The notes beneath the pieces are model-generated. The model made no database searches and was not told where the DNA came from. It saw nothing but the letters and a program-made list of their open reading frames with translations. Source: Enterobacterales bacterium (GTDB taxonomy: Bacteria; Pseudomonadota; Gammaproteobacteria; Enterobacterales; GCA-2746155). Taken from it: a DNA stretch of 64,000 nt. This document shows, one piece after another, positions 1-64,000 of this stretch. The stretch is from the NCBI GenBank assembly GCA_047618765.1, contig JBLHLI010000001.1:8449-72448 (forward strand), in the 5' to 3' direction. The position numbers and the translations under genes were made by a program. How positions within the stretch are numbered: position 1 is the stretch's first letter; every line of letters begins with the position of its first letter.

Positions 1-57
1 GGTCTGTAAAATATCTGGCGATTCTGATCTTGAGCTTGTGTTGACTAATGCCAATAC

Positions 58-1128
58 GTGTTTCAAGACAGAAGAAATCAAATAACCATTATGACACTAA
101 GATCATTATCTATAATTGGTGGAAGTCGGTGGGCTAGACAAATAGCATTAACTTTAGATTCACTCCTTAGTGCTGAAACTAAAATAACCTTACATTCCCA
201 GCATAATACAAAAAATATACAGGGTTGGATTAACGACAATAATTTGAATAGAATTAATGTCGTTAATACTTATCCATTTTGTTCAGATTCTATTAAACCC
301 ACCGCACTTTTAGTGGTAAATCAATCAAGAAAGCATTTCCCTATTGCTATTCAATCACTCTCATGTGGTATTCCTACATTTGTTGAAAAACCTATTAGTT
401 TGACAGAGTATGATGCTAAGCGGTTGTTAGAGACGGCTGTCAGATTTAAAGCACCATTATATGCAAGTAACGTGTTTATGTTTGCGAAATATTTCGAAGA
501 TTTCTTTTGTGAAGTAAGGTGTGCTGGAGAGATACAGGAAGTCGATATAGTTTGGACTGATAAGTGTGAAGAGTTCCGTTATGGTGAGGTTAAAAAATAT
601 GACCCGAGTGTTACAGTACTTCATGATGTGATGCCACATATTGTTTCCATCATAAAAATGTTATCACTAGAGAAGCTTGAATTAAATAGCTTAGATGTTT
701 TTAGGGGCGGCGCTGAGGTTGTTTTGCAGTTAATGTCTAGTAAAGTGAAGTTCAATGTAAAAATGGCTAGAAATGCAGACAGCCGTGCTAGGAAAGTGAG
801 AGTGCGTAATGCAATGGGGATATTTGAGTTAGATTTTTCCAATGAATCTAATATGTTCATTACTAATATTCAAGTAGGGAGTGTGAAGAATATACCGGCG
901 CCCTCGATTGGGGCATTGCAGAATATGATGGCGTCTTTTATTGATATAGAGAAAGAAAGTAATTTCGATTCACGATTGTCTCCAGAAATTTCCTTGGAAG
1001 CTTGTCATTTATGCGATATTGGAATAACACAATACCGGAAGCTTCAGATTGAGTGGTTGATGTCGCAAAAAGAAGCCATTTGTAAGAGTGATATTAGTTA
1101 TGCTTTTGCAGAGATGACCTGTTCATAA
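58..1128 (+). CDS. Gfo/Idh/MocA-like oxidoreductase, upstream of the glycan-locus leader
   Basis: 356-codon ORF. Rossmann-like LSIIGGSRWARQI near the N-terminus and the family-typical FVEKPIS (EKP) motif. GTG at 58; ATG at 91 (MTLRSLSIIGG) is an equally plausible start. Confidence 0.5.
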   Translation: MFQDRRNQITIMTLRSLSIIGGSRWARQIALTLDSLLSAETKITLHSQHNTKNIQGWINDNNLNRINVVNTYPFCSDSIKPTALLVVNQSRKHFPIAIQSLSCGIPTFVEKPISLTEYDAKRLLETAVRFKAPLYASNVFMFAKYFEDFFCEVRCAGEIQEVDIVWTDKCEEFRYGEVKKYDPSVTVLHDVMPHIVSIIKMLSLEKLELNSLDVFRGGAEVVLQLMSSKVKFNVKMARNADSRARKVRVRNAMGIFELDFSNESNMFITNIQVGSVKNIPAPSIGALQNMMASFIDIEKESNFDSRLSPEISLEACHLCDIGITQYRKLQIEWLMSQKEAICKSDISYAFAEMTCS

Positions 1129-1469
1129 CCCGTTACTATCCAGTTGTATTTGAAGAGTGCTTTGGTTGTTAATGCTATAACTAGTGTTTGTGTAAGCATT
1201 TCAATGCGAGGGATTTACAACATTAGGGTATGATTTTAATGCCATATCATATACACTGTTCATTTAATGAACGCCTATGGGAGGTGTTGCCTTAGGCTCC
1301 CAAGTCATTGAAATAAATGGGTATTATACAAAAGCATTCAGTTGAAGAGAGGTATGTGCCTCATGACCATGGCTAGCTTCTTTTTACCCAATATAGGTAT
1401 GTATTAAAGAGCTCGGGGAAACATTAGTAAGCACTTAGGCCTTGTTTATAGAAAAATAGTAAATGAGTA

Positions 1470-1514
1470 AGAGCTCTTTACGGAGTGCCTGATATGGATT
1501 TCGTAAAGAGCTCT
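1470..1514 (+). promoter_or_regulatory. Perfect 13-bp inverted repeat (hairpin or operator) in the locus leader
   Basis: agagctctttacg (1470-1482) and cgtaaagagctct (1502-1514) are exact reverse complements separated by 19 nt. A related aaagagctc string occurs about 60 bp upstream. Lies in the 510-bp ORF-free leader, about 75 bp upstream of the ops core. Confidence 0.45.
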
Positions 1515-1589
1515 CAGCTTCAGGGTAAATTAACAATCCTGTAGGGAAAATTTAAAGGGAGTAGCAACATTATATACATAGTGTTGTAT

Positions 1590-1601
1590 GGCGGTAGCGT
1601 G
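1590..1601 (+). promoter_or_regulatory. ops (operon polarity suppressor) / JUMPStart core, RfaH recruitment site
   Basis: Exact GGCGGTAGCGTG, the 12-nt ops consensus GGCGGTAGnnTG. On the coding strand, 38 nt upstream of the first gene of a very long co-directional polysaccharide operon. Confidence 0.8.
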
Positions 1602-1638
1602 TCTGAACCAAATATAATAGAGTAGAGTAGTAATAAGA

Positions 1639-3483
1639 ATGCTAAGCGATGTAAAAATTAGTTATCGGCAAGTATTTAAGGAATCTTATTCATTTCTTGA
1701 TACTGACCTTCGCAAAAAGTCTTTTCTTAGTATTGTGTTATCAACAATAAATGCAGTTTTAGAAATGCTGGCATTGGTTCTTATATATCCATTAATAATC
1801 CTGATTACTAAGAGAGATGAGCCTGTTGGAGAGACGTTCAAAGTTATCGATAATTTGGTAAGTGTCCTGCCAGAGCAGGATCGTGCTTTTTGGATAGGGG
1901 TGGTAATAGCAATTATTTACATCCTTAAAAATGTCTTTTTTCTAAGTTATTCATGGTGGCAGTTATGTTTCATTAGAACGGCATCAGCACGTTTTAGTGT
2001 TAGCTTGCTTAAATATTACATGACTCAATCATATAGTTGGCATCTTAATAAAAACTCTGCTGAATTAATGAGAAATGTTAATGGTTCTGTAATAACTGTC
2101 TTTCGAAATGTAGTGTTAAATATTTTGAATAGTGCCTCTGAATTATTAAATATCTTGGGTATATTACTGATATTGTTGAGCATGGAGCCGCAAGTAATGA
2201 TTGGCATTATACTTTTTCTTGTTATATCTACATATACATTCCAAACTGTTTTTTCAAAAATTTCTATTAAGGCGGGTAAGAACGTAGAATCGTCGAATCT
2301 TTTGATTATTAAGAATGTCATGCAGTCTCTTGGAGCTTTAAAAGAAATGAGGCTGTTAGGGCGAGACTCAAACCTTTATGACCACTTTGAAACGCATAAA
2401 AAAATACAGGTAAATGCTTATCGTGATGTGGCAATGATCTCGTTATTACCGAAAAGTTATTTAGAAATTATATTAATATTAACATTGCTTATCGGAGTTT
2501 TTTTAGTAAATGTGAGCGGTAATCCAGAGCATCTTTATGCGACGCTAGGTATATTTATAGTTGGTGCATTCAGGATGCTGCCTTCAATATCAAAATTATT
2601 GTCAATGGGGCAGGCAATAGCTGCAGGTATCGCTTCTCTAAATAACGTTAAGAATGATTTAAATAAAGCGATGAAGGTAGACCCAGACAAGCATATTTCA
2701 GAGGAGAAATTAAGAAGTAGACTCAGATTTAATTTTAAAATTGAATTGAGTAATGTCGGGCATAGCTACGAAGATAATACAGTCAAAGTACTTGACGATA
2801 TTAATCTTGAAATTAAAAAAGGAGCTTATATAGGCATCGTTGGAGAAACAGGTGCAGGTAAAAGTAGCTTGATCGACGTTTTGACTGGAATACTGGAGCC
2901 AAGTCAAGGGAAGGTGTTCGTTGATGGGGATGAAATCACCGGAAATTATAATGTCTGGAATGGTGCGCTTGGATATGTTCCACAAATGATTTATTTGATC
3001 GATGATACTGTAAGAAACAATATTGCAATTGGCTTAGATGGCGAAAACATAAATGACGAGAGGCTAATGGATGCTATTAAAAAGGCTCAGCTCAGCGACT
3101 TTATAGATCATCTTTCTGATGGTATTGATACGATTGTCGGTGAAAGAGGGGTTAGAATATCAGGTGGAGAACGACAAAGAATTGGTATAGCAAGAGCATT
3201 ATATTCTGATCCTGAAATTATTATATTTGATGAAGGAACATCTTCTCTTGATGCTCAAACAGAAGCAAATATATCAAAATCTATAGAAGGTCTAAGGGGA
3301 GATAAGACTATTATCGTTATTGCACATAGATTGAGTACCGTAGTTTCCTGTGATGAAATCATCTACTTACAGGACGGTAAGGTTTTGGGTAAGGGAAAGT
3401 TTGAAGCTTTAGTTAAAGAAAATCCTACACTTAAAGCTATGGTTAATTATTCGGATATGAGTGATTACATTGTTGAAGATTAA
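1639..3483 (+). CDS. Fused TMD-NBD ABC exporter (MsbA/PglK-type half transporter)
   Basis: N-terminal multi-TM region. Walker A GETGAGKSS, ABC signature ISGGERQRIGIARAL, Walker B IIIFDEGTSSLD, H-loop IAHRL. Confidence 0.85.
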   Translation: MLSDVKISYRQVFKESYSFLDTDLRKKSFLSIVLSTINAVLEMLALVLIYPLIILITKRDEPVGETFKVIDNLVSVLPEQDRAFWIGVVIAIIYILKNVFFLSYSWWQLCFIRTASARFSVSLLKYYMTQSYSWHLNKNSAELMRNVNGSVITVFRNVVLNILNSASELLNILGILLILLSMEPQVMIGIILFLVISTYTFQTVFSKISIKAGKNVESSNLLIIKNVMQSLGALKEMRLLGRDSNLYDHFETHKKIQVNAYRDVAMISLLPKSYLEIILILTLLIGVFLVNVSGNPEHLYATLGIFIVGAFRMLPSISKLLSMGQAIAAGIASLNNVKNDLNKAMKVDPDKHISEEKLRSRLRFNFKIELSNVGHSYEDNTVKVLDDINLEIKKGAYIGIVGETGAGKSSLIDVLTGILEPSQGKVFVDGDEITGNYNVWNGALGYVPQMIYLIDDTVRNNIAIGLDGENINDERLMDAIKKAQLSDFIDHLSDGIDTIVGERGVRISGGERQRIGIARALYSDPEIIIFDEGTSSLDAQTEANISKSIEGLRGDKTIIVIAHRLSTVVSCDEIIYLQDGKVLGKGKFEALVKENPTLKAMVNYSDMSDYIVED

Positions 3484-3522
3484 TTCTTTGTTATTAATAA
3501 ATAAACTGCGATTCAAATTAAA

Positions 3523-4860
3523 ATGCTAAGAAAAAAACATATACTGATTTCATTTATTGGCGCGTATACTGTATACGACTATTTAAGGTCAGGGATACTC
3601 GATGAGCTATATAAAGAATTCGACTTGAGTTTTGTCATAACATATAAAACTGAAGGGGAAGCAGAGTTAAAGAGCTATGGCGAAGTAGTCAAACTGCCTA
3701 TTGATAATTATTGGAGAACTAGAATATACGGTATTGGAAAAAGTGTTTGGCATTATTATAAGAAAAGAAGTTTCGTTTTAACCGATAAACAACGTAGATA
3801 CCGTTCTTTAATATCCTTGGGTAGATTGGATACATTTGTTGTAAAATCAGTGATAAATTTAAAGCTATCTAAATTAGTCGGTGTCTTGATAAGGCAATTA
3901 TTAAGAATAACGACGCCAAATGTTTTACCGGCAAAAGAGAGCGTAGATTTGGTTATGATGGTTTGGGGGCTTGAATCATTAATAAATGATGACACTATCC
4001 GGTGTGGCAGAGATAATAATATTCCAGTTTTTGCAGTGCAAGGAGGTTTAGATAGTATTTCGACAAAAACTTGTTATGAACCACCTCCATATGCAGCGGT
4101 TTGGGGTGAGTCATGCTTTTATAGTTGTGTGTATGCGCATGGATTTAAGCCCACATCTGTTTTCGTAGTCGGTTCGCCTCGTTTTGAAAGCCATCAAAAG
4201 AAATATAATAAAGAGCAGGTTAGAGGTGAATTAGGTTTGCCTCTGGAGAAAAAAATTGTATTTTTTTGTGGTACGGGATTGCCATTTGATGAAGCTCATG
4301 TGATGAAGACCTTGCAGAAAGCTTATGATGATGGCTGTATAAATAATGATGTAATAATTATGTATAGACATCACCCTTATGGAAGAACAAACTTTGCAAG
4401 CTGGGAAGAAACTAAAAACATACCTTTTGAAACGGACTTTTTAACGGTTGCCCCCTCGGGTAAAGCTAGTAATGGTAGTGAATTTTATTCAAAGTTATTT
4501 AGCGCATCAGATGCTGTTATAACTCCGTATTCAACCATGACCATGGAGGCAACAGCATATGGTTTGCCAGTAATGTGTGTAGGCTATAATGATGATGCTC
4601 GAGAATACCTATATGATTGGTCAAGCAGCATATATGAGCCTCACCTTAGTTTAATTCACCACAGTGACTGGGGTGTGGTTTGTGATGACAAGAGTTTGAT
4701 TGTTGAAAAGTTTAATTTATTGGTAGAGAAGATTGGAGATGAAGAGGTCTATAACGATGCAAAGACTTCGCATAAGTTTATCAATAGGTTAGGTAAGGAA
4801 AGTGTTTCTGATAGAATTAAGTCAGCAATTAACAATCTGGTTAACGTTAGTGATTCTTGA
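3523..4860 (+). CDS. Uncharacterised glycan-locus protein; possible GT-B-type (TagF/sialyltransferase-like) transferase with HP motif
   Basis: 445 aa. VGSPRFES, then YRHHPYG (HP at residues 284-285), then ITPYSTMTMEATAYGLPV about 52 residues later. This pattern resembles C-terminal domains of GT-B transferases that use CMP- or CDP-activated donors. Confidence 0.4.
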   Translation: MLRKKHILISFIGAYTVYDYLRSGILDELYKEFDLSFVITYKTEGEAELKSYGEVVKLPIDNYWRTRIYGIGKSVWHYYKKRSFVLTDKQRRYRSLISLGRLDTFVVKSVINLKLSKLVGVLIRQLLRITTPNVLPAKESVDLVMMVWGLESLINDDTIRCGRDNNIPVFAVQGGLDSISTKTCYEPPPYAAVWGESCFYSCVYAHGFKPTSVFVVGSPRFESHQKKYNKEQVRGELGLPLEKKIVFFCGTGLPFDEAHVMKTLQKAYDDGCINNDVIIMYRHHPYGRTNFASWEETKNIPFETDFLTVAPSGKASNGSEFYSKLFSASDAVITPYSTMTMEATAYGLPVMCVGYNDDAREYLYDWSSSIYEPHLSLIHHSDWGVVCDDKSLIVEKFNLLVEKIGDEEVYNDAKTSHKFINRLGKESVSDRIKSAINNLVNVSDS

Positions 4861-4928
4861 CTTTTTGATTTGAAAAACCTGTTTAATTTAAACGTTAATA
4901 TTTTACCCTAAGGACTATTTGAAAAAAA

Positions 4929-5825
4929 ATGACAGCTTTAAATAAAAAAGTAATAAAAAATATAATAGAACCTTTTGTGCAAAAAACATATGATGTTTCC
5001 ACTAAAGAATGGAGTGAACTTGAGTTAAGTATGCGTAAAATGTTTAGGTGGCGATATATAAAAAACATTCTAAACCCTTTTTACAATGAGAAAAAGGTAG
5101 AAATTGTAAAGTCATCATACGAACTTAATTGGGCTGTTACTGAAATGCCAAAAGTTTGTAGAGAGCCTGCAACTCACTATACATGGAATGACAGTTACTA
5201 TTATATGAGTAGCTTTGCTGAGAAAAAATTTCATATGTATTTACTGCAACAGCAGTTAACTTCTCTTGGAGCGAAAAAAATATTAGAGGTGGGGTCTGGC
5301 AATGGTGTCATGGCTATTGCGTCTGCTTTAGGCGTTGAAGATGCTGAAGTCTTTGGGATTGAACTAACGGATACTGGTGTTGAAAAAGCAAACTACATAT
5401 TACAGAATAATGATGAGTTACAGAAAATAAAAGACTTCGTTCCTTTTGATGTAAAAAATGATGAGTTGAAAGTTAGTTTTGAGTCTCGAAATGCATGCTC
5501 CTTACCTTATGATGATGAAACCTTTGATGTTGTCTACACAAGTTTAGCGCTTGAGCAAATGAATTCTGTTATTGAACAAGTCTTATCTGAAATATTTAGG
5601 GTTTCAAAAAAACATGTTGTGTTTATTGAGCCCTTTAGTGATTTTAATCAAACTAAGTTGCAGAAATATTATACGCGCTCAAGAAATTATTTTTCTCATA
5701 CAGTTGAAGATATGAAGAAGTATGGGTTTGAACCTGTTGAGGTTATATCGGATTTTCCTGTAAAGATGACTCGGGGCGCCGGCCTTCTGTTGGCAAAAAA
5801 GATAAGTAATGAAAAAGCTCTTTAA
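4929..5825 (+). CDS. Class I SAM-dependent methyltransferase
   Basis: Motif I ILEVGSGNGVMA. Downstream acidic loop FDVVYTSLALEQ, typical of the Methyltransf_11/25 fold. Confidence 0.7.
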   Translation: MTALNKKVIKNIIEPFVQKTYDVSTKEWSELELSMRKMFRWRYIKNILNPFYNEKKVEIVKSSYELNWAVTEMPKVCREPATHYTWNDSYYYMSSFAEKKFHMYLLQQQLTSLGAKKILEVGSGNGVMAIASALGVEDAEVFGIELTDTGVEKANYILQNNDELQKIKDFVPFDVKNDELKVSFESRNACSLPYDDETFDVVYTSLALEQMNSVIEQVLSEIFRVSKKHVVFIEPFSDFNQTKLQKYYTRSRNYFSHTVEDMKKYGFEPVEVISDFPVKMTRGAGLLLAKKISNEKAL

Positions 5826-6702
5826 GAAAATTAAACTTCTTCGAAGACTGTATCAATATTATTTGGATATTTTTGTTTATGGGCCAAACTATTTTCGAAA
5901 AAATCTTGTTGTTGATAGAAGTGATGAGACTAAAAACAAATTACTCGAATTAAATGACAAAGGTTTTTTACAGGTAAATAGCCAGTTCAGTAAGGATTAT
6001 ATTGATAAATTAAAAGATAAAATTGACAAGGAAATACAAGGGTGTGCGGCCAACCATGGGCAGGCAGTATATTCTGAATTGCAAAAATACTATACTTTTA
6101 CAAATCCTTTTTTGTTAGATGATGCCCTGCTTTATTATGCTACGCACCCTGATTTATATTCGCTTCTTGAGCGATATTTTAATAATAAAGTATATTTAGC
6201 GGATGTCGATTTGCGTGTAATACCACCAACGGAAATCAAGGATGTTGAAGCTAATGTTAAAGAAAAGCATGGGCTGTCTCATTATTCATCATCCCATTGG
6301 CATTATGATATACGCGGTAAGCAAGTAAAGGTAATGGTTTATTTAAGTGATGTTTCTAGAATTGATAGTAAGTTTATGTGTGTCTTAGGTACACATAAAT
6401 CAGGAGAAAAAAGTTTAGACTACGAAAAGTCTAGATTTGAAGATGCTGAAGTAGATGCAATGGGGAAAGAAAAAGTTGAATGTTTAGGTGAGGTAGGCTC
6501 AGCTTATTTATTCGATACAAATATTATTCACCGATTAAATCGTAGCAACAAAGGGAATGTTAGATACTCGATCACTTTTTATTATACAACGGGTCGTCAT
6601 TTAAGAGAACTCTATGTTACGAAAAGCTCTTTCGAAAATTTGTGTGCTATATCAAAAAAAATGCTGGATGGGCATTCAATGCCAAGAATTAATTTTAAAT
6701 AA
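5809..6702 (+). CDS. PhyH-like Fe(II)/2-oxoglutarate dioxygenase
   Basis: HxD in SSHWHYDIRG and a distal His in TNIIHRLNRS. Size and layout fit the phytanoyl-CoA dioxygenase family. Overlaps the upstream gene by 17 nt. Confidence 0.55.
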   Translation: MKKLFKKIKLLRRLYQYYLDIFVYGPNYFRKNLVVDRSDETKNKLLELNDKGFLQVNSQFSKDYIDKLKDKIDKEIQGCAANHGQAVYSELQKYYTFTNPFLLDDALLYYATHPDLYSLLERYFNNKVYLADVDLRVIPPTEIKDVEANVKEKHGLSHYSSSHWHYDIRGKQVKVMVYLSDVSRIDSKFMCVLGTHKSGEKSLDYEKSRFEDAEVDAMGKEKVECLGEVGSAYLFDTNIIHRLNRSNKGNVRYSITFYYTTGRHLRELYVTKSSFENLCAISKKMLDGHSMPRINFK

Positions 6703-6725
6703 ATGGCAGCTATAATATATAGATT

Positions 6726-7766
6726 ATGATTGTATTAAATGATAAAAAAATAGGTAAAGGTGAAAAAGCCTTTTTAGTTGCTGAGGTTGCTCAGGCACAT
6801 GATGGCTCTCTCGGTGCGGCTCACTCTTTCATTGATGCAGTTTCAAAGAGCGGTGTTGATGCAGTTAAATTTCAAACTCATATTGCCAGTGAAGAATCTA
6901 CACTGGATGAAAAGTTCAGAGTTCAATTCTCTAAGCAGGATCTAACACGATATGATTACTGGAAGCGTATGGAATTCACCGAGTCTCAATGGAGAGGGTT
7001 GGCTCAACATGCTAAAGATGTAGGTTTAGAATTTATAAGTACCCCTTTCTCTATTAAGGCTTTTGAAATACTTGATGATTTAGATATGCCTTTTTGGAAG
7101 GTTCCGTCTGGCGAAATTAAATCTTCAAGCTTATTAGATAGAATGATAGCGACAAAGAAGCCAATTGTTATGAGTACGGGGATGAGTTCTCGGAAAGAAA
7201 TCAATGATAATGTTAAGATTTTAAAAGAATCTGGGAATGCATTTGTTATATTGCAATGTACGAGTAAATATCCTACTCCATACGCTCAAGTAGGCTTGAA
7301 TGTTTTAAAAGAATTACATGAAGAGCATGGTTGCCTTGTGGGGTTGTCAGATCATTCCGGTACCATTTATCCTGCACTTGCGGCAATGACAAATGGCGCC
7401 AGTTTTATTGAAGTGCATGTAGCATTACATAAGCATCAGTTTGGCCCCGACACGAGCTCATCTATTTCATTAGATGAGCTTTCAATTTTGTCTGAAGCAA
7501 GTAAAGCGTTTCATGACATGAATGATAGTCCTGTCGATAAAGATAAAATGGCAGAAGAGCTATCTTTGTATAGAGATTTATTTTTTAAGAGCATAGCATT
7601 AAAAAAAGATTTACAATCTGGAGTGGTATTAAGAAAGGAAATGTTAACTATGAAGAAGCCTGGCACAGGGATTTCCGAGTCTGAACTAGAAAAAATTATT
7701 GGCAAAACTTTAATTAGAGATGTATCCGCTAACCGCCTATTAACCGATGAAGATTTTAAAGAGTAA
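6726..7766 (+). CDS. neuB: NeuB-family nonulosonic acid synthase (paralog 1, Neu/Leg-type)
   Basis: VAEVAQAHDGS...AVKFQTH, STPFS, KVPSGE, STGMS, GLSDHSG, IEVHV and a C-terminal SAF-like domain. Followed directly by a NeuC-like gene. Confidence 0.8.
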   Translation: MIVLNDKKIGKGEKAFLVAEVAQAHDGSLGAAHSFIDAVSKSGVDAVKFQTHIASEESTLDEKFRVQFSKQDLTRYDYWKRMEFTESQWRGLAQHAKDVGLEFISTPFSIKAFEILDDLDMPFWKVPSGEIKSSSLLDRMIATKKPIVMSTGMSSRKEINDNVKILKESGNAFVILQCTSKYPTPYAQVGLNVLKELHEEHGCLVGLSDHSGTIYPALAAMTNGASFIEVHVALHKHQFGPDTSSSISLDELSILSEASKAFHDMNDSPVDKDKMAEELSLYRDLFFKSIALKKDLQSGVVLRKEMLTMKKPGTGISESELEKIIGKTLIRDVSANRLLTDEDFKE

Positions 7767-7771
7767 GAGCA

Positions 7772-8929
7772 ATGAAGAAACGTAGAATAGCTATTGTTAT
7801 AAATAGTCGAGCCAATTATGGAAGAATAAAGTCAGTTCTTACAGAAATAAAAAAGCTTCCAGGTTTAGAATTGATGATTGTTGTAGGTGCTTCTGCATTG
7901 CTATATAGGTTTGGGAATGTAAAGGATATTATTGAGAAAGATGGATTCGAGATTACGACAGCAGTTTATTCTATTGTGGAAGGTGAAACCCCAACCACTA
8001 TGGCTAAGTCTACGGGGTTGGCCATTATGGAGTTAGCCACAATTTTTGAAAATCTAAAACCTGATATTGTCTTAACAGTAGCTGATAGATTTGAAACTAT
8101 TGCGACAGCAATAGCGGCTAGCTATATGAATATCCCTGTCGCACATACTCAAGGTGGCGAAGTTACAGGTTCAATCGATGAAAGTGTAAGGCATGCGGTG
8201 ACAAAACTTTCTCATATTCATTTTCCTGCAACGAAAAAATCTGCTGATATTTTAATAAAGATGGGGGAGTTGCCTGAAACGGTTCATTATACAGGGTGCC
8301 CAGCAATCGATATGATTGCAGATTTAGATTTAAAGTTGCCTAATGATTTCTTTGAGAAATACTTAGGGGTAGGTGAAAAAATTGACCCAGCGAAACCCTA
8401 TATAGTCGTACTACAACACCCTGTAACGACTGAATACGGACAAGGCCTTTCCCAAATAAACGAAACTTTAACTGCAGTGGGCGCTATAGATATGCAAACA
8501 GTGTGGTTATGGCCAAATGTTGATGCAGGTTCAGATGATATCTCAAAAGGTCTTAGGCAATACCGAGAGCTTAATACTAAATCAAAAATTCATTTTTATA
8601 GGAATTTTTCTGTAGAGGACTACGCAAGATTAATTTCTAATTCGTCTTGTTTGATAGGTAATTCAAGTTCTGCAATCAGGGAAGGGGCATTCTTAGGTGT
8701 GCCCGGTGTAAATATTGGTACCCGTCAACAAGGCAGGGAAAAAGCATCTAATATAGTTAATGTTGATTATAATGCTATTGAAATTCAGCGGGCCATCTCA
8801 TCTCAAATTAATCATGAAAAATATGAAAGGTCAACACTGTTTGGAGACGGCAAAGCCGGTGAGCGTATTGCTAAAATACTATCTACCACTGAGGTTAGCG
8901 TACAAAAACGTTTGTCTTATACGGATTAA
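7772..8929 (+). CDS. neuC: Hydrolysing UDP-HexNAc 2-epimerase (NeuC/LegG type)
   Basis: RIAIVINSRANYGRIKSV and AHTQGGEVTGSIDESVRHAVTKLSHIHF are characteristic of the hydrolysing NeuC branch rather than WecB. Confidence 0.8.
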   Translation: MKKRRIAIVINSRANYGRIKSVLTEIKKLPGLELMIVVGASALLYRFGNVKDIIEKDGFEITTAVYSIVEGETPTTMAKSTGLAIMELATIFENLKPDIVLTVADRFETIATAIAASYMNIPVAHTQGGEVTGSIDESVRHAVTKLSHIHFPATKKSADILIKMGELPETVHYTGCPAIDMIADLDLKLPNDFFEKYLGVGEKIDPAKPYIVVLQHPVTTEYGQGLSQINETLTAVGAIDMQTVWLWPNVDAGSDDISKGLRQYRELNTKSKIHFYRNFSVEDYARLISNSSCLIGNSSSAIREGAFLGVPGVNIGTRQQGREKASNIVNVDYNAIEIQRAISSQINHEKYERSTLFGDGKAGERIAKILSTTEVSVQKRLSYTD

Positions 8930-9004
8930 ATGAGTGTTGAGAGAGAAGTCGAGAGTTTTATAATGTTTCTTGCTAACAATGGAGTATTAGTTTAATTTTT
9001 TAAA

Positions 9005-9790
9005 ATGACAATTTATACTAAAGAACAATTAAGCGCGCATCATAATTTATTACTTGAAAAAGTTTTTCAAGTAAATACACGTTGGCCTCAGTTTACCCTT
9101 CTATTAAATGATATTAAGAAGCTAGCCGAAGAGTCTAGTGAAACAGAGAAGGTTGTTAGTCTTGAAAGGGGGCTGTTGTATGGAGGCATTAGTTTGTTTG
9201 CGCCCTACTTTTTTAAAAGTAATTTCATTTCTATTGATTGTAGTCCTAAAGCTGCTGATGAAAGTGGTGCTTACAATAAATCACTAGTAGATGACCCGAG
9301 GTTAATAAAAATAAACTCATCAAGAAGAGCATCAATAGAAAATATAGGTGTTGAAGATGATTCGGTTGATTTGGTTGTTATTCCTAATTTAGTTCATCAC
9401 GTTGAAAATCAAAAAAAATTATTTGAAGAAGTGTCTAGAATAATTAAACCCGGTGGTAAGGTGTATATATTTGAAGCTATCGTCAGGGAGCTACATCAAA
9501 TCCCCAATGATTATATTCGGTATACACCATATGGGCTATCATCTATATTAGAAAGCGTTGGTTTAAATGTTGCTAATTGTAGCCATGAAGGAGGGCCATT
9601 CTCAGCAATCTCATATTGTTGGGAGCAAGCGCTTGAATATATACCTGAAGAAGAAAGAAAAGAGTTAGAACGATGGTATCGAGAAGAGCACTTTCCAATG
9701 TTGATGAAATTTGATAACCAATATACAGAAAACTTGGTTAGGAAAAATTCCTGTTTTCCTGTTGCATTCTCAGTGTTAGCGAAAAAATAA
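9005..9790 (+). CDS. Probable class I SAM-dependent methyltransferase
   Basis: VDLVVIPNLVHHVENQKKLFEEVSRIIKPGGKVYIFE matches the post-motif-I region of Methyltransf_11-type enzymes. The N-terminal glycine motif is not obvious. Confidence 0.5.
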   Translation: MTIYTKEQLSAHHNLLLEKVFQVNTRWPQFTLLLNDIKKLAEESSETEKVVSLERGLLYGGISLFAPYFFKSNFISIDCSPKAADESGAYNKSLVDDPRLIKINSSRRASIENIGVEDDSVDLVVIPNLVHHVENQKKLFEEVSRIIKPGGKVYIFEAIVRELHQIPNDYIRYTPYGLSSILESVGLNVANCSHEGGPFSAISYCWEQALEYIPEEERKELERWYREEHFPMLMKFDNQYTENLVRKNSCFPVAFSVLAKK

Positions 9791-9806
9791 AATTATATAA
9801 AGCTGG

Positions 9807-10514
9807 TTGTCTATGTGGAAATCCTTATCCGTCTTAGCTATTGTTCCCGCAAGGGGAGGCAGCAAAGGAATCATTAAAAAAAATCTTAGGGAAATTTGTG
9901 GAAAATCATTAATAGCACATACAGCAACTTTGGTTTCAAGTATAGATTGGCTCGATGCTTCGGTTTTATCATCTGACGATCAAAGTATGATTGATGAAGC
10001 AATATTGCATAACTTGTCCGCACCATTTGTCCGACCTGATGAGCTGTCATCCGATCTTGCCAACAGTATAGATGTTTGGTTGCACGCATGGAGAGAGGCT
10101 GAAAAATTTTACAACAAGGTATTTGATGTTTCTATATTACTAGAACCTACAAGTCCGTTAAGGACTAGAGAAGACATCGAGCGGGTAATGCAACTATTAG
10201 ATAAACCTAAGGTTAATTCCGTTGTAACAGTATCTAAGACTCCAGCGCACTATACCCCAGAAAAAACATTAGTTTTAAATCAAAATAGATTAAAAAATTA
10301 TTTAGATACGGATACACCAATTCGTCAGATGATCCCAAGTTACTACCATAGGAATGGTATTTGTTATGGTATGAAAAGAGAGCATTTTTTTAAAAACAAA
10401 TGTATTTTCTCAGATTCCACGGAAGCCGTTTTAATCGATAGGCCAATCGTTAATATTGACGATGAATTTGAACTTGATTATGCATCGTGGCTAATGCATA
10501 AAACCATAAAGTAA
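9807..10514 (+). CDS. neuA: Acylneuraminate (NulO) cytidylyltransferase, CMP-sugar synthetase 1
   Basis: AIVPARGGSKGIIKKNL, the signature nucleotide-binding loop of CMP-NeuAc synthetase family enzymes. TTG at 9807 or ATG at 9813. Confidence 0.8.
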   Translation: MSMWKSLSVLAIVPARGGSKGIIKKNLREICGKSLIAHTATLVSSIDWLDASVLSSDDQSMIDEAILHNLSAPFVRPDELSSDLANSIDVWLHAWREAEKFYNKVFDVSILLEPTSPLRTREDIERVMQLLDKPKVNSVVTVSKTPAHYTPEKTLVLNQNRLKNYLDTDTPIRQMIPSYYHRNGICYGMKREHFFKNKCIFSDSTEAVLIDRPIVNIDDEFELDYASWLMHKTIK

Positions 10515-10580
10515 ATATTCTAATATAATAGCGAAAAAACAGTAACTGATAAATATTAACCCAGATGCATTAATTAAATA

Positions 10581-11810
10581 ATGTATCGCAATAGAACTTC
10601 AAATAATATGATTCCATATGGTCAGCACTATATTGACGAAGATGATATAGACAAAGTCGTAGAAGTATTAAGATCTGGTACTTTAACTCAGGGTCCAGTT
10701 ATTTATGAATTTGAAACGACATTAGCTAAACAGGTTGAAGCAAAATATGCTGTAGCGGTCTCAAGTGGAACTGCGGCATTACATCTTGCTTGCTTGGCTG
10801 CAGGTATTGGTCCAGGCAAGAAAGTTTATACTTCTGCTAATACATTCGTTGCCAGCGCCAATAGCGTAATTTACACGGGGGGTGAACCAAGATTTACCGA
10901 TATTAATGTTGATACACTTAATATGTGCCCCGAATCTCTTTTGTCACATATCGCAAAGGATCCTGAAATAGATGCAGTTATTCCTGTTCATTTTGCTGGT
11001 TTACCTTGTGATATGGAAGCAATAAGTAATATAGCCAGTAAACACAATGCAAAAGTAATTGAAGATGCATCCCATGCACTCGGGGCTTATTATTCCTCAG
11101 GGAAACCTGTTGGATGTTGTGCATATTCTGAGATGACGGTGTTTTCATTACATCCAGTTAAAGGCGTTACAGCGGGCGAGGGTGGAGTTATAACAACGAA
11201 TGATTCCGCAATCTATTCCAAACTGCTTCATTTGCGTAGTCACGGTATTTCTAAAGGCAATTTTGATATCCCAGGCATCAGCGAAGGTGATGATGCTTTA
11301 GTTTATAAAGATGAGGCTATTGATAATGGTAAATTAAACCCGTGGTATTATGAAATGCAGGAGTTAGGATATAATTATAGGATTACTGACTTTCAATGCG
11401 CATTAGCATTATCACAGTTACAAAAAATCAACAAATTTATGCAACGTAGAAAAGAAATAGCAAAAATCTACGATAGTGAACTCGCAAACTTACCTTTTGT
11501 CACCTTAACTCAGGCTGATGCTTGTAGTAACAGCTCCCTACATTTATATGTTATTCGAATAGACTTTAATAAGTTAGGTAAAACGCGTGGGGAAGTAATG
11601 CGTGAACTGTTCGAAAAGAATATTGGTACACAAGTACATTACATCCCAGTTCCATTTCACCCTTATTATGCTGATATGGGTTTTGAGCGTGATAATTATC
11701 CAGTAACAAAAAATTATTATTATCAAGCTTTGTCAATTCCTATCTATTATGAACTTACAGATTCAATGGTTGCTGATGTTGTTTCTGGAATTAAAGATAC
11801 TCTACGGTAA
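10581..11810 (+). CDS. pseC: DegT/DnrJ/EryC1-family PLP aminotransferase, PseC-like
   Basis: MIPYGQHYIDEDDIDKVVEVLRSGTLTQGP (PseC-type N-terminus) and SLHPVKGVTAGEGG (PLP lysine). The real start is probably the ATG at 10608. Confidence 0.75.
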   Translation: MYRNRTSNNMIPYGQHYIDEDDIDKVVEVLRSGTLTQGPVIYEFETTLAKQVEAKYAVAVSSGTAALHLACLAAGIGPGKKVYTSANTFVASANSVIYTGGEPRFTDINVDTLNMCPESLLSHIAKDPEIDAVIPVHFAGLPCDMEAISNIASKHNAKVIEDASHALGAYYSSGKPVGCCAYSEMTVFSLHPVKGVTAGEGGVITTNDSAIYSKLLHLRSHGISKGNFDIPGISEGDDALVYKDEAIDNGKLNPWYYEMQELGYNYRITDFQCALALSQLQKINKFMQRRKEIAKIYDSELANLPFVTLTQADACSNSSLHLYVIRIDFNKLGKTRGEVMRELFEKNIGTQVHYIPVPFHPYYADMGFERDNYPVTKNYYYQALSIPIYYELTDSMVADVVSGIKDTLR

Positions 11811-11820
11811 GAATTGATCA

Positions 11821-12690
11821 GTGAAATTAGCTCTAGGTACAGTTCAGTTTAGTCAAAATTATGGAATAGCCAACAAAAGAGGCATGATTCCTTATAATGA
11901 AGTGCAAGAAATCTTAAAATACTCAAATGAAGCAGGTATTAACACTTTAGATACGGCTATTTCGTATGGTGATTGTGAAACTATTTTAGGGAGTGTAGGT
12001 GTAGATTCATGGCAAGTGATTTCAAAGCTTCCTGAGATCCCTTTAAATTGTAACGATATAAAAAGATGGATAGTTGAAACGGTTAAGTCTAGCCTTAATA
12101 AGTTAAATGTTCCTCAGCTTCATGCCTTATTATTACATAGACCAAAACTATTACTGGAAGATAATGGCGATATAATCTACCAAACTTTAAATGAGTTAAA
12201 AGAGAAAAAATTAATAAAAAATATTGGAATTTCAATTTATGAGGCAAATGAGTTGGAGTCAATTATTAACAATTACAAGGTTGACATTGTTCAAGTACCT
12301 TTTAACTTGATGGACCATCGGCTTATCGAATCTGGCTTATTAGCTAAAATGGCATCTTCTAATATTGAAGTGCATGTACGCTCAATTTTCTTGCAGGGAT
12401 TGCTTTTAATGAATAATGAAAATAGGCCAAAAAAATTCAATTTCTGGAAAAACAATTGGAATAAATATGATCAGTGGCTTAAAGTTAATGGGTTAACTCC
12501 ATTACAAGCGTGTTTAAAATTTGTTTCTTCTTTTTCTGAAATTGAAAAAATAGTAGTAGGCGTTGATCATATTTGCCATATTAAGCAAATAGTAGAGGCT
12601 TATAAGGTTGAAACGAATCTAACACCAGTGAGATTTAATAGTGATGACTTGAACTTATTAAACCCTTCAAATTGGATAAATATAAAATAA
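11821..12690 (+). CDS. Aldo/keto reductase family oxidoreductase
   Basis: LGTVQFSQNYG, NTLDTAISYGDCE, LLLHRP, GISIY and VQVPFNL are typical AKR strand/loop motifs. GTG start. Confidence 0.7.
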   Translation: MKLALGTVQFSQNYGIANKRGMIPYNEVQEILKYSNEAGINTLDTAISYGDCETILGSVGVDSWQVISKLPEIPLNCNDIKRWIVETVKSSLNKLNVPQLHALLLHRPKLLLEDNGDIIYQTLNELKEKKLIKNIGISIYEANELESIINNYKVDIVQVPFNLMDHRLIESGLLAKMASSNIEVHVRSIFLQGLLLMNNENRPKKFNFWKNNWNKYDQWLKVNGLTPLQACLKFVSSFSEIEKIVVGVDHICHIKQIVEAYKVETNLTPVRFNSDDLNLLNPSNWINIK

Positions 12691-13709
12691 GCTTGTTGGA
12701 GAAGTATATGAGTATAGAAATAATTGCAGAGTTAGCACAAGGTTTTGAAGGAAAACCGGAGCAAGCCAAGCTATTAATGTTGGCTGCAAGTAAAGCTAAA
12801 GCTGATGCTGTTAAATATCAGCTGGTTTATGCAGACGAATTAGCTACAACTGACTATGAGTATCATGAATTGTTTCAGTCTTTAGAGATGCCAGATGAAG
12901 TTTGGCATGAATTAGCAAGTTATGCCAAACAGTTAAAGATAAAATTACAGTTTGATATTTTTGGAGAAAAAAGTCTTAAATTAGCTGAAGAAGTTAAAGT
13001 AGACACTGTGAAGTTACATGGAACAGATATAGCAAACATTGGGCTACTGAATAAAGTATCATTCAGCACGATTAAAAGAGTAATATTAGGTGCAGGGGGA
13101 GCATTCCTTAGCGAGCTTGAGCGAGCTTTAGATATCTTGAATGATAAAGAAGTTGTTGTTTTGTTTGGGTATCAAGGATACCCAACACCGATTGATACTA
13201 ATCAAATTTCTCGAATTCAGCTATTTAAACATATGGTGGGGGATAGCAGAGACAACGTAATAGTTGGTTTTGCTGATCATGCTGAACCAGACTCGGAATT
13301 ATCGTATGCAATAGCTGCAACCTCTATAGGAGCAGGTGCTAAAGTTATAGAAAAACATTTAACGTTAGGGAAAACAATGGAGTTGGAAGATCATGAGTCG
13401 GCATTAAACCCTGACGAATTTTTAATATTTTCAGAAACCGTTCGGAATTGTGCCAAAGCTTATGAAGGAGCGATTCATGAAAATGATTTTGGTATGAGTG
13501 ACGCTGAATATAATTACAGAAAATTGATAAGACGACATGTCGTTAGCGTTAAAAATTTAAGTAAAAATACAATTATTAAGCATGATGACGTAGGTCTAAA
13601 AAGAACCTCGTCGGAATCATTCCTAACAGATATTGAGAGCGTTTATAATAAAGTGGTGTTAAATGATATTCAAGAGAACGCACCTATTTTACCGGAGAGC
13701 GTTAAATAA
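12672..13709 (+). CDS. Divergent NeuB/SpsE-family synthase (paralog 2)
   Basis: AELAQGFEGK...AVKYQLV, GFADHAEPD, IEKHLT and a C-terminal SAF-like domain. The canonical NH(x)G of the N-terminal motif is replaced by GFEG. Likely start is the ATG at 12708 (MSIEIIAEL), preceded by ggagaag. Confidence 0.65.
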   Translation: MDKYKISLLEKYMSIEIIAELAQGFEGKPEQAKLLMLAASKAKADAVKYQLVYADELATTDYEYHELFQSLEMPDEVWHELASYAKQLKIKLQFDIFGEKSLKLAEEVKVDTVKLHGTDIANIGLLNKVSFSTIKRVILGAGGAFLSELERALDILNDKEVVVLFGYQGYPTPIDTNQISRIQLFKHMVGDSRDNVIVGFADHAEPDSELSYAIAATSIGAGAKVIEKHLTLGKTMELEDHESALNPDEFLIFSETVRNCAKAYEGAIHENDFGMSDAEYNYRKLIRRHVVSVKNLSKNTIIKHDDVGLKRTSSESFLTDIESVYNKVVLNDIQENAPILPESVK

Positions 13710-13711
13710 AA

Positions 13712-14479
13712 ATGAAACGAAAATTAGTTGCAGCGTTAGCCTGTCGTAATCAAGGAACAAGATTATACGGTAAGCCTCTTCAAAACTTAGATGTGAATAA
13801 TAATGTAACTATATTAGATAATATAGTAGATTGTTTAAAGTCAATTGATTGTATAGAAGATATTGTCCTCGGAATTTCCGAGGGCATTGAAAATGAAATA
13901 TTCAAAATAATTGCAAAACAAAAAGGTATTAAATACATCGTTGGAGATCAGACTGATGTTTTATCTAGGCTTATACAGTGTGGGAAATTAGTTGATGCAA
14001 CGGATATACTCCGTGTTACTTCTGAGTCACCTTTTCCATATTATGAAATAATACAAGAAGCATGGGGAGATCATGTGAAAAATGTTGTGGATGCAACTTT
14101 TCTGGATGAAATTGTTGATGGTTGCGGTTTTGAAATAATTAGTTTACAAGCTCTATCTATTTCTCACTCAAAAGGAAAACAGAAGCATAGGTCTGAACTG
14201 TGTACTTTGTATATACGTGAGAATGCTAGTGAGTTTAATATATTAAGAGTTGGTCTTAGTAATAAATTAATAAGAAAAGACCTTAGGTTAACGGTAGACA
14301 ATCCAGAAGATTTGGTTGTATGTAGACATATATACAAACAGTTTAAAGATAAAGCACCAAATATTTCTGTAAATGATATTGTAAATTTTTTAGATCAAAA
14401 TGAAGAACTTGTGAAGCTTGTTTCACCTTATACAGAAATAGGATATTCAACGATGTACATATTTGATGAAAATGAATAA
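13712..14479 (+). CDS. SpsF/PseF-like cytidylyltransferase, CMP-sugar synthetase 2
   Basis: KLVAALACRNQGTRLYGKPLQNL, the nucleotide-binding N-terminus of CTP_transf_3 / SpsF-type enzymes. Lies next to the NeuB paralog. Confidence 0.6.
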   Translation: MKRKLVAALACRNQGTRLYGKPLQNLDVNNNVTILDNIVDCLKSIDCIEDIVLGISEGIENEIFKIIAKQKGIKYIVGDQTDVLSRLIQCGKLVDATDILRVTSESPFPYYEIIQEAWGDHVKNVVDATFLDEIVDGCGFEIISLQALSISHSKGKQKHRSELCTLYIRENASEFNILRVGLSNKLIRKDLRLTVDNPEDLVVCRHIYKQFKDKAPNISVNDIVNFLDQNEELVKLVSPYTEIGYSTMYIFDENE

Positions 14480-15779
14480 TAAAGGATCAAAACTTTGGCA
14501 GCGAGCTAAAAAAATCATTCCAGGAGGGAATATGTTGCTTTCAAAGAGACCAGAGATGTTTTTGCCAGAATTATGGCCTTCGTATTTTAGTAAAGCTAAA
14601 GGCTGTAAGGTCTGGGATTTAGATGGAAAGGAATATATCGATATGTCTATCATGGGTATTGGTACAAATACTCTTGGGTATGGGCATGATGCGGTTGATA
14701 AGGCGGTCCAAAATGTGCTCGCAAATGGAAACATGTCTACATTTAATTGTCCCGAAGAAGTTTACTTAGCGGAAAAGCTTGTTGAGTTACACCCATGGTC
14801 AGATATGGTACGGTTTGCAAGGACGGGTGGTGAAGCTAATGCGATTTCGATTCGGATAGCAAGAGCCGCTACAGGTAAGGATAATGTAGCTATTTGTGGT
14901 TATCATGGATGGCATGACTGGTATCTCTCGGCAAATTTGTCTGATGATGAAAATTTATCTTCACATTTACTATCTGGACTTGATACGAATGGAGTTCCAA
15001 GGAACTTAAAAAATACTATATATCCCTTTAACTATAATAACTTTGATGAATTAAAGCGTCTAGTTGAGACAAAAGATATTGGTGTTATAAAAATGGAAGT
15101 CAGAAGAAATTTACAACCAAAAGATGATTTTCTAAATAAAGTTAGAGATATAGCAAATAAAAATAATATAGTTTTAATTTTTGATGAATGTACTTCTGGT
15201 TTTAGACAGAGTTATGGTGGGCTACATAAAATATATAATGTCGAACCTGATATGGCTATATTTGGAAAGGCACTCGGAAATGGTTATGCGATAACTGCTA
15301 TTTTAGGTAAAAGAGAGGTGATGGAAGCTGCTCAATCTACTTTTATCAGTAGTACATTTTGGACAGAAAGAATTGGCCCTGCAGCAGCATTAAAAACACT
15401 TGAGATTATGGAGGCAGGAAAATCCTGGGAGATAATAACCGAAACTGGTTTAGATATTACATCTAAATGGAGACAGTTAGCTGAAAGTTATGGCCTCCCA
15501 ATAACTACAGGGGGATTATCTGCCTTAACTTATTTTTCGATTGATAGTGAAAATTTTCTAGCGTATAAAACCTTTATTACTCAAGAGATGCTAAAAAAAG
15601 GATATTTAGCGGCAAACAGTATTTATGTATGTACTGAACACCAGCCAGTTGTAATCGATGGTTATTTTTCCGCGCTAGATGAAATATTCAAAATAATAAA
15701 AAAGTGTGAAGAAGGTGAAGATATTTATAAATTGCTTGATGGTCCTGTTTGTCATGATACATTCCAACGATTAAATTAA
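14463..15779 (+). CDS. Class III PLP aminotransferase (glutamate-1-semialdehyde aminomutase-like)
   Basis: GYGHDAVDKAV, FDECTSGFR and AIFGKALGNGYAI (PLP lysine). Overlaps the upstream gene by 17 nt. Confidence 0.75.
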   Translation: MMKMNNKGSKLWQRAKKIIPGGNMLLSKRPEMFLPELWPSYFSKAKGCKVWDLDGKEYIDMSIMGIGTNTLGYGHDAVDKAVQNVLANGNMSTFNCPEEVYLAEKLVELHPWSDMVRFARTGGEANAISIRIARAATGKDNVAICGYHGWHDWYLSANLSDDENLSSHLLSGLDTNGVPRNLKNTIYPFNYNNFDELKRLVETKDIGVIKMEVRRNLQPKDDFLNKVRDIANKNNIVLIFDECTSGFRQSYGGLHKIYNVEPDMAIFGKALGNGYAITAILGKREVMEAAQSTFISSTFWTERIGPAAALKTLEIMEAGKSWEIITETGLDITSKWRQLAESYGLPITTGGLSALTYFSIDSENFLAYKTFITQEMLKKGYLAANSIYVCTEHQPVVIDGYFSALDEIFKIIKKCEEGEDIYKLLDGPVCHDTFQRLN

Positions 15780-15797
15780 ATAAATTTTATTCTAAAT

Positions 15798-16370
15798 ATG
15801 AAGCACGCAATAAATTTAAGACCATTTTCTGAAAATGATATTACAGTTGTTTGGGAATGGCGCAATAGCCATAATGTTTCCAAATATATGTATAGACAAT
15901 CCATTGTTCCTTATGAAGAACACGAGAAGTGGTTCCATAAAATATCAAATGATAATAGTTCAGAATATTGGATTATACAATCTGGAAAAAATGACATTGG
16001 AGTCGCATGTATAACTAATATTAATGTAGAACATAAGCACGCAGATTGGGCTTTTTATATTGCAAATACACAGACAAGAAACTCGGGTATTGGTGCGTAT
16101 GTGGAGTTTCAAATCATTTATACTGTTTTTGAAAAACTTAAATTAAACAAATTATGTTGTGAGGTTTTAGCGTGGAATGAGTCAGTTATAAAGTTACATA
16201 AAAAATTTGGTTTTGTTGAAGAGGGAATAAAGCGTGAGCACGTGTTAATTAATGACGAGTATCAAGATATTGTATGTTTTAGTTTGTTGGCATCGGAGTG
16301 GGAAAAAGATAAAAGTGAACACTTTTCTCGTTTTAAGCGATTAGGATTTTTTACAAGTCAGCCTATATAA
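15798..16370 (+). CDS. pseH: GNAT N-acetyltransferase, PseH-like
   Basis: LRPFSENDITVVWEWRNSHNVSKYMYRQSIVPYEEHEKWF matches the PseH-type N-terminus. Has a GNAT core and is adjacent to the PseG-like gene. Confidence 0.7.
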   Translation: MKHAINLRPFSENDITVVWEWRNSHNVSKYMYRQSIVPYEEHEKWFHKISNDNSSEYWIIQSGKNDIGVACITNINVEHKHADWAFYIANTQTRNSGIGAYVEFQIIYTVFEKLKLNKLCCEVLAWNESVIKLHKKFGFVEEGIKREHVLINDEYQDIVCFSLLASEWEKDKSEHFSRFKRLGFFTSQPI

Positions 16371-16371
16371 A

Positions 16372-17319
16372 ATGACAAGCGTAAATATAATTCCCGATAG
16401 CTCTCCTAGTCAGGGCCTAGGACATGTTTCACGTTGTATGTCTTTAGCAAAAGTGTTAAAAGAACGAGGGTTTGAGATAAATTTCACTGTAAGCTCTTAT
16501 AAAGCTTTAAAACACATTCATAAAAAAGGATATGATGCATCAATCGGTTCGAATGCAACAGATATATATTATGATATAACCATAGTTGATAGTTATACAT
16601 ATCCTGAGTCGTATTATATTGAACAAAAGAAAAAACAAAATTGTTTAATTGTTATTGATGATTTGGCAGATAGAAAGTTAACAAGTGATATTTATATTAA
16701 TCACAATTTATTTGCAAATAATTTGGATTTAAAAAATATAATATCCAACCATTTTTTGTTAGGTTTTGAATATGCGTTAGTCGATCGTTCTTTTTACGAT
16801 ATAACTAAAATTAAGAAATCATCAAACTGCATTAGTATATCTTATGGCGGAACTGATAATGGACAGTTTTCAGTGCCAGTAATTGAAAGTTTAAGAAAAT
16901 TAAAGATAGAAAACCCAATTAACTTAATTCTTTCTGATTTAAATAAAATAAAGCCTGAAAAATTAAAATATATTAGGGATAACTATATAGTAAATATTTC
17001 TAGTGAGGTAGAAATGTCTGATATATTAGCTGATACTTTTATTTTTTTATGTGCTGCTGGGCAAACTTCGTTAGAAGCTCTTATCTCTAATACGGCATTT
17101 GTTGCTTTTCTAATGGCAGATAACCAAATACCAAACGCAAAAGCATTGAAAGACTTAAATTTTCCTGTTGTGAATCAATTTGATCCGTATATAATAGCTA
17201 AAAAAACAAAAGATATAGTAAACAATAATTCTCCAAACCAATTTGATTTCTTCTATAATAAAAATGTCGTAATAGGTCCAGATAATATTGTTAATAGGAT
17301 AGTTGATTATATAAAATAG
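16372..17319 (+). CDS. pseG: PseG-like UDP-sugar hydrolase (GT28-like fold)
   Basis: GLGHVSRCMSLAKVLKERG N-terminal motif and a SYGGTDN mid-region, typical of PseG/SpsG. Confidence 0.65.
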   Translation: MTSVNIIPDSSPSQGLGHVSRCMSLAKVLKERGFEINFTVSSYKALKHIHKKGYDASIGSNATDIYYDITIVDSYTYPESYYIEQKKKQNCLIVIDDLADRKLTSDIYINHNLFANNLDLKNIISNHFLLGFEYALVDRSFYDITKIKKSSNCISISYGGTDNGQFSVPVIESLRKLKIENPINLILSDLNKIKPEKLKYIRDNYIVNISSEVEMSDILADTFIFLCAAGQTSLEALISNTAFVAFLMADNQIPNAKALKDLNFPVVNQFDPYIIAKKTKDIVNNNSPNQFDFFYNKNVVIGPDNIVNRIVDYIK

Positions 17320-17362
17320 CTATGTACACATCAATTGTATTGTTTATTTTTGGAGAAATAGT

Positions 17363-18679
17363 ATGGAATTAGAATTCGTAAGTAATACAGGGTTCTATTT
17401 GTCGAATCAGGAGCATGTTTTTGGTATGGACTTATGGTTCACACAAGGTGCATTTGAAGGCAGTTGGTATCATTTTCCACCTTTAAGAAAAACTAAATAT
17501 AGAATTGAAGATTGCGACACCATATATATATCACATATTCATCCAGATCATTGCGACTTCAATTCTCTACGTTACGCAAAAAAAGATACTGTTTTTGTTG
17601 TTCCCGGGTATTTCAATCATCTAATCAAACGAAAACTAGAAGTTTTTGGCTTTTACAATATAGTTTCTCTGCAGCACGGTGAAGAAGCAACGCTTCCTTG
17701 TGGTGCACATGTTCGCTTATATAAACAGTTTGTGAATAATATGGGGATTGATGCTAAATTTGGAAGTTTGATTGATAGTGCTCTATTAATCAAATGGGAC
17801 GGAAAGGTCATACTTAATTGTAATGATAACTATATAGATTTGGAGTCTGCGCAAGAAATAAAAAAAGAATTTAATACAATTGATCTGGCATTACTACCTC
17901 ACTCAGCTTCAGGCCCTTATCCTGCAAGTTTTAATAATTTATCCTTAGATGAAAAATATTTAGAAGCTGATCGCTTGTCTAATTTTTATATTAATCATTT
18001 CCTTGAAATGACAGAAACTTTACAGCCAAGACTGGTTGTCCCCTGTGCTGCAGAGTATGTGGTTGTTGGACGAATGTGGAAAAAGAATGACCATATTGGT
18101 CTTGCTTATCCCAAAGATGCTGTAGATAGATGGAAGGCAAAAGCTGAAACTCATGGATGTCATACTGAAGCTCATCATTTAGATTGTGGAACGATTTTAA
18201 ATCTTGATACAGGTAAAACATATGGCCTTGAACCACGTAATCCATCAGTAAAGGAGAGGATGGAGTTCGCTAATAAGTATAAGGATGTTAATTTTCGTTA
18301 CGAATGGGAAGATACTTGTACTTCAGTAGAGGATTTAAATGTATTAATTCTTGCAGCTAGAGTGAATATGTGGGAAATGCAAAAAAAATTAAACTGGTTT
18401 AAAGATTATAATGTTTATATAAATATTGAGGGCCTTTATTTATACCATTTGAATTTTAGTGTTGAGAAAATTGATAATAAAATTGAAGAGCGATATACTC
18501 CCTATTTAGAAGTGCGTTTATCACAACAATTAATGTACTCAATTATTACAAAAAAAGTACATTGGAATAATGCTGAAGGCGGATTACATTTAGAATTTTA
18601 TAGAGAGCCGAATTTATATGTGCCTGAAGTTTTTATATTAATGTCCTTTTTTCATGCTGAAAAAATTCAATATAAATAG
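17363..18679 (+). CDS. Metallo-beta-lactamase-fold protein, unknown role in glycan tailoring
   Basis: IYISHIHPDHCDF (HxHxDH). 438 aa, longer than simple MBL hydrolases. Confidence 0.6.
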   Translation: MELEFVSNTGFYLSNQEHVFGMDLWFTQGAFEGSWYHFPPLRKTKYRIEDCDTIYISHIHPDHCDFNSLRYAKKDTVFVVPGYFNHLIKRKLEVFGFYNIVSLQHGEEATLPCGAHVRLYKQFVNNMGIDAKFGSLIDSALLIKWDGKVILNCNDNYIDLESAQEIKKEFNTIDLALLPHSASGPYPASFNNLSLDEKYLEADRLSNFYINHFLEMTETLQPRLVVPCAAEYVVVGRMWKKNDHIGLAYPKDAVDRWKAKAETHGCHTEAHHLDCGTILNLDTGKTYGLEPRNPSVKERMEFANKYKDVNFRYEWEDTCTSVEDLNVLILAARVNMWEMQKKLNWFKDYNVYINIEGLYLYHLNFSVEKIDNKIEERYTPYLEVRLSQQLMYSIITKKVHWNNAEGGLHLEFYREPNLYVPEVFILMSFFHAEKIQYK

Positions 18680-18723
18680 TCGATTATATAAATTAAAACT
18701 TATTATTAATAGGATGATTTAAA

Positions 18724-19488
18724 ATGGCAAGAGAGATACCAAGTTATAAAGTAAACTCTGACCATAGCTTTGAACAAGCTATGGAAGATCACCTCGAAAC
18801 TCAAGTTAAAAAGCAAGGCGCATTAAATGTTGTTAATGGCTTTTCCAAATACGCAAGAAGGCAAGAGATAACTAGATTTTTGGTTAGGCATGAGTTGTAT
18901 AAATTAATTCAAGATCATAAAGGATGTATAGCAGAGTGTGGTGTATATGCTGGACAAGGTTTAATGACTTGGGCACAGCTTTCCACAATTTATGAACCTG
19001 TTGGAGGGATGTTTAGACATATTTATGGATTTGATACGTTTGAAGGTTTTCCATCTGTTGATGATAAGGATAAGATTGGTGATTCAAAGTTTGATTGGAA
19101 AGAAGGCGATTTAGCTAATGATAGTTATGACGATTTATTGAATTGTATCGAGTTATACGATAAAAATCGTTTTCTATCGCAAATCCCTAAGGTGAGCTTG
19201 GTTAAAGGTGATTTTAATAAAACCTCTAAAACTTTCTTGCAGGATAATCCTCATGTACTATTTTCACTAATATATCTTGACTTTGATTTATACGAGCCAA
19301 CAAAGCAAGCTTTAGAATTTTTTCTTCCTCGTTGTTCTAAAGGAACTATTTTAGCTTTTGATGAAATTAATCATCCACTTTGGCCTGGTGAAACATTAGC
19401 GCTTTTGGAGGGTTTTGATATTAAAACATCAAAACTAAGACAGTTTAATATTGACCCTACTATCTCTTACTTAATTATAGGAGAATAA
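18724..19488 (+). CDS. TylF/MycF-family sugar O-methyltransferase
   Basis: ECGVYAGQGL, YGFDTFEGFP and IYLDFDLYEPTKQALEFF...GTILAFDE are diagnostic of the TylF (Methyltransf_24) family. Confidence 0.75.
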   Translation: MAREIPSYKVNSDHSFEQAMEDHLETQVKKQGALNVVNGFSKYARRQEITRFLVRHELYKLIQDHKGCIAECGVYAGQGLMTWAQLSTIYEPVGGMFRHIYGFDTFEGFPSVDDKDKIGDSKFDWKEGDLANDSYDDLLNCIELYDKNRFLSQIPKVSLVKGDFNKTSKTFLQDNPHVLFSLIYLDFDLYEPTKQALEFFLPRCSKGTILAFDEINHPLWPGETLALLEGFDIKTSKLRQFNIDPTISYLIIGE

Positions 19489-19498
19489 GAATAATTAT

Positions 19499-20782
19499 AT
19501 GATTAACAATAAACAAAATGATGAAAATACTTGGGATAAAACTTGGTCTGACCCTGGTGCCCAAGCTTGGTACCCGGACGAACAAGTTGTTCGTTTTCTA
19601 TCAAGATATTATGTTCAAAAAACTGGCTTGTCTAAAAATGAAAAAAATTGGAAAGCAAAACCTGAAACAGAAATAAAAGGTTTGGATCTTGGTTGTGGTA
19701 AAGGAAGACATGTCGTTACTATGGCTGAACAAGGAATAAAAAGTTTTGGAATAGATATATCAGAAGTTGCTATTCAAGATGCAATAAAATGGATAGAGCA
19801 TTTAAAAATTAATGCGGATTTAATTTCTGGAACAATTGAAAAGTTGCAGTATCCTGATGAATGTTTTGATTTAGTGATATGTCATGGAGTATTGGATCAT
19901 ATATTAGTTGATGTTAGAGTGGCTGCAATTGAAGAGACGTGGCGTATTTTAAAACCTGGAGGTCGATTTTTTGTCAGTTTGATTTCAGAAACTGATAGTG
20001 CATTAGGTGAAGGGGAAATAATAGAAGAAATGACATGGCTAATACCAAATGGATATGAAGCGGGCATGCCACAATCTTTTTTTAATGTTGATAGAATTAA
20101 TAAAGAATTAAGTGATTTTCAACTTGAGAGTATAGTTAAGGTCAGTAATGAGTCTTTTTATGGCCGAAGTTTAATTGGAACAGATAAGCATTACGCTTGC
20201 GACTCTCGTTACTATGTTACTGCAATTAAGCCGCTGCATGAAATGTTAAGTCATAATGATTATTCAAGTATTAAAATTTTATTAGAGCCTGAAGAAACAA
20301 GTTATTTATCTATATTAGATGAAGGCAGTGTGACAGATTATTATGTTGACTCAATGAGTGACCCTGATGTTATTAAATGGTTAGTAAATGTTAAGTTGAA
20401 CCCGCCTTCAGAATGTGATGTAAAAAAATATGTGGTGGATAATTTAACTGATCCATATTCATGCTTGTTTGGTTTTTATCATAAGAATGAGCTTAGTGGC
20501 ACAGTACGAATACATGATGTAAATCAAGTGTCAGGTTCAGCAATATTGGGTATAGTTATATTTAATAAATCTATTTGGGGCTATGGTTGGGGTAATAAAT
20601 TATTATCAAAAATAGGTGAGTATTGCTTTAAGAATTTAAAATTGAAGTCAATATTTGCATCTATAGATTCTGAAAACATATATGCAAGAAAATCATTTAC
20701 TGATGCAGGTTTTATTCGATGTCCATCTAGAGATGTCGAATATGGGTTTGGCAATGCTACTTGCTTTGAATTGATTCGATAA
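19499..20782 (+). CDS. Bifunctional fusion: N-terminal class I methyltransferase + C-terminal GNAT acetyltransferase
   Basis: N-terminal half: GLDLGCGKGRHV and ILKPGGRFFVSL. C-terminal half: IWGYGWGNKLL...ENIYARKSFTDAGF (GNAT motif A region). Confidence 0.65.
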   Translation: MINNKQNDENTWDKTWSDPGAQAWYPDEQVVRFLSRYYVQKTGLSKNEKNWKAKPETEIKGLDLGCGKGRHVVTMAEQGIKSFGIDISEVAIQDAIKWIEHLKINADLISGTIEKLQYPDECFDLVICHGVLDHILVDVRVAAIEETWRILKPGGRFFVSLISETDSALGEGEIIEEMTWLIPNGYEAGMPQSFFNVDRINKELSDFQLESIVKVSNESFYGRSLIGTDKHYACDSRYYVTAIKPLHEMLSHNDYSSIKILLEPEETSYLSILDEGSVTDYYVDSMSDPDVIKWLVNVKLNPPSECDVKKYVVDNLTDPYSCLFGFYHKNELSGTVRIHDVNQVSGSAILGIVIFNKSIWGYGWGNKLLSKIGEYCFKNLKLKSIFASIDSENIYARKSFTDAGFIRCPSRDVEYGFGNATCFELIR

Positions 20783-20801
20783 AAATAATTGTGGCTTACT
20801 A

Positions 20802-21845
20802 ATGAATTTTAAAATAGACAATAAAAGTGTAGGGAAAGGGTGTAAGCCTTATGTAATTGCAGAAATGTCTGGCAATCATAATGGAAATATTAATAGGGCA
20901 TTAAGGATTATTGATGAAGCCAAAAAAGTTGGCGCTGATGCTGTAAAAATCCAAACATATACCCCTGATACGATTACAATAGATTGTGATAATGAGGATT
21001 TTAAAATTAAGAGTGGTTTATGGAAGGGCAAAAATTTGTATGAGTTGTATGGTTGGGCTCATACTCCTTGGGAGTGGCATAAAGAATTGTTTGATTATGC
21101 AAGAAAAGTAAATATTACTTGTTTTAGCTCACCTTTTGACACCTCTGCGGTAGACTTATTAGAAGACTTAAATACGCCTGCATATAAAATTGCATCTTTT
21201 GAAATAGTGGACTTACCTTTAATTGCTTATGTAGCCAAAACCAAAAAACCTATGATTCTATCAACAGGTATGGCTAATGTTGAAGAAATAACGGAAGCAG
21301 TTACAACGGCTAAAGACAATGGCTGTACGGAAATGGCTTTACTACACTGTATCAGTGGTTATCCAACACCTGTTGATCAATCCAATATAAGAACCATATC
21401 AGATTTGATAGAAAGATTTAATTTAATTGTTGGTCTGTCAGATCATACTATGGGTACAGCAGCGGCTGTAGCAAGTGTGGCCCTTGGTGCTGCTGTTATA
21501 GAAAAGCATTTCACTCTTAATAGAGAAGATAAAGGACCCGATAGCGAATTTTCACTAGAACCAGATGAATTTTCATCGCTCTGTAATGATACGAGAGATG
21601 CTTGGTTGGCTCTGGGGGAACCAGGGTATGAGAGTAAAGTTGTAGAGCGTAGTAACCTTAAGTTTAGACGTTCGCTATATGTAGTAAAAGATCTAAAGAA
21701 AGGTGATAAATTCAGTAAAGAAAATGTAAAAAGTATAAGGCCAGGTTTTGGAATGTCCCCTAAATATTATTTTAAAGTTTTGGAAAAAAAAGCAGCTAGG
21801 GAATTAAAAAAAGGAACAGCTCTTAATTGGGATCTGATCAGCTAG
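20802..21845 (+). CDS. pseI: Pseudaminic acid synthase-like NeuB-family enzyme (paralog 3)
   Basis: YVIAEMSGNHNGN...AVKIQTY, SSPFD, STGMA, GLSDHTMG, IEKHFT and a C-terminal SAF domain. Canonical PseI-type motifs. Confidence 0.8.
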   Translation: MNFKIDNKSVGKGCKPYVIAEMSGNHNGNINRALRIIDEAKKVGADAVKIQTYTPDTITIDCDNEDFKIKSGLWKGKNLYELYGWAHTPWEWHKELFDYARKVNITCFSSPFDTSAVDLLEDLNTPAYKIASFEIVDLPLIAYVAKTKKPMILSTGMANVEEITEAVTTAKDNGCTEMALLHCISGYPTPVDQSNIRTISDLIERFNLIVGLSDHTMGTAAAVASVALGAAVIEKHFTLNREDKGPDSEFSLEPDEFSSLCNDTRDAWLALGEPGYESKVVERSNLKFRRSLYVVKDLKKGDKFSKENVKSIRPGFGMSPKYYFKVLEKKAARELKKGTALNWDLIS

Positions 21846-22159
21846 GTTAAATTTCTTATGGATGCGCTTAAAGTCTGATAAACTAATGGCGCTAGTATTG
21901 CTAACTTTCTTACAAGCTGATTTTCTCAGGGCTCTCGACTTGTCTCAATCATCGATCCACATCGTCCCATTCTGTATTGCTAGTATCAATCTAAAATAGT
22001 AGTTTTGTATCATAGTGATCTCAATAGATTGTCTATTTAAGTGGTAATGAATTTGCATCGTTCGCTTTTGGCACTTTGACCGTAACTAATTAAGTTTTTC
22101 AGCTTTAGACATAATGTATTCCTTAGAAGTGTACAAGTACAATATAAAAAATAGTGTAA

Positions 22160-22167
22160 GGCGGTAG
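22160..22167 (+). promoter_or_regulatory. Second, partial ops-like core (GGCGGTAG) in the internal 348-bp gap
   Basis: GGCGGTAG followed by GGGA, so the trailing nnTG of the consensus is not matched. Coding strand, 27 nt upstream of the next ORF. Immediately followed by the near-palindrome GGAGAAAAATTTTCTCC (22169-22185). Confidence 0.4.
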
Positions 22168-22193
22168 GGGAGAAAAATTTTCTCCAATAAAAC

Positions 22194-23810
22194 ATGATTA
22201 AAAATTATCTTAAAAAACGAAAAAATAAATATATTCGTAATCTTATGCGGGGTTATAGAAACTTATCCCAGTCGGGAAAAATCTATAAAATTGCTGATTT
22301 AAAACGACAGCTAACAATTTCAAAACTTAAACTTGGTTTTTTTTCAGATAGAATATTAAGCGATAGTCTAGATGATTATGAAATTGTTATTCGGCAATAT
22401 TTATTGACCCGATTCGCTAGTATTAATTTAAATAAAGCTATACTTTATGGTAATAGAAAGTCTAATGGTAAGTTAGTTTTTCCGTTGCCTAAATTATGGC
22501 GGGATATTGTTGAAGAAAATGGCTTGAAGGTAGCTAAATATAGGTGCATGTTACTTTGGCAAATGACATTAGTCTGTTATTTTTTTTATGGGGTATTATT
22601 TATTTTTAAAAAAATATATGCCTCCTTAATTGTGTGTTTTTTTTACAAAAAGTCAACTCCTGAAAATTATATTTATTTTTTTAGTTTAAAAGAAAATAAT
22701 ATATCTGTAAGTTCGGATGAAAAAAATATTTACAATATGATTAGTTGGTATTCTAATTGGAATGGGAGAGCATCAAGTATTGAAGTCATTTGTCATGATG
22801 TGAATGTAGCGACGAAAAGCTTGAGGGGTAATCTTTCTTTACAATACATGCCTTCTGCAACACCTCCATTAGGGAGTTTATTTGAAATAACTCATTTTCT
22901 CAGGTGGAGTATAGGCGCAATATTTATAAGCCTGTTTGACTTGTTGAGAGGTAGGTGGTGGCATGTTCTCTTGTTGCAAGAGTCTGCTAAATCTGCCTTA
23001 ATTAGACTTCAAAAAAAATCTCTTGCTAAGGAGTACTTTTTCCATAATTCCGAATGGATTTACCGACCCCTTTGGACATATGAAGCAGAACGAAAAGGGG
23101 CAGAAATTACTTTCTATTTCTATTCTACTAACATTGAAGGTTTTAAACGTGACGAGAATGCTCCTCATAAATATCATTATGGATATCAATCAATGAATTG
23201 GCCACGTTATTTAGTTTGGAATGAATGTCAGGCTGATTTTGTACGTAGAGTTAATATATATATTCCTGAAATAGTTAATGTGGGGCCAATATGGTTTGAG
23301 GATACAAGTGAGGCCACTATTTTATTGCCGCCAAATGGCGTGGCTGTTTTTGATGTTCAGCCAGTACGTGATTGCTTTTATAAAATGCTATGTATTGATT
23401 TTGACTATTATATACCCGAAAATTGTAATCAATTTATAATAGATGTTTATGCAGAATTAACTGAGGCTGATTGTAATCTCATGCTAAAACAAAAAAGAAA
23501 GTTAGGTAAATTGATTCATCCAAGATATAAGAAACATATCAATCGATTAAATATGAAATCTAACTTTATTATAATTAATGCAGAGATAAGTCCAATTAAA
23601 ATTATTGAGAAAGCAATTGCAGTAATATCAATGCCGTTTACATCAACAGCATTATTAGCTAAAGATTTAGGTAAGCCTTCTATTTATTACGACCCATTTG
23701 GCATAATTAAACAAGATGACGGAGCTTCTCATGGAATACAAATTGTGACAGGGAGAAAGGAATTAAAGAAGTGGGTTGATGAGGTGGCTCAAAAAAATAT
23801 AAATCATTGA
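22194..23810 (+). CDS. Uncharacterised polysaccharide-biosynthesis protein with HP and PFTS motifs (candidate glycosyltransferase)
   Basis: 538 aa. Hydrophobic segment around residues 118-150. C-terminal KLIHPRY (HP 442-443) and ISMPFTSTALLAKDLGKPSIYY (PFTS 481-484). I recall a family named for a PFTS motif, but this is unverified here. Confidence 0.4.
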   Translation: MIKNYLKKRKNKYIRNLMRGYRNLSQSGKIYKIADLKRQLTISKLKLGFFSDRILSDSLDDYEIVIRQYLLTRFASINLNKAILYGNRKSNGKLVFPLPKLWRDIVEENGLKVAKYRCMLLWQMTLVCYFFYGVLFIFKKIYASLIVCFFYKKSTPENYIYFFSLKENNISVSSDEKNIYNMISWYSNWNGRASSIEVICHDVNVATKSLRGNLSLQYMPSATPPLGSLFEITHFLRWSIGAIFISLFDLLRGRWWHVLLLQESAKSALIRLQKKSLAKEYFFHNSEWIYRPLWTYEAERKGAEITFYFYSTNIEGFKRDENAPHKYHYGYQSMNWPRYLVWNECQADFVRRVNIYIPEIVNVGPIWFEDTSEATILLPPNGVAVFDVQPVRDCFYKMLCIDFDYYIPENCNQFIIDVYAELTEADCNLMLKQKRKLGKLIHPRYKKHINRLNMKSNFIIINAEISPIKIIEKAIAVISMPFTSTALLAKDLGKPSIYYDPFGIIKQDDGASHGIQIVTGRKELKKWVDEVAQKNINH

Positions 23811-23858
23811 TAATAGGATGTGTGTTTAGACAGTAATAGATTATATGGTTAACTGATT

Positions 23859-24452
23859 ATGGTAGAAATTATTACACTAGAATTTAAAAATTGGTTTTTA
23901 TTTTTTCTGGTAAATATACCTGGAATTATTGGTAGCAAACTACGATACTATTATTGGTCGAGTAGCCTTGCTATATGTCCTAAGCCATTAACAACTGGTA
24001 CTGGAACTTACATTAAAGGCGCGGAGAACATGCGGCTTGGGGGTAATATATCTCTTGGTAATAATTGTTTGTTTGATAGTGTGAATGGCGAATTAAATAT
24101 TGGAGAGGATTCTCATTTTAATCAAGGCGTTATCGTTGTGTCTGCACATGGCCAAATTAATATAGGAAAAAATGTGCTTGTCGGACCATATGTTGTTCTT
24201 AGGTCTAGTAATCATAAGTATGATATGAATTCAATAGTGCCTACTGCGAAGCTGGGGCATAAACCGGGAAAAATTATAATAGGAAATAATGTGTGGATTG
24301 GAGCAAATTCTACCATCCTTTCGGGAGCAAAAATTGGTGATAACTGTGTTATTGGGGCTGGGGCGGTTGTTAATTCTGAGCTTCCTCCAAATACTGTAGC
24401 GGGTGGTGTTCCTGCACGAGTGCTTAAGAGCAATAGCCATGAATCCTGTTAG
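23859..24452 (+). CDS. Left-handed beta-helix (hexapeptide) acyl/acetyltransferase
   Basis: IGNNVWIGANSTILSGAKIGDNCVIGAGAVVNSELPPNTVAGGVPARVLK. Confidence 0.8.
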   Translation: MVEIITLEFKNWFLFFLVNIPGIIGSKLRYYYWSSSLAICPKPLTTGTGTYIKGAENMRLGGNISLGNNCLFDSVNGELNIGEDSHFNQGVIVVSAHGQINIGKNVLVGPYVVLRSSNHKYDMNSIVPTAKLGHKPGKIIIGNNVWIGANSTILSGAKIGDNCVIGAGAVVNSELPPNTVAGGVPARVLKSNSHESC

Positions 24453-25314
24453 TAATAGTTGTCAAATATGTGGTGAATGCTTTGGTGAACATATTCCGTA
24501 TCCATCATTAAATAATAATAGTCTTCAATTTTCTGTGATTAGTATTTGTTCGGGATGTGGTTTAGGCGCTGCAACTCCAACTAAAACGCAAGCAACATTA
24601 GATCAATACTATAATAGTGGTGAATATTGGAGTGACACTGTTGAACCTAGTCCTGCTTTGAGTCAGCATTACAGTAGTCAAGCAAAAGAAAGAATAAGGA
24701 AAAGTGTCAAATATATAACTGCTCAAAATATTGACATACTTGATATTGGAGCGGGTCAAGGATGGATTGGACATTGGGCTTCAGTTTTTTTAGGGGGCAG
24801 TCTTAAATCAGTAGATTTAATTGAGCCTGATGAAGACTTGAATAATACTTTTGGAGAGAACACTACAAGATATTCAAGCCTTGAAGAATGCAATAAAAAA
24901 TATGATTTAATCTTTATGAATCATGTATTTGAACATGTAGCTGAGCCAGTAGAGTTCATGAAAAAGGTTATTTCATATCTCAAGCCTGGAGGAATAGTTT
25001 ACGTAGAAGTTCCAAATGAAGATTGGAAGTATAAAGAAGACGTTTTGCCACATACATTTTTTTTCACCGAATTAGCGTTAACATCATTGGGGAAGCGCTT
25101 GGGCGTTAATACAATGGGGTGCCATGCATTTGGGGTTGGTCGGAGTAAATTGTTACAAAATATTACACTCAGAGATCGAGTATTGAACAAACTCTATAGT
25201 TTTGCCGTTAAGTTTAAGTTTGAAAAAATAAGTAATAGACTGGATCGTTATATATGGAGGTATGATAAGGTTCATACGGATGGAATTTGGCTTCAGTGGT
25301 TATTTGTGAAGTAA
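24403..25314 (+). CDS. Class I SAM-dependent methyltransferase with N-terminal Cys-rich (Zn-ribbon-like) segment
   Basis: CQICGE...CSGCG, ILDIGAGQGWIG and DLIFMNHVFEHVAEPVEFMKKVISYLKPGGIVYVEVPN. Likely start is the ATG at 24439 (MNPVSNSCQIC). Confidence 0.7.
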   Translation: MVFLHECLRAIAMNPVSNSCQICGECFGEHIPYPSLNNNSLQFSVISICSGCGLGAATPTKTQATLDQYYNSGEYWSDTVEPSPALSQHYSSQAKERIRKSVKYITAQNIDILDIGAGQGWIGHWASVFLGGSLKSVDLIEPDEDLNNTFGENTTRYSSLEECNKKYDLIFMNHVFEHVAEPVEFMKKVISYLKPGGIVYVEVPNEDWKYKEDVLPHTFFFTELALTSLGKRLGVNTMGCHAFGVGRSKLLQNITLRDRVLNKLYSFAVKFKFEKISNRLDRYIWRYDKVHTDGIWLQWLFVK

Positions 25315-25315
25315 G

Positions 25316-26296
25316 TTAAACTAAACATTGGTTTGGTACTGAATATTTTTGTAGTTGAGTTAACCTTTCGTAATCTTGTTGAGGGAAATTGTAATAGGGC
25401 GGTGTGCGTGTAGTGGCAGGAGCAAATACGGCATATCCTAGATCACGATAACCTTCGTTGGGGACATTGGCTCTGTGTAGACCTCGGGTATCCTCGATGA
25501 TTATTGTTCCTGCAGGGACTACACTTAATATCCTATCGCTGCTGTTTTCAGGATAAATCAGGTTGACTTCGTCATCATCATAATACCTTTTGTCATTTAA
25601 CAGCTTAAGTTTGTTTTTATTTGTATAAGAACCCTTTATATATTCATGGGGGCCATTATTGATAGTGCAGTCATTAAGAAAGAAAAAGCCCTTAATTAAA
25701 TGATATTTACTGTTTAGATCTCTATGCCAAAAGTGATTCATGCTTCTATGCGGACATGGGAAGTTCCTTCTCACGTATGATTCAATCAATTGAGGGACAA
25801 GGCCCATATACTCAGAAATTATTGATAATAAATAGGTGTCGAGCCAAACATTTTGATACGTTGTTGAATGTTCTAACATTTGTACTGATAACGTAGAAGG
25901 TGAGTAGTCATCTAAAACCTGTTTGTAATTTACGCAATCACCTTTCTCTATGGCCAGCCCCAATTCACTTAATTCCTTTGGCGTTGCAAGCATACGATTC
26001 CTTAAGAAAGATTGATGCTTTTTGGGGTCTATTTTTGACTGGGCAAGACATGGAGTGGCGAATTTAATGCTATTCAAGGATGCTTGAAATTCCCCCCTTA
26101 ATGTATCAAGCACTTTTGGAGGAATGTAGCTTGTTAAGATTGCAAAACCATCTGTCTGCAGGTCATTTAATATATCTATTTGAGTGTTATCTAAGGGCGG
26201 TGATTTTTTGAGCGCACTAATATTTGAGGAATAACGGAATCTATTGAATAGTTTCCTGGCAAGTGATGGTTTTTCGATTTTGTGCTGTTTAAACAT
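25316..26296 (-). CDS. PhyH-like Fe(II)/2-oxoglutarate dioxygenase (only minus-strand gene of the locus)
   Basis: HFWHRDLNS (HxD) and TRGLHRANV (distal His/Arg). 326 aa. Confidence 0.55.
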   Translation of the reverse strand: MFKQHKIEKPSLARKLFNRFRYSSNISALKKSPPLDNTQIDILNDLQTDGFAILTSYIPPKVLDTLRGEFQASLNSIKFATPCLAQSKIDPKKHQSFLRNRMLATPKELSELGLAIEKGDCVNYKQVLDDYSPSTLSVQMLEHSTTYQNVWLDTYLLSIISEYMGLVPQLIESYVRRNFPCPHRSMNHFWHRDLNSKYHLIKGFFFLNDCTINNGPHEYIKGSYTNKNKLKLLNDKRYYDDDEVNLIYPENSSDRILSVVPAGTIIIEDTRGLHRANVPNEGYRDLGYAVFAPATTRTPPYYNFPQQDYERLTQLQKYSVPNQCLV

Positions 26297-26538
26297 TAGT
26301 GGTCAACCTAAATATTAGTCAATATAGTTTAGCTCTTTAGTCCAATATTCACAATTAAACATTATGGGCTCAGTTAGTAAGAGTCACAGATAAATAATGG
26401 GCTAAAGCGTAAGTTGGGTTATAATCAAGAACTTTACCCCCTGAGCTGGCAGAAACCTACTAATTAGCTGTGAACATAGATCTAATGCTGGTCTTTCTAT
26501 TTTGCCCTTGAGACTTGAATTAGTGAGAAATTAACAAT

Positions 26539-27201
26539 ATGAATTTTAATAAAATAAAACAAATCATGTTAAAATATCGGACATTGGATCTAATCTTCTA
26601 TGTATACGATTTAACGCTAATGGGAGCCTTCAGGCGATATTCCACCTCTATTTTTTATCTTAAATCTTGGTTGCGAGGCGTAGAAGTTAAATCAGGGTAT
26701 AAAATTTGGGGTAAGGTATTTATTAAGAAGTTTCCAGGGAGTAACATAAAAATAGGGGAGAATTTATTTATAGTCTCTTCTCCTTTGCGTTATTCGTTGA
26801 ATATTTTCCCCCAGACTAAGCTGTTAACCCTTAGTCCCGAAGCGAGAATAAGGATTGGTGACAATGTTGGGTTTAATTCATTAACTATTATGTGTCGATC
26901 TACATCGGTTTCTATAGGGGACAGAACCCTAATTGGTGGAAATTGCCAGATATTAGATAATGACGGGCACCAATTATGGCCTGCAGTAAGTAGGTTTTCA
27001 AGCCCAGGCATTAAATTTGATGAGCCTGTAATAATAGGGAAAAACGTATTTATTGGTTTAAATGTGATTATCCTAAAAGGGGTTGAAATTGGAGATAATT
27101 CTATTATTGCTGCGGGAAGTGTGGTGACAAGCGCTATTCCTGCTGATTGTGTTGCGGCAGGTGCTCCTGCTAGAGTAATAAAGTATAATGAACGTAAATA
27201 A
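26539..27201 (+). CDS. Left-handed beta-helix (hexapeptide) acyl/acetyltransferase
   Basis: IGKNVFIGLNVIILKGVEIGDNSIIAAGSVVTSAIPADCVAAGAPARVIK. Confidence 0.8.
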   Translation: MNFNKIKQIMLKYRTLDLIFYVYDLTLMGAFRRYSTSIFYLKSWLRGVEVKSGYKIWGKVFIKKFPGSNIKIGENLFIVSSPLRYSLNIFPQTKLLTLSPEARIRIGDNVGFNSLTIMCRSTSVSIGDRTLIGGNCQILDNDGHQLWPAVSRFSSPGIKFDEPVIIGKNVFIGLNVIILKGVEIGDNSIIAAGSVVTSAIPADCVAAGAPARVIKYNERK

Positions 27202-27213
27202 ATTAATTGGCAA

Positions 27214-28095
27214 ATGATGAATAAAAAAATTATTGAAGTAGGTTATGGTTCGGTTCGCCGAATAAAAATTGGCCACAAACTACCATTAGTATTTATTGGT
27301 GGTCCATGTGCAATAGAAAGTCGTGAACACGCTTTCATGATGGCAGAGAGGATAGGTGAGGTTTGTCAACGCCTAGATATCCCTTGGATTTATAAATCCT
27401 GCTATGACAAAGACTGCCGTTCATCTCCTGATAGTTTTCATGGCGTAGGTATAGATGATGGTTTAAGAATATTAGCTGATATTAGAGATGAGTTTGGCAT
27501 CCCTGTTGTTGCTGACTTCTCTGATCCTGCATGGGCAGCGCCGACAGGCGAAGTCTGTGATATGGTGCAAATTCCTGCTTATTTGTGTCGCCAAACCTCT
27601 ATATTAAAGGCGGCAGCTGAGACGAATAGACCGATTCATCTTAAAAAAGGCCAATATATGAGCCCTTGGAATATGAAAAATTCGGTTAGAAAGCTTGAGG
27701 CATTTGGCAATGATCAAATTTTATTGGCGGACCGCGGTACATTTTTTGGGTATAACATGTTAGTTAATGACATGAAGAGTTTACCAATCATGGCTGAAAC
27801 AGGTTGCCCCGTTTGTTTTGATGCAAGCCATTCTATTCAGTTGCCGACATCTATGGGCAATATCTCTGGAGGGCAGAGAGAATTTATCCCACATTTAGTC
27901 CGAGCAGCGGCAGCGTGCGGAATTAATGCTTTGTTTATGGAAGTGCATAATGATCCAAGTAATGCCTTATCTGATGCAAATACAGTGCTTAACATTCAAT
28001 ATCTTGAAAATATTCTCGGCCAAGCTAAGGCTGTACATGAAATGCGCCTAGAGTTATTAGACAAGTACGGAGAAGATAATGTCCATCCAGAATAA
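27214..28095 (+). CDS. kdsA: KdsA-family 3-deoxy-8-phosphooctulonate synthase paralog, metal-dependent (Cys) type
   Basis: GGPCAIES (Cys where E. coli KdsA has Asn), KSCYDKDCRSS, IPAYLCRQTSIL, FDASHSIQLP, FMEVHNDP, ALSDANT. All four ligand positions of the Aquifex-type metallo-enzyme (Cys, His, Glu, Asp) are present. Confidence 0.8.
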   Translation: MMNKKIIEVGYGSVRRIKIGHKLPLVFIGGPCAIESREHAFMMAERIGEVCQRLDIPWIYKSCYDKDCRSSPDSFHGVGIDDGLRILADIRDEFGIPVVADFSDPAWAAPTGEVCDMVQIPAYLCRQTSILKAAAETNRPIHLKKGQYMSPWNMKNSVRKLEAFGNDQILLADRGTFFGYNMLVNDMKSLPIMAETGCPVCFDASHSIQLPTSMGNISGGQREFIPHLVRAAAACGINALFMEVHNDPSNALSDANTVLNIQYLENILGQAKAVHEMRLELLDKYGEDNVHPE

Positions 28096-28504
28096 CCAAG
28101 CTCTATTAGTTCGTGAAGTAATGCTATCTTTAGCTAATACACCAGTGATTAGCGAAAAGGTGATTCTGAAAGAAGCCTTAGAAGAGATGTCGCGCAGTAG
28201 AATAGGTATTGTGTGTATTATCGATGAGCAGGCTAAATTGTTAGGCGTGCTTACGGATGGCGATATACGAAGAAAATTACTTAAAGTACAAAAACCTTTT
28301 TCAGCTTTTTTTGTTGATGATGCTCTTGAACATGCTATTCAATCGCCAACTTCAATTCAGCCTGATGATAGATTGATTGATGCAATACAGTTGATGGGCG
28401 AAAAACAAATTTGGGATTTACCGGTAACAGATTCTAAAGGAGCACTTCAGGGTTTACTCCATCTTCATCCTGCCATTCAGGCCTTAATGGGAATGGAAGC
28501 TTGA
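28079..28504 (+). CDS. Stand-alone CBS-pair protein resembling the C-terminal half of KdsD/KpsF (no SIS isomerase domain)
   Basis: 141 aa. LLGVLTDGDIRRKLL and LQGLLHLHPAIQA parallel E. coli KdsD IEGIFTDGDLRRVF and LLGVLHMHDLLRA. Starts 17 nt inside the kdsA-like gene, so there is no room for an SIS domain. Confidence 0.65.
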   Translation: MSIQNNQALLVREVMLSLANTPVISEKVILKEALEEMSRSRIGIVCIIDEQAKLLGVLTDGDIRRKLLKVQKPFSAFFVDDALEHAIQSPTSIQPDDRLIDAIQLMGEKQIWDLPVTDSKGALQGLLHLHPAIQALMGMEA

Positions 28505-29451
28505 TCTGTTCTGGCCAAGATGTCTTTAATTACTTATCATCTGAAGCCACAAAAGAAGACCCAGGCGAGAGCTCTCATTGGAAAAAATATAATAAGAATC
28601 TAAAGTTCTGTGGCGATGATTTTGATGGTGTTTATGGCTTTGGGTCTGATGCTAAACCATATAAAGGAATTAAAAAATTTCTGCATCACATGATGCAGCA
28701 TAAGTATAGAAAAATGGGGGAATCTTTTCCCGAGTTTTCTTCAATTGATAAAATCTCTCGTACTCTTGCTAAGAAGCAAGATCGTGCTTATAGTCTAGAT
28801 GTTTTGCGTCAAGCATTAACTGTGGGTCTGTTAAAGCAACATGTCGATTTTGAATCCCAATTAGAAAAATTAAATGTCTGTGTTATTGGCGACGGGTTTG
28901 CCACTATGACTTCCTTAGTACAATCGTATAAGGGTGTAGAAATAACATTTATGGTTAACCTTACAAAAACTTTAATGGTTGACCTTTGGTACTTAAAAAA
29001 ACATATTGGTGAAGAAGAATTTAACTCTTCTGTCAAAGTTGTTACAGATAAAGAGTCATTAGAACAAGTCATTAATTCAAGAAATGATAATCGTAAATTA
29101 ATAATAGCATTACAAGCTAAGCACAATAACCTGCTTGAGTATTGTCCGATAGACCTAGCGATAAATGTTGCCTCTATGCAGGAAATGCACCCAGATATCG
29201 TTGCTGATTACTTCTCCCATCTTCGCAAAGTGTCTGAAAAAAGAGCGGTATTATTTTATTGCTGTAATCGTGAAGAAAAGACTTTGCCTGGTGGCGAGGT
29301 TGTACGCTTTATGGAATACCCCTGGCAAGAAAATGATGAAATTACAGTGGATGAATTATGTCCATGGCATCAGCAATATTATGTTTTAAAGCCGCCTAGA
29401 TATATGAATTATGATGGCCCGATAAGGCATCGATTGGTTAAATTAAATTAA
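28501..29451 (+). CDS. Hypothetical Rossmann-like protein, possibly a sugar O-methyltransferase
   Basis: 316-codon ORF (TTG start, 4-nt overlap with the upstream gene). NVCVIGDGFATMT glycine-rich loop. No firm family assignment from motifs alone. Confidence 0.3.
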   Translation: MICSGQDVFNYLSSEATKEDPGESSHWKKYNKNLKFCGDDFDGVYGFGSDAKPYKGIKKFLHHMMQHKYRKMGESFPEFSSIDKISRTLAKKQDRAYSLDVLRQALTVGLLKQHVDFESQLEKLNVCVIGDGFATMTSLVQSYKGVEITFMVNLTKTLMVDLWYLKKHIGEEEFNSSVKVVTDKESLEQVINSRNDNRKLIIALQAKHNNLLEYCPIDLAINVASMQEMHPDIVADYFSHLRKVSEKRAVLFYCCNREEKTLPGGEVVRFMEYPWQENDEITVDELCPWHQQYYVLKPPRYMNYDGPIRHRLVKLN

Positions 29452-29466
29452 ATTAAGTGGATTGAG

Positions 29467-30258
29467 ATGAATAATATCTTTGAAAGTAGAAAAATATTAA
29501 GAGATAAATTAAGAAGTCGCGAACGATTATTTGCGGGTTGGGTATCTTATGCGGAGCCATCGATTACTGAGACGTTTGCGCGAGCAGGTTTTGATTTTAT
29601 GGCTATTGACATGGAACATTCAACCATTACATTGCCTCAAGCCCAGCGTATTATAGCGGCAAGCCAAAGCGAAGGTGTGCCTTGTTTACCGCGTCCGGTT
29701 TCCCAGTCTAATGATTGGTTTAAACCTTTGCTAGAGTCTGGTGCAGATGGACTGTTGGCGCAAATGGTAAATACTCCAGAAGAAGTGCATGATATCATTC
29801 AATGCCTTAAATACCCGCCACTGGGTAATCGTAGTTATGGTCTCAATAGAGCGCAAGCATATGGTTTTGATTTTGAAACGTATATAGAAAATTGGAATGA
29901 TTCTTCTAGTTTGATTATTCAAGTTGAATCAATACATGCGGTTGAAAATATTGATAAACTATTGGCCTTTGATGAAGTTGATGCAGTGATGGTAGGGCCT
30001 TATGATATATCGGGTTCATTAGGCGTCCCGGGCCAAACAACTCATCCTAAAGTTATCGAAGCTTCCAAAAAAGTCATTGATGCTTGTGAACGATTTAATA
30101 AAAGTTGTGGTACTCAAGTAGCCGATGTCTCTACAGAAAATGTACAAGCCTTGTTTGATTTGGGTTATACCTATGCAATCTTAGGTTCCGACTTATTTGT
30201 TCTGTGGAAATGGGCAGAGCGAATGGATGCAATGATGGGCTCACTACGTAAAAAATAA
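29467..30258 (+). CDS. HpcH/HpaI-family (class II, pyruvate-dependent) aldolase
   Basis: FMAIDMEHSTI, IIQVESIHAVENIDKLL and VDAVMVGPYDISGSLGVPGQ follow the HpcH/HpaI TIM-barrel motifs. Confidence 0.7.
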   Translation: MNNIFESRKILRDKLRSRERLFAGWVSYAEPSITETFARAGFDFMAIDMEHSTITLPQAQRIIAASQSEGVPCLPRPVSQSNDWFKPLLESGADGLLAQMVNTPEEVHDIIQCLKYPPLGNRSYGLNRAQAYGFDFETYIENWNDSSSLIIQVESIHAVENIDKLLAFDEVDAVMVGPYDISGSLGVPGQTTHPKVIEASKKVIDACERFNKSCGTQVADVSTENVQALFDLGYTYAILGSDLFVLWKWAERMDAMMGSLRKK

Positions 30259-30267
30259 AAGAAGATT

Positions 30268-31050
30268 ATGAATACTTATTTAAATAGTTTATTTAATTTA
30301 GAAGGTAAAGTGGCTGCAATCATAGGTGCTGGTGGGCACTTATGCAGTGAAATGGCAAGAGGGCTTTCCCAAGCAGGTTGTTCAGTTGTAATACTGGATT
30401 TAAAACTTGAAAAAGCGCAGCTCATTGAAAAAGAATTAAGAGAAATGGGCTGTGACAATGTGATTTCACTTACCATTGATGTGTCACAAAAGCAGCAGCA
30501 TATAGAGGCGCTACAGAAAGTTTTAGATGAATTTGGTGATCTTGATATTCTTGTTAATGGAGCAGGCATTAATGGGCCTACACCATTTCTAGAGATTACT
30601 TTAGATGAATGGCAAGCTATCATGGATTCGCAAATAACCGGTACATTCTTGGGGTGTCAAGTGTTTGGTGCCTACATGCTAGAAAAACAAAAAGGCTCGA
30701 TTATTAATGTCTCATCTGCATCGGCAGGGCCACCCTTATCCAAGGCATTTACCTACTCTGTTGCTAAGGCCGGGATCAAAAATTTAACACTTAACCTAGG
30801 TCGAGAATGGGGAGCAAGAGGTGTTCGTGTCAATGCTATTCGGCCAGGCTTTTTTCCTACTGAATGGAATAGGAAAAATTTTATTGATGCAGGAAGAGAA
30901 AAAGCAATCTTAGGTCATACACCAATGCAGCGTTATGGTGAAGTAAATGAACTAATTGGGGCAATACTTTGGTTGGCTTCAGACGCATCTTCTTTTGTCA
31001 CAGGCTCGGAAGTCACGGTTGATGGTGGGTTTTCGTGCATGACGATTTAG
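30268..31050 (+). CDS. Short-chain dehydrogenase/reductase (SDR)
   Basis: AAIIGAGGHLCSEMA cofactor loop, NGAGIN, catalytic YSVAKAG (YxxxK), IRPGFFPT. Confidence 0.75.
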   Translation: MNTYLNSLFNLEGKVAAIIGAGGHLCSEMARGLSQAGCSVVILDLKLEKAQLIEKELREMGCDNVISLTIDVSQKQQHIEALQKVLDEFGDLDILVNGAGINGPTPFLEITLDEWQAIMDSQITGTFLGCQVFGAYMLEKQKGSIINVSSASAGPPLSKAFTYSVAKAGIKNLTLNLGREWGARGVRVNAIRPGFFPTEWNRKNFIDAGREKAILGHTPMQRYGEVNELIGAILWLASDASSFVTGSEVTVDGGFSCMTI

Positions 31051-31109
31051 GTACTTAATTGACCGCCGTTCTCCGTGCCAACTGAATTTATTATATAGAG
31101 TCTAAATTA

Positions 31110-31859
31110 ATGCAAAATAATGTAGTTGTTATAACTGGAGGTAATAGGGGTATCGGCTTGGATATAACCGAGACTTTTATTAATGCAGGATACAAGGTTA
31201 TTGTAGGTGCAAGACAAGATTTTAATCTGGAGCAACGTTTCGGTGAAAATTTAAGCTTCCTTAAAACCGATGTGCGTAATGAGCAGGCGCATCAAAAGTT
31301 AGTTGAGTATGCGCATAGTAAATACGGAGGTTTGAACGTATTTATCAATAACGCTGGCTTTTCTGAGTGGATGCCAATTGAAGAAATAGAAAATGAATTT
31401 TTAGATGATATTATTAATACAAACATAAAAGGCGTGTTTTGGGGATGCAAGGTGGCTGCCAATACTATGTTAAATGGAGGAAGTATTATTAATATTTCAA
31501 GTCTCGCCGGTAAAAGAGGCAGTACAAATAACTCAGCTTATTGTGCAACAAAGTTTGCAGTTAATGGTATTACACAATCTTTAGCAAAAGAATTGGGGCC
31601 AAAAGGAATAAGGGTGAATGCATTGTGTCCAGTTTTGATTAAAACAGATGGGCTTGTTGAAGCTTTAAAGGGTATACATTCTCCGGCTAAGGGGCAGCCA
31701 GAAGAATTTATAGACAATTTTAGTGCTGCAAATTCAGCATTGGGGAGATTGCCAACAGGTCACGAAGTGGGGAAAATGTGCCTCAGTTTAGCTTCAGATA
31801 ATATGTCAGCCATTACTGGGCAGTGCATTAACGTTGATTGTGGCGTCTTTCCACAGTAG
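31110..31859 (+). CDS. Short-chain dehydrogenase/reductase (FabG-like SDR)
   Basis: VVVITGGNRGIG, NNAGFS, YCATKFA (YxxxK), LCPVLIKT. Confidence 0.8.
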   Translation: MQNNVVVITGGNRGIGLDITETFINAGYKVIVGARQDFNLEQRFGENLSFLKTDVRNEQAHQKLVEYAHSKYGGLNVFINNAGFSEWMPIEEIENEFLDDIINTNIKGVFWGCKVAANTMLNGGSIINISSLAGKRGSTNNSAYCATKFAVNGITQSLAKELGPKGIRVNALCPVLIKTDGLVEALKGIHSPAKGQPEEFIDNFSAANSALGRLPTGHEVGKMCLSLASDNMSAITGQCINVDCGVFPQ

Positions 31860-31871
31860 AGGTTTTGAGTA

Positions 31872-32654
31872 GTGAAAATTATTGCAGTAATACCAGCACA
31901 CCTTGCTTCAGTAAGGTTCCCAAGAAAGATCTTATATCCAATTCACAACTTGCCAATGATAGAGCATGTGCGACGACGTGCTTTGCTCTCAAATGAAATC
32001 TCAAGGGTAATAGTTGCCACATGTGACAATGAAATCGCTAATGTTATTCGTGGATATGGGGGAGAGGTTGTTATGACAGCAAATACCCATACCAATGGTA
32101 CAACACGTGTTGCAGAAGCTATATCTGATATAGAGTGTAGCCACGTCATGTTATTACAAGGTGATGAACCTTTGCTCTTACCTAACCATATTAATTCATT
32201 TGTTGATGCAATTAAAAAAGAACCTGATGTAAAGGCATGGAATGCTACAGGGCCAATTGATAGTGAGGATGAGCTAGACAGGCATTCTTTTGTAAAATGT
32301 GCAGTTTCCCATACCAATGAAATTTTATACTGTTTTCGGCGTTCTCCTTGTTATAGTGATTTTATCCAACAAAAACGCTTCGTTAGAAAGATTTTAGGAA
32401 TTATTGCGTATCGTAAAGATTACCTATTGCAACTAGCATTATCGCCAGTCTCAGCGATAGAACAGGCTGAGTTTATAGAACAAATGCGAATTGTCGAAAA
32501 CGGAGTGAAATTAAAATCTATAGCTGTAAATGAAAGCTTACCTTCAATAAATGAACCGCAAGAAGCTGATATTGTTAAAAAATATATATCGGCTTCGCAA
32601 GAGCAGAAAAAGATACTGCAAGCTATTTTGAATCAAGACGATCTACCTGCGTAA
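31872..32654 (+). CDS. kdsB: KdsB-like 3-deoxy-ulosonate cytidylyltransferase, CMP-sugar synthetase 3
   Basis: [31 protein letters not shown] compares with E. coli KdsB [39 protein letters not shown] compares with NVQGDEPMI. GTG start. Confidence 0.75.
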   Translation: [260 protein letters not shown]

Positions 32655-32656
32655 CC

Positions 32657-34159
32657 GTGCAGCCTGTTAACGAAGAAGGATATCAAAAGCTTTGTAAAGC
32701 GAGTAAAAAAATTTTAACTGCTAGTGATGTTACTGTTGAGCGAATAAGTGTTAGCTGGCTTCATATATTGCGTGCCCACCCATCGTTTTTAAGTAAATAT
32801 AGTCATCTTTTTGAAAATGTTCATTGGTGTATGGCTTATGCCAAGTTGGTAGTAAAAAAAACACGCTACAAATGTATTTGGTTTATTAGAATAGTTCAAT
32901 CAAGCTTTATGGCTAGGTTTAACTACAGTAAAGACAGTCAAGACGAACATGTGGATGTATTATTTATATCCCACCTGTTAAATGCCGAACAATTGTTTAA
33001 TGAAAAAGATTTTTATTATGGAGATTTGGTTGATAAATTATTGAGCCAAAAATATACTGCGCATACAGCATTTATAAACCATACAAAGCTGCATGATATA
33101 AATAAAGTATTAGATGATGGTGGTGAAAAAGTAAATAAATATATTTTTTCTAATGCTTTGTCCTTAAAAGAAGAAATAAACATATTTAACAAATTAAAAA
33201 AAGAGTGCAAAGAGATTAACCGCATTGCTTTGTCGGAAAACTTGGATTTCAACAAAAATTTTTATAGGCAAGCCTCAGTTGAAGCATTGTCTCAAAATTC
33301 AGCATTCAACCTTCGTTTGGCTTGCCAGCTAGAAATGTTAATAAATAAATTACAAGCTAGATTTGTCGTGTTGACGTATGAAGGGCATGCATGGGAAAGA
33401 GTGTTTTGTTCTGTGGTAAGAAATTTTTTCCCTGATGTAAAAATAATTGCATATGTGCATTCTGTTTTGTTTTATAAGCAAGATTCCTTGTTTCAAAGCT
33501 TCGCCCAAGAATTTAAGCCTGACTATGTTTTAACCACTGGAGAGGTGTCAAAAAATCAGCTAAAAAAATCTCATGTTTATTCTAATATTCCTATTTCTGT
33601 ATTAGGCTCATCTCGTGTACTTGATAATAAAGAAAATGGCGATATGGCCTATAAAAATAACAATAAAAATGTTTGTTTGGTTCTGCCTGAAGGAATAATT
33701 AGTGAGTGTAATTTGTTGTTTGAATTTTCATTAGGGTGTGCAAAAATAATGCCATGCATTGATTTTATATGGAGGCTTCACCCAAGTGTTAGTTTTGATC
33801 TCCTATTAAAAGAAAACTGCAATTTAGAATTTTTGCCTAAAAATATTGTTTTATCTGACGCGTCTATTGAAGACGACATGTCAAGGAGTTCTTGGGGGTT
33901 GTATAGAGGGTCTACAGCTATAATTCAATCTGTCATTTCAGGTCTCACACCAATTTACCTTGAAGTGGAGGGCGAAATCACCATCAATCCATTATACGAA
34001 TTCAGCCATAAAATTAAAAAAGTAAAAGGTATTTCAGACTTTAAAAATATTTTTGAAAAAGCTAATGTCGATGATCAACCAAGTAAAGATTTAATGGATT
34101 ATTGTATAAAGATATATCAGCCGTATAATGTACATAGCTTAACGAAGATTATTCAATGA
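32657..34159 (+). CDS. Uncharacterised protein with HP motif; candidate ulosonic-acid (Kdo-like) transferase
   Basis: 500 aa. VCLVLPEG, WRLHPSVSF (HP 375-376), LYRGSTAIIQSVISGLTPIYL (about 43 residues later). Immediately follows the KdsB-like gene with a 2-nt gap. Confidence 0.35.
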   Translation: MQPVNEEGYQKLCKASKKILTASDVTVERISVSWLHILRAHPSFLSKYSHLFENVHWCMAYAKLVVKKTRYKCIWFIRIVQSSFMARFNYSKDSQDEHVDVLFISHLLNAEQLFNEKDFYYGDLVDKLLSQKYTAHTAFINHTKLHDINKVLDDGGEKVNKYIFSNALSLKEEINIFNKLKKECKEINRIALSENLDFNKNFYRQASVEALSQNSAFNLRLACQLEMLINKLQARFVVLTYEGHAWERVFCSVVRNFFPDVKIIAYVHSVLFYKQDSLFQSFAQEFKPDYVLTTGEVSKNQLKKSHVYSNIPISVLGSSRVLDNKENGDMAYKNNNKNVCLVLPEGIISECNLLFEFSLGCAKIMPCIDFIWRLHPSVSFDLLLKENCNLEFLPKNIVLSDASIEDDMSRSSWGLYRGSTAIIQSVISGLTPIYLEVEGEITINPLYEFSHKIKKVKGISDFKNIFEKANVDDQPSKDLMDYCIKIYQPYNVHSLTKIIQ

Positions 34160-35079
34160 AAAAGAAAAAAGTATTAATAACTGGTGGGTCAGGGCTTTTA
34201 GGTATTAACTGGGCGCTTGCAATAAAAGATAACTATGATGTTGTTTTAGGGTTGCACAGTAAAGAGGTTATACTAGAGGGAGTCGAGACAATTAAAATCG
34301 ATATTGAGAATATTGAAGTTTTTAGAAAAGAAATTGATAAAATGTCTCCTGATATAATTGTTCACACTGCGGGCATGACAAATGTGGAGCAGTGTGAAAA
34401 CGATTTTGACATGGCAGAGTATATAAACTGTACATTATCTAAAAATATTGCAACCATTTGTAATGAAAAGAACATTAAATTAATACACATATCGACAGAC
34501 CATTTATATGATGGCAGAGAAAAAAATTTAACAGAAAATGATTTTACTTGTCCTGTCAATGTTTATGGAAAGACTAAGCTTGAAGGTGAAAGAGTTGTTT
34601 TTGAGGAGTGTCCAGATTCATTAATAGTTCGAACAAATTTTTTTGGATGGGGAGGCCCTTATAAACAATCATTTAGTGATTGGATAGTCTCTAACCTTAG
34701 GGCGGGTAATAAAATAAAGTTATTTGATGATGTATTTTATACGCCAATATTGATAGATAAGTTGGCATGTGTTTCGATGAAATTTATAGCTGGGAATGTA
34801 AAGGGTATTGTGAATATTGTTGGCGATGAAAGAATATCGAAATATGACTTTTGTAGTAAGCTTGCTAAAGAATTCGAGTTGCCTGAAGACTTAATTGAAA
34901 GAGCAAAAATAGCAAGTTCTAAATGTTTAACCCTGCGCCCTTTAGATATGTCGTTATCAAATCAATATGCACAAAGTCTTCATGGCGGGAAAATTGGAAA
35001 TGTTAATGAATATCTAACAGAGTTAAAGGCTCAAGAAAATAACGGGAGAGAAAAGATAGTGCGAAATGCATTTCGGTAA
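34156..35079 (+). CDS. RmlD-like NAD(P)H-dependent sugar 4-reductase (extended SDR)
   Basis: KVLITGGSGLLG, HTAGMTNV, YGKTKLEGE (YxxxK). 4-nt overlap with the upstream gene. Confidence 0.7.
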   Translation: MKKKKVLITGGSGLLGINWALAIKDNYDVVLGLHSKEVILEGVETIKIDIENIEVFRKEIDKMSPDIIVHTAGMTNVEQCENDFDMAEYINCTLSKNIATICNEKNIKLIHISTDHLYDGREKNLTENDFTCPVNVYGKTKLEGERVVFEECPDSLIVRTNFFGWGGPYKQSFSDWIVSNLRAGNKIKLFDDVFYTPILIDKLACVSMKFIAGNVKGIVNIVGDERISKYDFCSKLAKEFELPEDLIERAKIASSKCLTLRPLDMSLSNQYAQSLHGGKIGNVNEYLTELKAQENNGREKIVRNAFR

Positions 35080-35161
35080 ATAAGCCATGTATGCTTAGTT
35101 ATTGTTATAGCTGCTCTTAGAAATACACTTTAATATTATTAATAGTACAACGTGGTAATAG

Positions 35162-36028
35162 ATGAACTCCGAAGCCCATGAAATAGTTTCTGTGGTGATA
35201 GCCACCTTAGGTGGTAGCTCATTACATGAAACAATAAAAAGATTGAATTCAGGAACCATAATCCCAACAGAAATTATTGTTTGTATACCTAGGGAGCATG
35301 CAGCTCGTGTTCAAGGGTTTACTTATGATAATGTTAAGGTTTTAGAGACGGCAATAAAAGGCCAGGTTGCACAAAGGGCGCTTGGGTTCAGAGAAGCTCT
35401 TGGCGATTATATTTTACAGATTGATGATGATGTTCTGATAGACGGGAGGTGTCTGGAATACCTTGTTAGGACTTTAAAGACTAATGGCCGCAAAGCTGTT
35501 GCTGGTGCGGCGATATATGAGACTGTTTCAGATAAGCCCGTATATAATAAAATAAAGAAAGGGGTAGTTTTACAAAGAATTTATTATTGGCTGTTGAATG
35601 GAAAAGACGGGTATAAACAAGGTGTTGTTGATCGGGCAGGCGTAAACATAGGCGTGAATTATTTAACGGTTAATGAAGACGAGGTTTCTGTTGAATGGTT
35701 AGCTGGCGGTTGTGTTGCGCACTATAAAGAAAATCTAATATTAGAAAACTTCTATCCGTTTGAAGGTAAGGCCTATAGTGAGGATTTGATCCATTCTTAT
35801 CTGCTATCTTCTGCTGGAAATAAATTAATAGTCAATGTGAATGCTAAATGTTATATAGATATTTTGTGTGCTGACAAGATGAGCTTTAAAGAATATTGGA
35901 ATATCTTTAGATTTGATTATAGGGCGCGACTTTACTACGTTAAACTAACAGAAAAAAGTTTGTTGAGAATGCATGTGTACTATTTGACATGGTTTATGAG
36001 TTATTGTTTTAAACATTTCTTTCGATAA
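35162..36028 (+). CDS. Family 2 (GT-A) glycosyltransferase
   Basis: VSVVIATLGGSS and LQIDDDVL (DxD). Size typical of GT2. Confidence 0.65.
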   Translation: MNSEAHEIVSVVIATLGGSSLHETIKRLNSGTIIPTEIIVCIPREHAARVQGFTYDNVKVLETAIKGQVAQRALGFREALGDYILQIDDDVLIDGRCLEYLVRTLKTNGRKAVAGAAIYETVSDKPVYNKIKKGVVLQRIYYWLLNGKDGYKQGVVDRAGVNIGVNYLTVNEDEVSVEWLAGGCVAHYKENLILENFYPFEGKAYSEDLIHSYLLSSAGNKLIVNVNAKCYIDILCADKMSFKEYWNIFRFDYRARLYYVKLTEKSLLRMHVYYLTWFMSYCFKHFFR

Positions 36029-36051
36029 ATTTCTTTACTATTATAAAAAAT

Positions 36052-36804
36052 ATGAATGAAAAAACTATTAGACCCAAGGTAAGCGTAATAATACCTTTTT
36101 ATAAAAGATATGAATTTGTTGTTCGTGCTATTGATTCTGTGCTTACACAGACATATACAAACTTTGAAATCCTCTTGATAAATGACGGTACTCCCAATAA
36201 TGCTGGAGTAGATGAAATTGTAAAGCAGTCAGAAAAAATACGTTATTTTAAACTTGAGAAAAATGTCGGCCCAAGCGGTGCAAGAAATTACGGAATTAAA
36301 TATTCAAAAGGGACTTATATTGCATTTCTTGATTCAGATGATCAGTGGGAAAAAAATAAGTTGTCTGTGCAGATTGAAATGATGGAAAAAAACTCTTGGG
36401 ACTTTTCGCATACATCTTATTGGAGGCACGATACATCAGTTGATAAAATTGAAATAGTTCGGAGCGGGAGAGGTATAAATAAATACCCTTTAATTGCGTT
36501 TCATTGTTCTATTGTCACACCTTCTGTTGTGATTCGTAGAGAGCTCTTGCAAAAATATCTTTTTAACCCTGAATTAAGAATAGGGGAGGATGTATTACTA
36601 TGGATGGAGCTCTCTAGGAAGACAAAAATACATGGTATTGATCAGCCACTTGCACATGTCTACATAGGCCATCAAAATCACGTCAAGGATAAAGCTATAA
36701 AAGAATATGGGCTATATGTGATTGGTCGCGAAGCATTTTCAAATAATTTCATTCTGTGTCTTATCCATAAAGTATATAGGCGCTTGAGAACCATTGTTAA
36801 ATAA
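36052..36804 (+). CDS. Family 2 (GT-A) glycosyltransferase
   Basis: VSVIIPFYKRYEFVVRAIDSVLTQTYTNFEILLINDGTPN, GPSGARNYG, FLDSDDQW. Confidence 0.85.
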   Translation: MNEKTIRPKVSVIIPFYKRYEFVVRAIDSVLTQTYTNFEILLINDGTPNNAGVDEIVKQSEKIRYFKLEKNVGPSGARNYGIKYSKGTYIAFLDSDDQWEKNKLSVQIEMMEKNSWDFSHTSYWRHDTSVDKIEIVRSGRGINKYPLIAFHCSIVTPSVVIRRELLQKYLFNPELRIGEDVLLWMELSRKTKIHGIDQPLAHVYIGHQNHVKDKAIKEYGLYVIGREAFSNNFILCLIHKVYRRLRTIVK

Positions 36805-36838
36805 ATCTATTTTTTGAGAGGCTGTATGGTAAGAAATA

Positions 36839-39277
36839 ATGAAATATCTTAAGTTTATATTTCCTTTTGCATATTCTTTGAATATGTTTTCCATGACACT
36901 GATAATAATTTTTTTTGGGTTGTTTGGTCAGCCTGAGATGGCGGCAGACGCGGCTATCATTCATGCCGCTACTTTAGTTGCTTTTATGGCATTCTCTGGT
37001 AATGCAAGAAATATTATCCTTAGCCAAGATAAAACCTTAACAGTTAATCAGCTATTAAGATTTCGATTAGTGTTAGTTTTGCCTTTGTCGTGTTTAGCCT
37101 ATTTCTTATGCTACGGAGTTCTAAGGCCAGAAGCTTTCCTTGTTAATGCTTTAATAATAAGGAGGGCGTTGGAATGGTTTGTGGAACTTCAGATAAGTGA
37201 GAGGGAGCTTTGTGATGATATTGCTTATGCAAAAAAATATTCATTAATACAAGGCACATTAATTACTGTTTTATCGGCTTTAATATTTTTTGACGAAATG
37301 TATTTTCTGCAAATAGTATTGAGTATATGGGCATTTAGCCCAGTTTTGTTTTTATATAAATTCATTAAAGGAAATTTTCATATACATGGTAATGGTTTGG
37401 ATGTGTGGAAGCGCATTCTTCCACACTTAGGCTCAAGTTGGATTATTGCTTGTTCGGCGTATATTTTTAGGCTTTTAATTATTCTGCTTGCTGGTAAGGC
37501 TATCGCCGGTGTGCTTTTTTCTGCCTACGCAATTGGCGGAATGATGAATTCGATTTATACCTATTCAGTCGGGCCAAGTATGGCAAGATTATTAAAAGAT
37601 GGAAAGGTAAAAAAGGAAAAAATATACACTTTTCTTGTGATAGCACTTTTAGCTTTTCTAGGTATATTGTTTGTAGCGTATGCATTTTGGATCGAAAGAG
37701 TTTCTATTGCTCAAGCTGATGCCTATTATTTGCCAATTGGTTTGTCATTTATTGGTGGTGCAATAATGATTGTGGCACAAAGGCAGCGTATACATATCTT
37801 ACAATTGGAAAAAAATAGTGTGTTTGTGCCAGATGTAATCGTTAATATTTTAATTATATCTAGTGTTCCATTTAGTTTCTATCTGTTAGGTGTTGATTCA
37901 CTAACAGGTTTGTTTTTGTGGAATGCAATATTGACATTTCTTTTCTATAAAATACCTTCCATAAATGCTGATTGGATAAGGGGTAAGTTTTCAGTGAGTT
38001 GGTCAAGAAAAATATTAATAGTTTTTGATAGAGATGTCATTCAAGCAATCATTTTATTTTTTTTATTAATGCCAATTTTTTTTCAGCTAGACGGCAGTTT
38101 ATTATTTCATAGTAATCAATTAGTCTTTGATCATGGAGGTAGTTTTTCAAAATTACCTTTACCATATTCAATGTTGGCCTGCTTTTTGGGTTTGGTGTTG
38201 ATAAAGTATAATGATAAAAGCGGACTAGAGGCGAGTGTGTTGTTTGCATTCTTTTCATTGATGATGTTCTCTGTTTATGTAACCTCATTTAATAATCAGA
38301 GCGAGCTGTTAAGTAAGATCATCTTTTTAATACAATTTATTTTGCCTGTGTTTGCTTTAATGTTGGGCCGAGCTTATATCAGCCCCCGACATATTATGTT
38401 GACATACCAGAGTGTGTTTCTATTGGTGTTAGCTTTAATTATCCCTTTGCAAGTACTTATTACAGCGCTATATGGTTTTGGAATTTTAGAGTCAAATATG
38501 TCTTTTTTTAGCATATATCAACATTTACAGTATGTTCCAACAGTGTTGGTAGGTGTTTACGCTGTCATTGTTTTGAGCTATAAAGACGAGCCTATATTTA
38601 GATCCGTAGCGCTAATTTTATTGCCGATAGTCTGGGTTTATGCAGTATTCTCGGGTTCTGTAGTAACTTTGTTTCTAATATTTCTTGTTTCGGTGTTCTT
38701 GTTTTTTTCTTTCTCTGATTTTAAAAAATATAACGATTTGTATAAATTTTTTGCAGCGCTAATTTTTTGTACTGGCGTGCTGATATTTAAAGATTCGGTC
38801 TTGAATTTTTTTGCGCATGGAGGTAGCGAGGAAGCTTATATTTTTAAGAAAATGGTATTAGACGAGAATGGCCTTTTCCGTAATGTCAATGAAAGATTAG
38901 ATATATGGCGGGTGGTTTTAGGGGGAGTGTTTGAAAGTGATAAAACTTTTTGGTTCGGTCATTCAGAACGTATGAGTAAGGATGTGGCGAATAGCGCACA
39001 TAACTATTATTTTGATCTTGTTTATCATTTTGGATTTATAGCAATGTTACCACTTTTATCTTTAATTGCTTATACGGTCTATAAATTTATAAGCTTGTTT
39101 GTTAGAGGGCATTTACCTGTTGATATCGTTGGTTTGTCTTTATTTGTGTTTTTCTTGTTGCTGATTGATAACTCACTAAAGGTTGGCCTAAGGCAGCCTT
39201 ATTCAGGTATAGTAAGCTTTTTCCTTTGGGGGCTTTTGTTGTCAAAGTTGAATGAAAAAAGTTATTCTAGAGATTAA
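36839..39277 (+). CDS. 812-aa polytopic membrane protein with C-terminal Wzy_C (O-antigen polymerase/ligase-like) motif; N-terminal half Wzx/MOP-like
   Basis: Hydrophobic throughout. NSAHNYYFDLVYHFGFIAMLPLL in the C-terminal quarter resembles the Wzy_C loop. The N-terminal ~370 aa (LPHLGSSWIIACSAYIFRLLIILLAGKAIAGVLFSAYAIG) is reminiscent of Polysacc_synt_C-type flippase C-terminal halves. Confidence 0.5.
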   Translation: MKYLKFIFPFAYSLNMFSMTLIIIFFGLFGQPEMAADAAIIHAATLVAFMAFSGNARNIILSQDKTLTVNQLLRFRLVLVLPLSCLAYFLCYGVLRPEAFLVNALIIRRALEWFVELQISERELCDDIAYAKKYSLIQGTLITVLSALIFFDEMYFLQIVLSIWAFSPVLFLYKFIKGNFHIHGNGLDVWKRILPHLGSSWIIACSAYIFRLLIILLAGKAIAGVLFSAYAIGGMMNSIYTYSVGPSMARLLKDGKVKKEKIYTFLVIALLAFLGILFVAYAFWIERVSIAQADAYYLPIGLSFIGGAIMIVAQRQRIHILQLEKNSVFVPDVIVNILIISSVPFSFYLLGVDSLTGLFLWNAILTFLFYKIPSINADWIRGKFSVSWSRKILIVFDRDVIQAIILFFLLMPIFFQLDGSLLFHSNQLVFDHGGSFSKLPLPYSMLACFLGLVLIKYNDKSGLEASVLFAFFSLMMFSVYVTSFNNQSELLSKIIFLIQFILPVFALMLGRAYISPRHIMLTYQSVFLLVLALIIPLQVLITALYGFGILESNMSFFSIYQHLQYVPTVLVGVYAVIVLSYKDEPIFRSVALILLPIVWVYAVFSGSVVTLFLIFLVSVFLFFSFSDFKKYNDLYKFFAALIFCTGVLIFKDSVLNFFAHGGSEEAYIFKKMVLDENGLFRNVNERLDIWRVVLGGVFESDKTFWFGHSERMSKDVANSAHNYYFDLVYHFGFIAMLPLLSLIAYTVYKFISLFVRGHLPVDIVGLSLFVFFLLLIDNSLKVGLRQPYSGIVSFFLWGLLLSKLNEKSYSRD

Positions 39278-39280
39278 AAT

Positions 39281-40723
39281 ATGTCAGAATTCACTGAAAG
39301 TAAATTTCAATTAAAAAAATATTTAATGGTGTTTGTTTCTTTGCCTATTATATGTCTTTTTATTATGGGCGTTTTGGAATATCCGGGTGATGTAACCTAT
39401 TATATTATTTTTTCAGTTGTTTCAAATACGCTGTTATATTTTGGGTTTAGAGAGAATGCGATTTTTTTTGATGCATTTATCGGAGTTTTATTATGGCTTG
39501 GATTTTGGCTAAAGTTTTCATTTAGATTGGTGTTCTTAGAAGCCACGTTTAATGATCCGATAGGTATCTTTTCTGGTACGGCTAGTGAGTTTGACTATGC
39601 AATGCTGGTCTGCTCTGTAGGCTTGTTCGCTTTAATCTTGGCTAGTGCGGTGCGGGAAAAGTTTATATTTTGCTATAAGGAAAAAATGTACTTCAATGAA
39701 GATGCTTCATTATTTTTGTTTTACAAAAATAATAGAGTATGCTTATTACTGTTGTTTTTGTTAGTCGTTGTTGTTGTTTCAGCATCTAATTTGTACCTTG
39801 GTATTTACCAGAGAGGCACCATCCCCAAAACTGTTTTGCCGTATGGACTTGGAGGAGTTTATTCATGGTTGTTGCTTTTTGGTCTGTCATCATTCTCGGC
39901 GTTAATAATATGGTATGAATTAATATTGAAGAAAAAAACTATATTTTTAGTGATATTTATAGCCTTAATTGAAAGTTTTTTCTCCTGCGTTTCTTTGCTG
40001 AGTAGGGCCATGGTTATAAATAGTAGCTCACTATTATATGGATATTATAAAACTCTGAGATTAAATAAAATTGTATTTAGTAAGCGTTATTGCGCAATAA
40101 TTTTTTGTGTGTTTTTCATTCTTTTTGCGATATCAGTTTATAGTGTTAACTATATGAGGCTAAATGCGGTAACGAAACTAGCTCCAGGTGAGGTGATGTC
40201 GGAAACAACAAAAGCGACGGAGACTATAAGTAGTGTAAATGTTTTATTGATTGATAGGTGGGTCGGAATTGAAGGTGTTCTAGCTGTTTCGAGTTATAAT
40301 AATAAAGGCTGGGAACTTTGGAATAGAGCTTGGCAAGAAAAGATATTGTACGATAGAGCCAGTATTTATGATGCAGATATTGCTTTACCTCAAAATATAA
40401 ACCCTGATTTTAGTAAGCACCATTTTTTATCTGTACCAGGTGTGATTGCATTTTGGTTTTATCCTGGCTCATTTATGTTTCTTATGTTGGGTATGTTTTG
40501 CTTGGGGCTGGCTGCTGCGCTAATTGAAGTTTCTGTATATTATTTAGGCGGAAAGAATCTAATTTTATGTGCGCTATTGGCTCAGGTCGTGGCTTATCGT
40601 TATGCGCATTTCGGTTATGTACCACAACAGAGCTATTTGTTATTTGGCGCATTATATTTAAATTTGTTCTTGATTTATTTTTCTAATGTGTTTTTCACTT
40701 ATTGGTATAGAAGCAAGTCATGA
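39281..40723 (+). CDS. 480-aa polytopic membrane protein of unknown function
   Basis: Roughly a dozen hydrophobic segments. No recognisable catalytic motif. Tightly packed between the 812-aa membrane protein and the sugar-nucleotide genes. Confidence 0.4.
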   Translation: MSEFTESKFQLKKYLMVFVSLPIICLFIMGVLEYPGDVTYYIIFSVVSNTLLYFGFRENAIFFDAFIGVLLWLGFWLKFSFRLVFLEATFNDPIGIFSGTASEFDYAMLVCSVGLFALILASAVREKFIFCYKEKMYFNEDASLFLFYKNNRVCLLLLFLLVVVVVSASNLYLGIYQRGTIPKTVLPYGLGGVYSWLLLFGLSSFSALIIWYELILKKKTIFLVIFIALIESFFSCVSLLSRAMVINSSSLLYGYYKTLRLNKIVFSKRYCAIIFCVFFILFAISVYSVNYMRLNAVTKLAPGEVMSETTKATETISSVNVLLIDRWVGIEGVLAVSSYNNKGWELWNRAWQEKILYDRASIYDADIALPQNINPDFSKHHFLSVPGVIAFWFYPGSFMFLMLGMFCLGLAAALIEVSVYYLGGKNLILCALLAQVVAYRYAHFGYVPQQSYLLFGALYLNLFLIYFSNVFFTYWYRSKS

Positions 40724-41592
40724 AAATTTTAATATTGGGTGGCTCTGGCATGCTAGGGTTCCAGCTTTTTAAAGAGTGGCGTGAGTCACATACGGTAAGG
40801 CTTACTTTGCGTGGAAGTAAAGAAGATTACCCGACTAATACACTATTAAATGCTGATACTAATTATTTTAATGTTGATGTTTCATTAATTGATTGTTTGA
40901 AGTCAGTACTTAATGATTTTCGTCCAGATGTAGTTGTAAACGCGATTGGTATTACGAAGCAATTAACTGAGACTTTACCTGTTGAAGTCACCAATTATGT
41001 CAATGCCAGATTTCCTCACTTTTTGTCCGATATCTGTGGGCAGCATCAATGTAGATTGATCCATATGAGTAGCGATTGTGTCTTTTCTGGTAAGAAAGGT
41101 GATTATACCGAAGATGACAAACCTGATGCTGAAGACCTATATGGGCAGAGTAAGTATTTGGGAGAGGTGTCTGCTTCTCACGTACTGACCTTACGAAAAT
41201 CAACTATTGGTTTGGAGTTATCTTCGTCCCATGGTTTGATTGAATGGTTCTTGCAGCAGCAGGGTAATGTAAGAGGGTATACAAAAGCAATTTACTCTGG
41301 TTTGATTGCATCTGAGTTGGCGTCAGTCATAGAGAAAGTTTTGCTGGGCTATCCTGGGTTGAATGGAGTTTTTCATGTTGCTAGCCAAGCGATTAGTAAA
41401 TATGATTTATTGCTGAAATTAAGCCAGCATTTGAATCGAAAAGATATTAATATCATCCCTTTTGATGACTTTATATGCGACCGTAGTTTAAATGGCAGTC
41501 GTTTTTCTGAAATAACAGGATATAAAGCCCCTTCTTGGGATGATATGATAGTAAAATTAGCATCTGAAATAAGCAAAAGAGAATCTACATGA
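40720..41592 (+). CDS. RmlD-like 4-reductase (WbvR-like) of an L-6-deoxy-HexNAc pathway
   Basis: MKILILGGSGMLG and YGQSKYLGE (YxxxK). 4-nt overlaps on both sides with the membrane-protein gene and the dehydratase gene. Confidence 0.6.
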   Translation: MKILILGGSGMLGFQLFKEWRESHTVRLTLRGSKEDYPTNTLLNADTNYFNVDVSLIDCLKSVLNDFRPDVVVNAIGITKQLTETLPVEVTNYVNARFPHFLSDICGQHQCRLIHMSSDCVFSGKKGDYTEDDKPDAEDLYGQSKYLGEVSASHVLTLRKSTIGLELSSSHGLIEWFLQQQGNVRGYTKAIYSGLIASELASVIEKVLLGYPGLNGVFHVASQAISKYDLLLKLSQHLNRKDINIIPFDDFICDRSLNGSRFSEITGYKAPSWDDMIVKLASEISKREST

Positions 41593-42650
41593 TCCTAGAT
41601 AAAAAAGTTGTTCTAGTAACTGGTGGTACCGGTTCTATGGGAAAGGTCTTGGTAAGGCGGTTATTGTCGGGTGAGCTTGGCACACCTACTAAAGTCATTG
41701 TCATGTCTCGTGACGAAGGTAAACAGCATGATATGCGCTTAGCATACCTGCATAAAACAGTCACTACAGATGAAGTCATTTATCGTAATTTTCAACAGAC
41801 TTTAGAGTTTCGTATTGGTGATGTTAGAGATTATCACGATGTTTGTTCCGCGGTTAAGAGTGCTGATGTGGTGATTAATGCAGCAGCATTAAAGCAAGTG
41901 CCTACCTGTGAATATTTTCCTGATCAGGCAGTGTTAACCAATTGCATTGGAGGCATGAACATTGTCCGAGCCATTCGAGAAAATGATTATTCTGTAGAGA
42001 CTGTAGTGGGAATTAGTACCGATAAAGCGGCAAAGCCTGTCAATGTCATGGGAATGACTAAGGCGATTCAAGAGCGTATCTTTACATCTGCGAATATTTT
42101 GAGCCCAGAAACCCGCTTCATTTGTGTACGCTATGGCAATGTAATGGCTTCACGCGGTTCAGTGATGCCTTTATTTCTTGATCAGGTTACTAATGGTGGT
42201 CCATTAACAGTGACTGTACCTGGTATGACACGATTCTTATTAACGCTCAATCAAGCCGTTGATACAGTATTTGCAGCATTGGAAACGGCAGAAGCAGGCG
42301 AAATACTAGTGCCAAATGCGCCTGCAGCCACTGTACTTAACCTTGCTAAGGCATTAATTGGCGAGCGTGATATAGAGATAAAAATAACTGGTATTCGACC
42401 TGGCGAGAAAATGCATGAAGTCATGGTGTCGGAGGAAGAGATTCATCATACCGTAAAACGTGGTGATTATTATGCAATAAAAGCAATGTTGCCGGAGTTG
42501 TTAAATGATAACGGAGAAAATATCTTAACTAAAGAATTTAGCTCCGATGATGATGTTTTAGATTTGGAAGGCACTAGAGAGTTATTGAAAAAAAATAATC
42601 TATTGCCTGGTATGGAAATTCTTTCAGAAGGTGGTGAACTATTAACATGA
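41589..42650 (+). CDS. Soluble CapD/FnlA/WbvB/PseB-type UDP-GlcNAc 4,6-dehydratase (5-inverting class)
   Basis: VTGGTGSMGKVL, NAAALKQVPTCEY, STDKAAKPVNVMGMTKA, RYGNVMASRGSV. Confidence 0.75.
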   Translation: MILDKKVVLVTGGTGSMGKVLVRRLLSGELGTPTKVIVMSRDEGKQHDMRLAYLHKTVTTDEVIYRNFQQTLEFRIGDVRDYHDVCSAVKSADVVINAAALKQVPTCEYFPDQAVLTNCIGGMNIVRAIRENDYSVETVVGISTDKAAKPVNVMGMTKAIQERIFTSANILSPETRFICVRYGNVMASRGSVMPLFLDQVTNGGPLTVTVPGMTRFLLTLNQAVDTVFAALETAEAGEILVPNAPAATVLNLAKALIGERDIEIKITGIRPGEKMHEVMVSEEEIHHTVKRGDYYAIKAMLPELLNDNGENILTKEFSSDDDVLDLEGTRELLKKNNLLPGMEILSEGGELLT

Positions 42651-43780
42651 AGAAATTAAAAGTTGCAACTATAGTGGGGACCCGCCCAGAATTAATTAAA
42701 TTGTCACGTGTTATTGCGGAGCTGGACAATACTGTTGAACATATTTTAGTGCATACAGGGCAGAATTATGATGACGAATTGAATAAAATATTTTTTGATG
42801 ATTTAGAAATCCGGCAGCCCGATTATTATCTTGATGCTGCAGGAGAAAATGCTACACAAACTATTGCACAAGTAATAGCAAAATCAGATGATGTGCTGGC
42901 AAAAGAAAAACCAGATGCAGTATTGTTATATGGTGATACTAACAGCTGTATGGCTGCAATAGTGGCTAAGCGTAGGAAGATACCAGTTTTTCATATGGAA
43001 GCAGGAAATCGTTCTTTTGATGAGAGGGTTCCAGAAGAAATTAATCGTCGTATTGTTGATCATATTAGCGACATCAATATGCCCTTAACTGAGCATGCCA
43101 GACGCTATCTATTGGATGAAGGTATAAGACCAGAAACAATTATTAAAACAGGTTCATGCATGCAAGAGGTGCTTGAATATTATGCGCCTAAAATAGATAA
43201 GTCTGATGTTTTGTCTCGATTAAACTTAAAAGATAAACAGTATTTCTTATTAAGTGCACATAGAGAAGAAAATGTAGATTCACCTGAACGTCTTAAAAAT
43301 TTGTTAGAGTCATTGAATACACTAGTTAATGAATATGATATGCCGGTTATATTTTCTGTTCATCCAAGAACACGAAAACAACTTGAACAACTGGGATATG
43401 ATAATATTGATGAAAGGATTAAATTTAATAAAGCATTAGGCTTTCTTGATTACATTAAACTCCAGCAACATGCAAAATGTGTAATTTCTGATAGCGGTAC
43501 AATTGCTGAAGAATCCTCGTTACTTAATTTGCCAGCTGTGACTATCAGGCAAGCACATGAACGGCCTGAGATGGTAGATGAAGGAACGCTGATTATGACT
43601 GACATTGTTCCGGAGAGATTACTTTTAGCCATTAAAACTACTTTACGTCAATATGAGTCTGATGATTATCAGGTTCGACAAGTACAAGACTATCGGGGTG
43701 GCAAGGTATCAATAAAAGTATCACGTACGATCCAAAGCTATACTGACTACATCAATAGAACAGTGTGGAGAAAAGCGTAG
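42647..43780 (+). CDS. Non-hydrolysing UDP-HexNAc 2-epimerase (WecB/FnlC/WbvD type)
   Basis: IVGTRPELIKLSRV and HMEAGNRSFDERVPEEINRRIVDHISD. Confidence 0.8.
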   Translation: MKKLKVATIVGTRPELIKLSRVIAELDNTVEHILVHTGQNYDDELNKIFFDDLEIRQPDYYLDAAGENATQTIAQVIAKSDDVLAKEKPDAVLLYGDTNSCMAAIVAKRRKIPVFHMEAGNRSFDERVPEEINRRIVDHISDINMPLTEHARRYLLDEGIRPETIIKTGSCMQEVLEYYAPKIDKSDVLSRLNLKDKQYFLLSAHREENVDSPERLKNLLESLNTLVNEYDMPVIFSVHPRTRKQLEQLGYDNIDERIKFNKALGFLDYIKLQQHAKCVISDSGTIAEESSLLNLPAVTIRQAHERPEMVDEGTLIMTDIVPERLLLAIKTTLRQYESDDYQVRQVQDYRGGKVSIKVSRTIQSYTDYINRTVWRKA

Positions 43781-43792
43781 CGCTATTATTGT

Positions 43793-45010
43793 ATGAAGAT
43801 AGTTTTTATTTCACAGTGGTATTATCCTGAACCAGATGGCAGGGTCAGTGCTTTAGCTGAGGGCCTTGTTGAAAAAGGGCATGAGGTTACAGTCATTACG
43901 GCTTTTCCAAATTATCCGCAAGGGAAAATATATGATGGTTATAAGGTTTCCCTTTTTCAGCGAGAAGCAATAAATGGCGTGAATGTTATTAGGCTTCCCA
44001 TTTTTGCTGATCATAGTCATTCGGTAATAAAGCGAATGCTCAATTACCTTTCTTTCTTTTTGTCATTATTCTTTCTTGCGCCATGGTTCATTAAAAAAGT
44101 TGATATTTTTTGGAGTTATACTCCTTTTGTTGTTATTCCTACGATTTGGTGTGGTCTGCTATTTAGAAAGCCATATGTGTTAGAAATTACCGATATATGG
44201 CCGGATACTATCAATGAAACCGGAATGATAAATAACAAAAAAATCTTACAGGGGCTTGATCGAGTAGCCCAGATTGGATATCGACACGCTCAAGCAATTA
44301 CCGTTCAAAACCCAGGATTTAAAACCACATTGATTGCTCGGGGTGTAAGCCAAGAAAAAATACACGTCATTGAAAACTGGGCAGATGAAGAGGTTTTTTA
44401 TCCTCTCCCTTATGATAATGAACTTGCAGAAAAGTATGGGCTTGATGGAAAATTCAATATTACTTTTGCGGGTAATATGGGGGTTGCGCAGGATTTATCT
44501 AATATTATAAAAGCAGCAGAAACTTGCCAGAAATACGAAAAAATACAGTTTGTTTTCATTGGCGATGGCGTATGTTTATCCGAGACTAAGCAGCAGGTAC
44601 AAGAAAAAAAATTAAGCAATGTTAAGTTTATAGCAAGGAAGCCATTACAAGACATGGCTGCACTATTTGCAATATCAGACGTTTTGTTGGTGACACTTGC
44701 GGACAAACCCATATTTGAACTTACATTGCCATCGAAAGCTCAGGCCTACATGGCTTGTGAAAAACCCTTATTAATTGCCAAGCGTGGCGATGATATTAAG
44801 TTTTTGAAAGAAGAGGGGTGTGCGGTAATCGTTGAACCTGAAAATTTTAGCCAGTTAGCGGCAGCTGTGTTCCAGCTGTATTCACTCCCTGTAGAGAAAA
44901 GAGATGAAATGGGAAAGAAAAGCCTGAGCTTATATAAGCAAAAGTATACAAAAAATATTTTGTTAAAAAAGATGGAAGCTGTTTTTTTTGATGTGATTAA
45001 TTCCCAATGA
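43793..45010 (+). CDS. GT4 glycosyltransferase, WbuB-like (L-6-deoxy-HexNAc transferase type)
   Basis: MKIVFISQWYYPEP N-terminus typical of the WbuB group. C-terminal GT-B E(x7)E-like region. Directly follows the three sugar-nucleotide genes. Confidence 0.65.
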   Translation: MKIVFISQWYYPEPDGRVSALAEGLVEKGHEVTVITAFPNYPQGKIYDGYKVSLFQREAINGVNVIRLPIFADHSHSVIKRMLNYLSFFLSLFFLAPWFIKKVDIFWSYTPFVVIPTIWCGLLFRKPYVLEITDIWPDTINETGMINNKKILQGLDRVAQIGYRHAQAITVQNPGFKTTLIARGVSQEKIHVIENWADEEVFYPLPYDNELAEKYGLDGKFNITFAGNMGVAQDLSNIIKAAETCQKYEKIQFVFIGDGVCLSETKQQVQEKKLSNVKFIARKPLQDMAALFAISDVLLVTLADKPIFELTLPSKAQAYMACEKPLLIAKRGDDIKFLKEEGCAVIVEPENFSQLAAAVFQLYSLPVEKRDEMGKKSLSLYKQKYTKNILLKKMEAVFFDVINSQ

Positions 45011-46035
45011 CATTCGATAGCTATTCTTTTTTAGGAATTATTTTTTCTCTGGCAGGATTATTAACTGTTATAGGGATTGTATATTACAAGCAGCTTGCTA
45101 ATCGTTTTGGCATAGTGGCAAAAAAGAATTTCAGAACGTTACATGAAGTCGATGTGCCGAGGGGCAGTGGGGTGATTCTTGGTTTAGTGTTTCTTTTTTT
45201 TCTGATTATTTTATGGTGTTTCGCTTATATAAATGACTCTATATTTTCCATTTTACTGATTGGTGGTTTAAGTTCAACGTTGTTTGGTTTGCTTGATGAT
45301 ATTATGGATATCAAAGCGCGTATAAAGTTAATTATACAGTTGCTGCTAAGTGTAATGATATTGTACTCGTTGAATGACAAGTCTAAGCTTATTGTTGAGC
45401 AGTTTTCATTTTTAACAATAATAGGAATTATTCTTTTATTTATTGCTGTTGCTTGGTTTTTGAATCTTGTTAATTTTATGGATGGTGCAGATGGCTTGCT
45501 AGCTACTTGTACCTGCTGCGTTTGTGTAATGCTTTTTGGGCTCTTGTATCTGAATCATTCTGATCTTGATGTTATGATTCTTAGTGGATTGTTGGCGGTG
45601 GTATGTTTAGCTTTCCTCCTTTTTAATTGGCCTCCTGCATCGGTATTTATGGGGGATGCGGGCAGTTTATTTATTGCTTTTGTTCTCGGTGTTTTCATCA
45701 TAAATACAATAGATAAGAGCATCAGCCCTTGGCTTTGGTTGATCATGTTGGGTTATATACTAACTGATACGTGTTTAACATTACTTTTAAGAATAATATT
45801 AGTGAAAAAGTGGTATGGGGCGCATAGAAGCCATGCCTATCAAAATTTTGTCAGAATTCGAGGAGAGCATAAAACTGCATTATATATTATCCTTGCTTAT
45901 CATCTGTTTTGGCTAATGCCGCTATTAGTTTTGGCGAATACTTATCAAACCTATGAAATAGCTTTTGCCTTATTAGCCGTGTTGCCAGTATCTTGCGGGA
46001 CAATAAAATATGGGCCTCTGTTATCCAAGGATTAA
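45007..46035 (+). CDS. WecA/WbpL/MraY-family polyprenyl-phosphate HexNAc-1-phosphate transferase (initiating enzyme)
   Basis: Multi-TM. LLDDIMDI, NLVNFMDGADGL and FMGDAGS motifs of the GT4/MraY superfamily. Confidence 0.8.
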   Translation: MTFDSYSFLGIIFSLAGLLTVIGIVYYKQLANRFGIVAKKNFRTLHEVDVPRGSGVILGLVFLFFLIILWCFAYINDSIFSILLIGGLSSTLFGLLDDIMDIKARIKLIIQLLLSVMILYSLNDKSKLIVEQFSFLTIIGIILLFIAVAWFLNLVNFMDGADGLLATCTCCVCVMLFGLLYLNHSDLDVMILSGLLAVVCLAFLLFNWPPASVFMGDAGSLFIAFVLGVFIINTIDKSISPWLWLIMLGYILTDTCLTLLLRIILVKKWYGAHRSHAYQNFVRIRGEHKTALYIILAYHLFWLMPLLVLANTYQTYEIAFALLAVLPVSCGTIKYGPLLSKD

Positions 46036-46044
46036 AAATATAAT

Positions 46045-46710
46045 ATGAATCCATCTATAAAAAAACTTATTGAACAGGGCGTTAAGATACATGATCCAAA
46101 TAGGTTGGATATTAGAGGTAGTCTTGAATGCGGTGACAATACTGAGATAGATATTAATGTCATATTTGAGGGAAAGGTTGTATTGGGCTCAAATGTTAAG
46201 ATAGGCCCCCACTGTATTATTAAAGATTCCAGCATTGCTGATAATGTAGAAATCAAAGCCTACACGATGATAGAAGAATCAATGATTGGCTCAAATAGCT
46301 TTGCTGGGCCGTATTGTAGGATTCGCCCAGGCACAAAAGTGGGTAATTATGTTCAGTTAGGAAATTTTTTGGAAATTAAAAATACTATAATAGGGGATGG
46401 GTGTCGGATAAATCATATGAGCTTTCTTGGTGATGCTGAGTTAGGTAAAAAAGTCACACTAGGTGCTGGTGTAATTACATGTAATTACGATGGTAAAACG
46501 ACACATGAAACATTAATTAATGACGATGCGTTTGTGGGCTCGGGGACTAACCTTATCGCACCTATAGAGGTTGGCGTGAATGCGACTATTGGCGCAGGTT
46601 CAACGATTACTAAGAATGTTGAGGCTGAGTATTTAACCTTAGCGCGTAGCCGACAACATATAGTAAAGGACTGGCAGGGGCCAAAGGATTTGAATCAGAA
46701 TGATGACTGA
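46045..46710 (+). CDS. Stand-alone GlmU C-terminal-domain homolog (LbH acetyltransferase, no uridyltransferase domain)
   Basis: LGDAELGKKVTLGAGVITCNYDGKTTHETLINDDAFVGSGTNLIAPIEVGVNATIGAGSTITKNV aligns by eye with E. coli GlmU [65 protein letters not shown]. Only 221 aa. Confidence 0.75.
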   Translation: MNPSIKKLIEQGVKIHDPNRLDIRGSLECGDNTEIDINVIFEGKVVLGSNVKIGPHCIIKDSSIADNVEIKAYTMIEESMIGSNSFAGPYCRIRPGTKVGNYVQLGNFLEIKNTIIGDGCRINHMSFLGDAELGKKVTLGAGVITCNYDGKTTHETLINDDAFVGSGTNLIAPIEVGVNATIGAGSTITKNVEAEYLTLARSRQHIVKDWQGPKDLNQNDD

Positions 46711-47695
46711 GCCTTTAAATATTGCTGTTTGGGGCTTGGGAAAGCATGCCTTAAACCGGATCTTGCCAGCTATTAAAGGCTGCCAACACTTGAGCTTATA
46801 TGGTGTTTATACCAGAGATCAGTCAGTGTTAAGTCGGGTTGGAGAGCATTACCAATGTAAAGCCTTTAGCTCCGAAGCAGAGCTGTTAAACGATAGTCAC
46901 CTAGACGTTATTTATCTGTCAACACCGATTGGTTTACATTACTCCCAAGGTAAATCAGTCTTAACAGCAAATAAGCATCTTTGGTGTGAAAAGCCGCTGG
47001 CTACTCATTATAGGCATGCATGTGAACTGATTGAACTAGCCAGAGAGAAAGCCTTGAGCGTGTTTGAAGGCTTCATGTATTTATACCATCCCCAATTTCT
47101 ACATTTAAATGATTATATTGAGAATAATCATGCCCAGTTAGATCTGATAGAAAGCCGTTTTACAATTCCTATGCTAGAAAAGCCAGGGTTCCGTCACAAC
47201 CCTGATTTGGGCGGCTCCGCTTTATATGATATTGGTTGTTACCCATTATCGTTAGTGCAGGCATTAATGGGCAAACAAAATAGTGACATTAAATATTGCC
47301 GCATTAAAAGAGACGCTCAGCTTGGTGTCGACGTGCGTGGAAAAGTACTACTTGAATATGAGAGTGGTGTACAGGCAAGCTTGGATTGGGGTATGGGGCT
47401 GGGGTATACTAACTCTGTTAGTGTTTTGGGCGCGGAAGGCCGAGTGTTCGCGGATAAGATATTCTCCAAGCCTGATGAATATGAGGCGAGTGTTGTCAGT
47501 TATGATCAATATGGTAATCAAATTGAACAAAAGTCTTCATCTTGCAACCAATTTACCGCAATGTTTGATGCATTTGCAGAAAAAGTGACAAATCTATTAT
47601 CAATTGAAGATGAATATAATAGAATGCTCGGCCGTACAAAATTATTAGAAAATATCAATAAATATGCGAATTCTCGATTCGTGACAAAATTTTGA
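46700..47695 (+). CDS. Gfo/Idh/MocA-family sugar-nucleotide oxidoreductase
   Basis: NIAVWGLGKHALNRILPAI Rossmann start and CEKPLA motif. Confidence 0.7.
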   Translation: MMTEPLNIAVWGLGKHALNRILPAIKGCQHLSLYGVYTRDQSVLSRVGEHYQCKAFSSEAELLNDSHLDVIYLSTPIGLHYSQGKSVLTANKHLWCEKPLATHYRHACELIELAREKALSVFEGFMYLYHPQFLHLNDYIENNHAQLDLIESRFTIPMLEKPGFRHNPDLGGSALYDIGCYPLSLVQALMGKQNSDIKYCRIKRDAQLGVDVRGKVLLEYESGVQASLDWGMGLGYTNSVSVLGAEGRVFADKIFSKPDEYEASVVSYDQYGNQIEQKSSSCNQFTAMFDAFAEKVTNLLSIEDEYNRMLGRTKLLENINKYANSRFVTKF

Positions 47696-47705
47696 CAATT
47701 AAATT

Positions 47706-48161
47706 GTGAGTAAAAATATGCAAAGCTGGAAAAATGTAAAGTTAGATGATGAGTCTATGTGGCCTAAAGAAGGTATCGTTAAACTCGAGGAGCCACATAC
47801 GGATGCTAGAGGATCTATTCAATCATTGGTTAATTTTCCAATGAAGAATCTGTCTTTGATCTCTTCTAAAAAAGGATGTGTTCGCTCAAACCACTACCAT
47901 CAAACAGATTGGCATTATATGTATGTCTTATCAGGTAGCTTTGATTATTTCTTCAGACCGACAGGCTCTGATGAAGAACCTCAAAAAGTGACAGTAAAAG
48001 CAGGTGAGATGGTATTTACTCCTCCTATGGAAGATCATGCGACTGTTTTTCTAGAAGATTGTGATTTATTGGCAATGAGCCGTAATCCACGAGACCAAGA
48101 AGCTTATGAGTCTGATGTTAAACGAGTTATTTTGGTTGCTCCAGAAGATGTTTCGTTATGA
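47706..48161 (+). CDS. Cupin-fold sugar-nucleotide epimerase/ketoisomerase-like protein
   Basis: DARGSIQSL and NHYHQTDWHYMYVLSG are cupin motifs. GTG at 47706 or ATG at 47718. Confidence 0.55.
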   Translation: MSKNMQSWKNVKLDDESMWPKEGIVKLEEPHTDARGSIQSLVNFPMKNLSLISSKKGCVRSNHYHQTDWHYMYVLSGSFDYFFRPTGSDEEPQKVTVKAGEMVFTPPMEDHATVFLEDCDLLAMSRNPRDQEAYESDVKRVILVAPEDVSL

Positions 48162-49411
48162 GTGAAAAAGATTATTACCTAAGGCAAACATGTCGTATGT
48201 GTTTGTCTCAGGATCTGAAAAAAGTGATGGCGTTGACGCCTACACCTCCAGGAAATAATTTCGTTACTAAGGAATGTCTTGAGCTAGAACAGCCATGCTA
48301 CCCGCTTGAGTTGCATTTTTGTGAGCACTGTAGTCATGTGCAATTAGGGCATGTTGTTGATCCAGAAATTTTGTATCAAAATGATTACTCTTATGTGTCT
48401 TCAACATCCAGTCATTTTGTCAATCACCTTCGTGATTATGCTGATCATATGATCAGCAAATATTCTTTGCAAAAGAATGAATTTGTCATTGATATTGGTT
48501 CTAACGATGGTACTTGTTTAAGCTTTTTTCAGAAGCAAGGAATGCAAGTGTTAGGTGTGGATCCAGCGACCAACATTGCTGAGATTGCTAATGAAAATGG
48601 TGTTGAGACAATAGCTGATTTTTTCTGTCTACAGACAGCGGAGAATATCAAAACGACACATGGCAAAGCAAAACTGATTACTTCACATAATGCTTGTGCA
48701 CACATTGATGATTTGAGTGGTGTAATACAAGGCGTAAAAAATTTACTTGATGACGATGGTATTTTTTGTCTCGAAGTTGGGTATTTGTATGATGTTTATG
48801 GTAATAACTGGTTTGACACTATTTATCATGAACATGTAGACTTTCATCTAGTTAAGCCCTTTAGCTATTTGTTTTCACGCTTTGATATGGAAGTCATTTC
48901 AGTAGAGCGCATCAGCCCACAGGGTGGCTCTATCAGAGTTGTTGCTCAACATAAAGGTGGGCCTTATGAAAAAGATACTAGTGAAAAAGAGTTAATGCAG
49001 CTTGAGCAAGATGTTGGCTTATATACTGCTAGCACTTATATGAATTTTGCAGAAAAAATCAATCGGGTTAAACAAGACTTACGTGAGTTGATTAACAAAT
49101 TAAAAGCTGAAGGAAAGACTATAGCAGCATTTGGGGCTCCGACTAAAGCCACTACTTTAATGGCTCATTTCGAACTTAGCCAGAATGATATTGATTATAT
49201 TGTCGATGAAAACCCTTTAAAACAAGGTTTATATTCGCCGGGGCTTCATATTCCTGTTTTTTCTGCGAATAAAATTTATACCGACAAACCTGATTATGTT
49301 TTGATATTGGCGTGGAACTTTGCTGAGCCTATCATGAAAAACCATGCGGAATATCTACTGCAGGGTGGAAACTTTATTGTGCCTATGCCGCAGCCTAAGA
49401 TAGTTAATTAG
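48158..49411 (+). CDS. NDP-hexose C-methyltransferase (TylCIII-like; Zn-ribbon + SAM MTase + C-MT C-terminal domain)
   Basis: CRMCLSQDL...CEHCSHVQL, VIDIGSNDGTCL, and C-terminal DYVLILAWNFAEPIMK. Confidence 0.7.
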   Translation: MSEKDYYLRQTCRMCLSQDLKKVMALTPTPPGNNFVTKECLELEQPCYPLELHFCEHCSHVQLGHVVDPEILYQNDYSYVSSTSSHFVNHLRDYADHMISKYSLQKNEFVIDIGSNDGTCLSFFQKQGMQVLGVDPATNIAEIANENGVETIADFFCLQTAENIKTTHGKAKLITSHNACAHIDDLSGVIQGVKNLLDDDGIFCLEVGYLYDVYGNNWFDTIYHEHVDFHLVKPFSYLFSRFDMEVISVERISPQGGSIRVVAQHKGGPYEKDTSEKELMQLEQDVGLYTASTYMNFAEKINRVKQDLRELINKLKAEGKTIAAFGAPTKATTLMAHFELSQNDIDYIVDENPLKQGLYSPGLHIPVFSANKIYTDKPDYVLILAWNFAEPIMKNHAEYLLQGGNFIVPMPQPKIVN

Positions 49412-49439
49412 CGTTTATTTTTCACATTAAATTTATTAG

Positions 49440-50117
49440 TTGTATATTATGACAAAGAAAATATTGGTTATAGCTCCTCACCCTGATGATGAAACTTTGG
49501 GTGTTGGCGGTACAATTGCAAAGCATATTGAGAAAGGGGATAAAGTCACCATTCTTACCGTGTCTGGTCATTTACCGCCGCTTTATAACGAAGAAGCATT
49601 TCAGGAAACTCTTGACGAAGCGAATAAAGCGTATGCAATTCTAGGTGTGACAGAATCAATATTCCTAAAAATACCTGCAACGTGTATCGGTGAGAAGCCT
49701 GTTAGAGAATTTAATAAAAAAATTAACGATGTTGTCGCTCAGGTTGAACCCGATACTGTATTTGTTCCTTATCCAGACAGGCATATTGACCACCGTTTAG
49801 TTTTTGATGCTGCTCTGGTTGCTACTCGACCCGTTTATCATGGTGCGAATATCGAAATCGTTGCGGCGTATGAAACGCTATCAGAAACGCATTGGAATGC
49901 TCCGCATATAGAGCCAAATTTCACGCCTAATTGGGTTGTTGATATTACCCAGCAAATAGATAAAAAGGAGTCAGCGCTTCGTTGTTACTCCAGTCAAATT
50001 CCAGCATTTCCAGGCGCACGTTCTATTGAAGCAATGAGAGCTTTAGCAGTGTTCAGGGGGACACAGGTTGGTTTTGCTTATGGTGAAGGTTTCCATATTA
50101 TTCGAAAATTGAATTGA
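49440..50117 (+). CDS. PIG-L/LmbE-family N-deacetylase
   Basis: VIAPHPDDETLGVGGTIAKH and RHIDHR. TTG at 49440; the ATG at 49449 is more likely. Confidence 0.8.
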   Translation: MYIMTKKILVIAPHPDDETLGVGGTIAKHIEKGDKVTILTVSGHLPPLYNEEAFQETLDEANKAYAILGVTESIFLKIPATCIGEKPVREFNKKINDVVAQVEPDTVFVPYPDRHIDHRLVFDAALVATRPVYHGANIEIVAAYETLSETHWNAPHIEPNFTPNWVVDITQQIDKKESALRCYSSQIPAFPGARSIEAMRALAVFRGTQVGFAYGEGFHIIRKLN

Positions 50118-50202
50118 TAATGATCTTCCCCACTAAATTAGTACTGATGCTTTATGATGTTTAAGCTACCTAACAAGACTAGAGTATGTAGAATGACATA
50201 TA

Positions 50203-52158
50203 TTGGTTAATTTTGAGATCCTTATGGAAAAAAGTCGCTTTATTTACCAGCTTGCAACAATGAGACGCTCTCATAAACGCTTTATTATGTTGTTGAGCGA
50301 TATTATTGCTTTACCTATTGCTTTATGGTCGTCTTATGCACTACGTTTATCTGAGTGGTGGCCTGAGCCCTATCTCCTTGCTTCTTGGTGGTTGTTTGCT
50401 GTAACTCCAATTATTGGTGTTTATGTTTTCGCTCGCCTTGGCCTATATCGTGCGGTAGTACGTTTTATGGGCACTCAGGCTATCTGGGCGGTTGTCAAAG
50501 GAGTTTCTCTGTTAGCACTCTTTTTGTGGGCGGTAGCCTTTGTTTTTCAAATTCAAGCTTTTCCTCGTTCTATTCCTATTAACTTTGCCTTAGTGGCATT
50601 GGTTTACGTTGGAGGTAGTAGACTGTTAGTTCGCCATTATTATCATTGGTTTGTACGGCATCGTTTAGAAAAAGATGCAGTGCTGATTTATGGCGCGGGT
50701 GGTGCGGGTATTCAGTTGGCTACGGCTTTGTCTGATGGACGTGAATATTACCCTGTAGGCTTTATAGATGATGACTCTTCATTATGGAAGTCTACTATTA
50801 AGGGGTTGCCTGTTTACGGAATTGATTCCTTAGAAAAGGTCATCGAGAAAAAAAATGTAAGGCATATATTATTAGCAGTGCCAAATATTACGAATAAAGA
50901 ACGTAAGAAAATTTTAGAGTGCTTGAGTCGTTACAGTGTTCATATCCAAACTATACCGTCCATGCCGGACCTTTTATTAGGTAAAGCTTTGGTTGAACAG
51001 TTACAGGAAGTTGAAATTGAAGATTTACTAGGGCGTGATTCTGTTCCCCCCATGCCGGAGTTGATGGCCAAATGCATTACTAATAAGAGCGTAATGATAA
51101 CGGGAGCAGGCGGCTCTATTGGCTCTGAATTATGTCGACAAGTGTTAGCTAAAAAGCCAAAAATACTATTGCTGTTTGAGCAAAGCGAGTTTAACTTATA
51201 TCAAATAGAACAAGAGCTTCAATTTAAAAAAAGTGAATTTCAGTGTGATACGGTGATTGTTGCACTTTTAGGTTCGGTTGTTGATAGAGCGCGTGTTCAT
51301 AATACCTTGTCACATTTTATCGTAGATACCATTTATCATGCCGCCGCTTATAAGCATGTACCATTAGTCGAGCGTAATATTATTGAGGGAGTAACCAATA
51401 ATATCTTCGGTACTCAAGTGGTTGCCGAAGAGGCGGCGCGAGCCCATGTTAGCTACTTTATTTTGATTTCGACCGATAAAGCTGTGCGTCCAACCAATGT
51501 TATGGGGGCAACCAAGCGCTTTTCTGAGCTTATTTTACAATCCTTGTCTATGGATAGTCCAACGGTCTTCTCCATGGTTCGCTTTGGTAATGTACTAGGA
51601 TCTTCAGGTTCTGTAGTACCTTTATTTCGTAATCAAATTAAAGCTGGGGGGCCGATTACCGTAACTCATAAAGAGATCAATCGCTTTTTTATGACCATTT
51701 CTGAAGCGGCTTCCCTAGTAATTCAAGCAGGTTCAATGGCTAAAGGAGGGGATGTGTTTGTGCTCGATATGGGTGAGTCAGTAAAAATTGTTGATTTGGC
51801 AAAACGTATGGTGCAGTTATCAGGCTTGGAGCTTAAAACAGAAGAGAATCCTGAGGGTGATATTGAAATTAAATATACAGGTTTGCGTCCAGCTGAAAAA
51901 TTATACGAAGAGCTTTTAGTGGGAGATAATGTCATTGGTACTGATCACCCTAAAATAATGCGGGCTAATGAGGAGTTTTTTCACGCAGACGTGATCAAAA
52001 GGTTTTTACTGAAAATAAAAACAGCATGTGAGGCAGGTGATTGCTCGGAATTAACGTTGATTCTCAAAGAGGCTGTAGTTGGCTACAGGCCTCATGATTT
52101 AATAGTTGATCCATTGTCGCTTGCTGTGGTGAAGTCTAATGTAGTTAAGCTTGTCTAG
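50203..52158 (+). CDS. WbpM/PglF/CapD-type membrane-anchored UDP-HexNAc 4,6-dehydratase
   Basis: Four N-terminal TM segments. IYGAGGAGIQLA, ITGAGGSIGSEL, HAAAYKHVPL, STDKAVRPTNVMGATKR. TTG at 50203 or ATG at 50224. Confidence 0.85.
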   Translation: MVNFEILMEKSRFIYQLATMRRSHKRFIMLLSDIIALPIALWSSYALRLSEWWPEPYLLASWWLFAVTPIIGVYVFARLGLYRAVVRFMGTQAIWAVVKGVSLLALFLWAVAFVFQIQAFPRSIPINFALVALVYVGGSRLLVRHYYHWFVRHRLEKDAVLIYGAGGAGIQLATALSDGREYYPVGFIDDDSSLWKSTIKGLPVYGIDSLEKVIEKKNVRHILLAVPNITNKERKKILECLSRYSVHIQTIPSMPDLLLGKALVEQLQEVEIEDLLGRDSVPPMPELMAKCITNKSVMITGAGGSIGSELCRQVLAKKPKILLLFEQSEFNLYQIEQELQFKKSEFQCDTVIVALLGSVVDRARVHNTLSHFIVDTIYHAAAYKHVPLVERNIIEGVTNNIFGTQVVAEEAARAHVSYFILISTDKAVRPTNVMGATKRFSELILQSLSMDSPTVFSMVRFGNVLGSSGSVVPLFRNQIKAGGPITVTHKEINRFFMTISEAASLVIQAGSMAKGGDVFVLDMGESVKIVDLAKRMVQLSGLELKTEENPEGDIEIKYTGLRPAEKLYEELLVGDNVIGTDHPKIMRANEEFFHADVIKRFLLKIKTACEAGDCSELTLILKEAVVGYRPHDLIVDPLSLAVVKSNVVKLV

Positions 52159-52563
52159 CTCTTATCATCATTCTAGCAGTAGCGATAAGTAAACCAAGAA
52201 TCGTTCCAAATAAAATACTGACTGTAATAATTTTTTCGTTGATGGCTGTGTCGTTGGCACAGTTGCCTCCGCTGATGACTGCTCAGGAACTAAGGCGAGA
52301 ATATATTGAAGTGCTATAGGCTTATCAATTTGCAGTGGCTTCACTAACCTCTATGCGTGATGTTTGGCCTCAATCAGAAAAGTTAGCAAACGTTGACATT
52401 TTTTGTGTAGGCGCTTATCAGAAGACGAGTACGTTGGTCATGGCTATAGAAACAAGACAGAAAAAACGGGAATAAGTAGGGTCGAATACGAATGGCGCTT
52501 TGTTCGGCATGAGGTTAAACGGATCTGAGGGGTTGAGTCCTTGATTGAGTAAAAACGAGATGT

Positions 52564-52602
52564 ATAAAACCCCCTACAAGAAAACTTGTAGGGGGTTTTA
52601 TA
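52564..52602. terminator. Bidirectional rho-independent terminator
   Basis: 11-bp stem ccccctacaag / cttgtaggggg with an aaaa loop. Flanked by ataaaa on one side and ttttat on the other, so a U-run follows the stem on either strand. Lies 8 nt beyond the tRNA-Asp 3' end. Confidence 0.75.
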
Positions 52603-52609
52603 CAAAATA

Positions 52610-52686
52610 TGGCGGACCGGACGGGACTCGAACCCGCGACCTCCGGCGTGACAGGCCGGCATTCTAACCAGCTGAACTACCGGTCC
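52610..52686 (-). tRNA. tRNA-Asp (anticodon GTC)
   Basis: The reverse complement reads GGACCGGTAGTTCAGCTGGTTAGAATGCCGGCCTGTCACGCCGGAGGTCGCGGGTTCGAGTCCCGTCCGGTCCGCCA. Cloverleaf with CTGTCAC anticodon loop, GGTTCGAGTCC T-arm and encoded CCA. Confidence 0.95.
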
Positions 52687-52737
52687 GTAAAATATATATT
52701 GTCTTAGCTATAAGGTTGAGCTAAGACGTCTTAAGAG

Positions 52738-52813
52738 TGGTGGGTGGTACAGGGATCGAACCTGTGACCTACGCCTTGTAAGGGCGCCGCTCTCCCAGCT
52801 GAGCTAACCACCC
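52738..52813 (-). tRNA. tRNA-Val (anticodon TAC)
   Basis: The reverse complement reads GGGTGGTTAGCTCAGCTGGGAGAGCGGCGCCCTTACAAGGCGTAGGTCACAGGTTCGATCCCTGTACCACCCACCA. CTTACAA anticodon loop, GGTTCGATCC T-arm and encoded CCA. Confidence 0.95.
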
Positions 52814-52835
52814 ATGTTTACTCTTGAGGGCGCGT

Positions 52836-52863
52836 ATCATAATGTGATTTCAAATAAGGTCAA
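52836..52863 (-). promoter_or_regulatory. Probable sigma70 promoter of the tRNA-Val/tRNA-Asp operon
   Basis: On the minus strand: TTGACC, 16 nt, TATGAT, then a GC-rich discriminator (acgcgccc). Ends about 22 nt upstream of the tRNA-Val 5' end. Confidence 0.5.
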
Positions 52864-52962
52864 TACCTTTTCGATAAATTCTTGTTTTAGAAGGGTATTT
52901 TATGTGTGATCCCGCTATAATAGTGTTTTTTCGCCCAATCTTCTTTCTTAAGGTCAAGATTA

Positions 52963-53565
52963 ATGCCTGCGTGTATTCGATATCTATTGGTTTCTTGTGG
53001 TTTACTAGTTTTTGCGGCTAGCGCAGTAGCGCTTGTTGACATATATGAGTTTGACAGCACTTCGCAACGTCATCGTTATCAAGCGTTAAGCCAAGAGTTG
53101 CGTTGCCCAAAATGCCAGAATCAAAATTTAGCGGGATCTGATTCGCAAATTGCCGGTGATTTACGTCGTGAGCTGTATCGATTGCTGACCGAAGGTAAAA
53201 CTGATGCTGAAATTAAAACTTTTATGGTTGATCGCTACGGTGAGTTTGTTTTGTATAAACCGCGCCTACAAAAAGCCACCATAGTCTTATGGATCTTACC
53301 GATCATATTATTGATAATTGGTGTTTTTGTACTTCGTTTTTTGGTTAATCGTCATAAGGCGAAAGCCGTTGCGGGCACGAATAGTAAAACCGATAAAATG
53401 TCTGCAGAAGGGCTATTGGAATCACTTTCGCCGCAAGAGCAGTCAGTGCTCGATCATTTGCTTGCGCCTACGGCCAGCACGCCAAGTAATGAATTTACTG
53501 GCAGTGCAGCTAAGAGTTCAGCTAAGAGTTCAGCTAAGAGTTCAGCCAAGGATGAATCTTCATGA
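52963..53565 (+). CDS. ccmH: Cytochrome c-type biogenesis protein CcmH (thiol-disulfide, CXXC)
   Basis: Signal/TM start. LRCPKCQNQNLAGSDSQIAGDLRRELY...FMVDRYGEFVLYKP closely parallels the E. coli CcmH N-domain. Followed by a TM segment. Confidence 0.9.
   Translation: MPACIRYLLVSCGLLVFAASAVALVDIYEFDSTSQRHRYQALSQELRCPKCQNQNLAGSDSQIAGDLRRELYRLLTEGKTDAEIKTFMVDRYGEFVLYKPRLQKATIVLWILPIILLIIGVFVLRFLVNRHKAKAVAGTNSKTDKMSAEGLLESLSPQEQSVLDHLLAPTASTPSNEFTGSAAKSSAKSSAKSSAKDESS
53509..53550 (+). repeat. In-frame 12-bp tandem repeat (gctaagagttca x3 plus partial) encoding (AKSS)n at the CcmH C-terminus
   Basis: 53509-53520, 53521-53532 and 53533-53544 are identical, followed by gccaag. Translates as SAKSSAKSSAKSSAK. 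Confidence 0.9.
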
Positions 53566-54905
53566 CCCTATTTTATGTCGGTGTTAGTGTATTGTTGTTA
53601 TTAGCGCTGCTCTTTATTTTATGGGAATTTGTTTCGTGGGAATTCATCTTTCCAGGATATTGTGCTCGCCGCCGTTATTCTTCTGCCGATTTAAGGGAGT
53701 CAACAAATGTTGCTCTTTACCGTGATCATTTGGCAGAGATTGAGCAGTCTTTCGTTTCGGGTAATATTAACCAAGCCCAATATGATCAGCTAATCATAGA
53801 GCTAGAACGTAATTTGGTAGAGGATAGCCAGTTATCCGTTACAGACGCTGTTGGGCAGGAAAAAAATAATGGGAAAAATGGCTATTTTTTAGCGGCGATA
53901 GTTGTAGTTCTAGTGGTCAGTGCTGGTGGGATATATAGTCAGTTGGGTGCCTATGAAGCATGGCAGGTGAAAACGGCATTGGATAAACGTGGTGACTTAG
54001 AACAGCAATATCTGCTATCTGCTGATCCCGCGTTACAGTCACAAATTGTTGAGTCTAACCGTGAGCTAGTGGTGCAGTTAAGGCTTCATGTAGCGAAGTC
54101 ACCAGAGGATTTGCAAATGCGCGCTTTACTGGCGCGAACTGCGCTGGGTTTGGGCGATTATGGTTTGGCGATTGAGCATTTTCAGGGGATATTGTCGCAA
54201 GAGCCAGAATTAAGCCAAATAATGGCGGAGTTGGCACAGGCGGTATTCTTAAAAGCCAATAATAGAGTAGTGCCTATTGTGCAATCCCTGGTTGATCAAA
54301 CGCTAAAGTTGGAACCCAATAATACCATCGCCCTCGGTTTGGCTGGCATTGGTGCCTTTCAGTCAGAGAAGTTTCAGCAGGCGATTAATTTTTGGCAGCA
54401 AGCGATCGTAATACAGGGTGCTACTTCACCTAACTCGATTGCCTTGCAGAGTGGGATTACGGCAGCTCAGCAACGTTTAGGTGTTGAGGATACAACAGTA
54501 GTTGCAGCGGATGTTCAGCCTGCTACTCAACAACAAGCGAAAGCCGATGGTGGTTCTGAACCCAGCATAACGGTATCAGTATCGCTGGCGAATGATGTTA
54601 AGCTGGCGCCAGAGGCTACGGTGTTTATTTATGCTCGGGCATGGCAGGGGGCAAAAATACCCTTATCCATTGCTCGTGTCGAGGCAAGCCAGTTACCCGT
54701 GACACTGACATTAACGAATACAATGTCTATGGCTCCCAGTGTGAATTTGAGTAGTGCTAGCCAACTAGAATTGGTCGCGCGAGTCTCTGATAGCGGTACC
54801 CCCGTGCCTCAGTCGGGAGATTGGCAGGTAACCTTAGGGCCGGTTGAAACCCGTGTAATTAATACTCAGCCTTACTCTTTGCTTATTGCTGAGCAAGTCC
54901 CTTGA
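53562..54905 (+). CDS. ccmI: Cytochrome c-type biogenesis protein CcmI (TPR-containing)
   Basis: Two N-terminal TM segments, NVALYRDHLAEIE start, TPR-like repeats (LARTALGLGDYGLAIEHFQGIL). 4-nt overlap with ccmH. Confidence 0.8.
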   Translation: MTLFYVGVSVLLLLALLFILWEFVSWEFIFPGYCARRRYSSADLRESTNVALYRDHLAEIEQSFVSGNINQAQYDQLIIELERNLVEDSQLSVTDAVGQEKNNGKNGYFLAAIVVVLVVSAGGIYSQLGAYEAWQVKTALDKRGDLEQQYLLSADPALQSQIVESNRELVVQLRLHVAKSPEDLQMRALLARTALGLGDYGLAIEHFQGILSQEPELSQIMAELAQAVFLKANNRVVPIVQSLVDQTLKLEPNNTIALGLAGIGAFQSEKFQQAINFWQQAIVIQGATSPNSIALQSGITAAQQRLGVEDTTVVAADVQPATQQQAKADGGSEPSITVSVSLANDVKLAPEATVFIYARAWQGAKIPLSIARVEASQLPVTLTLTNTMSMAPSVNLSSASQLELVARVSDSGTPVPQSGDWQVTLGPVETRVINTQPYSLLIAEQVP

Positions 54906-55151
54906 TGCCTCTTTGGCCCACACACTGGTACATTCCACCTAAAAGTCTCATGGCAGCCTAAAATAGTGAACTAGTTTCATTAATTGGTGGTTAACAAGTG
55001 TAACAATGGCGCTATCAGTGTAAAATTATCCTTTATTGAGTGGCTTATCCCCTAGGCTCCTTACGATAGTGTCTTAGTAATAATTGCTGTTATTTTTTAG
55101 GTAAAAAATAAAGAAAAAACAGTAACCTATGGATGGTAGTTAAATTAAATT

Positions 55152-58100
55152 ATGCGTTTAAAAAGTATTAAGCTTGCGGGCTTTAAGTCCTTTGTTGATC
55201 CCACTACGGTATCTTTTCCTAGCAATCTCTGTGCAGTGGTTGGTCCCAATGGTTGTGGTAAGTCTAATATCATCGATGCCGTGCGTTGGGTGATGGGAGA
55301 ATCTTCAGCTAAAAATCTCCGTGGTGAATCCATGACTGACGTTATCTTTAATGGTTCTGGTGGGCGCAAACCCGTGGGGCAGGCAACGATTGAGTTAGTC
55401 TTTGATAATACCGATGGCAAGTTGTTGGGTGAATATGCGAGCTTTAATGAAATCGCTATTCGGCGCAAAGTGACCCGCGATTCGCAAAATATTTATTATC
55501 TTAATGGCACCAAGTGTCGCCGTCGTGACATTACCGATATTTTCTTAGGTACAGGTTTAGGCCCGCGCAGCTATGCGATTATAGAACAGGGGATGATTTC
55601 CCGTTTGATTGAATCCAAGCCAGATGAGTTGCGAGTCTACGTTGAAGAAGCCGCCGGTATTTCTAAATACAAAGAGCGTCGTCGCGATACAGAAAATCGT
55701 ATGCGTCGCACCATGGAAAACTTAGAGCGTTTAACCGATATTCGTGAAGAACTTGAGCGCCAGTTAATACGTTTAGAAAGACAAGCCAAATCTGCAGAGA
55801 AGTATGCAGAATTTAAGAAAGAAGCGCGCAGTCTTAAAGCCCAGCTACAAGCCTTACGTTATCGTTTGTTAGATAATCAATCAAGCATTCAGCAAATGGG
55901 TATACGTGAATTTGAAGTCAAAATTGAATCTTTTGTTACTGAACGTGTGAGCTACGAGACGGGGATTGAGAAATATCGTACCGAGTACACTGAATGTGGG
56001 GATGCATTTAATGAAGTGCAGGGTCGCTTTTATGGTGTGGGGACTGAAATTGCGCGTTTAGAGCAAAGTATTCAGCATGTCCAAGAGCGTAATCGTCAAT
56101 TACATGAAGACTTATCTCGGACCAAACAAGAGGCGGAAGAAGCCACAAGTAATTTGGTGGCAGACCAAGAGAAGTCGACATCATGGGAAGTGGAGTTAGC
56201 AGAGATCGAACCCGAGCTAGAAATGTTGCAGGCAACAGAAGAGGGTTCTGGTGATGAGTTAATTGCGTCTGAAGAAGCCATGCAAGCATGGCAATTAGAG
56301 TGGGATGAGTTTAACCAACGTGCTGCAGAACCGCGTCAAAAAGCCGAGGTCGAACAATCACGTATTCAGCATTTAGAGCAAGTGCAGTCGCGTTTACTGG
56401 AGCGTATTCGTCGTCTAGACGATGAAAACCAGCAACTGCCAGCAGATGATAATAGTGAAGAAATGTCGTTGCTAAAAGAGCAGGTATCGGAAGCAGAACA
56501 GCTAGTGGAAGAAAAAGCCCTGATAGCCGAAGAGGTGATAGAGAATGTCAATGCATTGCGTGAAACCATTCAGCAGTCCGATAGCGCATTAGATCAAGCA
56601 CGTAACCAATTACAGACTACTCGAGGTCGCCATGCCTCTTTAGAGGCTTTACAGCAAGCGACGATGGGAGGGGACGAACAGTTAACGCGTTGGATTACTG
56701 ACCAATCCCTAAGCAATAATAGTCGTTTGTTAGAACAAATGGCGGTAGTACCAGAATGGCAAACCGCTGTTGAAGCGGTATTAGGCGATGCGCTACAGGC
56801 CATTTGTGTTGAAGGCTTGGATGCGGTGGCGAGTACCTTGTCATCTCTAGAGCAGGGCAGTTTAGTCTTGTTGGATAGCCAAGTCACTAGTAACACTAGT
56901 AACACTAGTAGTGCTGATAGCGCAGCGAAGAAAGCGCCGCGCTTGGCAGAACAAGTGAGTGGCGACGCAGATGTTAACGCTTTATTAACCGGCGTTTATA
57001 CTGCCGACAGTTTGTCTGCAGCGTTGTCTTTGCGTACTCAGTTGAGCGCGGAAGAATCTGTGATTACTGCTGAAGGCATTTGGATGGGCGCCAATTGGCT
57101 TCGCGTTAAGCGTGATGGCGATGCACAATCGGGCGTATTAGCCAGGCAGCAAGAACTGGAACTGCTAACGGCAGGGTTAAGTGAAGTTGAAGCTACGGTA
57201 TCCACCCTTGGTGAACAGCTTCAAGCTCACCGAGAAGCCTTAAAAGAAGTAGAGCAACAGCGCGAACAGTACCGACGCGATAGCGATGCATCTAAACAAC
57301 GTTTAAATGAGCAACGTTCAGAGTTCAGTGCGCATGAAGTACGTCTTGAGCAAAGTGCCGTGCGCCGTCAAAAGCTACATGCCGATATTGATGAAGCAAA
57401 AGAGCAAATGTCGATGGAGGCAGAGAGTTTAGCGGAGGCAAGAGCCACATTAGAAACGGCTATCGGTATTATGGAGCAGGATTCAGAACAGCGTGAGCTA
57501 TTGTTAACACGACGAGATGACATTCGAGAAGTTCTCGATCAAACGCGACAACGGGCACGGCATAGCAAAGACAAGTTACATGCCTTGGCGATGCAGCACC
57601 AATCGGTAAAAACACAATTACATTCTATTCGTGACAGTATTATCCGCCTAAAAGAACAGGTGCAGCGTTTGAGTGATCGTCGAGAGCAGCTATTGGAAAC
57701 TATTGGCACCGCTGATGATCCGACCGAAGAGCAGCAGATGGAGCTAGAAAATTTGCTCGAAAAGCGCATCAGTCTTGAAGAAGAGTTAGCTAGCTCTCGA
57801 CGAGCTGTTGAAACTGTGGAGCAACAGCTACGTGATGCAGAGCAAGCACGAAGCCGTATTGAGAATGAGCTGCAAGGCTTGCGTGCACAACTGACGGAAA
57901 GACGTTTAGAGGCACAAACGATACAAGTACAGCGTGAGACTATTGCAAAAAATCTGCTTGAAGAAGGCAGTGAGCTAAGTGAGTTGTTGGCGCATTTACC
58001 CGAAGATGCACAAGAACAGCCATTTGAAGAAGAGTTATCTAGATTAGAGCATCGCATTACTCGTTTAGGGCCCATTAACTTAGCGGCAATTGATGAATAT

Positions 58101-58679
58101 AAAATTGAATCTGAACGCAAAAATTATTTAGATGCACAAGACGCTGACCTTAGAGAAGCATTAGAAACTTTAGAGAATGCGATTATGAAAATTGATCGTG
58201 AGACGCGCACACGTTTTAAAGAAACCTTTGACTCGATTAATAGTAGTATTCAAGAGTTGTTTCCAAAAGTATTTGGTGGAGGTCATGCGTATTTAGAATT
58301 AACAGGGGATGATTTGTTGGACACTGGCATTACTATTATGGCGCGTCCACCTGGTAAGCGTAATAGTACTATTCACCTATTATCCGGTGGTGAAAAAGCA
58401 TTGACCGCTATTGCCTTGGTGTTCTCGATTTTTCGTCTTAATCCAGCGCCATTTTGTATGTTGGATGAAGTCGATGCACCTTTAGATGATGCTAATGTGG
58501 GGCGTTATGCAAAGCTTGTTGAAGAGATGTCAAAACAAGTACAATTTATTTATATTACGCATAATAAAATAGCCATGGAAATGGCACATCAACTAATGGG
58601 TGTCACCATGCATGAAGCGGGTGTGTCGCGCATGGTGACGGTTGATGTGAACGAGGCTGCAGAGTTAGCAGCAGTTTAA
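55152..58679 (+). CDS. smc: Chromosome segregation protein SMC
   Basis: Walker A GPNGCGKSNIIDA, long coiled-coil, hinge region, signature LSGGEKALTAIALVFSIF, Walker B FCMLDEVDAPLDD. Confidence 0.95.
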   Translation: MRLKSIKLAGFKSFVDPTTVSFPSNLCAVVGPNGCGKSNIIDAVRWVMGESSAKNLRGESMTDVIFNGSGGRKPVGQATIELVFDNTDGKLLGEYASFNEIAIRRKVTRDSQNIYYLNGTKCRRRDITDIFLGTGLGPRSYAIIEQGMISRLIESKPDELRVYVEEAAGISKYKERRRDTENRMRRTMENLERLTDIREELERQLIRLERQAKSAEKYAEFKKEARSLKAQLQALRYRLLDNQSSIQQMGIREFEVKIESFVTERVSYETGIEKYRTEYTECGDAFNEVQGRFYGVGTEIARLEQSIQHVQERNRQLHEDLSRTKQEAEEATSNLVADQEKSTSWEVELAEIEPELEMLQATEEGSGDELIASEEAMQAWQLEWDEFNQRAAEPRQKAEVEQSRIQHLEQVQSRLLERIRRLDDENQQLPADDNSEEMSLLKEQVSEAEQLVEEKALIAEEVIENVNALRETIQQSDSALDQARNQLQTTRGRHASLEALQQATMGGDEQLTRWITDQSLSNNSRLLEQMAVVPEWQTAVEAVLGDALQAICVEGLDAVASTLSSLEQGSLVLLDSQVTSNTSNTSSADSAAKKAPRLAEQVSGDADVNALLTGVYTADSLSAALSLRTQLSAEESVITAEGIWMGANWLRVKRDGDAQSGVLARQQELELLTAGLSEVEATVSTLGEQLQAHREALKEVEQQREQYRRDSDASKQRLNEQRSEFSAHEVRLEQSAVRRQKLHADIDEAKEQMSMEAESLAEARATLETAIGIMEQDSEQRELLLTRRDDIREVLDQTRQRARHSKDKLHALAMQHQSVKTQLHSIRDSIIRLKEQVQRLSDRREQLLETIGTADDPTEEQQMELENLLEKRISLEEELASSRRAVETVEQQLRDAEQARSRIENELQGLRAQLTERRLEAQTIQVQRETIAKNLLEEGSELSELLAHLPEDAQEQPFEEELSRLEHRITRLGPINLAAIDEYKIESERKNYLDAQDADLREALETLENAIMKIDRETRTRFKETFDSINSSIQELFPKVFGGGHAYLELTGDDLLDTGITIMARPPGKRNSTIHLLSGGEKALTAIALVFSIFRLNPAPFCMLDEVDAPLDDANVGRYAKLVEEMSKQVQFIYITHNKIAMEMAHQLMGVTMHEAGVSRMVTVDVNEAAELAAV

Positions 58680-58894
58680 TATAGAGACATTTAACGATAT
58701 AAGTGAACACAAAAAGCGGCTATTTTTCTGTCTGACGTCGTTGCCTACAGGGATGTAGGTAAGAGGCGTGAGCAGGACGCGGAAGCTTTCCTCAATTGGT
58801 CAATAGAATAACTATTACCTGCATTGAGCGCCTAGTCAGCCAAAAAAATATCTCGCTTTAGTTGTTGTTCATTTATATCGTTAAATGTCTATAT
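58679..58894. repeat. 216-bp element bounded by long imperfect terminal inverted repeats (MITE-like or structured RNA) between smc and zipA
   Basis: Left arm atatagAGacatttaacgatataaGtgaac (58679-58708). Reverse complement of the right arm (58867-58894) is atatagacatttaacgatataaAtgaac. Pairing continues inward (aaagcg..tattttt). Internal hairpin cctaca-ggga-tgtagg. Confidence 0.6.
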
Positions 58895-58930
58895 TCTTTC
58901 TTTGTGAACAGGTAACGAGGCTTTATCTAG

Positions 58931-60295
58931 ATGGATTTTACGACTAAACAATGGCTAATAGGCATTATTCTTATCGTCATTATAGCTATTTTAATCGATG
59001 GCTTTCGGCGTATGCGCAGAGCGCGCCAAGATTCATTGCATATGTCATTGAATGTGAAAAATAGACCTGCTGCGGATAACAACAAAAAGCCTTATGGCAG
59101 TGAATTCCCCAATGGGGGCGCGCGAGTTAGTGACAAAAGTATTAATAAAGAACGTATTGATAAAGTGAAAAGTCAGTATGATTTTGGTCGTGACTTATCA
59201 GACACCCATGGTAAACCAAACAAAACTAAGCTTAAAGACACTGAGCAGTCTGACAATAAAGATCAGTGGCTTGATGACGGTGAGGGAGATGAAGAATATT
59301 ACGCTAATAAATGGGATGCTGAGTATGAACTACCCGATGAGCTAGAATATGAAGTTGACAGTGACTTGGAAGATGCGCTTAATCATAGTGGTAAGGCTTC
59401 TAACTCTATAGTGGATGAAGCTACTCAAGTGATTGCTGAAGTGCGTGAAGACGATGAGGTCTTAATGTCAGCAACGCTTAATGTAGATAAAGCGGAAGTA
59501 GTAGGTAAGGAAGATGAGGCAGGTAAGCCAGCAGAGACTAAAGTGTATGCCGAGCCCAAACAGGTACCGCTTAACTTAGAAGAGTCTGTTCCTGTCTTAA
59601 TGGAGACCGTGGAAGAGGGCGAAGAAGACGTTGTCACCGCTGAGGGGGATGATTTTCAGGATGACGGATTAGCTTCGCCTGTAGCCATACGTTCGGTTGG
59701 TAAACACCTTAGGCCCGCTATTGAACCCACTATTGATGATCTTAGCGGATCGGAAGATGAGGATAGCTTAAATACTCGTTCAGCGAATAAACCCCGCTAC
59801 CAATCGAAATATTTTTCTAGTGAAAGTAAGAAAGAACCCCCCCCCTCTAAGGCTTCTATTACGGAAGTGTTAGTTATTAATGTTAAGGCAGTAAAAGATC
59901 ATGAGTTTCAGGGGAGTGATTTATTGCAGCAAGTACTAGAGAATGATTTGCGTTATGGCGCGATGAATATATTTCATCGTCATGCCGATGAAGATGGCGA
60001 GGGGCCAGTATTATTTAGTATGGCCAATATGCTAATGCCAGGTATTTTTGATCTTAAAACGATTGATAGTTTTTCTACCGCCGGGGTTTCTTTATTTTTG
60101 ACCTTGCCAGTAGTTGACAGTAATAATATGGCTGCGTTTGAACTGATGGTAAAAACGGCAAAAGTGCTGGCCGCCTCTTTAGGTGGAAATTTGAAGGATG
60201 AGCATCGTAGTGTGATGACAGCACAAACCATCGAGCATTATCGAGAAAGAATTCGTGATTTTTCTAGACGCCAACAATTGGAAAAAAACAAGTAA
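58931..60295 (+). CDS. zipA: Cell division protein ZipA
   Basis: N-terminal TM WLIGIILIVIIAILIDGF plus basic RRMRRAR, acidic/charged linker, and a C-terminal FtsZ-binding domain (NIFHRH...GPVLFSMANMLMPGIFD parallels E. coli NIYHRH...GPALFSLANMVKPGTFD). Confidence 0.9.
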   Translation: MDFTTKQWLIGIILIVIIAILIDGFRRMRRARQDSLHMSLNVKNRPAADNNKKPYGSEFPNGGARVSDKSINKERIDKVKSQYDFGRDLSDTHGKPNKTKLKDTEQSDNKDQWLDDGEGDEEYYANKWDAEYELPDELEYEVDSDLEDALNHSGKASNSIVDEATQVIAEVREDDEVLMSATLNVDKAEVVGKEDEAGKPAETKVYAEPKQVPLNLEESVPVLMETVEEGEEDVVTAEGDDFQDDGLASPVAIRSVGKHLRPAIEPTIDDLSGSEDEDSLNTRSANKPRYQSKYFSSESKKEPPPSKASITEVLVINVKAVKDHEFQGSDLLQQVLENDLRYGAMNIFHRHADEDGEGPVLFSMANMLMPGIFDLKTIDSFSTAGVSLFLTLPVVDSNNMAAFELMVKTAKVLAASLGGNLKDEHRSVMTAQTIEHYRERIRDFSRRQQLEKNK

Positions 60296-60390
60296 ACAAT
60301 AGCTTAGCTGCGTTTGCATTATAATAAAGTAGAAATGTAATCTATCTGTAAATATTACAGAGCCTTAAATTACGTTACTTGCTGCAATAA

Positions 60391-63113
<2,723 letters not shown>

Positions 63114-63143
63114 TGAATCTTTCAATGTTTCACAGGTGTTAGT

Positions 63144-63584
63144 ATGAGCGATGAATCGGTAGTCTATGGTTATATCAAAAATGCTAGTGCATTCACGGCA
63201 GAAGAAAAATACATTAGCCAAGCGATTAATCGAAAAGCCTTAAGTCACTTACCCACATTAGATGCCTGTGCATTTCTATCAAGAGATATATTCTCAGCTC
63301 CTGTATCGTTGGCTTATGATGATCTACCTCTGTCGAGTGTGATTCACTTTGGCAGCGCTTATAAAGGTATTGAGTATGAGTGGGGTTTGTGGATTACTCA
63401 ATTTGAGCAGCTTTTACAGGGTATGTATTGGGACACCGTCATTGTGCATTTAGAAACTGAATTGTCTGGTGTGCATACCTTTACATGGGATAGTGGTAAT
63501 ACAGTCCATGTGCCCAGTGATAAGGCTCTCAACATTCGTTGTGAATGGCAGCATGAAATGGGCTTGTACAGTCGTATTGCCTAA
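63144..63584 (+). CDS. Hypothetical protein
   Basis: 146-codon ORF in the housekeeping block. No recognisable motif. Confidence 0.4.
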   Translation: MSDESVVYGYIKNASAFTAEEKYISQAINRKALSHLPTLDACAFLSRDIFSAPVSLAYDDLPLSSVIHFGSAYKGIEYEWGLWITQFEQLLQGMYWDTVIVHLETELSGVHTFTWDSGNTVHVPSDKALNIRCEWQHEMGLYSRIA

Positions 63585-63626
63585 GCATTATTCTCCCTTC
63601 CTCATTAGAGCGTTGTGCATTTTTTT

Positions 63627-64000
63627 ATGCTTTTATCTGATGCTAATGTCACTACTAAAAACAATATCCAACTAGTCTTTTTCGATGTAGATGGCACCTT
63701 GTTAGCGCAAGATGGCAACTACTCTCCGTCATTAAAGCAACAGATCCATCGTCTCCATTCTCTCGGTGTTAAAACGGCGATTGCTTCAGGCCGCCCTTCT
63801 TATGCAGCACAATTTTTATTTGATGAGCTGGGTATTTGCGACTTGGGCGTATTTTGTACGGGTGCAGAAATTTATCTGCCTTCAGCTAAGCAGCATATTC
63901 AGTTGCATACCCTCGATAAAGCTAGAGTGGCTTTGTTGGCTCAGCGTGCTAAAGCGCTGGGTATTTATTGTGAGCTTTATACGCCTAACTACCATGCGGT
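63627..64000 (+). CDS. HAD-superfamily (Cof-like) hydrolase, 3'-truncated by the window end
   Basis: Not in the ORF track because it is open-ended. My translation from the ATG at 63627 is MLLSDANVTTKNNIQLVFFDVDGTLLAQDG...GVKTAIASGRP, with HAD motif I DxDGT and motif II S/T-G-R. No stop through 64000. Confidence 0.7.
   Translation, partial: MLLSDANVTTKNNIQLVFFDVDGTLLAQDGNYSPSLKQQIHRLHSLGVKTAIASGRPSYAAQFLFDELGICDLGVFCTGAEIYLPSAKQHIQLHTLDKARVALLAQRAKALGIYCELYTPNYHA

What the first reader, a model, noticed from the sequence alone, without database searches (positions are those of the whole stretch)
1590..52158. A ~50-kb single-orientation glycan locus with four ulosonic-acid synthases and three CMP-sugar synthetases
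In one co-directional gene array I read three full-length NeuB-family synthases (6726, 12672/12708, 20802). Each keeps the two His-containing motifs (GLSDHSG/IEVH, GFADHAE/IEKH, GLSDHTMG/IEKH) and a SAF domain. There is also a KdsA-family synthase (27214) and three CTP_transf_3-type cytidylyltransferases (9807, 13712, 31872). Characterised O-antigen and capsule loci normally encode one nonulosonic-acid pathway. Here, Neu/Leg-type, Pse-type, a third divergent NeuB set and a Kdo-like set sit side by side with an unusually heavy tailoring load. This predicts either a repeat unit with several different acidic 8-/9-carbon sugars or a previously undescribed highly modified derivative.
Basis: partly seen in the sequence, partly recalled or inferred. 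Interest (0 to 1): 0.8.

Follow-up and report, generated by a model that had tools for sequence, protein, structure and literature searches.

The report
Mosaic surface-glycan island, four ulosonic-acid synthases
An uncultured marine-type gammaproteobacterium carries a 50-kb cell-surface sugar locus, stitched together from several portable gene cassettes, that probably makes three or four different acidic 8- or 9-carbon sugars; two of the cassettes are common in environmental bacteria but I found no biochemical study of them.

Summary
Window 1590-52158 holds 49 tightly packed genes, 48 on the + strand. They include three intact NeuB+SAF synthases (6726, 12708, 20802), one KdsA (27214) and three cytidylyltransferases (9807, 13712, 31872).

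The locus is a mosaic of cassettes that recur elsewhere:
- **Neu-type trio:** NeuB1-NeuC-CT1.
- **Extended pseudaminic-acid operon:** PseC-AKR-NeuB2-CT2-AT3-PseH-PseG…PseI. This operon is found in many phyla. In 24 of 29 related loci it has two NeuB-family genes and only one cytidylyltransferase.
- **KdsA cassette:** KdsA-CBS-HpcH-SDR-SDR-KdsB-like, with 80-87% identical KdsA homologues in at least three lineages (Alphaproteobacteria, Gammaproteobacteria, Nitrospirae).
- **Assembly genes:** WecA-type initiation plus L-QuiNAc/FucNAc-type genes.

NeuB2 and CT2 occur as a single fused protein in 27 of the 150 best family representatives, so they form a genuine synthase/activating-enzyme pair. NeuB2 keeps its catalytic and metal residues but has a remodelled PEP pocket.

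Arrays with several NeuB genes recur in metagenomes and have precedents in Campylobacter jejuni and Leptospira. The array itself is therefore not unprecedented. The NeuB2/CT2 and KdsA cassettes are where new chemistry is most likely. No products have been demonstrated.

The parts
1590..1601 (+). RfaH ops element (exact 12-mer GGCGGTAGCGTG) in the 510-bp leader of operon 1
   Evidence: one exact match where 0.06 are expected by chance
1639..3483 (+). ABC exporter/flippase, PglK/HepA/MsbA-like, about 6 TM helices
   Evidence: Homologues head the conserved Pse-type operon in many loci
3523..4860 (+). TagF-like (Glyphos_transf, weak hit) candidate glycosyl/ulosonyl transferase
   Evidence: Lies next to NeuB1-type cassettes in L080, L085, L099, L100, L130
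4929..6702 (+). Methyltransferase MT1 (4929-5825) and PhyH-like dioxygenase PhyH1 (5809-6702); tailoring genes of the Neu-type module
   Evidence: Co-located with the NeuB1 cassette in L100
6726..7766 (+). NeuB1: NeuB+SAF synthase of a Neu/Leg-like clade of its own
   Evidence: 285 bits, below the 399.65 NeuB cut-off; all catalytic residues kept
7772..8929 (+). NeuC: hydrolysing UDP-GlcNAc 2-epimerase
   Evidence: TIGR03568, 391 bits against a 236 cut-off
9005..9790 (+). Methyltransferase MT2, lying between NeuC and CT1
   Evidence: A methyltransferase occupies the same position in L005; an MT2 homologue (47% id) lies in the Neu module of L100
9807..10514 (+). CT1: NeuA-type CMP-sialic-acid synthetase
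   Evidence: best solved relatives are 6IFD and 1EYR, both CMP-Neu5Ac synthetases
10581..11810 (+). PseC aminotransferase
   Evidence: TIGR03588, 482 bits against a 423.5 cut-off
11821..12690 (+). Aldo/keto reductase (AKR) of the accessory cassette
   Evidence: Conserved directly upstream of NeuB2 in about 40 loci
12708..13709 (+). NeuB2: divergent NeuB+SAF synthase with a remodelled PEP pocket
13712..14479 (+). CT2: SpsF-like cytidylyltransferase, 2 bp after NeuB2; the same two domains are fused in other organisms
14463..15779 (+). Class-III (GSA-aminomutase-like) aminotransferase AT3
15798..17319 (+). PseH N-acetyltransferase (15798-16370) and PseG-like hydrolase (16372-17319)
   Evidence: PseH 153 bits against 93.1; PseG 129 bits, below 153.55
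17363..20782 (+). MBL-fold protein, TylF-type methyltransferase and a methyltransferase-GNAT fusion; tailoring genes of the Pse module
   Evidence: Homologues (50-58% id) lie in the same order between the PseG/PseH genes and PseI in L100
20802..21845 (+). PseI: pseudaminic acid synthase
   Evidence: TIGR03586, 520 bits against 340.25; one search gives E=1e-96 against C. jejuni PseI 8H2C, and one search gives 48% identity to it
22160..22167 (+). Second ops core (GGCGGTAG) in the 348-bp leader of operon 2
22194..23810 (+). unk538: conserved protein of unknown fold; homologues carry the Pfam label PFTS_polysacc; candidate transferase
   Evidence: Single-sequence structure model failed
23859..27201 (.). 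Hexapeptide O-acyltransferase (23859-24452), methyltransferase (24403-25314), PhyH-like dioxygenase on the minus strand (25316-26296), second hexapeptide acyltransferase (26539-27201)
   Evidence: Similar genes lie upstream of KdsA in L133 and L134
27214..28095 (+). KdsA paralogue: Kdo-8-P synthase of the Cys (GGPCAIES) type
   Evidence: (344 bits against 242)
28079..31859 (+). CBS-pair protein, NanM-type sugar O-methyltransferase, HpcH/HpaI pyruvate aldolase and two SDRs
   Evidence: Same order in L133 and L134
31872..32654 (+). KdsB/KpsU-like CMP-Kdo-type synthetase
   Evidence: (194.5 bits against 193)
32657..34159 (+). unk500: conserved partner directly downstream of the KdsB-like gene; candidate octulosonate transferase
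   Evidence: Single-sequence structure model failed
34156..35079 (+). RmlD-like reductase, 43-46% identical to the gene that sits between PseB and PseC in the conserved operon
35162..40723 (+). Two GT2 glycosyltransferases and two polytopic membrane proteins (812 aa with about 18-20 TM helices; 480 aa with about 11 TM helices); candidate polymerase/flippase
40720..43780 (+). RmlD-like reductase, PseB/FnlA-like 4,6-dehydratase and WecB-like 2-epimerase; a 6-deoxy-L-HexNAc set that could also supply the PseB step
43793..46035 (+). GT4 glycosyltransferase and WecA-type polyprenyl-phosphate HexNAc-1-P transferase (about 11 TM helices)
46045..50117 (+). Stand-alone GlmU C-terminal-type acetyltransferase, GFO/IDH/MocA oxidoreductase, cupin, sugar C-methyltransferase and PIG-L deacetylase
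50203..52158 (+). PglF/WbpM-like membrane-anchored UDP-GlcNAc 4,6-dehydratase; last gene of the island
52610..52813 (-). tRNA-Asp and tRNA-Val at the 3' boundary, before ccmH

Best explanation
The region is an ops-bearing (probably RfaH-controlled), WecA-initiated surface-polysaccharide island of the O-antigen or capsule type. The host is an uncultured gammaproteobacterium labelled 'Enterobacterales bacterium' MAG. The island is assembled from portable sugar-nucleotide cassettes and has three CMP-activation branches.

**Branch 1, Neu-type.** NeuC, NeuB1 and CT1 make a CMP-sialic-acid-like nonulosonate from UDP-GlcNAc. It is probably methylated or hydroxylated by MT1, MT2 and PhyH1.

**Branch 2, extended Pse-type.** A PseB/FnlA-like dehydratase, possibly with the RmlD-like reductase, feeds PseC, PseH, PseG and PseI to make pseudaminic acid. 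A tightly coupled second synthase/cytidylyltransferase pair, NeuB2-CT2, works with an aldo/keto reductase and a class-III aminotransferase. It makes either a second, differently substituted ulosonic acid or an amino-modified Pse. CT2 is the only activating enzyme for this whole branch.

**Branch 3, Kdo-type.** A Cys-type KdsA paralogue, a CBS protein, an HpcH aldolase, two SDRs, an O-methyltransferase and a KpsU-like CT make a CMP-octulosonate, probably modified.

**Assembly.** GT2, GT4, TagF-like, unk538 and unk500 transferases build the glycan on undecaprenyl phosphate. Polytopic membrane proteins and a PglK-like ABC protein export or polymerise it.

**Shown here:** gene identities, catalytic-residue conservation, cassette recurrence, gene fusions, ops sites and island boundaries. 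**Inferred:** every substrate and product, the sharing of CT2 by two synthases, and the assembly route.
For: **Family assignments above curated cut-offs.** PseI, PseC, PseH, NeuC and KdsA pass; KdsB passes marginally.

**Catalytic residues.** NeuB1 and PseI keep every NmNeuB residue checked. In NeuB2, the equivalents of E25, K53, Q55, K129, Y186, H215, E234, H236 and D247 are kept and are invariant across 19 family members. E134 is replaced by an invariant Asp. E134D occurs in 29% of environmental NeuBs and in archaeal and eukaryotic synthases (PMC8208679).

**Cassette recurrence.**
- The NeuB1-NeuC-CT1 trio appears in most of about 45 metagenome loci.
- The order ABC-PseB-RmlD-PseC-AKR-NeuB2-CT2-AT3-PseG-(PseH)-PseI-unk538 appears in about 40 loci from Proteobacteria, Bacteroidota, Nitrospirota, Planctomycetota, Gemmatimonadota and Actinobacteria.
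- The order unk538…KdsA-CBS-HpcH-SDR-SDR-CT-unk500 appears in L133 and L134.
- KdsA+CBS follow directly after PseI in Devosia sp. UYZn731 (L021) and in L025.

**Coupling of NeuB2 and CT2.** 24 of 29 NeuB2-anchored loci of at least 15 kb have two NeuB-family genes and one CT. There are 27 NeuB2::CT2 fusion proteins and one PseI-like::NeuB2::CT2 triple fusion.

**CT identities.** CT1 is nearest to solved CMP-Neu5Ac synthetases. The KdsB-like protein is nearest to 1GQ9.

**Regulation and assembly.** There are ops elements in both leaders. WecA and multi-TM proteins are present.

**Literature.** AKR and class-III aminotransferase genes flank 'pseF' in Aeromonas Pse islands (PMC7874193). They occur in the L. 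pneumophila Sg6/12 O-antigen cluster (PMC3694923). An SpsF-like CT is fused to an AKR in a Vibrionaceae Pse cluster (PMC7371886).
Against: - No product has been measured.
- No gene reaches the PseF or PseB equivalog cut-offs, and PseG is below its cut-off.
- No SIS-domain arabinose-5-P isomerase or KdsC phosphatase is present in the locus, so the Kdo branch would depend on housekeeping genes or use another substrate.
- NeuB2 has lost several residues that surround PEP in NmNeuB: T110D, G131H, S132G, N184Q, plus S154G and S213A (positions around PEP as listed in PMC7371886). Its chemistry may therefore differ from PEP condensation.
- NeuB1 has Gly at the Neu/Leg-diagnostic position but Ser at position 184, which is typical of Pse enzymes (PMC7371886). 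Its substrate is uncertain.
- About 12.5 kb of the source contig lies outside the window and could hold further pathway genes.
- The sequence comes from a MAG contig.
Confidence: 0.6

Rival explanations
1. Four independent, complete pathways (Neu/Leg, Pse, a third NulO and Kdo-like) each deliver a different acidic sugar into one repeat unit.
For: There are four synthases from four distinct clades or families. NeuB2::CT2 fusions show that NeuB2 has its own activation step. The locus holds enough candidate transferases: TagF-like, unk538, unk500, two GT2 and one GT4.
Against: There are only three cytidylyltransferases for four synthases and no PseF equivalog. In 24 of 29 related loci, NeuB2 and a PseI-like gene share one CT within one operon. 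The locus has two ops-led operons and two kinds of export machinery, so the sugars may go to different glycoconjugates.
Confidence: 0.2
2. NeuB2 does not make a separate sugar. It is either a redundant or alternative Pse synthase, or a non-PEP-using or structural partner of PseI. NeuB enzymes are domain-swapped dimers, so a NeuB2-PseI heterodimer is conceivable. On this reading the locus makes only Neu-type, Pse-type and Kdo-type sugars.
For: NeuB2 always co-occurs with a second NeuB-family gene: 29 of 29 loci of at least 15 kb. One triple fusion, PseI-like::NeuB2::CT2, exists. The PEP-surrounding residues are replaced in NeuB2. Aeromonas islands with AKR, CT and AT3 but no NeuB2 are described as Pse-biosynthesis islands, and a Pse derivative was measured on Aeromonas flagellin (in a strain of another island group) (PMC7874193).
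Against: The metal ligands and all three proposed catalytic acids are invariant in the NeuB2 family, whose mean column identity is 75%. That argues for catalysis. Fusion to a cytidylyltransferase is what one expects for consecutive synthase and activation steps.
Confidence: 0.2
3. The 50 kb are two or more adjacent but functionally separate glycan loci, for example an O-antigen plus a capsule or a protein-glycosylation system. The concentration of synthases would then reflect the clustering of islands at one hotspot, not one complex glycan.
For: There are two ops-bearing leaders, at 1590 and 22160. A PglK-like ABC protein sits at one end and Wzx/Wzy-like polytopic proteins in the other half. 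The cassettes occur separately in other genomes. The island borders tRNA genes.
Against: Only one initiating transferase (WecA type) was recognised. The first operon lacks a recognisable PseB, which lies in the second half at 41589, so the halves appear metabolically dependent on each other. The same cassette joints recur in L080, L100, L133 and L021.
Confidence: 0.3
4. The array is a metagenome-assembly chimera that joins fragments from different organisms.
For: The sequence derives from a MAG contig. GC varies from 0.28 to 0.41 among genes.
Against: The window has no N and gene spacing is tight and continuous. Every type of cassette junction is seen in independent assemblies: ABC-Neu-Pse in L080, Pse-Neu in L100 and L039, NeuB2/CT2-unk538-KdsA in L133, and PseI-KdsA in L021 and L025. 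The core-gene flank is found identically in an unrelated read set (L001).
Confidence: 0.03

Closest known systems
Campylobacter jejuni flagellar glycosylation locus; the strain carries NeuB1, NeuB2 and NeuB3
   Same: C. jejuni encodes NeuB variants for all three NulO pathways (PMC7371886, PMC7591256). From my own knowledge, a locus of about 50 kb combines the Pse and Leg pathways, several cytidylyltransferases and many tailoring genes.
   Different: In C. jejuni the sugars are put on flagellin by Maf proteins, and the Neu5Ac set lies in a separate LOS locus. The window has no Maf or FlmG. It has WecA, GTs and polytopic export proteins instead. It also adds a KdsA/KdsB cassette and the NeuB2-CT2-AKR-AT3 cassette, which I do not recall in the C. 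jejuni locus.
Leptospira interrogans NulO gene cluster
   Same: [quoted passage not shown] More than one NulO species has been detected experimentally (PMC3438082).
   Different: The gene content differs: a Leg pathway and a NeuB-phosphatase fusion. No Kdo-type cassette is described in that cluster. Whether it has a NeuB2-clade member was not tested here.
Aeromonas polar-flagellin glycosylation islands (group I) and the L. pneumophila Sg6/Sg12 O-antigen cluster
   Same: An aldo/keto reductase and a class-III aminotransferase flank the cytidylyltransferase inside a Pse gene set (PMC7874193, PMC3694923).
   Different: The published descriptions list no second NeuB between the AKR and the CT. The functions of the AKR and the aminotransferase are unassigned there as well.
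Bacillus subtilis sps genes (SpsE NeuB-like synthase, SpsF cytidylyltransferase)
   Same: NeuB2's best solved relative is SpsE (1VLI). CT2 is of the SpsF type. SpsF is needed for transfer of legionaminic acid to the spore surface, which fits CMP activation (PMC7439481).
   Different: The similarity is weak: E=3e-21 over 246 residues. The sps pathway makes Leg from UDP-sugars and has no AKR or class-III aminotransferase.
Capsule-specific Kdo genes of E. coli group 2 capsules (KpsU, KpsF) and rhizobial K-antigens containing Kdo and Pse
   Same: A second, locus-specific CMP-Kdo synthetase sits beside polysaccharide genes. The window's KdsB-like protein matches 1GQ9 best; from memory this is the capsule-specific K-CKS. 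Rhizobial K-antigens combine Kdo-type and Pse-type sugars (PMC7591256 for Pse in S. fredii; the rest from memory).
   Different: The cassette here includes its own Cys-type KdsA, only a CBS pair without the SIS isomerase domain, an HpcH aldolase, two SDRs and a methyltransferase. There are no KpsMT/KpsED/KpsCS export genes.

Membership tests
NeuB family (PEP-dependent ulosonic acid synthases, PF03102 + SAF) | NeuB TIM-barrel domain plus a C-terminal SAF/AFP-like domain | tested here: met
   All three genes (6726, 12672/12708, 20802) hit both Pfam models above the gathering scores.
NeuB family (PEP-dependent ulosonic acid synthases, PF03102 + SAF) | Metal ligands His215 and His236, and catalytic acids E25, E134 and E234 (NmNeuB numbering) | tested here: met
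   NeuB1 and PseI keep all of them. NeuB2 keeps all except E134D. E134D is common in environmental, archaeal and eukaryotic synthases (PMC8208679).
NeuB family (PEP-dependent ulosonic acid synthases, PF03102 + SAF) | Conserved residues surrounding PEP (positions 110, 129, 131, 132, 182, 184) | tested here: inconclusive
   NeuB1 and PseI conform. NeuB2 has T110D, G131H, S132G and N184Q, all invariant within its own family (position list from PMC7371886). Whether NeuB2 uses PEP cannot be decided from sequence.
Pseudaminic acid pathway (PseB, C, H, G, I, F) | PseI equivalog (TIGR03586) | tested here: met
   Gene 20802 scores 519.8 bits against a 340.25 cut-off. It is 48% identical to C. jejuni PseI 8H2C.
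Pseudaminic acid pathway (PseB, C, H, G, I, F) | PseC and PseH equivalogs | tested here: met
   PseC scores 482 bits against 423.5. PseH scores 153 bits against 93.1.
Pseudaminic acid pathway (PseB, C, H, G, I, F) | PseB and PseG equivalogs | tested here: inconclusive
   Gene 41589 scores 285 bits on PseB (cut-off 407.75) and 259 bits on FnlA (cut-off 730). Gene 16372 scores 129 bits on PseG (cut-off 153.55).
Pseudaminic acid pathway (PseB, C, H, G, I, F) | PseF equivalog (CMP-Pse synthetase, TIGR03584) | tested here: not met
   CT1 scores 104 bits against 205.7. CT2 has no hit. The SpsF-like CT2 is inferred to take over this role.
Neu5Ac pathway (NeuC, NeuB, NeuA) | Hydrolysing UDP-GlcNAc 2-epimerase NeuC (TIGR03568) | tested here: met
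   Gene 7772 scores 391 bits against 235.9.
Neu5Ac pathway (NeuC, NeuB, NeuA) | NeuB equivalog (TIGR03569) | tested here: not met
   Gene 6726 scores 285 bits against 399.65. It is 33% identical to NmNeuB and forms a clade of its own. It works like a Neu-type synthase by gene context, but it is not a member of the equivalog.
Neu5Ac pathway (NeuC, NeuB, NeuA) | CMP-sialic acid synthetase | tested here: inconclusive
   CT1 is a CTP_transf_3 protein (52.5 bits). Its best solved relatives are CMP-Neu5Ac synthetases 6IFD and 1EYR, at E=1e-22 to 1e-23. No equivalog model was passed.
Legionaminic acid pathway | LegB/PglF-type dehydratase plus LegC-type aminotransferase plus acetyltransferase feeding a NeuC-like LegG and LegI | tested here: not met
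   The only DegT-family gene is a PseC equivalog; it scores 221 bits on the LegC model against a 420 cut-off. Most NeuB1-clade loci lack a dehydratase or aminotransferase. A PglF-like dehydratase does exist at 50203. The unseen 12.5 kb of the contig is not excluded.
Kdo pathway (KdsD, KdsA, KdsC, KdsB) | KdsA equivalog | tested here: met
   Gene 27214 scores 344.5 bits against 242 (NF003543) and 329.9 bits against 314 (TIGR01362). It has the Cys-type motif GGPCAIES.
Kdo pathway (KdsD, KdsA, KdsC, KdsB) | CMP-Kdo synthetase KdsB | tested here: inconclusive
   Gene 31872 scores 194.5 bits against 193 on one subfamily model and is below the cut-off on four others. Its best solved relative is 1GQ9.
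Kdo pathway (KdsD, KdsA, KdsC, KdsB) | Arabinose-5-P isomerase (SIS domain) and Kdo-8-P phosphatase in the locus | tested here: not met
   Only a stand-alone CBS-pair protein is present (28079-28504). No SIS or HAD domain was found among the ORFs of at least 100 aa.
RfaH/ops-controlled polysaccharide operons | ops element GGCGGTAGnnTG in the untranslated leader, on the coding strand | tested here: met
   There is an exact 12-mer at 1590-1601 and an 8-mer core at 22160-22167, both in leaders on the + strand. Presence of rfaH in the genome is not testable here.

The most novel reading that the evidence does not exclude
The AKR-NeuB2-CT2-AT3 cassette is widespread: 228 clusters at 50% identity, found in many phyla, and often with NeuB2 and CT2 fused. 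It may encode a pathway to a CMP-activated ulosonic acid that has not been described. Candidates are an extra-amino or higher-carbon (C10-type) acid of the kind recently detected, without an assigned pathway, in Magnetospirillum (bioRxiv 10.64898/2026.04.20.719630). The KdsA-CBS-HpcH-SDR-SDR-CT cassette may make a second undescribed, modified octulosonate. On this reading the window's organism would display four chemically distinct ulosonic acids.
Probability: 0.3. Interest if true: 0.75.

Novelty: new variant of a known kind. Interest (0 to 1): 0.55.

Why it matters
Nonulosonic and octulosonic acids shape how bacterial surfaces are recognised by phages, predators and immune systems. Their pathways are also sources of enzymes for making rare sugars.

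This locus is a compact example in which two cassettes, both widespread and with no biochemical study found in the searchable literature, sit beside well-understood Pse and Neu genes:
- NeuB2 fused or coupled to an SpsF-like cytidylyltransferase, together with an AKR and a class-III aminotransferase.
- A very highly conserved Cys-type KdsA with an HpcH aldolase, two SDRs and a KpsU-like CT.

The fusions and the recurrent synteny give concrete, testable enzyme pairs. Cultured carriers are available: Devosia sp. UYZn731, Polynucleobacter bastaniensis and Zoogloeaceae bacterium G21618-S1. These could link unexplained CMP-ulosonic acids seen by mass spectrometry to genes.

The multi-synthase array on its own is less remarkable, because similar combinations recur in metagenomes.

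Tried and rejected
**Attempts that led nowhere**
- Exact-sequence look-ups of the window's LigA, PseI, NeuB2 and NeuB1 proteins found no contig. Only ZipA was found, on a 5.9-kb Logan contig. The 12.5 kb of the source contig outside the window therefore could not be read.
- A metagenome scan with the upstream GFO-like protein found nothing.
- Single-sequence AlphaFold models of unk538 and unk500 were unusable, with mean pLDDT of 32 and 36. No fold search was run.
- Pfam at E<=1 gave nothing for unk538, unk500 and unk480, and only a sub-threshold 18-bit hit for unk812. The solved-structure search for unk538 also gave nothing.
- The promoter and terminator scan of 21000-27500 did not exceed shuffled controls.

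**Readings considered and rejected**
- Pseudogenised or non-catalytic extra NeuBs. The ORFs are intact and the catalytic residues are conserved.
- A legionaminic-acid reading of NeuB1. There is no LegC-type aminotransferase, and relatives travel as a bare NeuB-NeuC-CT trio.
- A flagellin-glycosylation island. There is no Maf or FlmG, while WecA and ops elements are present.
- A near-identical locus already linked to a solved glycan. None surfaced: the best NeuB2 relative is 67% identical, the best NeuB1 relative is 58% (54-58% among the top hits), and all come from uncultured sources.

Full report
**1. Observation**

The window has 49 ORFs between 1639 and 52158, and 48 of them are on the + strand.
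- NeuB+SAF proteins at 6726, 12672/12708 and 20802.
- A DAHP_synth_1/KdsA protein at 27214.
- CTP_transf_3 proteins at 9807, 13712 (marginal, 24.5 bits against a 22.6 cut-off) and 31872.

The quoted His motifs are present and align with the metal ligands of N. meningitidis NeuB. The window contains no N. Apart from the two leaders described next, the only gap over 100 bp between genes of the array is 242 bp.

A second ops core lies at 22160, 27 nt before the next long run of genes. The array is therefore probably two ops-led operons. It ends at a gap that holds tRNA-Asp and tRNA-Val, just before ccmH.

GC is 0.30-0.40 inside the locus and 0.41-0.48 in the flanking ccmH-smc-zipA-ligA core. The source is an NCBI record named 'MAG: Enterobacterales bacterium', on a contig of 76,543 bp.

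**2. The three NeuB paralogues**

They are 23-31% identical to one another. They fall into three separate clusters when grouped with 175 NeuB-family ORFs from related loci.

- **Gene 20802 is a pseudaminic acid synthase.** It scores 520 bits on TIGR03586 against a 340 cut-off and is 48% identical to C. jejuni PseI 8H2C.
- **Gene 6726 (NeuB1) is below both equivalog cut-offs.** It scores 285 bits against 400 on the NeuB model and is 33% identical to NmNeuB, but it keeps every catalytic and PEP-site residue checked. It has Gly at the position reported to separate Neu/Leg enzymes (Gly) from Pse enzymes (Phe). It has Ser at position 184, which is typical of Pse enzymes (PMC7371886).
- **Gene 12708 (NeuB2) is very divergent.** It scores 148 bits, and its best solved relative is B. 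subtilis SpsE at E=3e-21.

Within the NeuB2 family, the equivalents of E25, K53, Q55, K129, Y186, H215, E234, H236 and D247 are invariant. E134 is an invariant Asp. The residues that surround PEP in NmNeuB are replaced: T110D, G131H, S132G, S154G, N184Q and S213A. E134D is found in 29% of environmental NeuBs and in archaeal and eukaryotic synthases (PMC8208679). None of the paralogues looks pseudogenised.

**3. NeuB1 belongs to a Neu-type trio**

NeuB1 has thousands of homologues at about 55% identity. In L005 and in most of about 45 metagenome loci, the gene sits in a NeuB-NeuC-CT trio, usually with no dehydratase or aminotransferase nearby.

NeuC passes the hydrolysing-epimerase equivalog, at 391 bits against 236. 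CT1's best solved relatives are CMP-Neu5Ac synthetases. The only DegT-family aminotransferase in the window is a PseC equivalog. I therefore read this set as a sialic-acid-like (Neu-type) branch, not a Leg branch. Its exact substrate is open. The methyltransferases and the PhyH-like gene around it recur with the cassette in L100.

**4. NeuB2 belongs to an extended Pse-type operon that is widespread**

A genome scan with a NeuB2 family alignment returned 47 loci. They come from Proteobacteria, Bacteroidota, Nitrospirota, Planctomycetota, Gemmatimonadota and Actinobacteria. They include three cultured strains: Devosia sp. UYZn731, Polynucleobacter bastaniensis and Zoogloeaceae bacterium G21618-S1.

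BLAST of their ORFs against the window's proteins shows a near-universal gene order: ABC - PseB - RmlD-like - PseC - AKR - NeuB2 - CT2 - class-III aminotransferase - PseG - (PseH) - PseI - unk538.

All 29 such loci of at least 15 kb carry at least two NeuB-family genes, and three carry three. In 24 of the 29 there is exactly one cytidylyltransferase, of the CT2 type.

An exhaustive HMMER search found 228 clusters at 50% identity with E<=1e-30. Of the best 150 representatives, 27 carry a NeuB2-like and a CT2-like domain in one polypeptide. One 963-aa protein is PseI-like::NeuB2-like::CT2-like. The shared single CT and the constant company of a PseI-like gene show that the set is not independent of the Pse pathway.

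The literature contains partial versions of this cassette with no function assigned:
- An AKR and a class-III aminotransferase flank pseF in Aeromonas group I islands (PMC7874193).
- The same gene types occur in the L. pneumophila Sg6/12 O-antigen cluster (PMC3694923).
- An SpsF-like CT is fused to an AKR in a Vibrionaceae Pse cluster (PMC7371886).

An oxidoreductase plus an aminotransferase is the classic way to turn a hydroxyl into an amine. That is my inference for their role.

**5. The KdsA set is also a portable cassette**

The KdsA paralogue passes two equivalog cut-offs and has the Cys-type motif GGPCAIES. Its homologues are 80-87% identical in MAGs labelled Kordiimonadaceae, Nitrospirae and Methylobacter. 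The copy in Devosia (L021) is 77% identical.

In L133 and L134 the order is PFTS_polysacc (unk538-like) … KdsA - CBS - (methyltransferase) - HpcH aldolase - SDR - SDR - KdsB-like CT - a protein of about 500 aa. This is the same order as window 22194-34159. In Devosia (L021) and in L025, KdsA+CBS follow directly after PseI.

The KdsB-like protein is marginal on one subfamily model, at 194.5 bits against 193. It matches 1GQ9 best; from memory this is the capsule-specific E. coli enzyme. The locus has no SIS isomerase or KdsC phosphatase. The HpcH aldolase is itself a pyruvate-dependent maker of 2-keto-3-deoxy acids. The product may therefore be a modified octulosonate, not plain Kdo. This is inference.

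**6. The rest of the locus**

- RmlD-like, PseB/FnlA-like and WecB-like genes at 40720-43780 resemble a 6-deoxy-L-HexNAc set. The dehydratase could also supply the PseB step, since it scores 285 bits on the PseB model, below the cut-off.
- Assembly and export candidates are a WecA-type initiating transferase, a GT4, two GT2s and two polytopic proteins of about 18-20 and about 11 TM helices. A PglK/HepA-like ABC protein and a terminal PglF/WbpM-like dehydratase complete this set.
- No Maf or FlmG was found.

Together with the ops elements, this points to an undecaprenyl-phosphate-linked O-antigen or capsule, not to flagellin glycosylation.

**7. How unusual is it?**

The same cassette joints recur in independent assemblies:
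- ABC-NeuB1-NeuC-CT1-TagF-like-PseB-RmlD-PseC in L080.
- CT2…PseI-NeuB1-NeuC…CT1 in L100, with the same MBL/TylF/MT-GNAT tailoring genes at 50-58% identity.
- NeuB2, PseI and NeuB1 together in L039.
- Third NeuBs of other clades in L008 and L009.

This also argues against an assembly chimera. [quoted passage not shown]

No near-identical locus tied to a solved structure surfaced. The best relatives are 67% (NeuB2) and 58% (NeuB1) identical and come from uncultured sources.

**8. Verdict**

The locus most likely has three CMP-activation branches (Neu-type, extended Pse-type, Kdo-type) and four synthases. NeuB2/CT2 is a genuine but Pse-embedded pair whose product is unknown.

The most interesting lead is that environmental bacteria make CMP-activated ulosonic acids that have no assigned pathway, including C10 species in Magnetospirillum (bioRxiv 10.64898/2026.04.20.719630). 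The NeuB2/CT2/AKR/AT3 cassette and the KdsA/HpcH cassette are widespread candidates for such chemistry. That link is untested.

I rate the locus a new variant of a known kind, with interest 0.55.

Noticed in passing
window 1590-1601 and 22160-22167; also 50529-50536, 56741-56748 and 60075-60082: There are five GGCGGTAG ops cores where 0.53 are expected by chance. Two lie in the leaders of the two long gene runs. The one at 1590 is the full E. coli-type 12-mer. One lies inside the PglF-like gene and two lie in core genes; those three may be chance matches.
   Followed up: partly
window 52610-52813: tRNA-Asp(GTC) and tRNA-Val(TAC) lie on the minus strand, in the 804-bp gap between the last glycan gene and ccmH. 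This is a plausible island boundary or integration hotspot.
   Followed up: no
proteins P0396-P0509 (relatives of window 12708-14479): 27 of the 150 best NeuB2 representatives are NeuB2::CT2 fusions. P0402 is a PseI-like::NeuB2::CT2 triple fusion. P0404 and P0406 carry a GNAT-like segment before the NeuB2 domain. P0487 adds a GT2 domain after CT2.
   Followed up: partly
window 27214-28095: The KdsA paralogue is 80-87% identical to homologues in MAGs labelled alpha- and gamma-proteobacteria and Nitrospirae. From general knowledge, that is much higher than I would expect for housekeeping KdsA across such distances. It suggests recent horizontal spread of the cassette under strong constraint.
   Followed up: partly
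window 46045-46710: A stand-alone protein matches only the C-terminal acetyltransferase half of GlmU (270 bits, GlmU residues 241-450). It has no uridylyltransferase domain. It sits next to a GFO/IDH/MocA oxidoreductase, a cupin, a sugar C-methyltransferase and a PIG-L deacetylase. This five-gene set was not interpreted.
   Followed up: no
window 25316-26296 (minus strand): This is the only minus-strand gene in the island: a PhyH-like dioxygenase with a weak Pfam hit. It is wedged between the two halves of the unk538-KdsA cassette. A PhyH gene lies directly upstream of KdsA in L133, but there it is on the same strand as KdsA.
   Followed up: partly
L001 (Logan SRR28416798 contig, 5.9 kb): An unrelated read set carries a ZipA 100% identical to the window's, followed by genes of the same product lengths and families as the window's SLT_4 and 146-aa genes (a 202-aa SLT_4 protein and a 146-aa protein). 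The same or a very close organism therefore occurs in another sample. Its called LigA is 685 aa, against the 699-aa TTG-start ORF here, which suggests a later start codon.
   Followed up: no
window 36839-40723: Two adjacent polytopic membrane proteins (812 aa with about 18-20 TM helices; 480 aa with about 11 TM helices) have no family match above threshold. The 812-aa protein is unusually large for a Wzy or Wzx and could be a fusion or a GT-C-type enzyme.
   Followed up: no
window 58-1128: The GFO/IDH/MocA-like gene upstream of the first ops leader has island-like GC (0.36). The island may therefore continue upstream of the window.
   Followed up: partly

Follow-up and report, generated by a model that had tools for sequence, protein, structure and literature searches.

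The window analysed here is a 64,000-nt stretch of an Enterobacterales bacterium (GCA_047618765.1, contig JBLHLI010000001.1), and all coordinates are window positions. Gene calls were scored against NCBIfam equivalog models and Pfam, and bit scores are given against the model cutoffs (Table 1). As the initial annotation reported, the window contains pseC, pseH, pseG-like and pseI genes together with a block of four genes encoding an aldo/keto reductase (AKR), a divergent NeuB-family protein (NeuB'), an SpsF-type cytidylyltransferase (CT') and a class III aminotransferase (AT3). The positions then given for the cassette and pse genes are correct, and all of these genes are on the + strand.

Table 1. 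Genes of the Pse-type block and its neighbours, with profile matches (window positions).
Feature	Coordinates	Strand	Match
Second nonulosonate cassette (NeuB paralog 1, NeuC, methyltransferase, PseF/NeuA-like cytidylyltransferase)	6726..10514	+	adjoins pseC side
pseC (UDP-4-amino-4,6-dideoxy-N-acetyl-beta-L-altrosamine transaminase)	10581..11810	+	TIGR03588 482 bits, cutoff 423; DegT Pfam 347 bits
AKR, aldo/keto reductase, cassette gene 1	11821..12690	+	PF00248 105 bits
NeuB', divergent NeuB-family protein	12708..13709 (ORF from 12672)	+	PF03102 121 bits; SAF PF08666 23.5 bits
CT', SpsF-type cytidylyltransferase	13712..14479	+	PF02348 24.5 bits, cutoff 22.6
AT3, class III (GSA-aminomutase-like) aminotransferase, subtype A	14463..15779	+	PF00202 138 bits
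pseH, N-acetyltransferase	15798..16370	+	TIGR03585 153 bits, cutoff 93
pseG-like UDP-sugar hydrolase	16372..17319	+	TIGR03590 129 bits, cutoff 153.6; no Pfam match
MBL-fold protein	17363..18679	+	Pfam match
TylF-like methyltransferase	18724..19488	+	Pfam match
Methyltransferase::GNAT fusion	19499..20782	+	Pfam match
pseI, canonical pseudaminic acid synthase (motif AEMSGNHNG)	20802..21845	+	TIGR03586 520 bits, cutoff 340
PFTS-motif polysaccharide biosynthesis protein	22194..23810	+	TIGR04417 341 bits, cutoff 100

PseC, PseH and PseI all pass their equivalog cutoffs in the window. The pseG-like gene falls below the PseG cutoff, and its position after pseH fits PseG. No gene for PseB, the inverting UDP-GlcNAc 4,6-dehydratase, was found in or beside the block; the source contig runs about 12 kb past the window. 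The best PseB-model match in the window (41589-42650; 285 bits versus a cutoff of 408) is part of an FnlA/B/C-like trio. The PseF equivalog (TIGR03584) gave no match to CT', and the cytidylyltransferase at 9807-10514 reaches 104 of the 206 bits required. This latter gene belongs to the second nonulosonate cassette, in which NeuC exceeds its cutoff (391 versus 236 bits) and NeuB paralog 1 (6726-7766) falls below that for NeuB (285 versus 400 bits). The window carries several ulosonate cassettes side by side. Between pseG and pseI lie three further genes, the MBL-fold, TylF-like and methyltransferase::GNAT trio; this tailoring trio is also found downstream of pseI in a metagenome locus (L114) at 48-59% identity. 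The PFTS-motif (TIGR04417) family is likewise present in 10 related loci, and its member here is likely a downstream partner of the pse block.

The initial annotation described the four genes as an inserted set that splits a Pse pathway. This view is not borne out, because the same gene order is standard elsewhere: pseB, a second SDR, pseC, AKR, NeuB', CT', AT3, pseG and, further on, pseI recur in approximately 45 loci from genomes and approximately 50 from metagenomes. In all, more than 100 loci from at least nine phyla share the arrangement from pseC onwards, with hosts that include Proteobacteria, Bacteroidota, Chlorobi, Nitrospirota, Planctomycetota, Actinobacteriota, Gemmatimonadota and SAR11. 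Moreover, a search of the block for GC shift, flanking repeats and terminators found none. In related loci the pse partner genes pass their NCBIfam equivalog cutoffs (PseB, 521 versus 408 bits; PseG, 295 versus 154). CT' co-occurs with NeuB' in 99 of 101 loci, and a PseF-like cytidylyltransferase is present in only 2 of the 101. Among the 57 metagenome loci, which were found with CT', NeuB' lies immediately 5ʹ of CT' in 51, and 2 more have a divergent or truncated copy. The association between NeuB' and CT' is far above chance. In 85 of 101 loci the AKR gene precedes NeuB'; contig ends limit this number. Since CT' is usually the sole cytidylyltransferase of such loci, it is more likely the pathway's own substitute for PseF than a "second" such enzyme.

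Nor is the block associated with an unrelated pathway; it is tied to Pse loci, and the quartet was never found apart from Pse-type genes where the flank was long enough. At one locus (L013), the four genes stand together on the + strand as a separate unit, with - strand genes on either side. In two others (L027 and L045), a pseC/DegT aminotransferase was not found within the approximately 10 kb of flank examined, and AT3 might have a more central role there. NeuB' is missing from five otherwise identical loci (L052, L104, L130, L131 and L138) and, according to the literature, is likewise absent from Aeromonas (PMC7874193) and Legionella Sg6/12 loci.

The NeuB' reading frame opens at a TTG (12672), and homologues place the true start at an ATG (12708), which yields a protein of 333 amino acids whose translation includes IEIIAELAQGFEGKPEQ. 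The protein scores far below the equivalog models (148 bits versus the NeuB cutoff of 400; 109 versus the PseI cutoff of 340). Its structure model (pLDDT 83) matches PseI (8h2c; Foldseek E 2e-23) and NeuB (1xuu), with both the NeuB TIM barrel and the SAF/antifreeze-like domain present. The AELAQGFEGK motif singled out by the initial annotation is present in the translation, and AELAQGFEG is unchanged across 20 NeuB' homologues; the corresponding stretch is VAEVAQAHDGS in the paralog at 6726-7766 and IAEMSGNHNGN in PseI. The named SpsE, PseI and NeuB enzymes with solved structures do not share the motif change and keep the N-H pair. The proposal that this pair is a substrate motif, and that its loss implies an altered aldose substrate, fares less well. 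Residues were numbered as in Neisseria meningitidis NeuB, and 46 NeuB' proteins were tabulated against 41 canonical paralogs from the same loci. N29 and H30 are absent from the ligand contacts of N. meningitidis NeuB listed in the published descriptions consulted, the change of His30 to Phe or Tyr marks a subclade only, and it is the PEP pocket that carries the changes common to the whole clade.

Retained in at least 45 of the 46 NeuB' proteins are E25, K53, Q55, K129, Y186, H215, E234, H236, D247 and R314. These include the metal ligands His215 and His236 and the catalytic or acceptor residues E25, E234, D247, Q55, Y186 and R314 (PMC11339185, PMC8208679), and the metal, catalytic and acceptor residues are near-invariant over 133 representative clusters. 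The PEP pocket, by contrast with that of canonical paralogs, is rebuilt throughout the clade (T110D, G131H, N184Q and S213A, often with S132G and S154G). The serine triad that binds the PEP phosphate (S132, S154 and S213), reportedly "fully conserved" among synthases of bacteria and mammals, is replaced by G, G and A in the window's NeuB'. Across the family, S132 is Gly in 32/46, S154 is Gly in 36/46 and S213 is Ala in 42/46, whereas canonical paralogs in the same loci retain these serines in 41/41, 39/41 and 41/41, respectively; some divergent NeuB' members still carry S132 and S154. Differences fixed between the two groups are D110, H131, T133, Q184, A213 and G29. Compared with the canonical synthases NeuB, PseI, LegI and SpsE (1xuu, 8h2c, 1vli), NeuB' has the same TIM barrel, antifreeze-like domain and metal site along with E25, K53, Q55, K129, Y186, E234, D247 and R314, and differs by N29G, H30F, T110D, G131H, S132G, G133T, S154G, N184Q and S213A. 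Unlike these enzymes, it is paired with an SpsF-type cytidylyltransferase (99/101 loci). Because the PEP-phosphate serines are mostly replaced and position 110 is Asp, normal PEP chemistry is uncertain for NeuB'. The family is approximately 60% identical across phyla and approximately 20-25% identical to PseI; it is an old NeuB clade, none of which is characterised.

The PF02348 (CTP_transf_3) match of CT' is marginal (Table 1), and its structure model (pLDDT 87) is closest to a Leptospira cytidylyltransferase (6oew, TM 0.81), followed by KdsB (CMP-Kdo), CMP-Kdn and CMP-Neu5Ac synthetases (E 1e-9 to 1e-8). The AKR catalytic tetrad (D43/Y48/K69/H106) is kept in 42 orthologues, and the protein falls below the equivalog cutoff for KidO-type regulators (120 versus 244 bits). 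In AT3, the PLP lysine K269 is conserved, and its PDB neighbours are GSA aminomutases and aminoglycoside C-6ʹ aminotransferases. AT3 was considered and rejected as a glutamate-1-semialdehyde 2,1-aminomutase (HemL), as it scores under all HemL cutoffs (PRK06209, 254 versus 486 bits; TIGR00713, 192 versus 527) and its context is sugar rather than haem biosynthesis.

Gene fusions centre on CT' as the hub of the cassette. A NeuB'::CT' fusion occurs in 26-28 of the best 150 representatives, which marks the two as a coupled pair, and Bacillus cereus plasmid p1 carries a continuous 585-aa NeuB'-like::CT' ORF between pseC and pseG. CT'::AT3 is found as a RefSeq CDS on a Pseudosulfitobacter plasmid, with 64% identity between its AT3 part and the AT3 of the window, and an AKR::SpsF-like cytidylyltransferase fusion is reported from a Vibrio (PMC7371886). 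One locus (L136) combines a NeuB'::CT' fusion with a GFO-oxidoreductase::AT3 fusion and has another GFO oxidoreductase where AKR would lie. Further fusions include GNAT::NeuB' and GFO::GNAT::NeuB'. In two loci (L132 and L133), Fe-ADH and DegT genes adjoin NeuB'/CT' as a non-homologous replacement. The GFO::AT3 fusion and the Fe-ADH/DegT stand-ins indicate that the aminotransferase partners an oxidoreductase. This fits an extra amino substituent, so that the initial annotation's suggestion of an additional amino or reduced substituent survives in spirit.

We favour, at a probability of about one half for the whole, a reading in which this co-directional Pse-type operon represents a widespread environmental design and the four genes are an integral, widespread cassette of Pse-type loci organised around CT', combining activation by CT', amination by AKR/AT3 and an active NeuB'. 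Judging from its predicted fold, its position and the absence of another cytidylyltransferase, CT' most likely performs CMP-activation, the role of PseF. AKR and AT3 are most likely a dehydrogenase/transaminase pair, as the fusions and non-homologous replacements suggest, and would convert a free hydroxyl of the nonulosonate or its CMP form to a carbonyl and then to an amine; our best guess for the amination site is the C8 methyl-carbinol. The product would be a Pse-type sugar with an additional amine, and the further GNAT and methyltransferases could modify it. NeuB' is taken to be catalytically active just before the CT' step, where it may join PEP to a variant 2-acetamido-6-deoxyhexose or, alternatively, process the nonulosonate ahead of activation; PseI would not be replaced by it. 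Several observations sit uneasily with this reading. The PseF-like cytidylyltransferase at 9807-10514 could serve PseI, NeuB' is dispensable in otherwise identical loci, and the Bacillus-type operon has a NeuB'-like::CT' fusion without AKR or AT3. As far as synteny with the cited study shows, that operon makes plain CMP-Pse and would seem to have no need of a second synthase.

Less probably, CT' may instead be a plain CMP-Pse synthetase, with AKR and AT3 building or modifying a hydroxy- or amino-acyl N-substituent, the sugar skeleton left untouched and NeuB' serving as a non-synthase accessory domain for nonulosonate binding, hand-over or anomer selection. The loss of the phosphate-binding serines, Asp at position 110, the placement of NeuB' beside CT' or fused to its N-terminus, its optional presence and the retention of canonical PseI in the same loci would all fit, as would the PIG-L deacetylases, formyltransferases, ATP-grasp and CN-hydrolase proteins in which the variable part of the loci is rich. 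Near-invariance of the metal, catalytic and acceptor residues is, however, unusual for a mere binding domain, and GFO::AT3 fusions and Fe-ADH/DegT replacements are typical of converting a sugar hydroxyl to an amine. Furthermore, Aeromonas subgroup IA consists of pseB, pseC, AKR, pseF, aminotransferase, pseG and pseI only, without an enzyme that would make an acyl precursor or load it (PMC7874193).

A bolder extension of the amination reading, which we consider doubtful, is that the cassette provides the hitherto missing pathway to tri-amino nonulosonates, such as an 8-amino-8-deoxy Pse-type sugar like that of the Tenacibaculum maritimum O-antigen, and that NeuB' catalyses a reaction new to the NeuB family. 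In that case, NeuB' would be a working partner of CT' and not simply a second synthase. Its enlarged, serine-poor pocket could take a substituted-phosphate ligand, for example a CMP-linked nonulosonate, which would resemble the tetrahedral intermediate of the synthase; alternatively, NeuB' might accept a donor other than PEP.

It is rather improbable that the quartet is a self-contained second ulosonic acid pathway (synthase, activase, oxidoreductase and transaminase, comparable to Kdo8N) that uses a non-Pse precursor, with both sugars in one glycan. The separate transcription unit in L013, synthase-like and activase-like enzymes fused in many genomes, other ulosonate cassettes beside it in the window and two loci without pseC in the flank examined are consistent with such a pathway, but most loci would then have no cytidylyltransferase for the PseI product. 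The quartet also stays with Pse-type genes given enough flank, no precursor-supply gene such as NeuC travels with it, and the AKR/CT'/AT3 triad occurs without NeuB' where PseI is the sole source of synthase. That NeuB' is a redundant PseI isozyme with the same substrates, drifting neutrally after duplication, is very unlikely: fold and catalytic residues are the same and S132 and S154 persist in some divergent members, but the fixed differences at approximately 60% identity across phyla, together with the low identity to PseI, indicate that selection has long maintained a separate function.

Pse-type sugars decorate flagella, capsules and O-antigens; textbooks model their synthesis on the six-step Campylobacter/Helicobacter pathway. 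A large share of environmental Pse loci appears to run a different version of this pathway with a non-PseF activating enzyme, two conserved tailoring enzymes and a whole NeuB clade that has no assigned reaction. Solving the cassette could explain glycan masses such as that of the Aeromonas 403 Da sugar, assign genes to amino-nonulosonates without a described pathway, correct the routine mis-annotations "HemL", "SpsE" and "SpsF" and yield enzymes for chemoenzymatic synthesis of sialic-acid-like sugars.

Several known systems resemble parts of this design. In Shewanella, Kdo8N is made by the Fe-alcohol dehydrogenase KdnB and the aminotransferase KdnA. The logic matches that proposed here, in that a hydroxyl of the finished ulosonic acid is oxidised and then transaminated. 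The enzyme families differ from AKR and class III aminotransferases, however, and the cassette would act on a C9, 9-deoxy sugar without a terminal CH2OH. T. maritimum has an 8-amino manno-type nonulosonate without assigned genes (PMC3210612, PMC9796276). In the Pse-type nab cluster of Vibrio sp. B9-25K2, the bifunctional AKR::SpsF-like cytidylyltransferase follows PseC and was proposed by the authors to replace a missing NeuA (PMC7371886). In that cluster, AKR and cytidylyltransferase are fused and a dehydrogenase comes next; NeuB' and a class III aminotransferase are not described.

As cited in two later papers, Li et al. 2015 reported a seven-enzyme CMP-Pse operon in B. thuringiensis/B. cereus (Pen, Pal and PseC-, PseF-, PseG-, PseH- and PseI-type enzymes) whose product is plain CMP-Pse5Ac7Ac (PMC5109656, PMC7439481). 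By synteny with that cited operon, its characterised cytidylyltransferase would be the 585-aa fusion. Like cassette loci, B. cereus plasmid p1 has a PseB-like gene and second SDR, pseC, the NeuB'-like::CT'-type gene, pseG, pseH and pseI. Its NeuB'-like domain differs in being fused, in keeping His30 (AEIANAHQG) and in being only 30% identical, and its operon is without AKR and class III aminotransferase.

The closest counterparts in gene order are the group I (IA-IE) polar-flagellin islands of Aeromonas, where an order of pseC, AKR, pseF, class III aminotransferase and pseG was noted as common and left unexplained (PMC7874193). Like cassette loci, these islands contain pseB, pseC, AKR, a cytidylyltransferase ("pseF"), the aminotransferase, pseG, in some cases pseH, and pseI; the cytidylyltransferase is likened to CT' by gene order in the published description. 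They differ in having neither NeuB' between reductase and cytidylyltransferase nor a second SDR after pseB, and their target is flagellin, whereas the window holds an ABC-transporter-type polysaccharide locus. Their product is a Pse derivative (PMC7874193), and a glycan of 403 Da is borne by A. hydrophila AH-1, which is placed in group I or III (PMC4691044).

The Pse-type (pseudaminic acid) genes form a close-packed run in which every ORF called between 10.5 and 21.9 kb of the window lies on the + strand, with intergenic gaps in the block of 10, 17, 2, 18, and 1 bases and an overlap between two of its genes, those for an SpsF-like cytidylyltransferase (CT') and a class III aminotransferase (AT3). 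Families were assigned from NCBIfam and Pfam profile scores measured against the model cutoffs. These profiles, together with translation, bore out the parts list of the initial annotation: Pse-type genes, a four-gene block between pseC and pseH consisting of an aldo/keto reductase (AKR), a divergent NeuB paralog (NeuB'), CT', and AT3, and an altered N-terminal motif in NeuB'. The motif reads IIAELAQGFEGK in the translated window gene; the two other NeuB paralogs of the window carry AEVAQAHDGS, in the cassette directly 5' of the block, and AEMSGNHNGN. By profile score, the window contains no true pseB. A "PFTS motif" polysaccharide biosynthesis protein is encoded after pseI; its family recurs in 10 related loci, and it may act as a nonulosonate transferase or polymerase.

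Sugar-related features of the window, with profile scores and model cutoffs
Feature	Position	Strand	Assignment
Further nonulosonate cassette, directly 5' of pse block	6726-10514		NeuB paralog, 285 bits (below NeuB cutoff); NeuC, 391 bits (above cutoff); PseF/NeuA-like cytidylyltransferase, 104 bits (below cutoff); methyltransferase
PseC	10581-11810	+	482 bits, cutoff 423
AKR	11821-12690	+	NCBIfam/Pfam
NeuB', NeuB family	true start ATG 12708, 333 aa	+	start set by homologues
CT'	13712-14479	+	weak CTP_transf_3
AT3	14463-15779	+	NCBIfam/Pfam
PseH	15798-16370	+	153 bits, cutoff 93
PseG-like	16372-17319	+	129 bits, slightly below cutoff 153.6
PseI	20802-21845	+	520 bits, cutoff 340
PFTS-motif protein	22194-23810		TIGR04417, 341 bits
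Apparent fourth ulosonic-acid cassette	27214-32654		KdsA (Kdo8P synthase) paralog, 344 bits (above cutoff)
Cytidylyltransferase of that cassette	31872-32654		CTP_transf_3, strong, 128 bits
Two big ORFs (812, 480 aa)	36839-40723		no Pfam match
RmlD-like, PseB/FnlA-like, WecB-like trio	40720-43780		PseB/FnlA-like, 285 bits (below 408)
PglF/WbpM-like dehydratase, membrane-anchored	50203-52158		

The four genes are a conserved, fusion-linked cassette within true Pse loci. Loci of "Ca. Methylopumilus" and Chlorobium, which encode two NeuB' homologues, share one arrangement: ABC exporter, PseB, a second SDR, PseC, AKR, NeuB', CT', and AT3, followed by variable tailoring genes, PseG, PseI, and a GNAT. 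A genome scan with the NeuB' alignment as query returned 47 loci, nearly all of which preserve this order, from Alpha-, Beta-, and Gammaproteobacteria, SAR11, Desulfobacterota, Bacteroidota, Nitrospirota, Planctomycetota, Gemmatimonadota, and Actinomycetota. PseB (521 bits) and PseG (295 bits) of related loci both exceed their equivalog cutoffs. In a metagenome scan seeded with CT', NeuB' lies immediately 5' of CT' in 51 of 57 informative loci, with two divergent copies in addition. The block had initially been viewed as an inserted set splitting the Pse pathway, a view that the shared order in distant phyla and the lack of insertion signs in the window do not sustain. An insertion or mobile origin is rejected: the block resembles its neighbours in GC content, direct or inverted repeats on its flanks do not exceed the chance level, and terminators and promoters are not enriched. 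The identities of the cassette proteins weakly suggest co-inheritance (Spearman correlations of NeuB' with AKR, 0.57; CT', 0.43; AT3, 0.08), a signal given no weight in the interpretation. PseB and the quartet are present in a Gallionella locus (L027, 8002-17227) and a Pelagibacteraceae locus (L045, 4814-14114), and the flank examined of each contains no DegT/PseC aminotransferase; a more central role for AT3 was considered for these two. A radical-SAM/SPASM gene adjoins the Pelagibacteraceae cassette.

Gene fusions tie all four enzymes together, with CT' as the hub. NeuB'::CT' fusions occur in 26-28 of the best 150 representatives and include core-motif proteins, such as P0280 (AEVAQGFEG), whose CT' part is 57% identical to that of the window. 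A plasmid of Pseudosulfitobacter pseudonitzschiae has CT'::AT3 as one RefSeq CDS, in the order pseB, pseC, AKR, GNAT, hypothetical, CT'::AT3, pseG::GNAT, pseI. A further locus (L136) encodes PseB, PseC, a GFO oxidoreductase, NeuB'::CT', GFO::AT3, PseG, and PseI; GNAT::NeuB' and GFO::GNAT::NeuB' fusions were also found, and Fe-ADH and DegT genes adjoin NeuB'/CT' in two others (L132, L133). On Bacillus cereus BC38B plasmid p1 (NZ_CP109873.2 512369-514126, equal to L137 8992-10749), a continuous 585-aa ORF encodes NeuB'-like::CT', in the order Pen-like, Pal-like, pseC, NeuB'-like::CT', pseG, pseH, pseI. The sole entry for it in the plasmid gene table is a 335-aa "NTP transferase domain-containing protein" starting within the NeuB-like domain; its start may be mis-called, or the 5' part may merely have been left out of the table. 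Two papers cite a Bacillus thuringiensis operon as a reconstituted seven-enzyme CMP-Pse pathway (PMC5109656, PMC7439481) and give it the same gene order as the p1 locus. From this synteny, we infer that a CT'-type enzyme performs the CMP-Pse step.

The predicted model of CT' (pLDDT 87) has a CMP-ulosonate-synthetase fold: its first structural match is 6oew (TM 0.81), an uncharacterised cytidylyltransferase from Leptospira, followed by CMP-Kdo, CMP-Kdn, and CMP-Neu5Ac synthetases. CT' also weakly matches the "spiro-SPASM" family (TIGR04321, 35 bits) over that family's N-terminal part. Conserved residues indicate that the active sites of AKR and AT3 are intact. The Asp-Tyr-Lys-His tetrad of AKR is present in 42/42 orthologues, so AKR is not a KidO-like regulator, and its KidO score is below cutoff. 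AT3 retains the PLP lysine; its score falls below every HemL cutoff, which rules out HemL, and the relatives with known structures comprise GSA aminomutases and aminoglycoside C-6' aminotransferases. Two class III lineages with about 30% mutual identity hold the slot after CT' (loci L001-L047), with the window's subtype A accounting for 14 loci and subtype B for 28, independently of NeuB' similarity.

NeuB' is predicted to have the NeuB/PseI fold (pLDDT 83). According to papers citing the NeuB structure (PMC11339185, PMC8208679), PEP is held at its phosphate by N184 and by S132, S154, and S213, which are called "fully conserved", and at its carboxylate by K53 and K129, with T110 nearby; Mn is held by H215 and H236, and the acceptor sugar by Q55, Y186, D247, and R314 (Neisseria meningitidis NeuB numbering throughout). 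Canonical paralogs of the same loci (n = 41) served as the reference for 46 NeuB' sequences, and by this comparison the donor (PEP) pocket of NeuB' is rebuilt.

Residues of NeuB' and canonical paralogs
Position	NeuB'	Canonical
E25	at least 45/46	37/41
K53, Q55, K129, Y186, H215, E234, H236, D247, R314	each at least 45/46	39-41/41
N29	G 46/46	N 37/41
H30	F or Y 46/46	H 37/41
T110	D 46/46	T or S 39/41
G131	H 45/46	A 34/41
S132	G 32/46 (S 9/46)	S 41/41
G133	T 45/46	F 30/41
S154	G 36/46 (S 9/46)	S 39/41
N184	Q 46/46	S 34/41
S213	A 42/46	S 41/41

A profile search across 1.8 billion representatives widened the NeuB' clade to 133 clusters, which share the signature D/E110, H131, T/S133, D134, Q184, and non-serine at 213. 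Loss of His30 is confined to a core subclade, so the N-H motif is a marker rather than the key change. The pair had been taken for a substrate contact, which is not supported: N29 and H30 do not figure among the ligand contacts in the residue lists consulted from papers citing the NeuB structure. SpsE, Campylobacter jejuni PseI, and N. meningitidis NeuB keep N-H, and so give no sign that the motif change is common in characterised SpsE/LegI enzymes, which the initial annotation had named as a refuting case.

In the mechanism proposed here, CT' would supply the PseF step and NeuB' would act adjacent to it in the pathway. An oxidoreductase together with AT3 would convert a hydroxyl to an amine; enzymes of that chemistry are typically found fused to, or replaced by, members of the GFO, Fe-ADH, and DegT families. 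The free hydroxyls of a 9-deoxy nonulosonate are at C4 and C8; at C8, the methyl-carbinol would be oxidised to a methyl ketone, a typical substrate of class III transaminases. The extra amine could be decorated by the window's methyltransferase::GNAT fusion or by the extra GNAT of Pseudosulfitobacter. NeuB' is missing from five of the loci examined (L052, L104, L130, L131, L138) and from the published Aeromonas (PMC7874193) and Legionella Sg6/12 (PMC3694923) loci; being optional and co-occurring with PseI, it would not be the main Pse synthase. It is nonetheless favoured as an active enzyme because its entire catalytic set is under strong selection. A reading in which NeuB' is non-catalytic, CT' substitutes for PseF, and AKR and AT3 tailor an acyl chain shares the role of CT' and is unlikely given that selection. 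CT' is found in 99 of 101 NeuB' loci and a PseF-like cytidylyltransferase in only 2. In one locus (L013) the four genes stand together on the + strand with - strand genes on either side, and so behave as a module. That the quartet makes an independent second ulosonic acid is quite improbable. NeuB' and PseI share a fold, and NeuB' as a redundant PseI isozyme is very improbable; the 963-aa protein P0275 (L134 2696-5587) keeps canonical NeuB (AEAGINFNG) and NeuB'-like (AEIASAHCG) domains in one chain with an SpsF-type cytidylyltransferase, which argues against redundancy. A GNAT and then a PseG-like::FrhB fusion lie 3' of P0275. The spirit of the original idea, a second synthase with an extra amine, finds support in the NeuB'/CT' and oxidoreductase/AT3 fusions.

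Other sugar genes surround the Pse locus. The NeuB paralog of the 5' cassette has canonical PEP-pocket positions, as read by eye, and Ala in place of Asn29. The remaining genes of what looks like a fourth ulosonic-acid cassette encode a CBS-domain protein, a NanM-like sugar O-methyltransferase, an HpcH/HpaI aldolase, and two SDRs; together they suggest that the polysaccharide locus also handles a modified Kdo-like sugar. The RmlD-like trio resembles FnlA/B/C-type 6-deoxy-L-hexosamine synthesis; this trio or the PglF/WbpM-like dehydratase might provide the 4-keto intermediate in trans. The two big ORFs lie in a stretch of strongly negative AT skew (down to -0.27) and probably encode multi-pass membrane proteins serving the polysaccharide locus (e.g., polymerase, flippase, or ligase).

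Earlier genome comparisons have noticed parts of the cassette; the NeuB' clade is previously undescribed. Literature searches returned comparative-genomics mentions only for the quartet, with no biochemistry of any member, and no published account of the NeuB' paralog. An odd nominal mass implies an odd nitrogen count. Aeromonas hydrophila AH-1 carries a Pse derivative of 403 Da whose structure is not known and whose first-ranked formula, C19H32O9, has zero nitrogens (PMC4691044). A three-nitrogen derivative would suit the aminotransferase idea, but the mass amounts to no more than a hint, as the paper does not say to which island subgroup the strain belongs (PMC4691044). An 8-amino manno-type nonulosonate is known in Tenacibaculum maritimum, without assigned genes (PMC3210612, PMC9796276); the O-antigen study gives enzymes by generic class only (PMC9796276). 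A Vibrio cluster contains an AKR::SpsF-like cytidylyltransferase fusion, suggested to replace NeuA (PMC7371886), and Legionella pneumophila Sg6/12 encodes CapD, DegT, and AKR and, further on, cytidylyltransferase, GSA-type aminotransferase, and PseG (PMC3694923). The commonest small flagellin glycosylation island of Aeromonas runs pseB, pseC, "alpha/keto reductase", pseF, class III aminotransferase, pseG, (pseH), pseI, with its two extra enzymes left unexplained (PMC7874193). Overall, the cassette, no member of which had been characterised before, is a variant of known Pse loci.

Follow-up and report, generated by a model that had tools for sequence, protein, structure and literature searches.

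Which proteins translocate and polymerise the repeat unit in a surface-sugar gene cluster that has no recognizable wzx or wzy? This question is raised by a 64,000-nucleotide stretch of DNA from a marine bacterium (hereafter the window), whose surface-sugar gene cluster contains two genes encoding polytopic proteins of 812 and 480 amino acids (aa), designated A812 and B480. The relevant features of the window are listed below.

1639-3483, + strand: ABC exporter of the MsbA/PglK type (ABC_membrane and ABC_tran), the one further candidate for translocation within the window
3523-4860: TagF-like gene, directly after the ABC exporter
36839-39277, + strand: A812, a fusion of about 24 helices composed of N-module, linker and C-module (open reading frame, AF2 model, homologues)
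39281-40723, + strand: B480, with 12 helices, member of an unclassified family and putative polymerase of repeat units
40720-43780, + strand: RmlD-like reductase, FnlA/PseB-like 4,6-dehydratase and WecB-type 2-epimerase (Pfam, NCBIfam)
43793-46035, + strand: WbuB/WcaI-like GT4 glycosyltransferase and WecA/WbpL-type initiating transferase (the latter at 45007-46035)
50203-52158: polytopic WbpM/PglF-type dehydratase

Both reading frames begin with ATG. The stop codon of A812 (TAA, 39275-39277) is separated by 3 nt from the start codon of B480 at 39281, and the stop codon of B480 and the start codon of the following gene overlap in ATGA (40720-40723); the coordinates, lengths and spacing given in the initial annotation were thus borne out. 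A hydropathy scan distinguished 17 and 9 strongly hydrophobic segments in A812 and B480, while their AlphaFold models contain approximately 24 and 12 membrane helices, respectively. Neither protein has a sequence match in Pfam, NCBIfam or the PDB.

The only other polytopic proteins of the window are the ABC exporter, the initiating transferase and the WbpM/PglF-type dehydratase. No Pfam-recognizable Wzx and no ordinary Wzy was found in the window, as had been noticed initially, and the readable 5.2 kb upstream of it likewise contain neither. Another candidate for translocation is nevertheless present, the ABC exporter. A Wzz-like gene is also absent from the window. The three genes at 40720-43780 appear to form a cassette for UDP-2-acetamido-2,6-dideoxy-L-hexose. 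Two GT2 genes and a reductase gene are located just upstream of A812, and the sequence upstream of the window includes a GtrA-like gene.

Two separable modules are fused in A812

The 57 homologues of A812 are mostly about 800 aa long, and this fused architecture is the commonest form, present in 37 of 60 independent species-representative loci, which shows that it is not an assembly artefact. The following parts were distinguished in A812:

36839-37963, + strand (residues 1-375): N-module, a compact 12-helix MOP/Wzx-like putative flippase domain (separable module; predicted fold)
37964-38029, + strand (residues 376-397): linker, basic and predicted to be cytoplasmic, with short amphipathic helices (DSSP of the model; 4 K/R in 23 residues)
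38030-39274, + strand (residues 398-812): C-module, a Wzy_C/WaaL-like 12-helix domain (stand-alone orthologue, Wzy_C, Foldseek, HMM)
38990-39037, + strand (residues 718-733): NSAHNYYFDLVYHFGF loop, with the H-N-X9-G motif of Wzy_C/WaaL proteins

Each module is met elsewhere without the other. The N-module occurs alone (379-390 aa; loci L016 and L067) or fused to a GT4 glycosyltransferase (about 770 aa; P0052-55, L001 and the SAR11 loci), and the C-module occurs as a separate protein of 428-470 aa, one of which (L006, 468 aa) aligns to A812 residues 403-806. A812 is therefore a real fusion, as had been suggested for this protein. In some homologues the match is broken between A812 residues 613 and 663 by an inserted Sel1-repeat stretch of about 225 residues.

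The A812 model (AF2; pLDDT 85.2, pTM 0.88) was compared with the PDB using Foldseek. Ranks 1 to 11 were all MOP transporters (WzxE, MATE, MurJ), matched over 403-458 columns with a TM-score per target of 0.45-0.57 and a probability of 1.0, though with E-values of only about 0.02. Rank 12 was WaaL (7tpg_B; 420 columns, TM-score per target 0.45, probability 1.0). The same search returned nothing for B480, so such matches are not obtained automatically with any helical bundle. Because Foldseek reports no query residues, we can only infer that the MOP match sits on the N-terminal half of A812. The top hits assigned to the N-module are WzxE (9g9n), MATE and MurJ (TM-score per target 0.43-0.57), and the approximately 400 alignment columns span nearly the whole of the 411-aa WzxE. 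In the predicted model (pLDDT 85) the N-module has the two-lobe, 12-helix MOP fold and would be a complete MOP-like domain; the initial annotation was right to see a flippase-like N-terminal part, but not in regarding it as the C-terminal half of one.

This resemblance, which comes from the predicted model, appears to be structural only. None of the MOP families (Polysacc_synt, Polysacc_synt_3, Polysacc_synt_C, MatE, MurJ) matched A812, 44 homologues or the stand-alone N-modules. Comparison of the N-module with eight conventional Wzx proteins gave an hhalign probability of 0.4, and its profile found nothing in Escherichia coli WzxE or RfbX. The MOP similarity is thus seen in the structure search and not in profile or sequence searches. 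Such a lack of sequence similarity could also mean that the N-module serves as a scaffold in the membrane or extends the polymerase/ligase, and that the unit is translocated by the ABC exporter or a Wzx from another locus. The presence of the exporter would fit this explanation, as would L058 and L074, two loci of Elusimicrobia that retain a conventional Wzx beside the N-module. We nevertheless consider it very doubtful. The top structural neighbours of the N-module are consistently MOP proteins, covered over their whole length, and where it is absent B480 usually adjoins a flippase of another type. The module also contains invariant residues (R57, R76, R108, E112, E116, E123, H196, R211, R317 and D332) and a conserved K220; the invariant Arg, Glu, His and Asp within the membrane are similar in nature to the paired luminal Arg residues of WzxE, a protein that also has an essential C-terminal Arg tail (PMC11706664). 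The ABC exporter is located 33 kb away beside the TagF-like gene, which suggests that it serves a separate polymer.

The C-terminal part of A812 had been described as carrying an O-antigen polymerase/ligase-like loop, and this is found at residues 718-733 (NSAHNYYFDLVYHFGF). A812 itself scores below every Pfam threshold and gives no match to Wzy_C (PF04932), which is detectable at E<0.1 in 6 of 44 homologues. Two of these, P0032 (32.3 bits) and P0035 (32.7 bits), exceed the gathering score of 31.7 bits and cover the full model. The HMM of the C-module matches E. coli WaaL weakly (14.9 bits) but co-linearly, at WaaL residues 185-307. Together with the fold match to 7tpg, these results support the proposed polymerase/ligase type of this domain. 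In the predicted model the C-module shows a WaaL-like fold; judging from the model helices and the charge bias, helices 9 and 10 are connected by a periplasmic loop of 73 residues.

Within the NSAHNYYFDLVYHFGF loop N722 is invariant, and Y723, D726 and G732 are nearly so. A812 carries H721-N722...G732, matching H-[NSQ]-X9-G, and from this motif and the Pfam register we infer that H721 is equivalent to the catalytic His of WaaL. No more than 25 of 44 family members and 38 of 54 species loci have a His at this position, while approximately 30-40% of the C-module family carry Y, Q, R or L there.

The B480 family

B480 had been left as an unassignable protein. It still belongs to no named family, as neither Pfam nor NCBIfam matched it or any of 67 homologues, but it can now be placed in a large, conserved family of flippase partners, isolated and unannotated, which comprises 1167 clusters at 50% identity and retains about 50% identity across classes. 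The AF2 model (pLDDT 85.1, pTM 0.86) has no fold neighbour in the PDB according to Foldseek, and the B480 profile shows no similarity to the C-module, WzyE or E. coli O16 Wzy. No likeness of sequence or fold was found to any known Wzy, WaaL, SEDS or GT-C enzyme compared. One further feature was distinguished:

40181-40471, + strand (residues 301-397): periplasmic loop of 97 residues (model helices and positive-inside count)

This loop, located between helices 9 and 10, contains the invariant residues D325, R326, G329, E331, E353, D364, P386 and G387. The N-terminus of B480 is inside, and 36 of 51 invariant residues are on the outer face. Polymerases that use sugar-diphospholipids have in common that their conserved residues face outwards and that one extracytoplasmic loop is long (PMC10920833), and polytopic B480 shares both features.

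The B480 family is a constant partner of lipid-linked-glycan flippases. Depending on the locus, its members adjoin the N-module, a conventional Wzx (Polysacc_synt or Polysacc_synt_3) or an MprF-flippase-like protein, the last of these being LPG_synthase_TM proteins directly upstream of B480 in L031, L042 and L075. The L-hexosamine cassette is found near B480 homologues in about 80% of loci (reductase, dehydratase and epimerase in 46, 45 and 48 of 60, respectively), and a WbuB/WcaI-like GT4 accompanies them in 49 of 60. Apart from its flippase and initiating transferase, L016 encodes no polytopic protein other than B480, and in L083, a fully annotated Polaromonas cluster, B480 and Wzx are the only ones. 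We conclude that B480 is probably a polymerase of repeat units. In the window itself it is not the sole Wzy candidate, the C-module being the second; in most loci the second Wzy-like protein is either a C-module or an unrelated polytopic protein of about 400 aa, and this could be the true polymerase.

It is possible, though rather unlikely, that the roles are reversed, i.e. that the C-module is the polymerase and A812 a true Wzx-Wzy fusion, while B480 acts on the flipped glycan in another way, for example as a ligase for the final acceptor or as a transferase that modifies the glycan in the periplasm. The Wzy_C domain family contains known polymerases as well as ligases, and the many conserved Tyr and Arg/Lys residues of the C-module, along with its variable His, look more polymerase-like than WaaL-like (PMC10920833). 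The C-module and B480 also frequently form one-to-one pairs, and in L018 such pairs are duplicated. However, flippase and B480 occur without a C-module in L001, L016, five SAR11 loci and L077/L081/L083, the last three with a conventional Wzx. It is rare for a ligase to be unit-specific, present in several copies or tied to a single sugar cassette, whereas B480 is all of these, with up to three copies per contig (L018, L021). B480-like genes are present even in metagenome-assembled genomes from what would be lineages that lack lipid A (Patescibacteria L082 and Thermoflexus L039), although the binning of these may be wrong.

Improbable, in our view, is a role of B480 as a GT-C-like periplasmic glycosyltransferase of a three-component system, in which a cytoplasmic GT2 enzyme forms an Und-P-sugar that is flipped and then used by B480 for side-branch decoration instead of polymerisation. 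The outward-facing conserved residues of B480 are compatible with it, and the LPG_synthase_TM neighbours as well as the GT2, reductase and GtrA-like genes mentioned above speak in its favour. Against it, of 60 loci with B480 only 6 contain a homologue of the GT2 gene at 35162-36028 and 11 a homologue of the other, GT-C enzymes (ArnT, PglB, PMT and Emb-type) gave no fold match (best probabilities 0.01-0.02), and L083 contains no other polymerase candidate.

A possible translocation and assembly pathway

We propose, with a probability of about 0.5, that A812 and B480 constitute a Wzx/Wzy-type translocation and assembly module, in which a flippase is fused to a ligase-like transferase and accompanied by a polymerase of a new family. 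The window encodes a WecA/WbpL-type initiating transferase and a WbpM-like dehydratase, and the product of the pathway would be an O-antigen or capsule repeat unit containing 2-acetamido-2,6-dideoxy-L-hexose. Judging from fold and context, the N-module would flip the completed undecaprenyl-diphosphate-linked unit to the periplasmic face. The C-module may then bind the flipped Und-PP-glycan and either transfer it to an acceptor, as a ligase-like enzyme or a second polymerase, or hand it on. As gene context suggests, the translationally coupled B480 would polymerise the units and act as a functional Wzy of an unclassified family. Beside the observed modularity, predicted folds, topology, conservation and gene linkage of the two proteins, flipping, ligation and polymerisation are predicted roles, and either of the periplasm-facing proteins may polymerise. 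The assignment of the N-module as a flippase draws on a predicted model, and the ABC exporter of the window could flip the unit.

A bolder and unlikely version of this proposal is that B480 represents a structurally new class of periplasm-facing enzymes for lipid-linked glycans, unrelated to GT-C, SEDS and WaaL. It would be the catalytic partner of the flippase-tethered Wzy_C domain, which in part of the family would have lost its catalytic His and act as a non-catalytic "catch" passing units to B480. If so, A812 and B480 would be a hard-wired flip-and-polymerise machine.

To our knowledge, the way in which Wzx delivers flipped units to Wzy or WaaL is not settled; a stable complex of Wzx and Wzy, although proposed, is not known to have been demonstrated. 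A widespread natural fusion of flippase-like and Wzy_C-type domains provides genomic evidence for direct coupling, and A812 offers a single polypeptide for structural work. Since neither the N-module nor the B480 family is recognised by Pfam or NCBIfam, current annotation presents clusters containing them as devoid of wzx and wzy, which affects the prediction of serotypes and pathways in many environmental Proteobacteria, including SAR11. The B480 family is unusually conserved and tied to one sugar cassette, and is thus a tractable entry to polymerase specificity.

Comparison with known systems

The N-module resembles Wzx and other MOP proteins (E. coli WzxE, PDB 9G9N/9G97; MurJ) in its 12 helices with both termini inside, the cytoplasmic loop between two six-helix halves, the invariant Arg and acidic residues inside helices, the basic segment after helix 12 and its location in a Wzx/Wzy-type locus. 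It differs in being shorter (about 375 versus 411-520 aa), in escaping the Pfam MOP models and profile comparisons, and in having a covalently attached partner, which is a Wzy_C-type domain or, elsewhere, a GT4 glycosyltransferase. No description of a natural Wzx-Wzy_C fusion was found in the searchable literature, which is absence of evidence only.

The C-module shares with WaaL/Wzy_C proteins (PF04932; CAZy GT121, clan GT-C1; PDB 7TPG) the 12 helices, the periplasmic loop between helices 9 and 10 and the H-N-X9-G motif. It differs from WaaL in that the position of the catalytic WaaL His is variable in the C-module family, that R215 of WaaL is not aligned with a conserved Arg of the C-module, and that the domain is fused to a flippase-like partner.

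B480, like Wzy proteins (CAZy GT122-GT135; ECA polymerase WzyE, GT120), is polytopic with a long extracytoplasmic loop near the C-terminus, and it has the place in the locus and the linkage to a specific unit that are typical for a wzy gene. Its conservation (about 50% identity across classes) is unusually high for a Wzy, and it stands apart from WzyE, O16 Wzy, WaaL and the C-module by sequence, profile and fold; the family models compared were those of Pfam and NCBIfam. With regard to the proposed Wzx-Wzy-Wzz complexes, the covalent link in A812 between a putative flippase and the next enzyme is what a hand-off model predicts.

Organization of the polysaccharide locus

Both open reading frames described in the initial annotation were found exactly as claimed, and they encode an 812-aa protein (A812) and a 480-aa protein (B480). 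The ATG of B480 begins three bases downstream of the A812 stop codon, and the stop of B480 overlaps the start of the next gene in an ATGA sequence; this spacing and overlap indicate that the three genes are tightly coupled.

36839-39277 (+): A812, polytopic; residues 1-375 are referred to as the N-module and residues 398-812 as the C-module
39275-39277 (+): TAA stop codon of A812
39281-40723 (+): B480, polytopic
1639-3483: ABC exporter, polytopic
45007-46035: WecA/WbpL-type initiating transferase, polytopic
50203-52158: WbpM-like protein, polytopic
25316-26296 (-): 326-aa protein without a Pfam match; no other ORF of 150 aa or more within the polysaccharide locus is on the minus strand
4769-5116 of the sequence upstream of the window (L086/L090): GtrA-like small membrane protein, 115 aa

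The five proteins marked as polytopic are the only ones of this kind in the window, in which no separate Wzx or ordinary Wzy is recognizable, as had been noted initially; no Wzz is recognizable there either. A Wzx or ordinary Wzy was likewise not recognized in the 5.2 kb inspected upstream of the window. The locus starts 5 kb before the window, at a NusG/RfaH-like gene (249-734 in L086/L090), and ends with the WbpM-like gene, which is followed by ccmH. All of its genes except one are located on the forward strand. The window originates from a marine Enterobacterales MAG, and its polysaccharide locus (1-52000) has a low GC content of approximately 0.30-0.40, compared with 0.41-0.48 for the flanking housekeeping genes (52000-64000, ccmH/SMC), a contrast compatible with an island acquired by horizontal exchange.

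Several other gene groups were distinguished within the locus. The segment 1639-4860 encodes the MsbA/PglK-type ABC exporter (614 aa; ABC_membrane and ABC_tran) followed by a TagF-like glycerophosphotransferase, and this pair suggests that a second, ABC-dependent polymer is encoded within the same 57-kb locus. Several nonulosonic-acid pathways share the locus, which contains three NeuB-family genes, a PseC equivalog and cytidylyltransferases (6726-7766, 12672-13709 and 20802-21845; also 10581-11810). The cluster at 27214-32654 resembles a pathway for a further activated ulosonic acid: its genes encode a KDO-8-P/DAHP-synthase-like protein, a HpcH/HpaI aldolase, a CTP_transf_3 cytidylyltransferase and two SDRs. 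A 316-aa ORF at 28501-29451 has no Pfam match. A PFTS-motif polysaccharide protein is encoded at 22194-23810 (TIGR04417, 1.8e-101), while a 500-aa soluble ORF just upstream of A812 (32657-34159) matched neither Pfam nor NCBIfam. The 221-aa product of 46045-46710 is a stand-alone hexapeptide acetyltransferase, whose match to GlmU is confined to the acetyltransferase half at the C-terminus (positions 241-450/452).

The two modules of A812

Neither A812 nor B480 matched Pfam or NCBIfam, and none of the PDB chain sequences was matched by single-sequence or family-profile queries. Profile-profile comparisons of B480 with A812, of the N-module with the C-module, of N-half with N-half, and of each module with conventional Wzx proteins or with ~400-aa neighbours revealed no similarity. 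Since these direct searches failed, our readings of both proteins are drawn from homologues, predicted structures and gene context.

The homologue search with A812 yielded 57 proteins, most of which have ~800 aa and align end to end. In four proteins of ~770 aa (P0052-P0055) a GT4 glycosyltransferase is followed by a segment corresponding to A812 residues 5-375, at which point the similarity stops (the P0054 alignment reaches residue 416), while P0005 (1372 aa) has a GT4-N-C architecture. Local HMMs built for the two modules (N, residues 1-385; C, residues 400-812) and run on 85 fetched genomic loci identified stand-alone N-modules in L016 (379 aa) and L067 (390 aa), a GT4-N arrangement in L001 and five SAR11 loci, and stand-alone C-modules (428-479 aa) adjoining a B480 homologue in L006, L007, L011, L018 and L055. 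The stand-alone C protein of L006 shares 35% identity with A812 residues 403-806. The split orthologues proposed as a check in the initial annotation were therefore found in each form (N alone, GT4-N and C alone), and homologues that end at the module borders, together with the stand-alone N and C proteins, bear out its suggestion of a fusion of two separable modules.

Sixty loci were represented by 15 kb of sequence or more; the fused N+C form is present in 37 of them, the N-module only in 7, and neither in 16. Carriers include Beta-, Gamma-, Delta- and Zetaproteobacteria, Elusimicrobia and a Thermoflexus MAG. An assembly or frameshift artefact is ruled out by the presence of the fusion in 37 independent genomes; the A812 fusion is genuine and frequent, and occurs across a wide range of taxa.

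In four proteins of ~1000 aa (P0003, P0009, P0013 and P0014) a Sel1-repeat insertion lies between residues ~613 and 663, and suggests an added periplasmic protein-interaction surface. The insertion, of ~225 residues, breaks the C-module match at query positions 613-663 in these proteins and in P0005. In the SAR11/Pelagibacter loci (L061, L064, L065, L069 and L070) the N-module occupies positions ~390-765 of ~775-aa proteins that resemble the GT4-N proteins P0052-P0055; these adjoin a B480 homologue, the surroundings contain no C-module, and the L-hexosamine cassette is absent from all five loci.

The AlphaFold model of A812, built with 44 homologues, is confident (pLDDT 85.2, pTM 0.88). In a Foldseek search against the PDB, ranks 1-11 were all occupied by transporters of the MOP superfamily (lipid III flippase WzxE 9g9n and others, MATE, MurJ), with alignments of 403-458 columns on targets of 406-466 residues, a TM-score per target of 0.45-0.57 and a probability of 1.0. 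The Foldseek output carries no query coordinates, and we infer that the MOP match falls on the N-half, because the C-half is independently similar to Wzy_C/WaaL proteins. The predicted helices of the N-module are as follows (A812 residues).

Helices 1-6: 2-28, 32-52, 69-92, 99-124, 128-151, 154-179
Helices 7-12, after a cytoplasmic loop: 198-218, 220-251, 257-286, 293-322, 329-350, 352-374

As the alignments span whole targets, the N-module is probably a complete 12-helix MOP-like domain. The MOP/Wzx likeness noted initially is therefore retained at the level of predicted fold, but not as the C-terminal half of a MOP protein, and not at the sequence level: no Pfam MOP match was obtained for any A812 homologue or stand-alone N protein, hhalign of the N-module with conventional Wzx proteins, eight of which were taken from the set of fetched loci, gave a probability of 0.4, and nothing was found in comparisons with E. 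coli WzxE and RfbX. Ten residues located in helices or at helix ends are invariant in the N-module (R57, R76, R108, E112, E116, E123, H196, R211, R317 and D332), and a basic cytoplasmic linker follows it.

Several lines of evidence assign the C-half to the Wzy_C/WaaL type, in agreement with the polymerase/ligase-like loop recognized initially near the C-terminus (NSAHNYYFDLVYHFGF, residues 718-733). WaaL ligase 7tpg_B appeared at Foldseek rank 12 for the A812 model (420 columns, TM-score 0.45), and PF04932 matches 6 of 44 A812 homologues over the full model, two of them (P0032 and P0035) above the gathering score. With E. coli WzxE, RfbX, WzyE, WbbH and WaaL as the HMM and hhalign reference set, the only pair giving a weak co-linear signal was the C-module and K-12 WaaL (residues 185-307, 14.9 bits), and the other module/reference pairs scored around zero or below in the HMM comparison. 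The model of the C-module shows 12 helices and places both of its ends inside; helices 9 and 10 are separated by a periplasmic loop of 73 residues, which bears an H-N-X9-G motif. Taken together, A812 is best described as a fusion of a MOP-fold and a Wzy_C-fold module, to which we assign a probability of about 0.8.

Judged by motif and Pfam register, the His of the C-module SAHN motif would correspond to the catalytic His of WaaL. This position is His in 25 and Tyr in 17 of 44 A812 homologues, and across 54 species-locus copies it is H in 38, Y in 8, Q in 3, R in 3 and L in 2. Residues N722, Y723, D726, G732, R785, Q561 and Y565 are fully or almost fully conserved. Because the motif His is not conserved, the C-module, although WaaL-like in fold, is not a canonical ligase family, and catalysis may not proceed through this residue in some lineages. 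In L011 (7495-11335) and L055 (5393-12142) the fused C-module lacks the motif His (Q or L), and the adjacent stand-alone C-module keeps it.

B480: an isolated family and its partners

A word-indexed search with B480 gave at least 924 matches, the best 120 of which share 46-55% identity with it and carry no Pfam domain or name. When 1.84 billion cluster representatives were searched exhaustively with the profile, 1167 passed an E-value cutoff of 1e-3, 961 one of 1e-10 and 518 one of 1e-30, so the family appears isolated in sequence, with little halo of remote relatives. Cultivable carriers include Pseudomonas migulae NBRC 103157, Herbaspirillum autotrophicum IAM 14942, Mariprofundus micogutta ET2 and Methylotuvimicrobium sp. 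KM1. Searches from the most divergent B480-like seeds (26-31% identity), aimed at annotated relatives, found only hypothetical proteins without Pfam domains; tblastn with B480 against a plasmid collection matched nothing, and the B480 profile showed no similarity to the C-module, WaaL, WzyE or E. coli O16 Wzy. The protein was initially called unassignable, which holds insofar as it has no named family or fold; it can, however, be placed in a large conserved family.

The B480 model (pLDDT 85.1, pTM 0.86) contains 12 helices and has no credible Foldseek neighbour in the PDB (best probability 0.08), although the same procedure found MOP proteins and WaaL for A812. Inside loops contain 8 K/R per 51 residues compared with 3 per 39 outside, which indicates that both termini are probably cytoplasmic and the loop of 97 residues that joins helices 9 and 10 periplasmic. 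The outer face of the model holds 36 of the 51 invariant residues, including Y34/G36, D105, Y176/Q177/G179, S241/R242, D325/R326/E331, E353, D364 and R440/Y446.

In most loci the N+C fusion adjoins a B480 homologue, in either gene order. Loci that are missing the N-module often have a conventional Wzx beside B480 instead (L032, L049, L077 and L083 by Pfam, as Polysacc_synt or Polysacc_synt_3; L078, L080 and L081 in addition by local HMMs). In three loci, MprF-flippase-like LPG_synthase_TM proteins of 318-332 aa replace the N-module or Wzx (L031 7011-7967; L042 6986-7984 and 9538-10530; L075 6964-7938); they lie directly beside B480 homologues, and the upstream neighbour in each of these loci is of this kind. 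B480 is therefore found consistently together with flippases, which are of three unrelated types, and this argues that it uses a flipped lipid-linked substrate.

Within 8 kb of B480 homologues, an RmlD-like reductase was found in 46, a FnlA-like dehydratase in 45, a WecB-type 2-epimerase in 48 and a WbuB-like GT4 in 49 of 60 loci; in the window the four genes follow B480. We take the reductase/dehydratase/2-epimerase trio for a pathway of the kind established for UDP-2-acetamido-2,6-dideoxy-L-hexoses (L-RhaNAc, L-QuiNAc or L-FucNAc). A general three-component system of the GtrB/ArnC type was rejected, since the GT2 that lies upstream in the window accompanies B480 in only 6 of 60 loci.

Over 17 kb of L016 the polytopic proteins are only the N-module, B480 and a WbpL-like transferase. 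In the fully annotated Polaromonas cluster L083 (wzx, GT2, GT10, B480-like, GT4, GT4, reductase, dehydratase, 2-epimerase, phosphoglycosyl transferase, WbpM-like), the B480-like protein is the sole Wzy candidate. Up to three B480 copies occur on one contig (L018 and L021). The unit-specific linkage, these multiple copies and the minimal flippase-plus-one loci fit a Wzy rather than a ligase. One Deltaproteobacteria MAG carries three intact copies within ~40 kb, and another MAG contains runs of B480 fragments resembling pseudogenes or frameshifts; contigs are shared by the multi-copy loci L018 and L021, and by L073 and L076.

Proposed division of labour and relation to known systems

We propose that the N-module would flip the Und-PP-linked unit, that B480 would polymerize the flipped unit, and that the fused C-module may serve as an accessory Und-PP-glycan handler, i.e. 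a ligase-like, second polymerase or hand-off module. The N-module is a fairly probable candidate for the flippase of the locus's unit; however, it has no sequence link to MOP, an ABC exporter lies inside the window, and two loci (L058 and L074) hold the N-module and a conventional Wzx together. The chances that the polymerase is B480 rather than the C-module seem about even, as a second Wzy-like protein is present in most loci and B480 is unrelated in fold or sequence to any known enzyme.

A search of the literature for Wzx-Wzy or flippase-ligase fusions found no relevant description, and such fusions are not mentioned in the CAZy classification of these enzymes. The kinds of component (flippase, Wzy_C domain and polymerase) are already known, but within the material searched the covalent flippase-Wzy_C and GT4-flippase architectures appear to be new, as do the N-module, a putative unrecognized MOP-like family, and B480, whose family, some thousand clusters at 50% identity, is unclassified. 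A812 and B480 explain why such clusters seem to be without wzx and wzy, and A812 offers a natural construct for studying the hand-off from flippase to polymerase or ligase. The invariant residues of its N-module form a pattern similar in kind to that described for WzxE (PMC11706664), which has pairs of Arg on the luminal side with an acidic residue associated, and a C-terminal Arg tail that is essential; this is a resemblance rather than a test. The predicted layout of B480 is the general one reported for polymerases and ligases that use sugar-diphospholipids (PMC10920833).
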